A stretch of DNA of 63,791 bases, filler included, from Octopus bimaculoides (taxonomy: Eukaryota), in assembly GCF_001194135.2 (NCBI RefSeq). It is 6 parts of 5 records of this genome, joined end to end, with 100 filler letters (N's around TTAATTAATTAA, not from the genome) between each part and the next. Parts side by side here need not be neighbours in the genome. Positions count along the whole stretch, not along the records: positions 8,436 to 23,675 come from NC_068982.1; positions 23,776 to 35,845 come from NC_068991.1; positions 35,946 to 56,228 come from NC_068987.1; 3 more parts are not named here. One strand, 5' to 3'. Positions 1-63,791 of this stretch are shown here, piece by piece (within the stretch, counting starts at the first letter, position 1; every line of letters starts with the position of its first letter). The position numbers were made by a program, and so were the translations under genes. The notes under the pieces were generated by a model. That model ran no database searches, was not told the origin of the DNA, and saw only the letters and a program-made list of their open reading frames with translations.

Positions 1-14051: not shown

Positions 14052-14180
14052 AGTCGGTGAGCTGGCAGAAACGTTAGCACGCCGGGCAAAATGCTTAGCG
14101 GTATTTCGTCTGATGTTACGTTCTGCGTGCAAATTCCGCTGGGGTCGGCTTCGCCTTTCGGTGTCGGTGAATTAAGTAAA
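14052..14180 (+). mobile_element. SINE family A head, head-to-head with the previous copy
   Basis: ggtgagctggcagaaacgttagcacgccgggcaaaatgcttagcggtatttcgtc.. Confidence 0.85.
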
Positions 14181-14500
14181 TTTTTAATCTAATATTTTAT
14201 CAATTATNNNNNNNNNNNNNNNNNNNNNNNNNNNNNNNNNNNNNNNNNNNNNNNNNNNNNNNNNNNNNNNNNNNNNNNNNNNNNNNNNNNNNNNNNNNNN
14301 NNNNNNNNNNNNNNNNNNNNNNNNNNNNNNNNNNNNNNNNNNNNNNNNNNNNNNNNNNNNNNNNNNNNNNNNNNNNNNNNNNNNNNNNNNNNNNNNNNNN
14401 NNNNNNNNNNNNNNNNNNNNNNNNNNNNNNNNNNNNNNNNNNNNNNNNAAGATATTAATTATAGATGTACACGGCTTTACATTAATCATCACCTCTTTGT

Positions 14501-14541
<41 letters not shown>

Positions 14542-14629
14542 CTTCGTACTGAATAAAACCTTGTGAGTGTATTTGGTAGACTGAAATTGAAAATAGACCG
14601 TCGTATACATATATATATATATAAAGAGA

Positions 14630-14830
14630 GTTCAAATTTACAGAAAACAAAAGACGAAGAGGGGTGAAAGAACAATAAGTAGGTTTATTAATTTAACGCT
14701 CGTGAAGAATGGAAAGATCTTTTACGTTCAGAGCCTACGTTCTTCGATTGAGAGAGGAGAAATGGAGAGAACGGGAAAAAAAAAAGAAAGAAAACAAGAA
14801 AAAATGTGCAGGGAATAACGGTTCAGCATG
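14630..14830 (-). mobile_element. Second copy of the same repeat, hammerhead core more eroded
   Basis: cagaaaacaaaagacgaaga..ttttacgttcagagcctacgttcttc aligns with 52185-52295. Confidence 0.55.
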
Positions 14831-15946
14831 AAGAAACGCATATTTATATATAATTTTACGATAATTCTTTTCATAATATTCGCACAAAATAAACTATTGT
14901 GAGTTTGTTAATTATTCGTCAGTTTCTTAATTCCACGTCGCTACTTTTGTAACCATTGATATCGGATTGTTATAACACCCCCTCTGGTATAGCAGTATAG
15001 TTAGTATGACATGCAAGACCACGTATGCCTATGACCGCCTACTATTACTCTCTGTTTATACTGACCGACATCACCTTATTTATAGCGACTATGACATACC
15101 ACTCGTCACGTGAGATGGGTGAACCTTTATTACTAATATGCCCAATATACATACATACATATATATAGAGAGAGAGGAATATATATATAGAGGAATATCT
15201 ACTGTCTCATTCTGTGGTTAGCAGCCGCGGTGGTACTTTAATTTCTTCGCTCGTTGCCCGATTTCTGTCGTCCTGTTATGTTTCTGAGAAATGGTGGCTT
15301 ATTAGATGATGTTTGACTCTTACTTTTAGCAACGCTGATACCTCGTATACGCTCAATTATAATTTCAATTAATTATCAAATGTATATATATATATTTACA
15401 TACACGCGCGCGCATGCGCACGCACACACACACACACTCACACACACGTACATATATATATGGGTGTGAGCATGTATATACGTATATATGCATATATATG
15501 TTTATCAGCTACGCATATTGATATTGACAAGAAAGCTAACTTATAAAATCTCAATGCGAGATGAAGCGATGAGGTGAGGTCTGTCAAATTTTTCACACCG
15601 ATCAGTGGAAACAGGCGATCATCGTGTTAATAAGATGACGTTTTGTTTATTGAAGTCTGAGTTCTCCGCAAGTAGCTCATTTCACTTACGTGTAACCTTC
15701 AGTTTGTGATTTCTCTTTCTGCTGAGTCAACTCCGATCACGTTGGTGAGTGGGAACTTGGGAATAGCTGGAAAATATGTGTCCCCTTCAGAGAAGGGAAC
15801 AATTGTGAACTTTTATGTGCTCAAAGATTTATCATACAATGGGTCATAGACGACATACCATGCAGGAGAATCGAACCTTGAACTTCATGATCGGAAAGAA
15901 AATTACTTAAATATCCGGTTCATTGATGTTGTCCTTACGTATATTG

Positions 15947-16153
15947 GTTTCTACTCTAGCCACAAGGCCCAACATTTTGGGGGAGGTGGCCGGTCGATAA
16001 GATCGACTCCAGTACGCAACTGGTACTTAATTTATCGATAAAACGCAAAGTCGACCTCGACCGAATTTCAACTCTGAACGTAAAGACAGACGAAATACCG
16101 CTAAGCATTTCGCCCGGCGCGCTAACGTTTCTGCCAATTCGCCCTCTTGTTCC
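15947..16153 (-). mobile_element. SINE family A with TSD
   Basis: TSD TACGTATATTG at 15936-15946 and 16154-16164. Confidence 0.88.
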
Positions 16154-17679
16154 TACGTATATTGCTTGATGTGTTAGAAATGTATACCAATTCTCCTTAA
16201 ATTACACCCCACAAAATTGAAGAGAGACGATCACATTTGAAAATGTAGTCAATATACCGACCTAAAAGGACGAGATGATTATAGCTAGAATATCGTTGAA
16301 ACTATGTATATTAGCTCAGTTATAGTTCTCCTCACCTGGAGCTGAATAGCAGAAACAGCAGATATATAAAAGAAGGAGCACAGGAATTTATTTCTTCTCA
16401 GAGACATTAGCACCGAAAGTGTAAGATTAAAGTGCCTTGATTTTCATAAACTGAACTCGGGTTGCAAAATATACTCTGTTCGTATATAGCAATAAAATCA
16501 ATGAAGCTATTCCAAATAGCAAAGATATAATAATAATTATGATGCAAAACATTTATAGTACTCAAGAAAGCCATAAATGTCATTATAATAGCATCTCTAT
16601 TATTATTTTCTGAATATCATTTTATAACATTGTAGACCACCATGGAGAAAGAGATATGCTCCCAGCTGACGAAAATCACGATGCGCTTTCAATTTACAGC
16701 CAAAGGCATTTCACTTTGAGTATGTTACAAAAACATCTGTGAAAAAGCATGAAGGTCACACGTCCAATTTCCCCTCCCTATTATGCTCTTCGCATTCAGT
16801 CAAAAGAAAGCAATATCATTTTTACAACATATGTATATATATATATATATATTTGACTGTCTACAAGACGTTGCATATATGCAAGCTGAATGGTAAATAG
16901 ATGCTCTCACCATAAACTGAGATATTAACGAGTTGAACAATCAAAAAGACGATATTCTTAAAGTGTTTACCAGAATATTCTTGATAAAGAAATAGACTTG
17001 ACGATGATTACAGTAAAATAAACTGAAAATATCATAAAATAAAGAATGATATACGTTATAAAAATATGTCCAAATATTTTAAGGTAAGAAATGAAAGCAA
17101 GGAAACTAAATATAGCCTCAAGACATAAAAAATGCCTGTACATGTGTACAGGAGTTGCATTGCCACACGGTTAAAAATGTTCTTTCCGTTAACGTCTGGT
17201 TCTGAGATCGATCTTACAGTATGGTATCTTGGTCTCTCTGTCCCAGCATTTAGGATGTCTTGGAATTTCTAGAAACTAAGGGCGACGCATTGTTTCGTGG
17301 TTAGGGTGTCAGACTCATGATCGCAAGATTGCGGTTTCGATTCCTAGATCGTACGATGTGTTGTGTTATTGAGCAAAACTCTTCATTTTACGTTGCTCCT
17401 GACTACTCAGCTGGCAAAAATGAGTAATTCTGCGACGGACCGGCCTCCCTTCCATGTGGGAAATACAGTAATCCCTGGACTATTGCGATTGTTACGTTCC
17501 AAAACGTGAAAATCCACGAAGTCGAAACAGCACTGTACTGTATATATATATTTTAAACATTTTTATAATTTGTATCTATTTATTTTATTATAAATGCAAG
17601 ACAATACCACACACTCACCTCCCGAGTTTCGTTTTCCATGTGCGATTCTTTGCTTACTCATCCACGGTACACATTTTAT

Positions 17680-17873
17680 TCTTTTATTTTATTTGTTTCA
17701 GTCAATTGACTGTGGCCATGCTGAAGCACCACCTTTAGTCGAAAACATCGACCCCAGAACTTACTCTTTCTAAGCCAAGTAATTATTCTATCGGTCTCTT
17801 TGCCGAACCGCTAAGTTATGAGGACATAAACACACCAGCAACGGTTTTCAAGCGATGTTGTGTGGGGGGACAA

Positions 17874-17915
<42 letters not shown>

Positions 17916-18065
17916 TCAGCTTCCGTCTACCAAATCCACTCACAAGGCATTGGTCGCCCCAAGGCTATAGTAGAAGACACTTGCCCAAGGTGCCATGCAG
18001 TGGGACTGAACCCGGATCCATGTGGTTGGTAAGCAAGCTATTTAACACAACAGCCACGCCTGCGT
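17680..18065 (-). mobile_element. SINE family B nested in the MITE
   Basis: Same head, core, internal microsatellite and tail as 20325-20822. Confidence 0.88.
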
Positions 18066-18098
18066 CTACGTATTTCCTTTTAATATATTTTAATTAAT

Positions 18099-18316
18099 TA
18101 TGGAGGCGAGCTGGTAGAAACGCTAGCGCGCCGGGCGAAGTACTTATCAGTATTTCGTCTGTCTTTATGTTCTGAGTTCAAATCCCGCCGAGGTCGGCTT
18201 TGCCTTTTATCCTTTCGGGGTCGATATATTAAGTACCAGCTACATATTGGAGTAGATCTAATCGACTGGCCACCTCCCCACCAAAAATTTCGGGCCTTGT
18301 ACCTAGAGTAGAAAAG
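18099..18316 (+). mobile_element. SINE family A with 17-bp TSD, inside the MITE
   Basis: TSD AATATATTTTAATTAAT at 18082-18098 and 18317-18333. Confidence 0.92.
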
Positions 18317-18469
18317 AATATATTTTAATTAATGTATTATACACTGCAGTACTGTACTCAACCTTTATTTATTAATTTTTAGACGTGAAAATGCTTATTT
18401 TACCACAGAAATAATTAAAATCTAATAAGATACAAGTATCTATGCCCTACAGAAATGTGCGATATACTT

Positions 18470-18790
18470 TCCTACTCTAGGTACAAGGCCGTCGATTAGG
18501 TCGACCCATTAAGCAACTGGTACTTAATGTATCGAACCCCGAAAGGATGAAAAGCAAAGTCGACCTCGGCGGGATTTGGACGCAGAACGTAAAGAGAGAC
18601 GAAATAGAAATCTTTTCTACTCTAGGCACAAGGCCTGAAGCTTTGGGGGAGAGGCCATCCGATTAGATCGACTCCAGTATCCAACTGGTACTTAATTTAT
18701 CGACCTCGAAAGGATGAAAGGCAAAGTCGACTTCGGCCTAATTTGAACTCAGAACATTTTGCCCGCTGTGCTAACGATTCTGCCAGCTCA
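18470..18790 (-). mobile_element. Two tandem partial SINE family A copies inside the MITE
   Basis: Two ctactctagg(c/t)acaaggcc tails at ~18472 and ~18617, each followed by the core. Confidence 0.8.
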
Positions 18791-19289
18791 AAGCCCTAAA
18801 TTTACATATGTTAACCAGAAAAATCCGCGATGTACTGAGTGCGTGATAAGTGAACCGCGATATGGCAAGGGATTTCTGTATATACGTGAGAGGCACCGGG
18901 AAACCGGCCCTGCGATTCTTAAAGAGTAATGTGGACTAGCCACCGGCGGCTATTGGTAGAAACATTGAATACTTGGCAATATTTGTTCAGACTCACTGTA
19001 CTCAGAGTTTAAATTCCGCCTAATTTAATTTCTTACCATACTGGTAAGTGAAATCGGTATTAATTGCCATTTGGTAATCATAATGAATTCTCTGGAGACA
19101 GAAATAGTTTTAGTAATTTTATGTTATACAAATATAAGTAAATGAGAAACAATACCTGATGATTCCTGTTACAAAATCAATAATTTTTCAGACATCTATT
19201 TTTATTTTTTATACTTGTTTCAGTCATTAGATTCCGGCCATACTAGAGCATCGCCTTGAAAGATTTCTTAGTCGAATGAGTCCAGAAAT

Positions 19290-19820
19290 CCCTAGCTCGG
19301 CAGTGCTACCGTGGGGCACTGCCGGTTGAACATAAATTCTACAGGCACAGAAGTGCTGTGGGGCGGGACTTCCCGAGATGAGCGCAGAAGGACGAAAACG
19401 TTCTGCACGCACCCGTCCAGTATCCGTAGATTACTGACTTATGGAGTTATGTTCAACAGTTGTTATCACGTATAGAACGGATCCAACTATCGGCCGAGTC
19501 CACAATGAAGATTGATCCGCTGTCTTCTATTGGTCCGGAAGGGCAGGCAATTTTCCTCTGTCTGATAGCAGTAGCGAAAGAAGTTTTATGGTGGACCAGA
19601 TTGAAAGGTCTGCAGACAGACACTTTTCTCTTCGGCCAATCTCTCATCAACATTTTCAAATTTCACTTAGAAAGGAAGATGAGGATGGAGAGAGAAGTGC
19701 TGCTCCCTACCCCCACCTCGTACATTTGCTAAAAGGTGGGCGATTGTTGTGAAAATAGCCCGTGTGAGTAGACCTACTCTAATAATGCGCCTGTGGGTTA
19801 GTGAATTTGAGAGGGAGAAG
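19290..19820 (+). mobile_element. Tx1/L1-clade LINE 3' fragment (ORF2 C-terminus)
   Basis: Degenerate knuckle ..FPR*AQKDENVLHA..DLWSYVQQLLSRIERIQLSAES..LIAVAKEVLWWTRLKGL.., resembling Tx1-type ORF2 C-termini. Confidence 0.7.
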
Positions 19821-19821
19821 G

Positions 19822-20302
19822 GTGCTGTGGTTTGTTGCGTTGATCTTATTTTCACTGTATTGAAGGTGTTTCACGTAGGATGTGTGCAGTGCCTAGTAGT
19901 GCTATTTCCTGTATGTTATATATACTTGTAAGTCCTGGTGTTTCTGTTATGTATTTGTCGGAATATTTTTCGGCTATACCTAAGGCACCTACTATGATAG
20001 GAATTGTTTCTGTTTTTAGGTTCCACATTCGAGTTATCTCTATTTCCATGTCTTTGTATTTTGAAAGTTTCTCCATTTCTTTTAGAGAAATGTTGTCATC
20101 TCTTGGTATTGATATACCAAGCATTTCTTTTTTCTTGGTGATCTCTCACGACTATATCCGGCTTATTGGCCTTAATTTCTCTATCTGTGTCTATTGGCAT
20201 ATCCCAGAGTATGGTTGCTTTCTCATTTTCCCTGACTTTTTCTGGGGTGTTCCTATACTACCTCTTTTTCTATTGTTACTCCATAGCGTTGGTATAGCTT
20301 CC
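19822..20302 (-). mobile_element. R4/Dong-like non-LTR retrotransposon 3' fragment (restriction-like endonuclease domain)
   Basis: Minus translation ..PEKVRENEKATILWDMPIDTDREIKANKPDIVVRD.. followed by ..IPRDDNISLKEMEKLSKYKDMEIEITRMWNL..IPIIVGALG..IQEIALLGTAHILR, the typical RLE C-terminus. Confidence 0.88.
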
Positions 20303-20324
20303 TCATTATTATTATTATTCTCTC

Positions 20325-20822
20325 TTTTACTCATTTACTTGTTTCAGTCATTTGACTGCAGCCATGCTGGAGCACCACCTTTAGTCGAGCAAATCGACCC
20401 CAGGACTTATTCTTTGGATGCCTAGTACTTATTCTATCGGTGTCTTTGCCGAACCGCTAGATGACGGGGACGTAAACACACCACCATCGGTTGTCAAGCG
20501 ATATTGGGGAGACAAACACAGACACACAAACACACACACACACACACACACACACANNNNNNNNNNNNNNNNNNNNNNNNNNNNNNNNNNNNNNNNNNNN
20601 NNNNNNNNNNNNNNNNNNNNNNNNNNNNNNNNNNNNNNNNNNNNTATATATACATACATATATACGACGGGCTTCTTTCAGTTTCCGTCGACCGAATCCA
20701 CTCACAAGGCTTTGGTCGGCCCGAGGCTATAGTAGAAGACACTTGCCCAAGGTGCCATGCAGTGGGAATGAACCCGAAACCATGTGGTTGGTAAGCAAGC
20801 TACTTACCATACAGCCACTTCG
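20325..20822 (-). mobile_element. SINE family B (CORE-like ccttgggcaagt domain, internal TA/TG microsatellite), near full length
   Basis: Head gtggctgtatggtaagtagcttgc, core caccttgggcaagtgtcttctactatagcc and tail gactaaaggtggtgctccagcatggc. Homologues at ~6760-6930(+), 8487-8625(-), 17680-18065(-), 21510-21728(+), 23465-23585(+), 37120-37310(+), 45530-45645(+), 59340-59400(+) and 61020-61135(-). Confidence 0.9.
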
Positions 20823-20850
20823 GCGCCTATTATTATTATTATTATTATTA

Positions 20851-20911
<61 letters not shown>

Positions 20912-21688
20912 TTCATTTCATCATATTACTATGAGCAGGAACGGTTTTAACATAGATTAGCTCAACGAAAGTTGATCTGTAATAAGAGCGGCAACAAATA
21001 TACAGTGCCAGAATCAATTATAGGAGCAGACGAGTGGAAAGAATATAAAAGTGTGTCATCATTAGAATATTTTTTATTAAATATAAAAATCTATGAGTTA
21101 AATATTTTGTCTCTTGATGTTTTATTATTGCTACAATGTTCAATTTATTTTCTGTATTTGTATATTTTTTTTAAAACTTTCATAGCAAACATTTTGTTGA
21201 TCGCAGACAAACATGAAACCATTCCCATTATTTACACAGGTCAAAAATTTCATCGGTCGTAACTGACACGAAAGCCGCATTTAAGGAACGAATAGAAAAC
21301 TTATCGAAGTGTTGTACATGCAGTCCCTCTTGTGTGCACGCACACAGGCACACACACAAATACAAATACACACATAAGTACAAACACAAATATACACGCA
21401 CACACACATACATATAAACGGTCTCTATTCTCTCGTTTTCTCAATCTCAGCGCACATATATATATATATACGTGCGTGTGCATGTGTGTGTTTGTGTGTG
21501 TGTACAAAGGAGCAGGCGTGGCTGTGAGGTAAGAGGCTTGTTTCCCAACCACACAGTTTTGGGTTCAATCCCACTGCGTTGCAACTTGGGCGAGTGTCTT
21601 CTACTATAGCCTCTGGCCGACCAAAGACTTGTGAGCGGTTTTGGTAGACGAAAACTGAAAGAAGCCCATCATATATATATATGTGTGT

Positions 21689-21727
<39 letters not shown>

Positions 21728-22424
21728 NNNNNNNNNNNNNNNNNNNNNNNNNNNNNNNNNNNNNNNNNNNNNNNNNNNNNNNNNNNNNNNNNNNNNNNNN
21801 NNNNNNNNNNNNNNNNNNNNNNNNNNNNNNNNNNNNNNNNNNNNNNNNNNNNNNNNNNNNNNNNNNNNNNNNNNNNNNNNNNNNNNNNNNNNNNNNNNNN
21901 TATATATGATTACGTATATATATGACAGTTATTGGTAACCAGAAAACCCAAGATGGTAGGTAAGACTATGTAAGTGCTACTACAGGAGGTCTGTAGTTAG
22001 ACTCTCGGTTGGATAATAGTAGGAGTGAGATGTCTCATGCAAGTGTTGTGTGAGCATGTATATGTTACATAAAATGTGACAACAAAACCGAGGCTGTGTG
22101 GAGTTTATAGGACATTTTTAATGAGAAAAGTGGTGCTTATAAATGTTGTATAAATTCCACAGATTTTTTGATTTGTTATCTCATTTCATTTAACACACAC
22201 ACAAATATATATGTATATATATATAGGAGGGTATTGGATTTAACCAAATCCAAGAGGATACAGGTAATACCGAGTAAGTGCTGTATATCGACTAGTTTTG
22301 CCCCAGTCGTTGTATGAACAGGATTGGGGATTATAAGTCGTGTATTAGCGTGTGTATATGTAAATATAAAAATAAAAAGATAAAGAGACCAATGGTAAGG
22401 TTGGAGAAATATTTTATGGATAGA

Positions 22425-22473
22425 GTCTTACAGCTGTTTCTGGGAAGATCCAGTACTTCCCTTCATCGGAGAC
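22425..22473 (-). ncRNA. Minimal type-I hammerhead-ribozyme-like motif (variant core)
   Basis: Minus strand: GTCT-CCGATGA-A-GGGAAG(TACTGGAT)CTTCCC-A-GAAA-CAGCTG-TA-AGAC. All three helices pair, helix III is palindromic, and the cleavage triplet is GUA. Activity untested. Confidence 0.75.
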
Positions 22474-23101
22474 AGAAAAAATAAAGGAATCGATTATTTT
22501 ATCCATAGACGGATAGTTTTAGTATGAAGTGATATAGAGTGTGATGGGTTGAAAAAGAAAGAAAGAGGGAACAGTACTTGGTGTGTAGTTTCATTCCAGT
22601 AGTAAATATCCTTGTAAAGTAATCCTTGTGGGGATAATCCGGAAATAGATGTTGCAGCAATGGTGAATATATGCCATATTGAATCCGATGGTTTTTGCTT
22701 GTTATATATATATATTGCTCCACCTTCACAGGCGTGAAGGTGGAGCAATATAGTGCTTCCAACGTTATCAATGATCCTAGTGCTTCCTCGTTATCAATGG
22801 CATTTCTGAATTCCCATCCATAACTTCTCAGATGACTATTTAGTCCCGTTCCAAATTTGTACGGTTTGAAGCATAGGTAAAAATCTAACAGATGTAACTT
22901 ACTGTGCGCTTCCAACTGGTTAGGAGTGTTTACATTACCACTCTTCCATCACCATGGGACGTTCGGTGCATATTTATGCATTCAGTTGGATAATTAGCTA
23001 GTTGGAGAGTTACATATATAGATACATATATTTTTGTTTGACCAAGAAACCTTTTAAACGATGAGAAAAATCTTGGACAAATAATGTATTTACATGTATA
23101 T

Positions 23102-23425
23102 GGCGGCACGTAGCTTAGTGGTTAGGCTACTCACCTCAGGATTATAAGTTCATGAGTTCAATTCCTGGTGATGGTTGTGTCCTTGAGCAAGACACTGTAT
23201 TTCACATTGCTCCAGTCCACTCAGCTGGCAAAAATGAGTAGTACTTTTATTTCAAGTGGGCCAGCCTTATCACATTGTGTGTCGCGCTGAATCCCCCTAA
23301 GAACTACATTACGAATACACGTGCCTGTGGAGTACTCAGCAACGTGCACGCTATTTTCACGAGCAGGCTTTTCCGGTGATCGGATCAACTGAGACACTTG
23401 TCGTCGAAACCGACAGATTGCCGGT
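23102..23425 (+). mobile_element. SINE family C, different tail
   Basis: A/B-box-like head gtagcttagtggttagg..gagttcaattcc, the same core, and a distinct 3' half. Confidence 0.82.
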
Positions 23426-23589
23426 TTACATGTATTTAGATACAATTATAAATATATACTTTTATTTGTACTAGGCTTACAAAGAATAAGTCCTGGGGTC
23501 GATTTGCTCGACTAAAAGCGGTGCTCCAGCATGGCCACGGTCAAATGACTGAAACAAATAAAAGAATAAAAAAAGAAAAAGAATATTAC

Positions 23590-23666
23590 CAAGAAAATTG
23601 CAGGACAGTGAACCGTGATGTACTGAGTGCATGATAGGTGAACTGCGATATAGCGAGGGATTCCTG
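23590..23666. mobile_element. Right end of the same Tigger-type MITE family
   Basis: gatgtactgagtgcatgataggtgaactgcgatatagcgagggattcctg-TA, closely similar to 18820-18880. Confidence 0.7.
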
Positions 23667-25803
23667 TATATATATNNNNNNNNNNNNNNNNNNNNNNNNN
23701 NNNNNNNNNNNNNNNNNNNTTAATTAATTAANNNNNNNNNNNNNNNNNNNNNNNNNNNNNNNNNNNNNNNNNNNNACACACACACACACACACAGAGTTT
23801 GGTATAGTGCCATCTCGCTCAACTTTTACAAACCAAGAAGAGATTTACCAGGACTAAAAATAAAATCTGTGCTCATCATATTGCCAAAATATATACAGAC
23901 ACTGACAGATTGCAGAAGTCTCTAATTTGAATATATATTAAACTACACTGATTAAACTGCCGTACTAAAAATGTGTTCATCTACCGTATTTTTATCTTTC
24001 GAAAGTTTGCTTTTGTTTCAGCTGTACCATCAAGAATTACTAGAGAAAAGACAAGGCAACAAATTCGAAATAGATGTCAGGGTGTAAAAATGGCTGCGTT
24101 ATTGATTTACAATTCAGCCACGTATTTCCGAATTGTCGGAATTTCTGATCTTAAGTTTTCAGTTATTCGATCAATTGTAATTGACTGCGTATTCCACAGC
24201 CATATTATTTTCAGCGTAATCCGGTGAGAGAAGGCTAGACCTTTACATTACAGGCATAGTTTATCCAATAGCTTTCCGATGAGTTTCCGTCTATCCAATT
24301 TCTTCATAAAGGCTGCAGAAAAGGAAAGTTGCCTGAAATGACCTCGCCATTGCGAAGCTCAGTTCTTGACTTTTCGGCTATATGCACCATAGCACACACA
24401 CACACATTTATGTATGTGTCTGTGTGTTTGTGTGTGAGTGTGTGATATTTTTGTATGTGCGCTCGTGCCTGTATTTATGCATCCTTTACCGATTTATATA
24501 TGTGATTTATAAATATTGCCTAGAAAACCTTAAAAACAAGGAAGTCCCTTGTTTTGCTCCGTGTGAACCCCACCTTTGTCTCTCTCACCCTCAAAAATGG
24601 ATGAAATCATGAATTAGCTTGTTGAAAACCTCTGATGAACGGACGGCGATTTAGAAACCATATAAACATCATATATATAAATAGATAAATAAAATGAATG
24701 AAATATATTATGCTAGCTTGATAATATTACCTGTTAAATAAATGATATGCTTTCTGTATTCATTCTACAATACTAATATCTTATCAAGTAGGCTGTACAG
24801 TTTGTAGAATAACAGTTGATACAATAGTTTCTGATTTAGGTACAAGGCCAGTTATTTTAAAGAGAAGAGATTAGTCGATATCATCGATCTTAGTACTTGA
24901 CTGGTATTTTATTTTATCGATTCAGAAAGGATGAAAGATAAATTTGGCGTAATCGTGTTTCGAACTTAGAATCCAAATAGCTGGGACAAATACTGCAAAG
25001 CATTTTTATCCAACGCTCTGAGCATTTTTCCTGTTCGTTGTCTTAAATCAGTTGATACAATGACACTTGTCCGATACAACTTAGACCAGGGGTTTTTAAG
25101 AGCTTCCGCAAAGAAAATTGCGCTGTTAGCTATTGGATTCTAACTCACGAAGTGTGAGTGGAACGATCAGTCTTTATTCAACCATTGCTGCTCTCCACTG
25201 TCCACGTGAAGGCTTCTACAGTTATATGTTGAAATTTAGTTAGCAGTGTCTTATGAAAAACCTCCTGATCGTATTATTGAATCACAATTTCACTGTACTA
25301 TTGATTTTTTCTGCGTAAAAGATGATGTGTTACGGAATAAAAGAAATCAAACATGAATGTGAGACAGTCGCCATGATTACATAAAACAAGAATAGGAATA
25401 TGACCTTGATATTGAATACAAGGAAACATTAATTCTCAATTAATTATTTAAAAAATTAATTCAAATATTAATATTTTATGGTAACAAAACATTCGGGTAA
25501 ATTTGAATGAATTAGTCATAAAGATTCATTTATGGAAATTAATATAAAGAACTCATACTTTGTTAATATATTTTGGAGTCAGCTGGAAAATTCTATTTTC
25601 GAAATTACTGTTAACGCTGTTTGTTTTTAGTATAAGTATTTCCACATTGTTTTCCTCCATATTTGAGAACGGCACTCACATATGAGCTGAGACTCATATT
25701 TAAGTGTCGGAATAGGCACGAAAAATTGAGTCATTTGAGTAAATAAGAAAATACAGTACGAATACAAATACATACAAGCATATAGATACACGCATAGAGG
25801 TGT

Positions 25804-25872
<69 letters not shown>

Positions 25873-26909
25873 AGGTTCCGGTTATTTCAAAGGCCCACTC
25901 GGTTGTTGCTTAAGTTATGGTGGCATTGTATTAAATGCCGCCACGGTAGAAGATAGCTACTGCAATAGAAAATAAAGAAAAAACAATGTCTTTTACTTCT
26001 GTAACCTTAAGAAGAAGGAACATATTTAATCAGTTGCTTGAGGCTGAAGGGAATCCACAATTCATCGCATATAACACTCATATATAACACCGTATATCAT
26101 ACTTGTTTATGGAAACTGTTAAAGAGTAAAATAAATAAATAAATGACAGTGAAATATGCCATAAGATCAGACTAAGAAATAGATTAAGGTATAATTCCAA
26201 AGCATTGTCATTTTTAAATGCAACAGTTTGATACTTGGCAGAAAGCTCACATTTCACATTGCTTAGCCGAATATTATTTTGTATAAATTTCTTTAGTCAG
26301 CCCGTTCCTTGAAATATTTACCAAGTCTTTGCTAGCAATTAATATTTACGTACTAGTTGCCAGGAATGTGTTTAATATGTAAATTAGTCTATTAAATAGT
26401 GTTACACCGCTAATCTTAGTGGGTATTTAAGCAGAGAAGAAAGAGCGAGGTACTTGTTTGAAATGTCACCTGAGGAGACGCAATCTGCACCGGCGATGCA
26501 AGACAATTGACTGCACAGCATCTCACTTGTGAAGTACGGATGCGGAATGACACCAAACAATTGTAGTGGATTTGAATAAAGAATCTCGTGGATTCCATCT
26601 TCTGCCTCTGTTCTGTTTACCATTTATGTATAGTTCTTTGAAACTAGATATTCATTTCATCACGAATCAAGATTTCCGCTCATATTGTGTGGTAAATATC
26701 CAGTTTGAACTAAAGCATGTATTGAGTACCCTCATTCTCATACATTCGACAAAGATCAACTTTTGCACATACACACAAATATATATGAAATATATGTACA
26801 TTTGTTATACACCTCCACAAGCACCCCCACGCATCCCCATGCATCCCCACGCACCCCGCGCACCTCCATGCACTCCCACACGTATATATGTATATGTTCT
26901 CTGTTTTTA

Positions 26910-28460
26910 ATTATTTAAATCCTTCCTCTGAGGAATAAGCTCGTTTCTCACAATGATACAAAGTTCAGTCGTTGGAATGTAGATAAAAACAATGTCACAT
27001 TCTAAGCTTGAGAAAAGTGTGTTCCACTACAGAGTGTATTTGTAATGTGCGAGTTAACTGGATGATTTCTTTTTCTGGAAAGCCTAACCTATCCAGATTG
27101 TTTCTTAGGCATTCACTCACGAAATCAAGTGCATCAATTATTATTAGTATATATGTAAATTAACAATCTGAATATAGGATATAGAAGCTGGAGGTTTCGA
27201 AACAGATGTCTATAGTTAACTTTTTTGATTCTCAAAGAGATATTCGCATCAGCATGACAGTTGACATCTATTACGGTACATACTTTTTCTTGTCTATCCC
27301 AACTCCGCCTGTTATCCTTACCGTTGACATGTTTTAATAGGAATGTTCCACCAGTATTCCTTGTGTCAATGCTTGTGTATGTATTCAATAACAGGAGGAT
27401 TCTCTATATTTATTCCAAGACGGTCTTTTTTCGAAAGGCATTTATATATTTTTGGTGCGACAACGTCATGTCGCATAGGAAAGTAGGACGTTGATAACAT
27501 TTTTCGGCAGCTGCTAACCAAATGTATGATATCTTCCACAGGCATATGATATAATCTACATTTTTGGCTGTATCTTGGAGCTCCAAGGCCTTCACTGTCT
27601 CTTTTGTTGATTGGACATTTAGTAGCAATCTCCCGTCCTTGGATTGCAAATGCGTAACTTACGAAGTGTGATGTGAAGTAGTGGTCAAGAGTTCAAGAGA
27701 GGCTACACTTCATGTCGATATTACTGTCTCCTTCAAGCCTTTGAGAAACAACCATGCATAGTATTTTTTTTGTATACTGAGCGTTTCACAATCAGGTCTT
27801 CTTTGAAGAATGTTAGTCCGGCTGTTTGGAGGATGTATGGGAGTTCATCAGGAAGAGAGTGGTTCCTGAGAAGTTCGTTGCCGATATGTAGGATATTGTT
27901 CATTTTTCAGCACTAATGTATTTATATTTGCAGCTGTTGTTTAGAAAGCGCTATCTGAAAGAGACTACACGACATTCGAAGGTTGCCTGCGCTGACTTCA
28001 AGCCTCTAACTACTTTGTCTCTTTTTAGGTAGAATCTGTCAATATTACCATTTCTGTGGCGATTTAGAGTTTATCTAGTGGGTTTCAACGTCTCTGGAGT
28101 GGATTTCCTCTGCAGAGCAGTCAAGTATTCCAAATGTTGGAATCAGCACTGGTACTGCAAATATATTGTGCGATATTGTCTTGTAAAAGGAGAGTTCCAA
28201 GTACCATAGTTTTCTAAATCTGGTGTGATGTTCTTGGATCACTCTGTCTTTATTCATAGTACCTTCGTATGATATATTTTCATCAATGCCTTGGTACTTG
28301 TAGTATTCTTTGTGTGCGGTAGGAGAGATAGTGATACCGTTGATGCACAGGTTTTGAATCTGGAGGACTGATTTTCCCCGTTTCTACAATCAAATATGCA
28401 TGTTTCTTTAGGCCAAAATGTTATTTATTCCAGCTGATTTTTCGCTTTGTTTACATTGGA
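26910..28460 (-). mobile_element. Second, older RLE-type (R4/Dong-like) LINE relic, 5'-truncated
   Basis: Minus-strand fragments YYKYQGIDENISYEG, NKDRVIQEHHTRFRKLWYLELS..HNIFAVPVLIPTFGILD, and VIDVNCHADANISLRIK..LFRNLQLLYP. These are RT-thumb and RLE motifs, heavily stopped. Confidence 0.8.
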
Positions 28461-28793
28461 GACAATGTATGTATGTATGTATGTATGTATGTATGTATGT
28501 ATGTATGTATGTATGTATGTATGCATGTATGTAGGTACGTACGTAGTTAAACTGGCTACATGTATCGAATTAATGAGTTAGATGAATATTGGTTTCAAAT
28601 TTTGGTACAAGGCCAGCAATTTCAGGGAGGTGCTCAGCTGGTACTTATTTTATCGAATCCAAAAAGGATGAAAGGCAAATTTGAACTCGGCGGCATTTGA
28701 ACTTAGAACGTAAAATCAAGAAATGCTGCTAAGCATTTTTTTTCTTGCACGGTAACAATTCTGCCAGCTCACTATCTCAGTCAGATGAATATT

Positions 28794-29010
28794 TTTTTCT
28801 ACTCTAGGCACAAGGGCCGAAATGTTTGGGGAGGGAGCCAGTCGATTAGATCGACCCCAGTACGCAACTGGTACTTAATTTATCGACCCCGAAAAGATAA
28901 AAGGCAAAGTCGACCTCGGCAGAATTTGAACTCAGGACGTAAAAACAGACGAAATACCGCTAAGCATTTCACCCAGCGTGTTAACGTTTGTGCCAGCTCG
29001 CCGCCTTCTT
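28794..29010 (-). mobile_element. SINE family A with 15-bp TSD, next to an older copy at ~28588-28772
   Basis: TSD AGTCAGATGAATATT at 28779-28793 and 29011-29025. Confidence 0.92.
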
Positions 29011-30135
29011 AGTCAGATGAATATTGAACGAGTGAATACAGAGTAGTAATTATTGGGTAACGGTTACTGGGCAAGTGTTATTGAAGTAGGGAACCCAATG
29101 AGTATTTCCTTTCTTATGTCAGTCTATTGTTTTGTTTCAAGATAGGATATGTAATTCTATGCAGACCAGTTCGATAAACGAAGTACGAAATTTTCTGAGT
29201 AAAAGAATATGGTTGATCCAATGGTTAGTGGCTACCTCTTTTTAAGACAAGCCGAAGCAATTGAACTTATAGCTCTTGCCGACGATAAAAATGAATATTT
29301 TTTATTTCTATGCATTATATATACTAACAACTAAATTCTTTGTATCTGGCAATAAACTGATAAAATTTATAGACCGTGAAGACAATGCCAAGAAGTTTAG
29401 AATTAAAAGAAAAAGAATGTTTGAGCTAGTAGTTATTTAAAGATTCAGTTTTGTGTGTAAAAAGAATTACCATGAATTCCTCTGGACCATTTCAAATTAC
29501 ATATCTGGAAAAATGATGGAATCGTCAATCAGCTTAAACAAATGGCCAAGTAATCACTGTAACAAACTTCTGATTATATACTTATGTATATGGAGGAAAA
29601 TGATAAAGCGAGTAAAAGAAAAATAGTAAGAGAAAAGGGGAAAAAGAAAAAATGGGAAAGAAAGAGAAAGACTGTAAATTTTGCCGCATTGCAACATTAT
29701 ATAGTAGTGCCGTGCAAGAACACATATACTTACATGCATTGCTTGTTTTCGTCCTCATTACACCACAGAAAACGTCACTGGGTTATCGAATTTCTAGCAA
29801 TCTTGTCGATTTTAGAATCTCTCGAGGTTGATAAAATGGAATTGGTTCTGGTCCACTACTCGTGAAGTAATGGAGTTTTTGAAATCACAAATGTAAGATA
29901 ACAAATTACTTGTCAGTTTTTTTTTCCTTTTCAACTCCTACGCTTCTTCCAGTTGCATAAAGATATCACTTCATCAACCGTTCACAGCTAGAAGAGATCA
30001 CAAGTTCAGTGTTATGGTCAGTGACTAATGGATACTATATGTTGAATATACGTTTACGGATAGTCATATATTGACGCAGCTAGCTACGATTCTCTCCCTT
30101 TTACCTATCTCTTTCTATTCTCACTTTGTCTGCCA

Positions 30136-30167
<32 letters not shown>

Positions 30168-30602
30168 GCCTGCCTGCCTGTCTACTATCTCCCTATCTAC
30201 CTACTATGTATGTATGTATGTATGTATGTATGTATGTATGTATGTATGTATGTATCTTTCTATCTATTTATCCATCCCTCTCGCTGTCGCTCTCCCTCTC
30301 TTTCTGTCATTAAATTTACTCTGCACACATCAGATAAATCTCCTCCAGGACAACTCCTTTCTGTTTCGCCTATGAGAATATAGGCCAAATACAAACGCAC
30401 ATTCGCTCGCTTTAAACAAGCCCATCACACCTGACAATCAATGCACAGCGGATCTTTCCTTCTCAAACTTTTCAATCATTCAGACTCTACAGGGATGTAT
30501 TCTTATCTTTGGAAACACTCTATAGTGTCCTCTCTGAACCTGCCAAGTATCTTCTTATCACTTCCATTTCAAATGTTTCTATTAACAGCTTTCTTCAATA
30601 AT

Positions 30603-30649
<47 letters not shown>

Positions 30650-30675
30650 NNNNNNNNNNTCTCTCTCTCTCTCTC

Positions 30676-30706
<31 letters not shown>

Positions 30707-31387
30707 TACGCGCTGTGTCTTCTCTTTCTTCATTGACCTTTAGCGTGGCTTCAGTTAAGCCAGGTACCTACTCTCCTATATTACTCGGTCGTGGGTAATT
30801 TGGTGGAGCGATTTGGTGTGCATGGGCTCCATGTATTCTACATCACTTGACCCCCATTTTAACCGTGACTGGCATTCGATGTGCCCCAAGATTCGATTTT
30901 GTTCTCTACCACTCGTATTCTTATACAACAGCGATCTGCTTATTGTTGCCTCCAACAATGTTTACTCTTACGCAGATCTTACTTACCTTTTCTTTTTACC
31001 TTAGCCTTTCCTCCCAAAGTATCATTCATATCTAACACAGAGTGCCGACACCAATTTTGCCGTTATTATGACTAAAAACAATTCCCACCAAAATTCCATG
31101 CCTTGGGCTGATGTTAGAAACAATTAAAAGATGTGTTGAATTGGCAAGAAGCATCGGAAAAAATTCCTCGCAGCGTTCTTTCAGGTCTTTATGTTCTCAG
31201 TTCAAATTCTACTCAGGCCAATTTTGTCTTTATTCCCCCGGGTTCGATAAATATGATAACAGTCAAGTGCCGGGGTCGATTTAATCGCTAACACTTTCTC
31301 CTCAGATATCAAACTTTGTGTTTGTGCTTATGTCATCATCACCCTCCTCCTCCTCCTCCTCCTCNNNNNNNNNNNNNNNNNNNNNNN

Positions 31388-31429
<42 letters not shown>

Positions 31430-31809
31430 CATTTATTTCCTATCTCTCGTAGTAAAAGTGGCCACAATATTATTAAAACAAAACCCCACCTCAAATTTGG
31501 AGTCAAAACAAACATATATATTAAAGACATAAAGGAAATATTCTAAATACCTGTGGAATATATTTCAGAAAGAGAAACAAATAATACGTTTATGAATTTA
31601 TTTTGCAAGATACCTGATGTGAAATCATGTGCTGAAACAGATATTGTATTTCGGGACTCGTTTATTATTGTTCTTATTTTATCATAAAATAAAATAAGAA
31701 CAATAATAAACAATTGAAAAACGAATATGTAGTGCGTGTGCTTATTTGGCAAGAAAAAGAAATGACCGTCCCGAAATATAGCAATGAACAAATAATACTT
31801 TTTTGATAG

Positions 31810-32049
31810 AAACTAACATCGTTTGGAGGAAAATACGACATAGATGACGATGACAACAACAACAGCTTTGATAACACATACATATCCTTTTTACCAATCA
31901 AAGAGATGAATGGAGAGTTCGAATTGAAAAGAAGGAAAGCGCTTCTAGCTTTCCTTGATTTGCTGGAGTTACCTGAATTATCTGAGGAAGAAAAAGTTTT
32001 CTGGTTGAACTGTGTGACAATGGATGGCTATCAATTTTCAGTCTCTTAA
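31810..32049 (+). CDS. Orphan 79-codon ORF, candidate terminal exon (KLTSFGGKYDIDDDDNNN...ELSEEEKVFWLNCVTMDGYQFSVS*)
   Basis: Open 240 nt in very AT-rich DNA directly after acttttttgatAG, with protein-like composition. A phase-compatible upstream exon candidate lies at 31569-31645. No family recognised. Confidence 0.35.
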   Translation, partial: KLTSFGGKYDIDDDDNNNSFDNTYISFLPIKEMNGEFELKRRKALLAFLDLLELPELSEEEKVFWLNCVTMDGYQFSVS

Positions 32050-32510
32050 CAAAAAAAAAGAAAAAACGAGAAAAAGAAGATAACCGTACACCCCAGAAGA
32101 GGTGCGACGCAGTGCGACTGAACTCGAAACCATGTGGTTAGGAAGGAAGCTTCTTAGTACACAGCCTATTCCTTTATCCTCATTTGTCTTATTCTTTCTT
32201 ACCGTCTTTCTTCTAATTTGTAGTATTCCCCTGTAAAGTGAAATCAAATTAAATTAAATTTGGGAAAATTACAGTATTGTGGACGGGAATTGGCAGTTAA
32301 GAAATATGGAAACAATTAGTGCGAAGTTAGTGCATGTGTGTGTGTGCGCGTGTGTATGTGTGTGTGCATGCATGTGGGCATGTGTGTGCCTGTGTATGTG
32401 CATGTGTGTGTACATGTTTGCACGTGTGTGTGTACATGTGTGTACATGTGTTTATATGTATGCACGTGTGTGCATACGTGAGAGTTGGTTTTTACATAGG
32501 TAAAACAGAG

Positions 32511-32541
<31 letters not shown>

Positions 32542-32933
32542 CAGAGAGAGAGACAGAGAAAGAGAGAGAGAGAGTGAGGGAGAAAGTGAGAGAGAGAAAG
32601 AAAGGGAGAGAGAGACAGAAATTTATAAGGATAAAGAATTAGAATGTCATAGGAATGGATGAAACATTAATAGAAAACTGTTTGCTGAAGAATGACTGAA
32701 TGCAAAACGAAATGTAAAAACAGAAAAATAGTGAAAAGGGAACTTAAGGAGATAAAATGCGATTCAGTGAGGGCAGGAGAGAGAGGGAGTAAAGAAGGAG
32801 AAATAGTCGTAGAAGGATGAGAGGAGAAGAGAGAAAGAGAAAGGAAGAGGAAAGAAAAACGTTGAGGGAAGAGGGGAGAGAGAAGTGGAGAGGAGAAAGG
32901 AAAGGTAGCAAGGGAAAGAGTAATGGAAGCTCG

Positions 32934-33006
<73 letters not shown>

Positions 33007-33409
33007 GAGCGCGAGAGAGATACAAAAATACAGGTTGATTTGAAAATTCCTTTCGCGTTTTCATGCTATCATGTAATGTACCGAGTGTGTATATGTTTTA
33101 AAGAAACAATGAATGTTATTTTAGATAGTATAGAATTAAAATCTCCATCATTAAGCTCATTATGTGATCAAATTCTTTTTTCAGCTGCTGAAATCGAATC
33201 CCTCAAGAACGACTTTCATAAATCTCTGCTGAGTTGTTATTCTTGATCATGTTTCAGAAAGCGAATTTCTGACTTGTGCAGTTTTGGTCCATATTTGGAG
33301 TAAAGTTTTCTTTACATGGGAAAGTTACTGTAAATTAATGTTTTCATTTTCTCTTCCACATTCGAAATTTAAACCAAATACAAGCCGAGAAAAATAAAAA
33401 ATCATTAAT

Positions 33410-35450
33410 GATCTCGAGGATGATCAAAATATAGCTGTTAAAGAAACTGATAAATGTAGTACTATAGTCATTGAGGACTCGGAATAAACACTACACTAAC
33501 TCTTCTTCGTGACAGCACTTATATAAAAAAAGATTAACAATTACCAACAATCCAAAATAATGAAGGAGTTCTCTACTCTCACCCAACTGTTCCAAAAAGA
33601 TTTGACGGAGAAGAAAAATACTTAACAAGACTGCAAAACCACCAACTTTTACGGACTTGCGAAAATCCAGAAAAGTGATGTCATAAATGAAGCTTGTAGT
33701 AGATCAACCTCATGTGCTACATCCCATAGACCTCAAATTGAAACCAATTATGGCAAGCTCGTCCTGTGAAACAGACTCAGTAACTTTACTGACGTACTTC
33801 TAAAACCAATTCTTAAACATATACCGAACTTCATATGAGCAAAACCAGCATGGATACTCTTTTTGTGTCATTCTATGTAATAAATTCTGGCTGGTAAAAT
33901 TTCTAAATGGCATATCTGAACGAATTGGGAAAGGATTTATCATTGAAGTATTAAATAACCTTTTCAGCTTCAAAGACAAGTATCTATGACTGCGGTGGGG
34001 ATGAAGGCAGCTTTGCTAACCTTGACCTGGCATACTTGGAAGACCAAATATACGAATACACCAGACTGAAATTTGGTGATAACTTCTATAAGTACTTACT
34101 TGCCAACTGAATACACTACCTGGATGATTCTTTCATTTTGTGGTTGCATAATCTGGACCAACTCTTGGAGTTTAAAGACTTAATAACATAAAGCACTGTA
34201 TCCAATTCACGATGGAATAAAGCCAAAAGAGCAACCATTTTTTAACATCTTAATCACAAGAACAGATATTATCATTGAAACCGACATCTACTTTAAACCA
34301 ACAAACTCAAAACAATATCTTCTATTTTTTCCTTCCATCCATAGCATAGAAAAATCTATAATACCTTTTAATCTGGCAAGTAGAATTTGCACAGTCATAT
34401 CCAATCCCGAAAACCGGAAAACAAAAACGACCCCAAGAACTTAAGAATGTATTGATTTCAAAATTTGGCACAAGGTCACAATGTTGGGGAAGGGGTAGGT
34501 TGATTACATCGACCCCCAACCTTCAAATGGTACTTATTTCATTCACTCCGAAAAGAATGAAGGCAAAGTCGAGCTCGGCGGAATTTGAACTCAGAATATA
34601 AAGACATACGAAATGCCGCTTAGCATTTTACCAGGCATGTAACGATTCTGTCAGCTCGCAGAAAATATATTACTTGAAAATATATTACTTAATAAAAATA
34701 TATTACTTGAAAGAAAATACCCTGTCAGTTTAATCAATAAAGGAATAGAACGTGTAAAATCGATAGGCATCCAAAAATTACGAGAAACAAGAAAACACCC
34801 TGATACACTTAACACATTACCTTATGTATCAAGACACAATCCATGGAATATGGATGGATATCCGTTTTGATGGACGACCTACGAATGAAAAAGCACTGGT
34901 AAAACAAAATTGCTAAATGTAAAAGAAACCCAACTTTCTAAAAAGGCTACTTACTAACATCAAATTACCCATCAAAAACAAGCATTCAGCTGACCGAGAC
35001 AAGTGACTTCTTAAGGGAATCAGCCAAGCGGAAAGCTGGATGACCGTCAGACAAAAACAGGTTACCAAGACTTGTAACTGACAAATGACATATGTAGAAA
35101 AGCAGTCAACCAAATAAAGAAATAAGAAAACCAGTCAACCAGAGCACTGCATCTCGACTGGTCAAAAACACGCGATCAATACAGTCGATAAACAAATGAG
35201 GTTATGGGGAAGTCAACTAAGCAGAACGCTGGACTACTGCCAAAATTAAAATATTTGACGAGAACATATGAAAAACAAGAGATATATTGAAGCCGGAATA
35301 ACATGAGGAACGTCATCAAATTAATAACCAATGAGAACTTAAATCTATAACTTAAAAATCTATATCTACAAAGCGATTTCAGCTTAAAACATTCCAAGCT
35401 CACACCGTCAAAGCCCGCGACGAAGAATCCTCCTTCATGCACTACGACAG
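33410..35450 (+). mobile_element. Degenerate Penelope-like retroelement (RT, possible GIY-YIG remnant)
   Basis: Frameshifted motifs in PLE order: IAVKETDKCSTIVIED (ADKG motif), NFYGLAKIQKS (FYGLPKIHK), LKPIMAS, YLDDSFILW (~34117), IQFTME, ETDIYFKPTNSKQYL, LERKYPVSLI, LPYVSRHNP. Interrupted by a SINE at ~34447-34659. The 3' boundary is approximate. Confidence 0.88.
34447..34659 (-). mobile_element. SINE family A inserted into the Penelope-like element
   Basis: Full head, core and tail interrupting the PLE reading frame between the thumb-region motifs. Confidence 0.85.
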
Positions 35451-35801
35451 AAATTGTAAAAAAAATCGTTTTTTTCCCCCCTTTTTTCCTGTCTTACTCT
35501 TTTAAAACTTCATTGTATCTAATTGGGATCTTCAATCTCAGTTACAAATTTTTAAATTATTTTTTTAAAGAGCAACATCTGGGTCATCGGGTCATCTGTT
35601 TTGGATGCTGCATACATATATGTATGTAAATACACAGACACATGCATACGTATACACACACCAACACACACACACACAAATGCAACTTTTAGAATGCTGA
35701 GGAAAGGAAAGGGGAGGTGCATGTGAGGAATTCATAGCATTAAAGAGGGAGGGGTATTGTGAAGATGACGACAGTTGTTCATGCAGCGTTTCTGCTGTCC
35801 A

Positions 35802-35845
<44 letters not shown>

Positions 35846-35959
35846 NNNNNNNNNNNNNNNNNNNNNNNNNNNNNNNNNNNNNNNNNNNNTTAATTAATTA
35901 ANNNNNNNNNNNNNNNNNNNNNNNNNNNNNNNNNNNNNNNNNNNNATATATATCAACAC

Positions 35960-36238
35960 GTGAAGGTGCATACTTCAGTGGTTACAGCGTCGAGCTTACA
36001 ATCGTGGGGTTGTGAGTTCGAATCCTGGGCCTGGCTGCGTGTTGTGTTTTTGAGCACGACACTTTATTTCACGTTTCTCCAGTTCACTCAGCTGTAGAAA
36101 TGAGTTGCGACGTCACAGGGGCCAAGCTGTATCGGCTTTTGCCTTTCCCTTGGATAACACTACCCGGACTTGTGCCTGGGATGGTAACTTTCTAGGTGCA
36201 ATCCCATGGTCAGTCATGACCTAAAGCGGGGTCTCAGC
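35960..36238 (+). mobile_element. SINE family C sharing its tail with the 4962 copy, with an internal deletion
   Basis: ..cccttggataacac|..gacttgtgcc..ggtaactttctagg.. lacks the ~65-nt block present at ~5150-5215. Confidence 0.8.
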
Positions 36239-36794
36239 ATATCAACACAATTTAACGAATTTGATAATTTAAGAAATATATTCCTTTTATTTCCTGCATT
36301 TCTCTCACCAACTGTCGTCTGTCTGTATGTATGTTTGTCTATGTGTCCGTCTCTCGCTGTCACACATTCAGACCCTCTTATTTACACATAGAGAAACAAC
36401 ATTATTCATATATGCCTGCCGCGCACGCGTGCGTGTAGTGTGCGCGAGTGTATGTGTGCGTGTAAGCGTCTGTGTATATGTTTGTGTGTGCTTATATTTC
36501 TGTGTGCGCTATACGTTTATGCATGTATTGTGTATATGTGCATGATCTCATTCTCTTTATACGAGATACGAGAGTGTAGTTTTGTGAAGCGACTCAAGAC
36601 TCAAAGATTAGATATTCTTAATCAAGTTTTCTCTGTGATTGTGTGTTCGTCTGCAACATAAGGTGAAATCAGAAACTGGTGGCAAGAGAAGAGGATCCGC
36701 ATGCAAGGGGGATAACTGCTGAAGTCTAGGGAGGACAACTTCACACAATTTGTATACGTTCACCTTCTCTTCTTCTCTTTGAGGCACACACACA

Positions 36795-36881
<87 letters not shown>

Positions 36882-37389
36882 GCTGACACTTACACACAAC
36901 ATGGATATACTGACTCATACTCTAAAACATATACATACACACTGGTATCCACTGAGCAGTGTGGCAGGGTGGTTAACTTGTACGATTCACAGTGACTATT
37001 TCACAGTGTCAGGTTTCAATCCATCTACTCGGAAAATTGGGTATCTGCCATCTACCATCTACCATCTATTAGAGCTTCGAAACGACAGAGACGAAATGTG
37101 AGCAATTAGATAGATTAGGTAGGCATGGCTGTGTGGTAAAACGTTTCTTCCCAACCCCATGGTTCAGTTTTCAGTCCTGCTTCGTGACAGCCTGGTAAAA
37201 GTAGTTTTCTACTACAGCTCCGGGCCGATTAAAACATTGTGAGTGAATTGGCTAATCGAAAAGTGAAATAAACCTATCGTATATGTACGTGTTTGTGTGT
37301 GTGTGTATGTATCTGTCTGTCTGTCAATCTATCTCTCTGTCTGTCTGTCGGCCTGTCTCCGTCTCTCTGACTTTCTGTCTATCAGCCTG

Positions 37390-37451
<62 letters not shown>

Positions 37452-37623
37452 GATCGATCGATCGATCGATCTATCTCGGAGGTTAAAAATAAGTTTATAT
37501 GATCGTCATTATAATATAAGTCTGTGTTTCTCCTTATTTCTCTTACATATGCTCTGTAGCTCATAACTAACATGATCACTCAGTACAGAAGTTATTTGAT
37601 TATACACAAAGGCGTGACTCCGT

Positions 37624-38032
37624 ATAGGCGCAGGCGTGGCTATATGGTAAGAAGTTTGCTTCTCAGCAACATGGTTCCAGGCTCACTCCCACTGCGTAGC
37701 ATCTCGGGTAAGTGTCTTCTACCATTATCTCTGGCCGACTAAAGCTTTGCGTGTGGATTTGGTAGACAAAAACTGAAAGAAATCCATCGTGTATGTGTTT
37801 GTATTGTGTGCATCTTTGTGACTGTGTTTGTTCCCCACCACCGCTTCACAACCGGTGTTATGTGTTTTCGTCCACATAAATTAGCGGCTCGGCAAAATCC
37901 ACTCGCAAGGCTTTGCTAGGATCGAAGCTATAGCAGAAGACACTTGCCTAAGGTCTCACGCAGTGAGACTGAATTCGGAACCATATGGTTGGAATGCAAG
38001 CTTCTTACCACACAGCCACACCTGCGCCTATG
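37624..38032. mobile_element. Two SINE family B copies in inverted (tail-to-tail) arrangement
   Basis: A + copy starts taggcgcaggcgtggct at ~37624; a - copy ends ..agccacacctgcgccta at ~38030. Confidence 0.85.
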
Positions 38033-38705
38033 CATATTTATTTGTAGTTTTTGTTGTCTATGGATAAACATTCAATTTTAACCTCGCTTCGAAAAATAAC
38101 CAAACTGGTTGCTCAACAATTTTTCTTATCTCTGAGAATAGAAAAGCGAAAAGGTAGAATCTGTCAGTTTGTATTCATCTTTCACCTGACTGTCATCAAG
38201 AAAGAATCCTCAACTGCCCACGGAGTGCTTAGCGGGCTTTAGGCATTCTAAGGACTCATCTAAATCCCCAAATCTAATTTTCTCAACGGTGCCATCATCG
38301 GTAGCATGGTTAATTCATTGTACAGTACACAGTAGTTTGGACTAATTTTTGCACCACAAAAACTAAAATTGTGTTTCTTACAATAAAAGATATATCTCTT
38401 GTGATTATACAGCTATATGTGCGTATGTGTGTGCGTGTGTGCGCGTGCGTGTGTGTGTGTTATATATATATATATATATCCTTAAACATACAGAATATTT
38501 ATCTATCTATCTATATTGTTGGCACTATGAGAATAAAGAAACTTCGAGAGAAGGCGAAATAATTCTTTCTAGTTTAAAAACTATAAACCCAAATACTGTT
38601 TTTTGCCAAGCGTTTAGACGCTGCTATCCATATCTTTATCTGCTACGTGTTTCCCCGTCCTGACGCAGGCTCATATGTACATATACAATTACATGTATAA
38701 AAATA

Positions 38706-40040
38706 CACTACGTCCCACATTATTAGGCAAATCAGCCTTCTTTCAATAAATAAATGTATATTCGTTGAAAACCAGTTGTTTTCCCACTGACTGCACACAT
38801 TCTCTTAAAATAATTCGGATCTGTGCAGATGCCGACAAGTAGCTGCCATTTTTGTGACTGGGCAACATTTTCACCGTCACAAATTATTAGGCAAGTATAA
38901 TAAAAATGATAATTATGCCAGAACAAACATTTATTTAATTCAACAGTAAAGGTTTAACAAAAAATTATTCATAAAGAACTTAATGGTAAGCATGATTATA
39001 CGTTCGAATGAAAATAATCATGGGATTATGATGTCATACAGCTCCTAATGTTTGATGCCTGATCTTCCACATGCAATAACCTTCCTTACGCATTCATCCA
39101 TTGAATTTGTTATGGTGATGATATTCTCGTGACATGTTTTGGGCAACATCTACAATAGCATCCCAGAGGGCAACTTTACTTGAAAACTGCCGTCCATCTT
39201 GGTAAACGCATCTCTTCAGGACACCCCACTGGTTCTCGATCGGGTTTAAGTCAGGGAAACAAGGTAGTCACTCCATCAAACGACTGTCAGAGGAGCCTAT
39301 TTGCCGAAGGTATTTCTTAGAATTCTTCGCTGGCTGAGACGAGGCATTATCTTGCACGAAGGCCAGCTTTCTCTTGAATGAAAGTTTTTGCTTTTTGAAC
39401 GACGTTTGGAAATTGTCCTTTAAGAAGGTAACATATGTTTTCAATGTAATTTTAATGCCATCTGGGACTTTCCATAGCTCGACCATTATACCACGAACGA
39501 CTCCAGCCCAACACATGACTCCACCTCCCCTCTGTTGGCGTCCCAAACGATGAAAACAGTTCCCGCTGATTGATAGCCAGCCTTTACTTCAGCCATTAGG
39601 TCCGTCATGGGTAGCACGGCATTCGTCAGTGAACAGAACTGTCAAAAAATCTATCTTCATGTATTCTTCTGCCCGTTTCAGTCTCTTCTGCTTATGAACA
39701 ACCTTCAGAGGGGGGCCTTGTAACAGGTTTAACATTCCTGGCTACCTGCTTCAAGAGGCGACACCTGGTAGTTTTCGATACCTCTTCCCTGCCACAACGT
39801 TTGGAGACTTCTGTACTTGTCAGACATAGGTTCTGCACAACTTCCCTTTTCACACGTGACAAAGTACGATTCGAAGCAAACCTTGACTTGCTTTATCTGC
39901 CCTCGAACTGACAGAAAGAGGAGACTGTAAAAATTTCTTTACTGATCGGTGATCCCTTACCAGTATTTTGGATATTTCTCTGGTTGTTTTTCCTTTTCCA
40001 AGCTCTGACACTACCGTAGACTTCTCATTTATGTTTGTAT
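38706..40040 (-). mobile_element. Tc1-family DNA transposon relic (DD34E), one terminus preserved
   Basis: Minus-strand motifs ..GKGKTTREISKIL..DHRSVKKF, VLFTDECRATHDGPNG, GVMCWAG, FVQDNAS, PDLNPIEN. Terminus TA|CACTACGTCCCACATTATTAGGCAA at 38704-38730. The 5' end is lost in (CATA)n and the gap. Confidence 0.9.
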
Positions 40041-40793
40041 ACATACATACATACATACANNNNNNNNNNNNNNNNNNNNNNNNNNNNNNNNNNNNNNNNN
40101 NNNNNNNNNNNNNNNNNNNNNNNNNNNNNNNNNNNNNNNNNNNNNNNNNNNNNNNNNNNNNNNNNNNNNNNNNNNNNNNNNNNNNNNNNNNNNNNNNNNN
40201 NNNNNNNNNNNNNNNNNNNNNNNNNNNNNNNNNNNNNNNNNNNNNNNNNNNNNNNNNNNNNNNNNNNNNNNNNNNNNNNNNNNNNNNNNNNNNNNNNNNN
40301 NNNNNNNNNNNNNNNNNNNNNNNNNNNNNNNNNNNNNNNNNNNNNNNNNNNNNNNNNNNNNNNNNNNNNNNNNNNNNNNNNNNNNNNNNNNNNNNNNNNN
40401 NNNNNNNNNNNNNNNNNNNNNNNNNNNNNNNNNNNNNNNNNNNNNNNNNNNNNNNNNNNNNNNNNNNNNNNNNNNNNNNNNNNNNNNNNNNNNNNNNNNN
40501 NNNNNNNNNNNNNNNNNNNNNNNNNNNNNNNNNNNNNNNNNNNNNNNNNNNNNNNNNNNNNNNNNNNNNNNNNNNNNNNNNNNNNNNNNNNNNNNNNNNN
40601 NNNNNNNNNNNNNNNNNNNNNNNNNNNNNNNNNNNNNNNNNNNNNNNNNNNNNNNNNNNNNNNNNNNNNNNNNNNNNNNNNNNNNNNNNNNNNNNNNNNN
40701 NNNNNNNNNNNNNNNNNNNNTATATATGCATGTATGTATATACGTGTGCATGCATGTATGTATGTATTCATGTCTATACATATGGATGTATGA

Positions 40794-40825
<32 letters not shown>

Positions 40826-41560
40826 TTGTATGTATGTATGTATGTATGTAAGTACGTATGTGTATATAGATATATGTACGTATGAGTGTATAAGAAAATG
40901 CATGTACAAATGTATATGTTTGCTTGTGCGACTGTAAATTTGTGTGTGTTCGTGTGCTTGTAGTTATGTGTTTGTGTCTGCGTATGTGTGCGTCTATGTG
41001 TGAGAGACATTGAGTGTGCGCGCGAGAGTGAGTGTGTGCTTTTGCGTTTTAGCATTTTTTTTCTTTTACAGCGTTTTTTTTCACTCAGTATCTCGTGTTC
41101 GTATTTTGAATTTAATTTCCACTCGAGAGTTTGTTGTTCATGCATGTCTGTTCATCATAAAATGTAGTTAATACAGTGTGATCTTATCATTCATCTTAAA
41201 CTTCATGATAGTATGTCAACGTCAGATTCTACGATAAAGTTTACTGATGTTTACTTCTAGTTCTTTCTCTTTTCTATCTAGTGGGGTTACTTTCATTGCA
41301 ACTTTGACTTATCGCGGGCAATTTCAGGTATGCTCTGGGTGTTATTTTCGAGTATGGTCAATATGACTCTTGGATGTCCATATAAAATTTTGGGGGTTCC
41401 ACGCTAGCGAAATAGTAAATTGGGGTTCTGCAGTAATATTTTACCGATCCATGAAAAGTTTTTATTTAAGTGTATGTATTACAAGTAACAGCTAATTTCT
41501 TTCTCTAGAATTTTACATAGTTCAACCTATACAAGTGGATGTGTAAATAATTAGATAGGA

Positions 41561-41777
41561 TTAAGGCAGCGAGCTGGCAGAAATGTTAGCGCGCCGGGCG
41601 AAATGCTTCGCGGTATTTCGTCTGTCCTAACGTTCTGAGTTCAAATTCCGCCGAGATCGACTTTGCCTTTCATCCTCTCGGGGTCGATAAATTAAGTACC
41701 AGTTGCGTACTGGGGTCGATCTAATCGACTGCCCCCCCACAAAAGAAATTGCGGGCCTTGTGCCTAGAGTAGCAAAG
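41561..41777 (+). mobile_element. Young SINE family A with 15-bp TSD
   Basis: TSD AATAATTAGATAGGA at 41546-41560 and 41778-41792; near-consensus sequence. Confidence 0.93.
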
Positions 41778-42516
41778 AATAATTAGATAGGAATACTGAA
41801 AGAAGTATCTGTAAAATTAGTTCTTAAACATCAAGTGACTATGGGGTTGACTACAATAAAATAGATATTGAAAAGATGCCTTGGTGAAGAATGGTTGTGG
41901 ACCACTGTTTTGGAGTGATAGCAAATAGATAAATATAGATGTATATATACAACCGGCAGTTTTCTTATCAAATTGCTCGCACTATAAACTGTGTGGCAGT
42001 TTCACTAGACTGCAGAAAAGCTTTCGGTTGTGTTTATCACTTTTGACTGTTACAACCACTCTAGTTATCATAAGTGCACGTTACCTTAGAATCTGAAAGA
42101 GAAATGTTAAAAAAATCCTGGTCAGCAATCCTCATACTATAACTGAAAGCAGAACAATTGTGTCGATGTTATAAATCTTTCAAACGGAAAATTTGTAGGA
42201 GACAACCTATCTATGCTTCTGTTTATTTTGGCAATAAATTCACTGTCTTTTCCTTCACAATAAATGCAACGGTTCCGTGTTACGTTTTGCTACAGCAAGA
42301 GACATTAATGTAAATCATAACTTATTTGTAGATCATATGAAGATCTTCACTGGAAGTACGGAACAATGCTGAGGGGAAACAGCTGGATTTAATAATAATA
42401 TATAATATTTTAAACTTGTAAATGGACGCAGAAAATATACTCATCCTTCTCTAAAATCAAACGTTTACATAAATGATCTCTCTCTACAAACCGTCCATCT
42501 GTTTATTATAAATAGC

Positions 42517-42572
<56 letters not shown>

Positions 42573-44562
42573 TAGAGAGAGAGAGAGAAGAATATTTTCT
42601 TTATAACAAGAGACGAGAATGCATGTAAGACAAAAGAAAGAACGCGTAAATTACACGATTCGTTTACTCATGACAGCTTCGTGGGAACCTTGCTAAACCA
42701 AAGCATGTCGAGCACTATAAATGCAACCATTGCTGAAATTGTGGGCCATATTCATTGTATCTACCAGGACTTATCAACATTTATGTCGACAACCAATCAC
42801 AGAAGAGCTGCTACTAAGTGAGTCTGAGACCTAGCCCCCTATTCTCGTTCCTTTGTTTGTTTTTTTTTATCACTGTTCGACTTTTCAAATCTCATAATCG
42901 ATAGATTCAGGAAAAAAAATCAAGAATCAAAAGTGAACCTCAAGCAATAATGGTGTGTAATACTAGATGTACAATCACTATTCGTGTGTCCTGAGAGTAT
43001 TGGCAAATCTTTATCTGTGATAAAGGAAGGTGATCTAAACTAGGGATTAGTGCTTGGGTGTACTAGAACTGCAGGAGATTTAAGAGAAATAAGTATCATT
43101 AATTGATTAATTTCGTCTGATATTCTACCCCCATCTAAATAGTAAGTAGTTACATGGAATCCTAGTAAGAAGGATTTTGAGGTTTCTTGAATCCAGACTG
43201 AATTAATGAATACCGTACATCATTTTAGAATGCTTGTTTTCCAGGATTGCCATGCTTTTTTTATGCATGGAATTAGCGAACAGTTTAGTATGCGCAAAGG
43301 AGAAAAAAGATCATCTCGTTTCATTTTTTTGACCCGACAATTTCTTATGAATTAGTTACCCATGCATTTGAGAAACAAAGCATTAAAAGTCTGCTATTTA
43401 CCAATAAAAAATTCATGACCAATTGGCTGGTAGTAGCGACGGCAATCATTAGATGGCACACTATCTCTCCAGTGTTAATGAGTCTTTTTTCCCCAATTCG
43501 ATTATGTATTTCTAATCTATTAACCTCATCAATTGAATTTTCATTTGCGATATTTTACGTTCATACTGAATTTTCATCAGTTTGGTCATCGGCCGGCATA
43601 AGGTGTCTTATCCTTGGTTATTTAAATTCTTAAATAACCTGAAAATGAAGTGTTAACTATAGGAGAGTAAATAAAGTTTCAGAATTAGAATCCGATCCGG
43701 TACTTTATAGGCATTAAGGAATAAGGCTTCTCATATCGATCAGTGATTAAAGAGTAGAATAGATATTAAAAGAAGAAGTAATGACTTTGTCATAATTATT
43801 TTTTTTTAATAATGGAGCAATTAACCCCATATAAACAAGAGGTTAATTGTTATGAAAAATTACCAGCTTTTATGATATAATCAATATTAAGCTGGAAGAG
43901 AAGGAGAAGTAGCTTTTGAAACTCGTAGACCTTCCCAGTCTTTTAAATAAAATTCTTAGGATGAAACACTAAATCTGAAACAAATCATCGATAAAAGGTT
44001 TGTTAGAATTAAACAAGAGAAGAGTAAAAGAAGGGATGTAAAAGTAAAAATATTTGAAGTATGTTGTTTCATTCAAGGCCACGTATAATCGACCTATTAT
44101 ATAAGAAAAGAAAGATTTCAGGCGTGATCACTACCTCCCCTACCTCCCCTACCTCATTGTAAGAGTATGTCTATGGCTACCTTATCCCATTCATTCTTCC
44201 TTTTCGTATGATGGTAGGATGTAATTTGAGGGAAATTTACCTGGTATTTATACTAGATCAAGTGACTATGGGAGGTTCTGCCGATGCTCATCTTTAAATT
44301 ATGTATGTGACTGCCGTAATGATTGGGATGACGATTTATCTAATTGTTGCCAGGTATTAGTATCTATAGAACGACATAGCAATATAACTAGAGATTCTTT
44401 TTATACCTAAGTGGTATACATATGTGTTTATAAATATATGTATATATCCATCAACGAAAGACGAACGAAAGCGTTAATATGAAAATGAAAATATAATAAA
44501 AAAGTTTTTCCAAAATTCTAACGACTTTTTCAATATTCAATTCTTTACATCACACCTAACAT

Positions 44563-44596
<34 letters not shown>

Positions 44597-44782
44597 ATAT
44601 ATATATATGCAAAATATATTATTTAAAACAGTTTGATTCGGTACTATGCGACTTAAAGTTTCGCAGGCCTCTCATAGAAGCCCGTCTCTTTGAGGCTAAA
44701 GAGGCCAAACTGTTTTAAATAATACACGTAACTCCTACTAAATGTGTAGAGTGCCATTTTGTCTTTCATTTTTCAATCGTTC

Positions 44783-44818
<36 letters not shown>

Positions 44819-44964
44819 GTATATATCATATATATAATTTTTAATACAGAGCAAATAAAGCAGGAGAAAAAATATTTGCGAAAATATTGACTCTATTATT
44901 ATCTAGTGTAACAATTAAAAATCATAATAACAGAATCAATACCATAGTCGATTAGCCCCTCCCC

Positions 44965-45272
44965 CCAACAAAACATGATCTCTCTACTGCATGCTTCTTC
45001 ACGGCCAAATCTATGTTGCTTCCTCGCGAGTTGGAAGCAACAACAATTCATTATTTTGACACCAACATAAAATTACATAATGGATATTATTTACCCTGAG
45101 GTGCTTCAACATTGTCAGATTTTCAGATTGAAATTCTGTTATCATGACAATCTGGATATTTTAAAAATAAAATATAGATATATTGAAATAATTATGAGAA
45201 TATATCTTTATGTTTATTTTTTACTAATCTGAATAAGAACAGCAGTAACCCGGGAAACGCCAGGTCATTCAG
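44965..45272 (+). mobile_element. Helitron 3' end (helicase C-terminus plus terminal hairpin)
   Basis: DLSTACF(fs)HGQIYVASSRVGS..(fs)..MDIIYPEVLQ, followed by cccgggaaacgccaggtcattcagcttg (45249-45276), a degenerate Helitron hairpin and CTAG terminus. Confidence 0.8.
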
Positions 45273-45650
45273 CTTGTATATAATCTCCATATGTAGCTGT
45301 CTGTCATCGTTAATTTCTATGTATGTCCAGAATGTGCATGCAGGACAATTAAACGAACAGATAGCGTTTGATTCGTAAAAACAAGTAGAATTTCTTTCGA
45401 AAAATAAATCTTCATAGCGTGCATAATAATATCTATATTATTGTTATCTATAGTATGTGTATTAACAAATTGTAGTATATCACGTGATTAATTATTACAA
45501 TTTTATGATTATCATTATAGATACTGACGTGACTGTGTGGCGAGAGGTTTGCTTCCCAACCACATCGTTTCGGGTTCGGCCACACTGCAACACAATGCTT
45601 GTGAGTGGATTTAGTAGAGAGAAACTGAAAGAAATACGTCGTATATATAA

Positions 45651-46310
45651 TATATAAACATAATTAAGGGATCAGCAAACATTTGCTTCACCACATACCG
45701 AAGTTCAGAAATAGCAGCTAAAAAAGCTGAGACTCCAACAGATAGCATTACTTGTAACTCACAAATGCAAAAATAAGAAGAAAAAACAAATGAAATCTAA
45801 CCATTCGAAGTTAATCATAGACGCGTTTCTGGATTATGAGCGATAATACTCAATTTCCTTCATCGGTATGATATTCTAGTAGTAAATTCGACTATGCTAG
45901 CAAACTGTGCATGCATGAACGAGTGAACATTCATGCATCGGCACAACCTGAAAGCACAACCGAACCTACATCGACCAGCCAATCCACTATTTGCTCCTCA
46001 AGAAATTACCATGTGCGTCACAAGCAATACCGCAGAAAATTTGCGGTTTACTATCAGAGAGTGAATAATTATTACAATTAAAAGGGTAAAGGTTTATCAA
46101 TTTATTAATTTATTAATAAATCAACAATTAATAATTTTTACCAAGCCCTTCGGTATGTAAACACCATTATCGGCGGAGAACTTATTTAAAAGTTCTTATA
46201 CATTTATAAACATAATTAAGGGATCAGCAAACATTTGCTTCACCACATACCGAAGTTCAGAAATAGCAGCTAAAAAAGCTGAGACTCCAACAGATAGCAT
46301 TACTTGTAAC
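45651..46310. repeat. ~105-bp near-perfect direct repeats (45651-45758 and 46205-46309) around a ~445-bp unique spacer
   Basis: tataaacataattaagggatcagcaaacatttgcttcaccacataccgaagttcagaaatagcagctaaaaaagctgagactccaacagatagcattacttgtaac occurs twice. Confidence 0.9.
45816..45870 (-). ncRNA. Minimal type-I hammerhead-ribozyme-like motif (variant core)
   Basis: Minus strand: CATA-CCGATGA-A-GGAAATTGAG(TATTATCG)CTCATAATCC-A-GAAA-CGCG-TC-TATG. Palindromic helix III, GUC triplet, helix II partly eroded. Confidence 0.72.
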
Positions 46311-46629
46311 ACACACACACACACACACANNNNNNNNNNNNNNNNNNNNNNNNNNNNNNNNNNNNNNNNNNNNNNNNNNNNNNNNNNNNNNNNNNNNNNN
46401 NNNNNNNNNNNNNNNNNNNNNNNNNNNNNNNNNNNNNNNNNNNNNNNNNNNNNGATTATAACTGATCAAAGGACATACTAAGTAGGTCTATTTGCTGGAA
46501 ATGACTCTTATCTAAATAGCCAGGCGATTTAAATAAGAGTTTTGACTGTTATTTCCAGCAGGTAGACATACTCAGTATGTTCTTTGATTAATTTTAATCC
46601 TTCAGCTGTTTAATGCTTTGGGATGGGGG

Positions 46630-46745
46630 CTGCAATCGCCTTGAGGGATTGACCATGAGATTTGTTAATTGAAATACCAAAACTTAGTTTGACAGGAAAC
46701 TGAAGCGTCTTAAATTCAAATGGAACATCTGTAGGTGTTGTGCTG
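46630..46745 (-). mobile_element. Helitron PIF1-helicase fragment
   Basis: TPTDVPFEFKTLQFPVKLSFGISINKSHGQSLKAI matches the QFPVRLAFAMTINKSQGQSL motif. Confidence 0.85.
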
Positions 46746-46888
46746 ACACTCCCGAATAAACTAGCCGAACTAAGTAGGAGTCGTTGGGAGAGCGTTTTGG
46801 AGTCTCGTGAAATACGTCGTGTAAACACATTGATTTTACTTCCGCATCGTTAACTTACACTATCCAAAATATGTCTAGGATATAAAAG

Positions 46889-49800
46889 TGGCAACGAGAT
46901 ATTCGAAGCTTACGTCGGACGTTTCCATTTATTTTTAGTACGAAATCAAAGAAAAAAATCATTAACATGGAAGACTTAATGGATTGCGTGGTGCAGTTGC
47001 ATCATCAGCAGTAACAACAACAGCTACAACAACAACTACAACAGCAACAACAATACCAACAGCTGTTGGAAACAATGTTGGAGAAGTCTGAAAATGCTTC
47101 AGGTTCGTTCTCATCACATGGCGTAGCAAACTCAAATGGTGAATATATTTAAATCCCAGAAGAAGGTACTACTTTTTCTGCATGTTTTAGAAGATACGGA
47201 GAAAACTTCAAAGAAGAATGTAAAAATTGGAATGACGAGAAGAAGGTACGACTACTTTTAAGAAAGTTATCTCCTACCGAACAGGAAAAATACTGTAATT
47301 ATATTCTGCCGAAGAAACTAGGTGAGATTTGGTTCGATGAAACAATTAATCTATTATCGAGAATTTTCAGTGAAAGAAATTCTCTGTTCAATACTCGTTG
47401 GCAGTGTTTAAATTTAGTTAAAAAAAGATGAAGATTTCGTCACCAGTGCTGGAGTCGTTAACAGAGAATGGGAAAAATTCAAATTAAATGAATTAACCCC
47501 AGATCTGTTCAAATGTCTGATTTATGTTCAAGGGTTAACAAAATTAGAACAGGACCAAATATTAACTCTACAAGCAGTAGTTGAAGAAAGCCAGAGGATA
47601 ATGAATTTAAGACATGACGGGAATAAAACTGAAGAAAAGGATTGCTCTCAGACATATGTGTGTCGACCTGAAACGATTATAAAAAGGAAAAACGAAAGTT
47701 AAGACCAAATCCATAATATGGGTGCGAAGGTTTACATTTTAGAAATAGGTGTCCTTTTAAAAATCGTAAATGTTTTGAGTGTGGAAATATTGGATGTAAG
47801 AGCTCACATTTTATAGGGTAAAAAAAAGGGTAAAACAAAATTCTAGAAAAAAATGTATTGTTGACGAAATTTCTAAGCGAGGCTCAGAAAAGAAAATTTG
47901 TGTCCATAAAAATGAATAATGTGAATATCAAGTTACAATTGGATACGGGCAGTGATATCACAATAATTAATACAAAATCCATGGAGAAACATAGGGAGAC
48001 CTATATCAAAGGAAACTTCAAAAATTAAAGTATTATAAATTTATTTGGAACAGACTGGATGGAACTATTTAATTTTGTAGAAATGTGAATGGTTCTTCCG
48101 CCTGTACAGAGAAGGTGTCGAAGGATTTGAATAAAGAATTTGAGAAAAAAATTTCCTGAACTTTTTCCTGATGAATTGTATCGTTGCACCAAAACAGAGG
48201 CGAAGTTTCGAGTGAAAGAAAACGCTAGACCTGTATTTAAACGAAAGAAGAACTTTCGCAGCGTTGAAACAAGTCAGCGAAGAATTGGATAGATTTGAAA
48301 AAGTCGGCGTCATTGAAAAAATTGATTACTCAAAATCTGAGTATGCGCTGATTTTTCAGCGGGATTAAACGAATGTTTGATGCCATATAATTACCCGTTA
48401 CCAAGTCCGAAGGAAATTTTCGCGAAGTCGAATGAACGAAAATTTAAATTTCAAAGTTGGACATACCTGAAGCATATTTGCAGGTAAAAGTTGATGAGAA
48501 ATGTTCAAAATTATTGACAATAAATACCCATAAAGTGTTGTATAAATTTAATCGACTTGCCTTTGGTATAAAGGTAGCACCTGGCATTTTCCAACAAGTT
48601 GTGGACATTATGCTCGCAGGTTCGGATTTCACTGTAGCTTACCTTGATGACAAACTTATAAAAAGGGAATCTCTGGGTTAGCTCGCTGAGCATGTTAAAA
48701 AGGTCTTCGAAAGAATTAAAGATTATGGATGTAAGCTTAGCGAGGAAAGGTGTGAATTTTTATGCAAAGAAAAAAATATCTAGGGCAGATAATTGATGAA
48801 AATAGTCGCAGACCAGACCCGGCTATAAAAAATATACCTCCCTCAACAAACATTAAAATGTTTTAAGCATTTTTGGCGCTTGCAAATTATTACCAGGTAT
48901 ACATACCGAATATGCACGATATAAGAGCACCCCTGAATAAATTGTTAAAAAAAGACGTTAAGAGGAACAAATACCAAAAAGCTTTTGAAGAAATTAAAAA
49001 CGTCTTAACGTCGGAAATGTCGTTATCACATTTTGACCCGAATTTAGAAACAATAGTGGCAGCAAATGCTAGTGAAAGTGATACTGGAGGTGTGATTTTG
49101 CACAAGTATGAAGATGGTAGCCTGAAAGCAGTAGCTCATGCTTCGCGTTCATTATTGCTGGCTGAGAAAAGCTACAGTCAAATAGAAAAAGAGGTACTAA
49201 CCATCATATTTGCGGTAAAAAAATTCCATATATTTATACATGGAAGAAGTTTCCGCCTACTGACATACCACCGCCCATTGTTGTCCATCTATGGATCAAA
49301 AAAGGGTATGCCCACTCATACAGCCAACATATTGCACCGCCGGGGAACGATCCTACTGAATTTCGACTTCAAGATGCAGTAATTGCCATCGAAAAAATTG
49401 GGACATGTCAAGATTAATACCAAAATACAGTGAACCACTAGAAGACAGCAATAGCGGCGTTAATAGCCGAAAATGAAATAAAAAATATATTGTGCAATGT
49501 TGTGCATGAATTGCCTGTGAGATTGAAGGAAATAAAAATTAAGGCAGAGACAGCCGAGTTTATCATAAAAATGATAAAAATAGTGAGATAAGAAGATAAA
49601 AATTCGTGTGACTGGACGTAACACTGTTTCGAATTTGTATTCGATATGTAATGATGTACTTATGTATGCACAGAGGGGCGTAATGCCGATCTCACTACAA
49701 GGCCGAATGTTAAAGGAATTCCACACTGGACATCCAGGAATTTCTAGGATGAGTCGCTTATGAGGAGTTATGTTTACTGGCGAAAAATGGATCTAGATAT

Positions 49801-50500
49801 TGAGAAGATGGTAAAATCCTGCAGAGGTTGTGATATTGCAGCGAAATAACTACCTATAAAATTTAAACCTTGATCCGAAACCGATATTCCATGGTCCAGA
49901 CTGCGCATAGACTTCGAAGGAATATCAAACCGATCATATTATCTAATAGTGATAGACAGCTTTACTAAATAGCGGAAATATGTAAATGCAGAAAACCGAC
50001 ATCCATGGTAACAGTGGAATTTCTACACGTACTTTTTGCTAGGTATGGTGTCCAGGATACCGTAGTCTCCGATAACAGCATACAATTCACGGCGAATGAA
50101 TTCAAGTATTTTTGCAAGATGTACTCAATTGAACATATCACTACTCCTCCATATCCAAGCGGAAAGATTCGTAGATACATTTAAAAGAGCATTAAAGAAA
50201 TCAAGAAACGAGCTAGTTGATGACGCAGAATTGAAACAATTCTTGAATTTTTATAGGACAACACCAAGCCCAAACACTTTTCAAGCAAGTCGCCTGAAGA
50301 ACTAACGTTTGCTCTAAAAATACAACAAAGCATTTTAAGATCGATGACAAGGTGTTTTTCAAAATATATAAAAATAGATCACAAGGTTGGGAAGACGGAG
50401 TAGTAACAAAAAGAATAGGCAAAATGACAAATATGATAAGAGGCGGAAAATGGGAACACAAAAGACATTTAAACCAGATAGACACTCATAAAATTGATAA
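46889..50500 (+). mobile_element. Degenerate Ty3/gypsy LTR retrotransposon internal region (gag-pol, K02A2.6/Mag-like)
   Basis: PBS-like TGGCAACGAG at 46889. Gag starts at 46967 with a Gln-rich head and double CCHC-like knuckles (~47720-47810). Protease QLDTGSDITII (~47940), RT ..YKFNRLAFGIKVAPGIFQQ..VAYLDD, RNase H ..AHASRSL..AEKSYSQIEKE, integrase HTGHPG and RLRIDF..VIDSFTK. Many stops and frameshifts; no 3' LTR found. Confidence 0.93.
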
Positions 50501-52085
50501 TAATGAAAACAGTAATACGTACACACACGAAGTTCAAGCGAAACAAAATGTAATAGGTGCAAAACATACTTTGTGTAGCATAGTTTTTGCTATAAAATTG
50601 TTTTTTAGGGAATATTTCCAAAAGAAATATTCGAGCGTCGGAAAGTCACCAATCTAGCAAAAATTGTTATGCGTCACCGATGTAACAAAGTACAGTAAAT
50701 CAACATTTATTTGGAACATGTACTAAATGTTATAAATTTCATGATTGAATGTCATAGTGAAGAAAGTCAAGCTCCAAGAAAATTCAGAAGGCATAATTCA
50801 ATTTTTTATACAAATACAATTTATTATTTTATAATTTTTAAACGAAAGTGCGTACAAAGGAATATATTGCTGTTGTGAGCGTTAATTACTTTAAAACATT
50901 TGCTGAAGGGTGCATGTAGCAAGACATACATTATTTTGACATCACTTACTATATATTTTAACTGTGTAAGGTTATAGGCTGTAGAATAAATACGACGTTA
51001 GGATTGTTAAAAAAAGCATTATCTTCAAACTGGTTATAAGGAGTGTAATAACATTTCTGTAATTATATTGAAAGATCCGGTAAGGCTTTCTACTTCGCCA
51101 AGTTTCCGAATGTGTTATAATAGCCAGAATAACACTTTTTTTCAGGTATATTTGCGAGTGTTGTGAGGGGTGTCAAATCAACTAAATCTTGATGTTGTTT
51201 ATAAAAAGCAGAATAATATTCCAGCACGTAAGTAGTGATAATCGTCAATGCTGTTTAAACCGCATGATGAAAAAGAAAATTCAAACTGTGGTACTTCAAA
51301 GTGAAAGCTGTTGTTCGTTCAATGTCCAGGCCGCAACTAAACTACATTCATTCAACGTTGGCGCGTTTCCCTGTTGGGCGGTACAGTCACATACATATAC
51401 GAAGACAGATACACACAGACATACATTCACGCACACCTCAGACCCATCTCTGTTCCTCTGTGTGTCTGTCTTTAGATGTGTGTGTCTGTGTATGTCAGTC
51501 GTCACAAAAATGTATACTGTCACGCATACACTGTCACACGCATACACGAACGTACGTGACAAACGCGCAACACACTCAAATAGAAAATGTGACATGGTAG
51601 TGGTAGTGGTTGTAGTATAAAATGTCGTTCAGATAGCTGACTTAGAGAAAGATTATAATGTTAAATTTTTGTAATGCAAATATGTAAATGAAAATAAAAT
51701 TTATTTGGTAGCCGAAAGATTACTGAATCTTTTGATACCTCATACGTCAAAATCGGCAACTCAGTTATCGAATACTTAAGGAACATACGCGCATGCGCAC
51801 ACACATACACAAACACAGACACACACACAAACACACACACAGACACACACACAGACACACACAAACTCTCTTTTATATATTAAGATATAGTAAAGCGAGT
51901 CATTTCTGTTCTGTGTAAGTCAGACCTTATATACAGTTTTTGTATTTCCTGTATTTAATATACTTGGTATATTCATCTGCCCACCTCGCTTATTCTTACA
52001 TCTACTTCTCTACCCGCTTGAATTCAAACCTCTTGAGTGCTACTAATTGCATTCTATGCGGAGAATACCTGATTCTTATCTTTGA

Positions 52086-52174
<89 letters not shown>

Positions 52175-52176
<2 letters not shown>

Positions 52177-52340
52177 GGTTGAAATTTACAGGAAAAAAAA
52201 GATAAAGACAGGTCTATGAAGAACAAGCAGGTGTATTAGTTTGAAGCTCGGAAAAGTTAAAAAGCCTTTTACGTTTTGAGCCTACGCTCTGCAGCAGAAA
52301 TGGATAAGAGAAAATAAACAGAGAGAGAATAAAAGAACTT
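52175..52340 (-). mobile_element. Non-autonomous repeat with degenerate hammerhead-like motif (52266-52300), likely Penelope-derived
   Basis: Homologous to 14630-14830. The minus strand reads TTT-CTGCTGC-A-GAGC(GTAG)GCTC-AAAA-CG-TA-AAAG, with core positions mutated. Confidence 0.6.
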
Positions 52341-53567
52341 ATGGATTCAAACACCGATATTTCAACAATAAATGTACCTATAAAACTATAGAACAGGGGA
52401 ATGAAACAAAATTATCCGACTAGTTTTGCACTTTAAATTATCGCGGATCAACATTCACTTCAACATTGAGCATTCGCTAAATGTATACGTCTTGTATAAA
52501 ATGAACTAAAACCTACGACTTATTGAACTTTGTTTACATGCCTCTTAAATATTTTGAGTGTCACACCAGATACTTTCAATCAATGCAGGTATATCAGGAT
52601 TGTATGGAGAATAGTTGATTATAAAAGATAAAAATTAAACATTTAATTCATTGTTTATTGTTAAAAAAATTGAAGTTTTCATTTTATATCAGCATTTTAA
52701 AATGTAAATAGACATTTTAACTTAACATTACCTGATTTATATGTTTAACATGTCAATATACGTACTTAGGCATACAACCATTTATTGTCTCATCATTTAA
52801 TACTTTCATTACGGCTCTTCCTCATCAATGAAAACAACACATAAAAAGCGTTAACTAATACTAGGTAAAGTGTTCTGCCCACTATCAACTTTTTCCCCAA
52901 AGTATGTTAAACGTATGTTGCTAATATAGATCTCACTTTCTTTTTACGAAAGCTGCATTTAGGCATACATTTGGTATTAGCTTCAACTATGAATGATATA
53001 CTTTCACGCAAACATATACATATATGTATGTATGTAGGTTTGTATATATGGGTGTGTGTTAGTATAACGAAAAGCAACGTGTTTAACAACAAAAAGTAGA
53101 CCTCAATATCGTTTGAAACAGAGGAATAAATTCATCAAATGAGGGCTTACATCCAAAACTCAGAGTTTCTTGATCGCAATTTATTTATCCCAATCGTTTA
53201 TCAACTGCTGCATGCACGTTCAGTGCAAGAGAAAACAGGTTTTCGCGTGTATTAAACATATTTGCAGCAATTGAGGAACGATAGCATGTATCGACTAAAT
53301 CGCTGTCGGAGATACACTTGGCAAGTATTTCATGCATGACATACAATAATTATATACATACGTAATACGGACATAAATACCCTGTTGCTGATGTTGAAAT
53401 TCCAATGAAGGAACCTTAAAGCTAGGTCAGAAACCGGTTCTTTCTGTATTGGCAAGAAATAAAGCTACCTTTAAGTCAGTCGCGCGCATGTTTCGCTTAT
53501 TTCTTGTGTGTTTTACCGGATAAATGTCACCAACTATCTACCCTGAGTAATTACGAACGGCAAGAGC

Positions 53568-53614
<47 letters not shown>

Positions 53615-54408
53615 TTTGAACTTTTGAGATGGATCACTTTCACTGTACTTGTATTTTGCATTACTACCATCCTTTCTTTCATTAATCTGTTATTACATAG
53701 TTACAGAAATAGGANNNNNNNNNNNNNNNNNNNNNNNNNNNNNNNNNNNNNNNNNNNNNNNNNNNNNNNNNNNNNNNNNNNNNNNNNNNNNNNNNNNNNN
53801 NNNNNNNNNNNNNNNNNNNNNNNNNNNNNNNNNNNNNNNNNNNNNNNNNNNNNNNNNNNNNNNNNNNNNNNNNNNNNNNNNNNNNNNNNNNNNNNNNNNN
53901 NNNNNNNNNNNNNNNNNNNNNNNNNNNNNNNNNNNNNNNNNNNNNNNNNNNNNNNNNNNNNNNNNNNNNNNNNNNNNNNNNNNNNNNNNNNNNNNNNNNN
54001 NNNNNNNNNNNNNNNNNNNNNNNNNNNNNNNNNNNNNNNNNNNNNNNNNNNNNNNNNNNNNNNNNNNNNNNNNNNNNNNNNNNNNNNNNNNNNNNNNNNN
54101 NNNNNNNNNNNNNNNNNNNNNNNNNNNNNNNNNNNNNNNNNNNNNNNNNNNNNNNNNNNNNNNNNNNNNNNNNNNNNNNNNNNNNNNNNNNNNNNNNNNN
54201 NNNNNNNNNNNNNNNNNNNNNNNNNNNNNNNNNNNNNNNNNNNNNNNNNNNNNNNNNNNNNNNNNNNNNNNNNNNNNNNNNNNNNNNNNNNNNNNNNNNN
54301 NNNNNNNNNNNNNNNNNNNNNNNNNNNNNNNNNNNNNNNNNNNNNNNNNNNNNNNNNNNNNNNNNNNNNNNNNNNNNNNNNNNNNNNNNNNTATATATAT
54401 ATATATAT

Positions 54409-54456
<48 letters not shown>

Positions 54457-55281
54457 GCAAGTAGAAACAGACATGTAGACGGACAAAGAATGATCGATAG
54501 ATTGATAGATGAAAAGAAAGAACAAAAGAAAAAAGTAAGGTAATACGAAAGATAATATCGCAAAAGGATACGGAAAAATACGGAAGTAGATTAGGCATAA
54601 GGAAGCCATGAGAAAAACAGAAAGCCAAATGGAAAGTGAAGGGAAGACCGTGATAGAAGTGCAGAGAGGAGAATGATAAAGTAGATAGAAAACAAAAAGA
54701 CGAAAGTAGAGGTGATCGAAACGTATAAGCTGTGTGCTCTGCATATGCCCGGTTAAAATGAACCACCACCCATTACATATAAATGCACACAAGAAAGAAT
54801 GGCAAGAGAAGTTATCGACCTAATGACGAGGGTAATGAAACGTAGTGGAAGTTATAAAAGTTGGAACAAAATCCGGTTCTGGGGAATAGGAGGTGAAGAG
54901 TTCAATGGAAGGATACTTTTAAATGAAGAGAAGCTCATAACCGGAAGTACTGGTATAAAGAGTGTAGGAACGGCGTAAAGAAAGTGTAACCTCGAAACGT
55001 AGGCATTCGCATTTGCCACGTAAAGATGTGAGTGTTTGTGTGCGCGTGTGAGTCTGTGCGTGTCAGTGTCAGTGTGTACGTGTGCCTATGAGTGTATGTA
55101 TATACATACAGTCTGATATTAAAACATTTATAGTTAAACTCCTGCATTTTATGTGGAGACACATATACAGGGGCAGAAAGATTGACACATTCATGTATTT
55201 GCAAGAGGTGATTATAATGTACGTATGGATAGATTGCGAAGAATGTACGCATTTACACTATACGTGGATGTGCGTGTTTTC

Positions 55282-55347
<66 letters not shown>

Positions 55348-55453
55348 ATTTATCGACACACAGGGGCATAAGAAGCTTGCACTTATATATATATACATCC
55401 GTGGATAAATAGATGAAAGGACACTCACACACACATACACCCACACACATGTA

Positions 55454-55518
<65 letters not shown>

Positions 55519-56329
55519 TATATATATATATATACACATTTATGTATTTATATGTATATATATTTATATATACATATTCATATGTATATGCATATGCATA
55601 TATATTTATTTATATATACACACATATACACACACATATATGTCTGCTATATGCGTGTGTATATAACGCACATGAACGTGTGAATGTATGTATGCCTGCG
55701 TGAGTAACTACATACCATGCATTCTCTTCTAACGTCTTTCAATTTCTTCCTTTTGTTACAATTTAAAAAAAGAAACTGAAAAATTAAAACAAGGAACTAA
55801 AGAATAAGAAATGCCATTTAATCCTTTCTACTATTTATCTCTTCTTTGTCGTCATTTTCCTTTCTTCATTCCTTGATTCCATTTAATTTTCTCGCTTACT
55901 TACTCGTACACCCACCCACTTTTCCCTGTAGCCTTTTCTTTTTGCTTTACTTCTTTCTTCTTTTTCTTTGTTTTATTTTACCTTTTTTTTTCCATCTTTA
56001 GAAGTCTGTCTTCTATATTTTCTTTTAATCATCGCTGCAAATTTCCATCTTTTTAAAGAAAATAAATATTTCACATAAAAAACAAAAATGAATAATGTAA
56101 AGTAGAAAATTAAAAAAAAATTTCGAAGAAATAAAATATTTAAAATGTATTATATATAAAATATACATTATATAATGCATAAAATATATAATAACATTAT
56201 ATATATGCATATATATATATATATATATNNNNNNNNNNNNNNNNNNNNNNNNNNNNNNNNNNNNNNNNNNNNTTAATTAATTAANNNNNNNNNNNNNNNN
56301 NNNNNNNNNNNNNNNNNNNNNNNNNNNNG

Positions 56330-56340
56330 TGGTGGTAGTG

Positions 56341-56426
<86 letters not shown>
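56330..56426. repeat. Compound (GTA)n(GTT)n microsatellite
   Basis: Visible directly. Many further CA, GA, GATA, TATG and ATT tracts occur throughout, e.g. 9526-9595, 10280-10380, 11383-11456, 25800-25870, 28468-28530, 36797-36878, 52089-52175. Confidence 0.95.
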
Positions 56427-56427
<1 letters not shown>

Positions 56428-57664
56428 AGCCCCAGTTTAACTCTTAGTGAACCGACCTATGATCAGATACATTTCAGTCATGGCCATCCCCTCTTTTTGG
56501 AAGTATGTCTCGGGATACATTACCGTGTGTGTCCTTTTCTTTCACAAGACACTAGGATGCCGTCTAAGTGATATTTGGTTGTGATTTTTACCAAATCAAG
56601 AGTCCATGTAGAGACAGTAAGTTTGGTAAAAAAAAATAATTAAAAAAGCACTGCCGAATTTGTTGTTTAGATGACTGGTGGTACCGCAACGTACTGCAAC
56701 ACGTAAAAATGTATCTTAATTGTAATTAGTAGATTTGTTTTAATTGTGCTTTCTCTTTGGCACTGCTTCCTGCCTTCTGTTCTGTATATTTTCAGTTAGA
56801 ATGCGCAGGCATTATTTTGCACGGTTGATGTAAATTGTATGTGAATTACGATCGGAAATTTTCCAAGTTAAAACCGGAACATTTTATTTCCTTTCTCGTA
56901 TGTTCCAGATAAACCGTGAGAGATGAGTGGATTTCTTTATTTGTGCCTTAAAGAATTAGCGGGTCGTAAGAATGTATTTTTGAATAACAATTATTTTTTG
57001 CTTACTCGATGTGTTTCTTCTTTGCTGCCAGGTAACAGTTATAAATTTCTCGATACAACAAAGCATTTGTTGCATGGAATTTCATTTGTTTCTCTTTCTT
57101 AAGAAATTGTCTGATCGCATGAATTTACTTGCAACTGAATGTATCTTCTGCGTGTCCAATATAGTTCTTTCTTCCCAAGTAATAGATGGTGGATACAGTA
57201 AAGCCTTTGTTAAGTGTACGCAACTGTGTAGACATGCTGGAGTACTATAGCAGCACTACTGTAGCTGAAATAAGGTGTGTTGCTATAACCAGCAGACTTT
57301 ACAACACTTATATATCCAAACATTTGAATATTGACGTGAAGAACGTAGTGGAGACAGAAAACTCGAAGTATCGATGTCATTAATAGTCAACCTGAAAATA
57401 AATGAATATGTGTGTGAGCATGTATAACTGTATATCTGTGCGCGCGTGTGTGTGCATATGTCATTATTCAGTTTTATTTCAAGATTTCTTGCCAATAAAG
57501 AAAGAGCCGGTTTTCTGAGCTAGATCCAAGGCTCTTCCATTGGAATTTCAACATCAACGACTGGGTATTTTTGTATGTATGTATGTATGTATACGTGCAG
57601 GTTTGTATGTTTTGTTTTATGCATGTCTTCTCTTGCATATACTTGCATACCTAGTCATACACAC

Positions 57665-57703
<39 letters not shown>

Positions 57704-58303
57704 NNNNNNNNNNNNNNNNNNNNNNNNNNNNNNNNNNNNNNNNNNNNNNNNNNNNNNNNNNNNNNNNNNNNNNNNNNNNNNNNNNNNNNNNNNNNNNNNN
57801 NNNNNNNNNNNNNNNNNNNNNNNNNNNNNNNNNNNNNNNNNNNNNNNNNNNNNNNNNNNNNNNNNNNNNNNNNNNNNNNNNNNNNNNNNNNNNNNNNNNN
57901 NNNNNNNNNNNNNNNNNNNNNNNNNNNNNNNNNNNNNNNNNNNNNNNNNNNNNNNNNNNNNNNNNNNNNNNNNNNNNNNNNNNNNNNNNNNNNNNNNNNN
58001 NNNNNNNNNNNNNNNNNNNNNNNNNNNNNNNNNNNNNNNNNNNNNNNNNNNNNNNNNNNNNNNNNNNNNNNNNNNNNNNNNNNNNNNNNNNNNNNNNNNN
58101 NNNNNNNNNNNATATATATGCATGTATGTATGCATGTATGTATGCATGTATGTATGTAATTTTTTATATTATTCTAGTCGGGATGTTGGATAGGCAGACA
58201 TATATATATATAGGAATATATATATGCAGATATATATGCATATATATATAGACATATATATAATATTCTTCGTCTTCTTGTTGTTATTATTATTATTATT
58301 ATT

Positions 58304-58336
<33 letters not shown>

Positions 58337-58571
58337 TAAGTTTTATTGGGCTCCATGTGACTTAAAGTTTGTTCAGGCTCACATTCACGATTACAAATTC
58401 AGTCATCTGAGCCTAAACGAGTTTGGTTTCTCTAAGAAGACTGCAAAACTTTAAGTCGCATGCAGCCGAATCAAACTATTTTAAATAATAATATATACGA
58501 CTACAACAAAATGTGTTGAGTACCTTTTACTTTCGTTTGTTCACTTATTCGTGAGCATACTTATACATTTT

Positions 58572-58614
<43 letters not shown>

Positions 58615-58863
58615 GAGTGTGNNNNNNNNNNNNNNNNNNNNNNNNNNNNNNNNNNNNNNNNNNNNNNNNNNNNNNNNNNNNNNNNNNNNNNNNNNNNNNN
58701 NNNNNNNNNNNNNNNNNNNNNACAGGCCACATAGAAAACATCTCCTTCATCAGCTGCCACCATTCTAACACTGGCGTTTCGACACACATATATACACACA
58801 CTCATTGTACATGTGCGTGTGCATGTATGTATGTGTGTATGTATGTGCGTGTATATATATTAG

Positions 58864-58907
<44 letters not shown>

Positions 58908-59305
58908 NNNNNNNNNNNNNNNNNNNNNNNNNNNNNNNNNNNNNNNNNNNNTTAATTAATTAANNNNNNNNNNNNNNNNNNNNNNNNNNNNNNNNNNNNN
59001 NNNNNNNAGAGAGAGAGAGAGAGAGACGGTTTAGATATAGATTCAAGGCTTGAATATGGTACTTATGCGTAGGCACCCGAATATCGCATCCCAAAAGGAT
59101 ATGTGATTAAAATCAAAAAATAAGCAACACGGATTTCAAAGGTGATTGCAGTACGCACGTTTCATGCTACTTCAATTTATTTAAGTAATGCGAGCATTAC
59201 CTTAAATGCAATATGAAGAGCAATCTTCAGCTGCACGAAAATGCAGAAAAAATTACTGCAGAAAAGACATATTATAAATGTGGCAACATTTTCAAATCCA
59301 TATTT

Positions 59306-59343
<38 letters not shown>

Positions 59344-59562
59344 CGCAGAAGTTGCTGTGTTGGTAAGTAGCTTGCTTACCAACCACGTATTCTGTGAGAG
59401 CTTGTATGGCCAATAACAAAAATTACTCTGTTTGAAAACGGGTGAGGGTTGGTTAGAGGAAGAGTATCTGCAATCAAGGTAAAGCAGATGTTAAAAGGAT
59501 GGTGGCAGATGATGAGGAAGAGAATATATGCATACACACAAAATTTTGTATCTCCTTTTCAG

Positions 59563-59634
59563 ATTTTCAGTAGAATGGATAGCAAAATTGACCACTCGCC
59601 TTTTGGGTTATACAATAAAGTGAATGATTTAGAA
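59563..59634 (+). CDS. TEP/alpha-2-macroglobulin family gene, internal exon (IFSRMDSKIDHSPFGLYNKVNDLE), phase 0-0
   Basis: Acceptor tctccttttcAG at 59561-62, donor GTAAGT at 59635. 72 nt open, in frame with the next exon. Position fits the linker region after the VDxSV motif of A2M-family proteins. An alternative AG at 59569-70 keeps the same frame. Confidence 0.7.
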
Positions 59635-59698
59635 GTAAGTAAAATCAACGGTATTTAAACTACATCTTTTGGTTAATTGATATTTTCAATTCCGTTTA

Positions 59699-60385
59699 TA
59701 TCTACACACTGTGTCATTATCTACATACTATGTCCATCTATCCAGTCAACATCTACACACCATGTCCATCAATCCATTCAACATCTACACACCATGTCCA
59801 TCTATCCAGTCAACATCTACACACTGTGTCCATCAATCCAGTCAACATCTACACACTGTGTCCATCTATCCAGTCAACATCTACACATTGTGTCCANNNN
59901 NNNNNNNNNNNNNNNNNNNNNNNNNNNNNNNNNNNNNNNNNNNNNNNNNNNNNNNNNNNNNNNNNNNNNNNNNNNNNNNNNNNNNNNNNNNNNNNNNNNN
60001 NNNNNNNNNNNNNNNNNNNNNNNNNNNNNNNNNNNNNNNNNNNNNNNNNNNNNNNNNNNNNNNNNNNNNNNNNNNNNNNNNNNNNNNNNNNNNNNNNNNN
60101 NNNNNNNNTCAACATCTACACACCATGTCCATCTATCCAGTCAACATCTACACACTGTGTCCATCAATCCAGTCAACATCTACACACTGTGTCCATCTAT
60201 CCAGTCAACATCTACACATTGTGTCCATCTGTCCAGTCAACATCTACACACTGTGTCCATCTATCCAGTCAACATCTACACACCATGTCCATCTGTCCAG
60301 TCAACATCTACACATTGTGTCCATCTATCCAGTCAATATCTACACATCATGTCCATCTGTCCACTCAACATCTACACACTGTCTA
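59699..60385 (+). repeat. 32-bp minisatellite (ACACTGTGTCCATCTATCCAGTCAACATCTAC)n inside a TEP intron
   Basis: Period measured from 59821 to 59853. The array spans the gap at 59897-60108. The long ORFs in all three + frames arise because the unit has no stop codon. Confidence 0.95.
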
Positions 60386-60527
60386 CTTATCCAGTCTGCA
60401 TTTGTATACTTCTCTCTACCCTTTCAAAATCTATACCTGAGTGTATATATTGGTACACTCTAATCTGTCCAGTGTATGTTGTGGCTTTGAACTTTCTCTG
60501 CTGACTTTGCTGTTCTTTCTCTTTCAG

Positions 60528-60570
60528 GATATTGGAATAGCATCTGCTTCTAATGAAATGCGTATTGCTT
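60528..60570 (+). CDS. TEP/A2M family gene, internal exon (DIGIASASNEMRIA+T), phase 0-1
   Basis: Long pyrimidine tract ending ctttcAG, donor GTGAGT at 60571. The 43 nt exactly bridge the phase of the flanking exons (T+AT=Tyr). DLE-DIGIASASN resembles the A2M 'F.D.GL...TN' motif. Confidence 0.75.
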
Positions 60571-60609
60571 GTGAGTGTTACTTTTCTTTAAACTTCTCCT
60601 AGTCCTTTG

Positions 60610-60980
60610 GGGGATGGTGGTGGTGGTGTTAATTGTGGAATTGGTGATGGCGACGGTGGTAGTGGTGCTTGTGGTGTTGGTGTTGGGGAAGGTGATGGTA
60701 GTGGTGGTGGTGATAGTGCAATTATTGTGGAGGTCTTGGTGGTGATGGTCATGATGATGATATTTGTGATATTGGTGGTGGTTGTGATAGTTTGATGGTG
60801 GTAGTGTTGGTGGTGATGGCACTGGTGGTAGTAGTAAGGGTTGTGGTGATGGTGGTGGTTATGGCAGTGGTATGATGGTAGTGGTGATTGTGGTGATGAT
60901 GGCTGTGTTGTTGTTGTTGTTGTGGTGGTGGTGGTGGTGGTAGTGGCAATGGAGGTGGTTGTGGTAATTTGGTGGTGATT
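60610..60980. repeat. Degenerate (GGT/GAT/GTT)n trinucleotide low-complexity tract in a TEP intron
   Basis: Visible directly; gives poly-His/Thr/Val ORFs. Confidence 0.9.
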
Positions 60981-61246
60981 GCTGTTTCTGCAAGATATAT
61001 AGTTTTACTGGTTTATTAGTTTCAGTTTTTGAACTGTGGCCATGCTGGGGCAGTACTTTGAAGTGCTGGTGGGAACAAATCTATCCAAGACCTTACATTA
61101 TTAACTCTGGTAGTCACTCTATTAGACTCCTTGACCAAATTGTTAAGTATTGGAGATGTAAATTAACCTTCACCAGTTGTAAAATGGTAGGAGACAAACA
61201 CAAGGGTACATATACAAATGCACACACACACATATATATTATCATT

Positions 61247-61457
61247 CCTGACTGGCCCTTGTGCCGGTGGCACGTAAAAGCACCCACTACACTCTCGGAG
61301 TGGTTGGCATTAGGAAGGGCATCCAGCTGTAGAAACTCTGCCAAATCAGATTAGAGCCTGGTGTAGCCATCTGGTTCATCAGTCCTCAGTCAAATCGTCC
61401 AACCCATGCTAGCATGGAAAGTGGACGTTAAACGACGATGATGATGATGATGATGAT
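61247..61457 (+). mobile_element. RTE-type 3' UTR/tail repeat ending in (GAT)n
   Basis: Ends ..aacccatgctagcatggaaagtggacgttaaacgac(gat)n. About 93% identical (hand count) to the inverted copy at 62779-62976. A short third tail lies at ~7258-7316. Confidence 0.75.
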
Positions 61458-61902
61458 TTCTTTTATCTTTTACTTGTTTCCGCCATTACACCACAGCCCT
61501 GCCGGGGCACTACCTTGAAGGGTTTTTAGTTGAACAAATCAACCTCAGTCCTTATTTCTTTGAAAGCCTGGTACTTATTCTACCAGTATTTTTTGCAAAA
61601 CTGCTAAGTTATAGGGATTTAAACGCACCAACCCCAGTTGTCAAATTATTCTTCTGCCTGTTTGTTCACACTTTAGACTTTAGTTTGTTAGAGAGGAGAT
61701 GGAGTGAGAGAGAGAGGAAGAGGGAATGTGAGAGTGAATGAGAGAGGAGATACCCAGTCGATGCAGGCTTCCACACAGTTTCTGTTTTTACTTTCAAGGC
61801 AGTGATCAGCTTGGGAACCTATAATCCTCTTCCATTCCCTCTCCCTTCCTCTCTTTCTTTTCCCCTTTATTCTTCTTATCTACTGTCTTTTTCACTTTTG
61901 AG

Positions 61903-62023
61903 ATGCCTTGGATCCAAATCTTCGGCCTGTTGAGGCATCAAGAAGACTCAAAGGTAAAGGACAAAGGACAAAACCACGGACCAACTTCGTAGAGACCTGG
62001 ATGTGGGATTCTGTTGACGTTGG
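61903..62023 (+). CDS. TEP/A2M family gene exon: basic bait/linker region plus RTNFVETWMW motif, phase 1-2
   Basis: Acceptor ttcacttttgAG, donor GTAAGC at 62024. Translation ALDPNLRPVEASRRLKGKGQRTKPRTNFVETWMWDSVDVG matches the family motif R..FPE(T/S)W(L/I)W. Confidence 0.9.
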
Positions 62024-62354
62024 GTAAGCATCAAAAAACACAACAATTTCTTCTCATTTTCATTTTCCTCTGAGTGGCATCTGTCCAAAGACATACCTGA
62101 AATCATCCTGTTGCCTTATAAAGAACAGTACAGGTAGCATAACTTCACAGCTTCGTTATCATTTCATGTTCATTTTTCCCTGTGGTTGGTGCTGTCCACT
62201 GGCTTCTTAGCTCCTGTCAAACCATCCAATCCAAGCCAGTATGTGATAATTTTGCAGCTTTAATAAAAGCATATTCCTTTATCTTTGGTATTTGAATACT
62301 ATTTTTTAATGTGCCATGTTTTACATTTATGTGCTTACTTGTGTGTGTCTGTGC

Positions 62355-62403
<49 letters not shown>

Positions 62404-62778
62404 NNNNNNNNNNNNNNNNNNNNNNNNNNNNNNNNNNNNNNNNNNNNNNNNNNNNNNNNNNNNNNNNNNNNNNNNNNNNNNNNNNNNNNNNNNNNNNNNN
62501 NNNNNNNNNNNNNNNNNNNNNNNNNNNNNNNNNNNNNNNNNNNNNNNNNNNNNNNNNNNNNNNNNNNNNNNNNNNNNNNNNNNNNNNNNNNNNNNNNNNN
62601 NNNNNNNNNNNNNNNNNNNNNNNNNNNNNNNNNNNNNNNNNNNNNNNNNNNNNNNNNNNNNNNNCAGTTTGATCCGTGTGTGGACAGGATGCTGAATGCA
62701 CTTTTGCTGAAGGACAAAAAACTGAAGCCAAGAAGCCAAACAGACACAATGCCAGACAGACATAAAGCCAAAGGGACA

Positions 62779-63130
62779 CATCATCATCGTTTAACATCCG
62801 CTTTCCATGCTAGCATGGGTTGGACGATTTGACTGAGGACTGGTGAAACCAGATGGCTACACCAGGCTCCAATCTGATCTGGCAGTGTTTCTACAGCTGG
62901 ATGCCCTTCCTAACGCCAACCACTCAGAGAGTGTAGTGGGTGCTTTTACGTGTCACCGGCACGATGGCCAGTCAGGCGGTACTGGCAACAGCCACGCTCG
63001 AAACGGTGTATTTTATGTGCCACCTGCACAGGAGCCAGTCCAGGGGCACTGGCAACGATCTCGCTTGAAAGTCCTTACATATGCCACAGGCACAAGTGCC
63101 AGGAAGGCGACGCTTGGCACAGGTGCCATC
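62779..63130 (-). mobile_element. RTE-type 3' UTR/tail repeat, inverted copy
   Basis: The reverse complement of 62779-62976 aligns to 61247-61445; the copy extends further 5' to ~63130. Confidence 0.75.
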
Positions 63131-63540
63131 CCGATTTTGCTTTTGCTTGCCCCAATAAGTCTTCGAACAATGAAAGAAAAAACATTCCTACCTACATAGC
63201 TTAATGACCATTTTAGTCTGTCAAATGGTTATATTGTAGGAATAAAATGATTATCATATATTTTAATTTTCGTATGTCATTTCAGCATTTTGTCCATTCG
63301 GTTTTATGTCCGTTCGGCTTCTAGGCTTCAGCTTCTTAATCCTTCAGTAAAGTGCATTTGCCATCCCATTCGTGTACCATTTGATCATATACACACATAA
63401 ATGCATACACTCACAAACGTGCCCATATACACACACTCACAAAGACAAATCCACACACACACATACATACATGCACACATACATACTCAGTGTATTTGTC
63501 TGTTTTGCTGCTAATCATCAAATCTTATTATTAAACACAG

Positions 63541-63658
63541 GAGTACAGGAACGGCTTCATTGGTGAAAACTGCACCAGACACTATAACAACTTGGGTGAC
63601 CACATTGTTTGGTATGCATCCCTCTGAAGGATTTATTTCATACAAGAAAGAGGTTGAA
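63541..63658 (+). CDS. TEP/A2M family gene exon with PDTITTW motif, phase 2-0
   Basis: Acceptor aaacacAG at 63539-40, donor GTAAGT at 63659. GG+G joins in frame to give STGTASLVKTAPDTITTWVTTLFGMHPSEGFISYKKEVE. PDTITTW is a hallmark of A2M/TEP/CD109/C3 proteins. The gene continues beyond the window. Confidence 0.92.
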
Positions 63659-63791
63659 GTAAGTTCATACACTTTACATTTTTTTTTTCCCATACTTCCA
63701 GATGTTTCTAGAATGAGGGTTGAGGATGGTAGAAACATTTGGCCCAGAGTCACATCTGACTCAACAATGCTTGTGTTGCAGTTTTGTCACC

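What the first reader, a model, noticed from the sequence alone, without database searches (positions are those of the whole stretch)
22425..45870. Two sequence-unrelated minimal hammerhead motifs share the same non-canonical core (CCGAUGA plus A/A closing helix II)
Seen: on the minus strand, 22425-22473 reads GTCT-CCGATGA-A-GGGAAG..CTTCCC-A-GAAA-CAGCTG-TA-AGAC and 45816-45870 reads CATA-CCGATGA-A-GGAAATTGAG..CTCATAATCC-A-GAAA-CGCG-TC-TATG. Every helix differs in sequence but keeps pairing, which amounts to covariation. Both have a 4-bp helix I, a palindromic helix III and the same two departures from the canonical core: C instead of U at position 4, and unpaired A/A where G10.1-C11.1 is expected. 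Known: Penelope-like elements and non-LTR retrozymes carry minimal hammerheads with palindromic helix III that are thought to cleave as dimers. Inference: the same variant in two unrelated copies, creating a CpG against the usual direction of decay, suggests a lineage-specific hammerhead variant rather than random inactivation.
Basis: partly seen in the sequence, partly recalled or inferred. Interest (0 to 1): 0.82.

Follow-up and report, generated by a model that had tools for sequence, protein, structure and literature searches.

The report
Retroelement hammerheads with altered catalytic core
Two unrelated repeats in this animal genome carry the small self-cutting RNA motif typical of Penelope-like jumping genes, both with C where the motif normally needs U; for the one repeat family that could be tested the C form dominates the DNA, so this is likely an inherited variant that the standard search pattern misses, though whether it still cuts is untested.

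Summary
Both motifs are real and beyond chance (2 seen, 0.01 expected per shuffled window). They are minimal type I hammerheads with a palindromic helix III, the kind known from Penelope-like elements (PLEs).

Only one of the two 'departures' is new. G10.1-C11.1 is present. The extra base on each side of helix II is already in the published PLE descriptor. C4 is not: that descriptor hard-codes CUGANGA.

C4 looks inherited, not random. In DNA contigs of motif 2's multi-copy family only 17% of depth shows U4. A probable third copy in the window reads CCAAUGA, a CpG-decay product of CCGAUGA. The same core lies about 70 nt behind a PLE reading frame in a metagenome contig.

Against a fixed variant: 72-77% of RNA reads over the core carry U4, mostly with U3. 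Motif 1's family could not be tested. The metagenome hit was selected for C4. No PLE protein was tied to either motif. Cleavage is untested; published U4C mutants are slow.

Verdict: new variant of a known kind, moderately interesting, cheap to test.

The parts
22425..22473 (-). Motif 1: minimal type I hammerhead, core CCGAUGA, extra A on both sides of a 6-bp helix II, palindromic helix III (A-CAGCUG-U); predicted cut between 22429 and 22428
22415..22507 (-). Possible distal extension of helix I of motif 1: 8 perfect pairs between 22507-22500 and 22422-22415 (predicted only)
22226..22700 (-). Host stretch of motif 1: about 475 nt between two (TA)n tracts; no protein match; family size unknown
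45814..45872 (-). Motif 2: minimal type I hammerhead, same core, 6-bp helix I, interrupted helix II, palindromic helix III (A-CGCG-U); predicted cut between 45820 and 45819
45646..46315 (-). Host element of motif 2: 551-nt unit plus a 119-nt terminal duplication (45646-45763 = 46197-46315, 97%), between TA and CA microsatellites; member of a multi-copy, transcribed repeat family
53402..53441 (+). Probable decayed third motif: CCAAUGA (a CpG-decay product of CCGAUGA), extra A on both sides of a damaged helix II, palindrome CCGG, helix I broken; (TA)n about 130 nt downstream

Best explanation
The two motifs are minimal type I hammerhead folds that likely mark the terminal repeats of two unrelated Penelope-like-element-derived repeat families, and the C at core position 4 was likely inherited from their source elements rather than acquired by decay of these copies. 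In a tandem or more-than-unit transcript two copies would pair through their palindromic helix III and cut after position 17, probably slowly and probably helped by the element's protein, as shown for other PLE hammerheads. Shown: the sequences, the multi-copy family of motif 2, the low U4 share in its DNA contigs, and the same core behind a PLE reading frame elsewhere. Inferred: PLE origin of these two hosts, inheritance of C4 for motif 1, dimer folding in cells, and any cleavage. The isolated genomic copies here are probably inert.
For: Beyond chance. Core letters are identical while all helices differ. Motif 2 family: 4118 DNA contigs laid; U4 has depth 11,872 of 70,472 (17%), so C4 is at most 83%; no DNA contig lacks the extra A at 45859-45860 (0 of 82,769 depth); the majority allele at 45841 (69% of depth) turns a U-G pair of helix II into U-A. 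Third copy with CCAAUGA: 0.002 expected per shuffled window. L152 has the same core about 70 nt behind, and on the same strand as, a PLE RT/GIY-YIG frame (66% over 142 aa to P0022, E 3e-56). Motif 1 dimer -32.9 kcal/mol against -19.2 for two monomers. A natural U4C viroid variant is slow in vitro but keeps infectivity (PMC3088659). A PLE hammerhead cuts only with the element's protein (PMC11167929).
Against: RNA reads over the core are mostly U4: 87 of 113 and 59 of 82, with U3 in 80 of 119 and 58 of 86; run X1 gives 71% U4. So the transcribed subfamily is not the C4 one, unless cut C4 RNAs lose this part. No pile-up of read ends anywhere in the stretch. All CUGA-region single mutants had low activity in a pairwise scan (PMC9901934). 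No PLE protein match for either host. L152 was picked by a C4 pattern, and a structured match also arose in 1 of 120 prokaryote loci. A relative of L152 (P0006) reads Leu, not Pro, at the core, which suggests U4. Motif 2's cofold does not give the double hammerhead. Motif 1's family was not tested.
Confidence: 0.5

Rival explanations
1. C4 is inherited but catalytically dead or nearly so. A source element with a crippled hammerhead amplified anyway because cleavage is dispensable for insertion, and the fold is a relic or serves as a protein-binding landmark.
For: Hammerhead-dead mutants of an anole PLE insert normally in vitro (PMC11167929). Naiad PLEs lack canonical hammerheads yet amplify (PMC8557442). 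CUGA mutants are poorly active. The transcribed subfamily carries U4. No read ends at the cut site.
Against: The same C4 in two or three families whose helices have turned over completely implies the core letter was kept or chosen repeatedly. The U4-bearing RNA subfamily mostly has U3 too, so it is not canonical either. RNA-seq also showed no ends at the cut site of a hammerhead that does cut in vitro.
Confidence: 0.35
2. Both copies descend from canonical CUGA elements and each picked up U4C independently by decay or in a small side branch; the shared C is coincidence.
For: All 56 motifs in PMC4209133 Fig. S3 lack a CCGA core, and all 34 rows of PMC8557442 File S2 start with ctga. T>C changes are common among copies. 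The lay favours contigs similar to the window's own copy. Motif 1 is a single copy.
Against: U4 makes up only 17% of DNA contig depth at an 80% likeness cut-off, at which one base cannot decide what is laid. Both intact motifs in the window have C4 and the third has CCAA; the window holds no intact CUGA motif. The published lists were made with a CUGANGA descriptor and could not show C4.
Confidence: 0.12
3. The motifs are chance matches and not hammerhead-derived.
For: No Rfam hammerhead match at any E-value up to 10. Monomer folding is no more stable than shuffles (z -0.39 and -0.18).
Against: 0 of 300 shuffles gave two motifs. The identical core sits where PLE hammerheads sit in L152. Weak monomer folding is expected for dimer-type hammerheads.
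Confidence: 0.03

Closest known systems
Minimal hammerheads (min-HHR) of metazoan Penelope-like elements (Cervera and De la Pena 2014, PMC4209133)
   Same: Type I topology, 4-6 bp helix I, long helix II closed by G10.1-C11.1, extra base between 9 and 10.1, optional extra base before G12 (in the Fig. S7 descriptor; one of 56 Fig. S3 rows, Adineta vaga 1, has A on both sides), palindromic helix III, dispersed single copies.
   Different: C at position 4: 0 hits for CCGANGA-type strings in the supplement, whose descriptor requires CUGANGA. The only core variant in that paper is U3-A8.
Hammerheads of Hydra-clade and Chlamys PLEs (Craig et al. 2021, PMC8557442, File S2)
   Same: Mismatched bases on both sides of helix II (U/U in 14 of 34 rows, C/A in 2); (TA)n insertion preference; one octopus family listed.
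   Different: All 34 rows have U4; most have a small stem-loop helix III; none has A/A.
Natural U4C core variant of a viroid hammerhead (as summarised in Perreault et al. 2011, PMC3088659; the primary paper was not held)
   Same: Same substitution; slower in vitro, still enough in vivo.
   Different: A rare variant of a plant RNA replicon with full tertiary contacts, not the DNA-majority state of an animal repeat family.
Non-LTR retrozymes (PMC7229834; bioRxiv 10.64898/2026.07.22.740005)
   Same: Small non-coding units with a type I hammerhead, tandem or more-than-unit copies, proposed PLE derivatives; motif 2's host is a 1.2-mer of a 551-nt unit.
   Different: Described monomers are about 170-400 nt, mostly with canonical hammerheads; circular RNA was not shown here.

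Membership tests
Type I hammerhead ribozyme | Three helices around the core in type I order | tested here: met
   Helices I and II pair in both motifs; helix III is a palindrome
Type I hammerhead ribozyme | Canonical core CUGANGA / GAAA / UH | tested here: not met
   All positions canonical except U4, which is C in both; no Rfam match
Type I hammerhead ribozyme | Self-cleavage after position 17 | not testable with these tools
   No read-end pile-up in two RNA-seq runs, which is uninformative for such ends
PLE minimal hammerhead | Extra base between 9 and 10.1, with G10.1-C11.1 kept | tested here: met
   consensus
PLE minimal hammerhead | Palindromic helix III able to form a dimer | tested here: met
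   Duplexes of -11.1 and -7.5 kcal/mol, no hairpin; the full double hammerhead is the minimum-energy fold for motif 1 only
PLE minimal hammerhead | Located in the pseudo-LTR next to a PLE RT/GIY-YIG frame | tested here: inconclusive
   No protein match beside motifs 1 or 2; met for the same core in L152; terminal duplication and microsatellite flanks fit
PLE minimal hammerhead | Multi-copy family with structure-keeping changes | tested here: inconclusive
   Motif 2 is multi-copy and one U-G to U-A change was seen, but only 40 of 269 variant rows were shown; motif 1 not tested
Non-LTR retrozyme | Tandem non-coding units each with a hammerhead | tested here: inconclusive
   A 1.2-mer with one hammerhead in the window; joints from 46200 back to 45653 in RNA and in 12 DNA contigs follow from the terminal duplication
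Non-LTR retrozyme | Abundant circular RNA monomers | not testable with these tools
   The back-joint also stands in DNA, so it does not show circles

The most novel reading that the evidence does not exclude
A branch of Penelope-like elements, present in this genome in at least three unrelated families and in at least one other animal host, uses an active hammerhead with a CCGAUGA core, where the A/A pair on top of helix II or the element's protein offsets U4C. CUGANGA descriptors miss it, so many PLEs scored as hammerhead-less may carry it, and C4 copies are scarce in RNA reads because they cut.
Probability: 0.3. Interest if true: 0.68.

Novelty: new variant of a known kind. Interest (0 to 1): 0.47.

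Why it matters
U4 is treated as nearly invariant, and the PLE surveys read here hard-code it. A repeat family that amplified with C4 means either that the core tolerates it in the dimer or protein-assisted setting, or that PLEs amplify with a dead ribozyme. Both bear on the open question of what PLE hammerheads are for. One family holds C3-C4, C3-U4 and U3-U4 subfamilies with very different shares in DNA and RNA, which is a ready-made natural comparison. The kind of motif itself has been known since 2014.

Tried and rejected
No whole genome is held, so the genome-wide descriptor search could not be run.

Rfam: no hammerhead match in the whole window or in either motif region.

Pattern scans of viral contigs: no structured match among the 85 of 86 loci my script parsed, 0 of 7 and 0 of 40 loci. 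Prokaryote genomes: 1 of 120 loci structured, inside what reads as coding DNA, taken as chance.

PLE protein next to motifs 1 or 2: nothing in Pfam for 12 frames, homolog search, Atlas, tblastn and HMMs from PLE proteins. The two hits of the representative search are tandem-repeat proteins with summed weak scores, rejected. A resemblance of the frame after motif 2 to PLE N-termini (IPKGL-like) is a lead only; 7 variant sites gave no clear coding signal.

Related PLE loci in viral and prokaryote collections: none. Homologs of the window's own decayed PLE: none. L152's record is not held for further search.

Literature: Lunse et al. (RNA Biol, short stem III hammerheads) and Ambros and Flores 1998 are not held; I saw only their citations. 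Searches for a CCGA-core PLE hammerhead found none (supplements). Earlier scan notes hold no CCGATGA or octopus hammerhead finding.
Full report
OBSERVATION. Both motifs are in the sequence as described. A descriptor with helix I of at least 4 Watson-Crick pairs, C-N-G-A-N-G-A, optional extra bases, GAAA, a palindrome and UH finds these two and nothing else in the window. Dinucleotide shuffles give 0.01 per window and never two (0 of 300); with positions 3 and 8 relaxed, 0.08 and again 0 of 300. The flanks are unrelated. Helix I of motif 2 is 6 bp and its helix II has a 3x3 internal loop. G10.1-C11.1 is present in both; the two As are extra bases outside that pair. Rfam has no match. The window looks like an octopus-type genome; that label is recalled from its repeats and comes from no call.

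SURROUNDINGS. Motif 1 lies in about 475 nt between two (TA)n tracts. Motif 2 lies in a 551-nt unit with a 119-nt terminal duplication between microsatellites. Both end 170-200 nt downstream of the ribozyme, as PLE insertions do when reverse transcription starts downstream of the hammerhead (PMC11167929). No PLE protein could be matched next to either motif, so their PLE origin is inferred from architecture and from L152 below.

FAMILY TEST, MOTIF 2 ONLY. One lay was allowed and the two motifs are too far apart to share it. On 45640-46200 at 80% likeness, DNA run X2 gave 4118 contigs of mixed likeness, so this is a multi-copy family. At position 4, U has summed depth 11,872 of 70,472 (17%, 10 contigs); at position 3, U has 7,064 of 70,472 (10%). 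C4 is therefore at most 83% and clearly not a rare mutation. Summed contig depth is not a copy number. No DNA contig lacks the first extra A (0 of 82,769); the second extra A has no row. The majority allele at 45841 changes a U-G pair of helix II to U-A. RNA gives the opposite picture: U4 in 87 of 113 and 59 of 82 reads, U3 in 80 of 119 and 58 of 86, and 71% and 65% of depth in run X1. These reads share many other differences, including a changed 5' strand of helix I, so they come from a distinct, homogeneous subfamily. Whether it has A8 is unknown, because only 40 of 269 variant rows were shown. Reads lie on both strands about equally and no end pile-up was listed. Either the U4 subfamily is the transcribed one, or C4 RNAs cut and lose this part; these data cannot separate the two.

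FURTHER EXAMPLES. (1) At 53402-53441 (+) the window holds CCAAUGA with the same two extra As, GG opening helix II and a CCGG palindrome, with helix I broken. A descriptor taken from motifs 1 and 2 with one mismatch expects 0.002 per shuffle (2 of 1000); a looser one expects 0.11 (32 of 300). CCAA is what CpG decay makes of CCGA, which points to C4 in a third family. That rate equals the prokaryote control (1 of 120), so structure alone proves nothing. Context does: in L152 the motif lies about 70 nt behind, and on the strand of, a decayed frame 66% identical over 142 aa to PLE proteins with RT and GIY-YIG domains, beside an inverted truncated copy. The C-C linker suggests the Neptune clade (recalled label). 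L152 may be a single mutated copy picked by my pattern: a relative, P0006, reads through its 3' end with Leu where C4 would give Pro, which suggests U4.

MECHANISM. The palindromes cannot form hairpins but give duplexes of -11.1 and -7.5 kcal/mol. For motif 1 the cofolded pair is exactly the double hammerhead (-32.9 against -19.2); for motif 2 it is not. Monomers fold no better than shuffles. PLE minimal hammerheads cut weakly as dimers (PMC4209133), and one needs its protein and is dispensable for insertion in vitro. U4C slows cleavage but was enough for viroid infectivity (PMC3088659), and CUGA-region mutants had low activity in a pairwise scan (PMC9901934). I put slow, assisted cleavage of an inherited C4 core at 0.5, an inherited but dead core at 0.35, independent decay at 0.12 and chance at 0.03.

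COMPARISON WITH WHAT IS KNOWN. The extra base between 9 and 10.1 is in the published consensus, and the descriptor names a possible extra N10 and extra N11. One of 56 rows has A on both sides; 14 of 34 rows in PMC8557442 File S2 have U/U and 2 have C/A. So A/A is within known variation. C4 is absent from both lists, but their main descriptors require CUGANGA; PMC8557442 also tried relaxed cores without extra finds, and CYGANGA descriptors exist for viral RNA. The CpG argument is weak: CpG o/e is 0.72.

WHAT I READ. PMC4209133: text parts 1-2 of 4, supplement parts 1-2 of 3 and a search. PMC8557442: passages, supplement part 2 and a search. PMC11167929: parts 1-2 of 4. PMC3088659: section 8 and passages. 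bioRxiv 2026.07.22.740005: part 1 of 5. PMC6765202, PMC13481778, PMC9901934, PMC7229834, PMC6155905: passages. Not seen: Lunse et al., whose title says it describes many PLE hammerhead variants; it or its supplement may already list C4. Ambros and Flores 1998 and the Terminon paper were also not seen. My searches found no report of a C4 PLE hammerhead, within an open-access library.

VERDICT. A correct catch of a known kind of motif with one unreported core letter, dominant in the DNA of the one family tested. New variant of a known kind; interest 0.47.

Noticed in passing
window 33377-35430 (+): A heavily decayed PLE: weak tblastn matches to PLE RT and thumb regions (best E 4e-4). Its frame ends in an LKT motif followed at 35417 by a badly worn hammerhead-like string that also has C at position 4 and A before GAAA; too decayed to count.
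   Followed up: partly
window 45811-45924 and 45998-46045, RNA runs X21 and X22: A homogeneous transcribed subfamily of motif 2's repeat has U3-U4 and a changed helix I strand, about 10% of DNA depth but about two thirds of RNA reads. Position 8 is unresolved.
   Followed up: partly
window 46077-46315 and 45659-45772: The 240-nt part of motif 2's unit downstream of the ribozyme has 10-20 times the contig depth of the ribozyme itself. It holds a roughly 60-codon minus-strand frame without homologs.
   Followed up: partly
window 22711-22752: Perfect 19-bp inverted repeat with a 4-nt loop next to the (TA)n tract that bounds motif 1's host stretch.
   Followed up: no
window 7985-8383, 19852-20145, 39268-39588, 48867-49382: Fragments that read like a non-LTR RT, a restriction-like endonuclease, a Tc1-type transposase and a Gypsy-type RNase H (labels recalled from motifs, not searched).
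   Followed up: no
P0006, residues 224-234: Predicted proteins that read through a PLE stop codon expose the hammerhead core as Leu (U4) or Pro (C4), a way to mine protein databases for this variant.
   Followed up: partly
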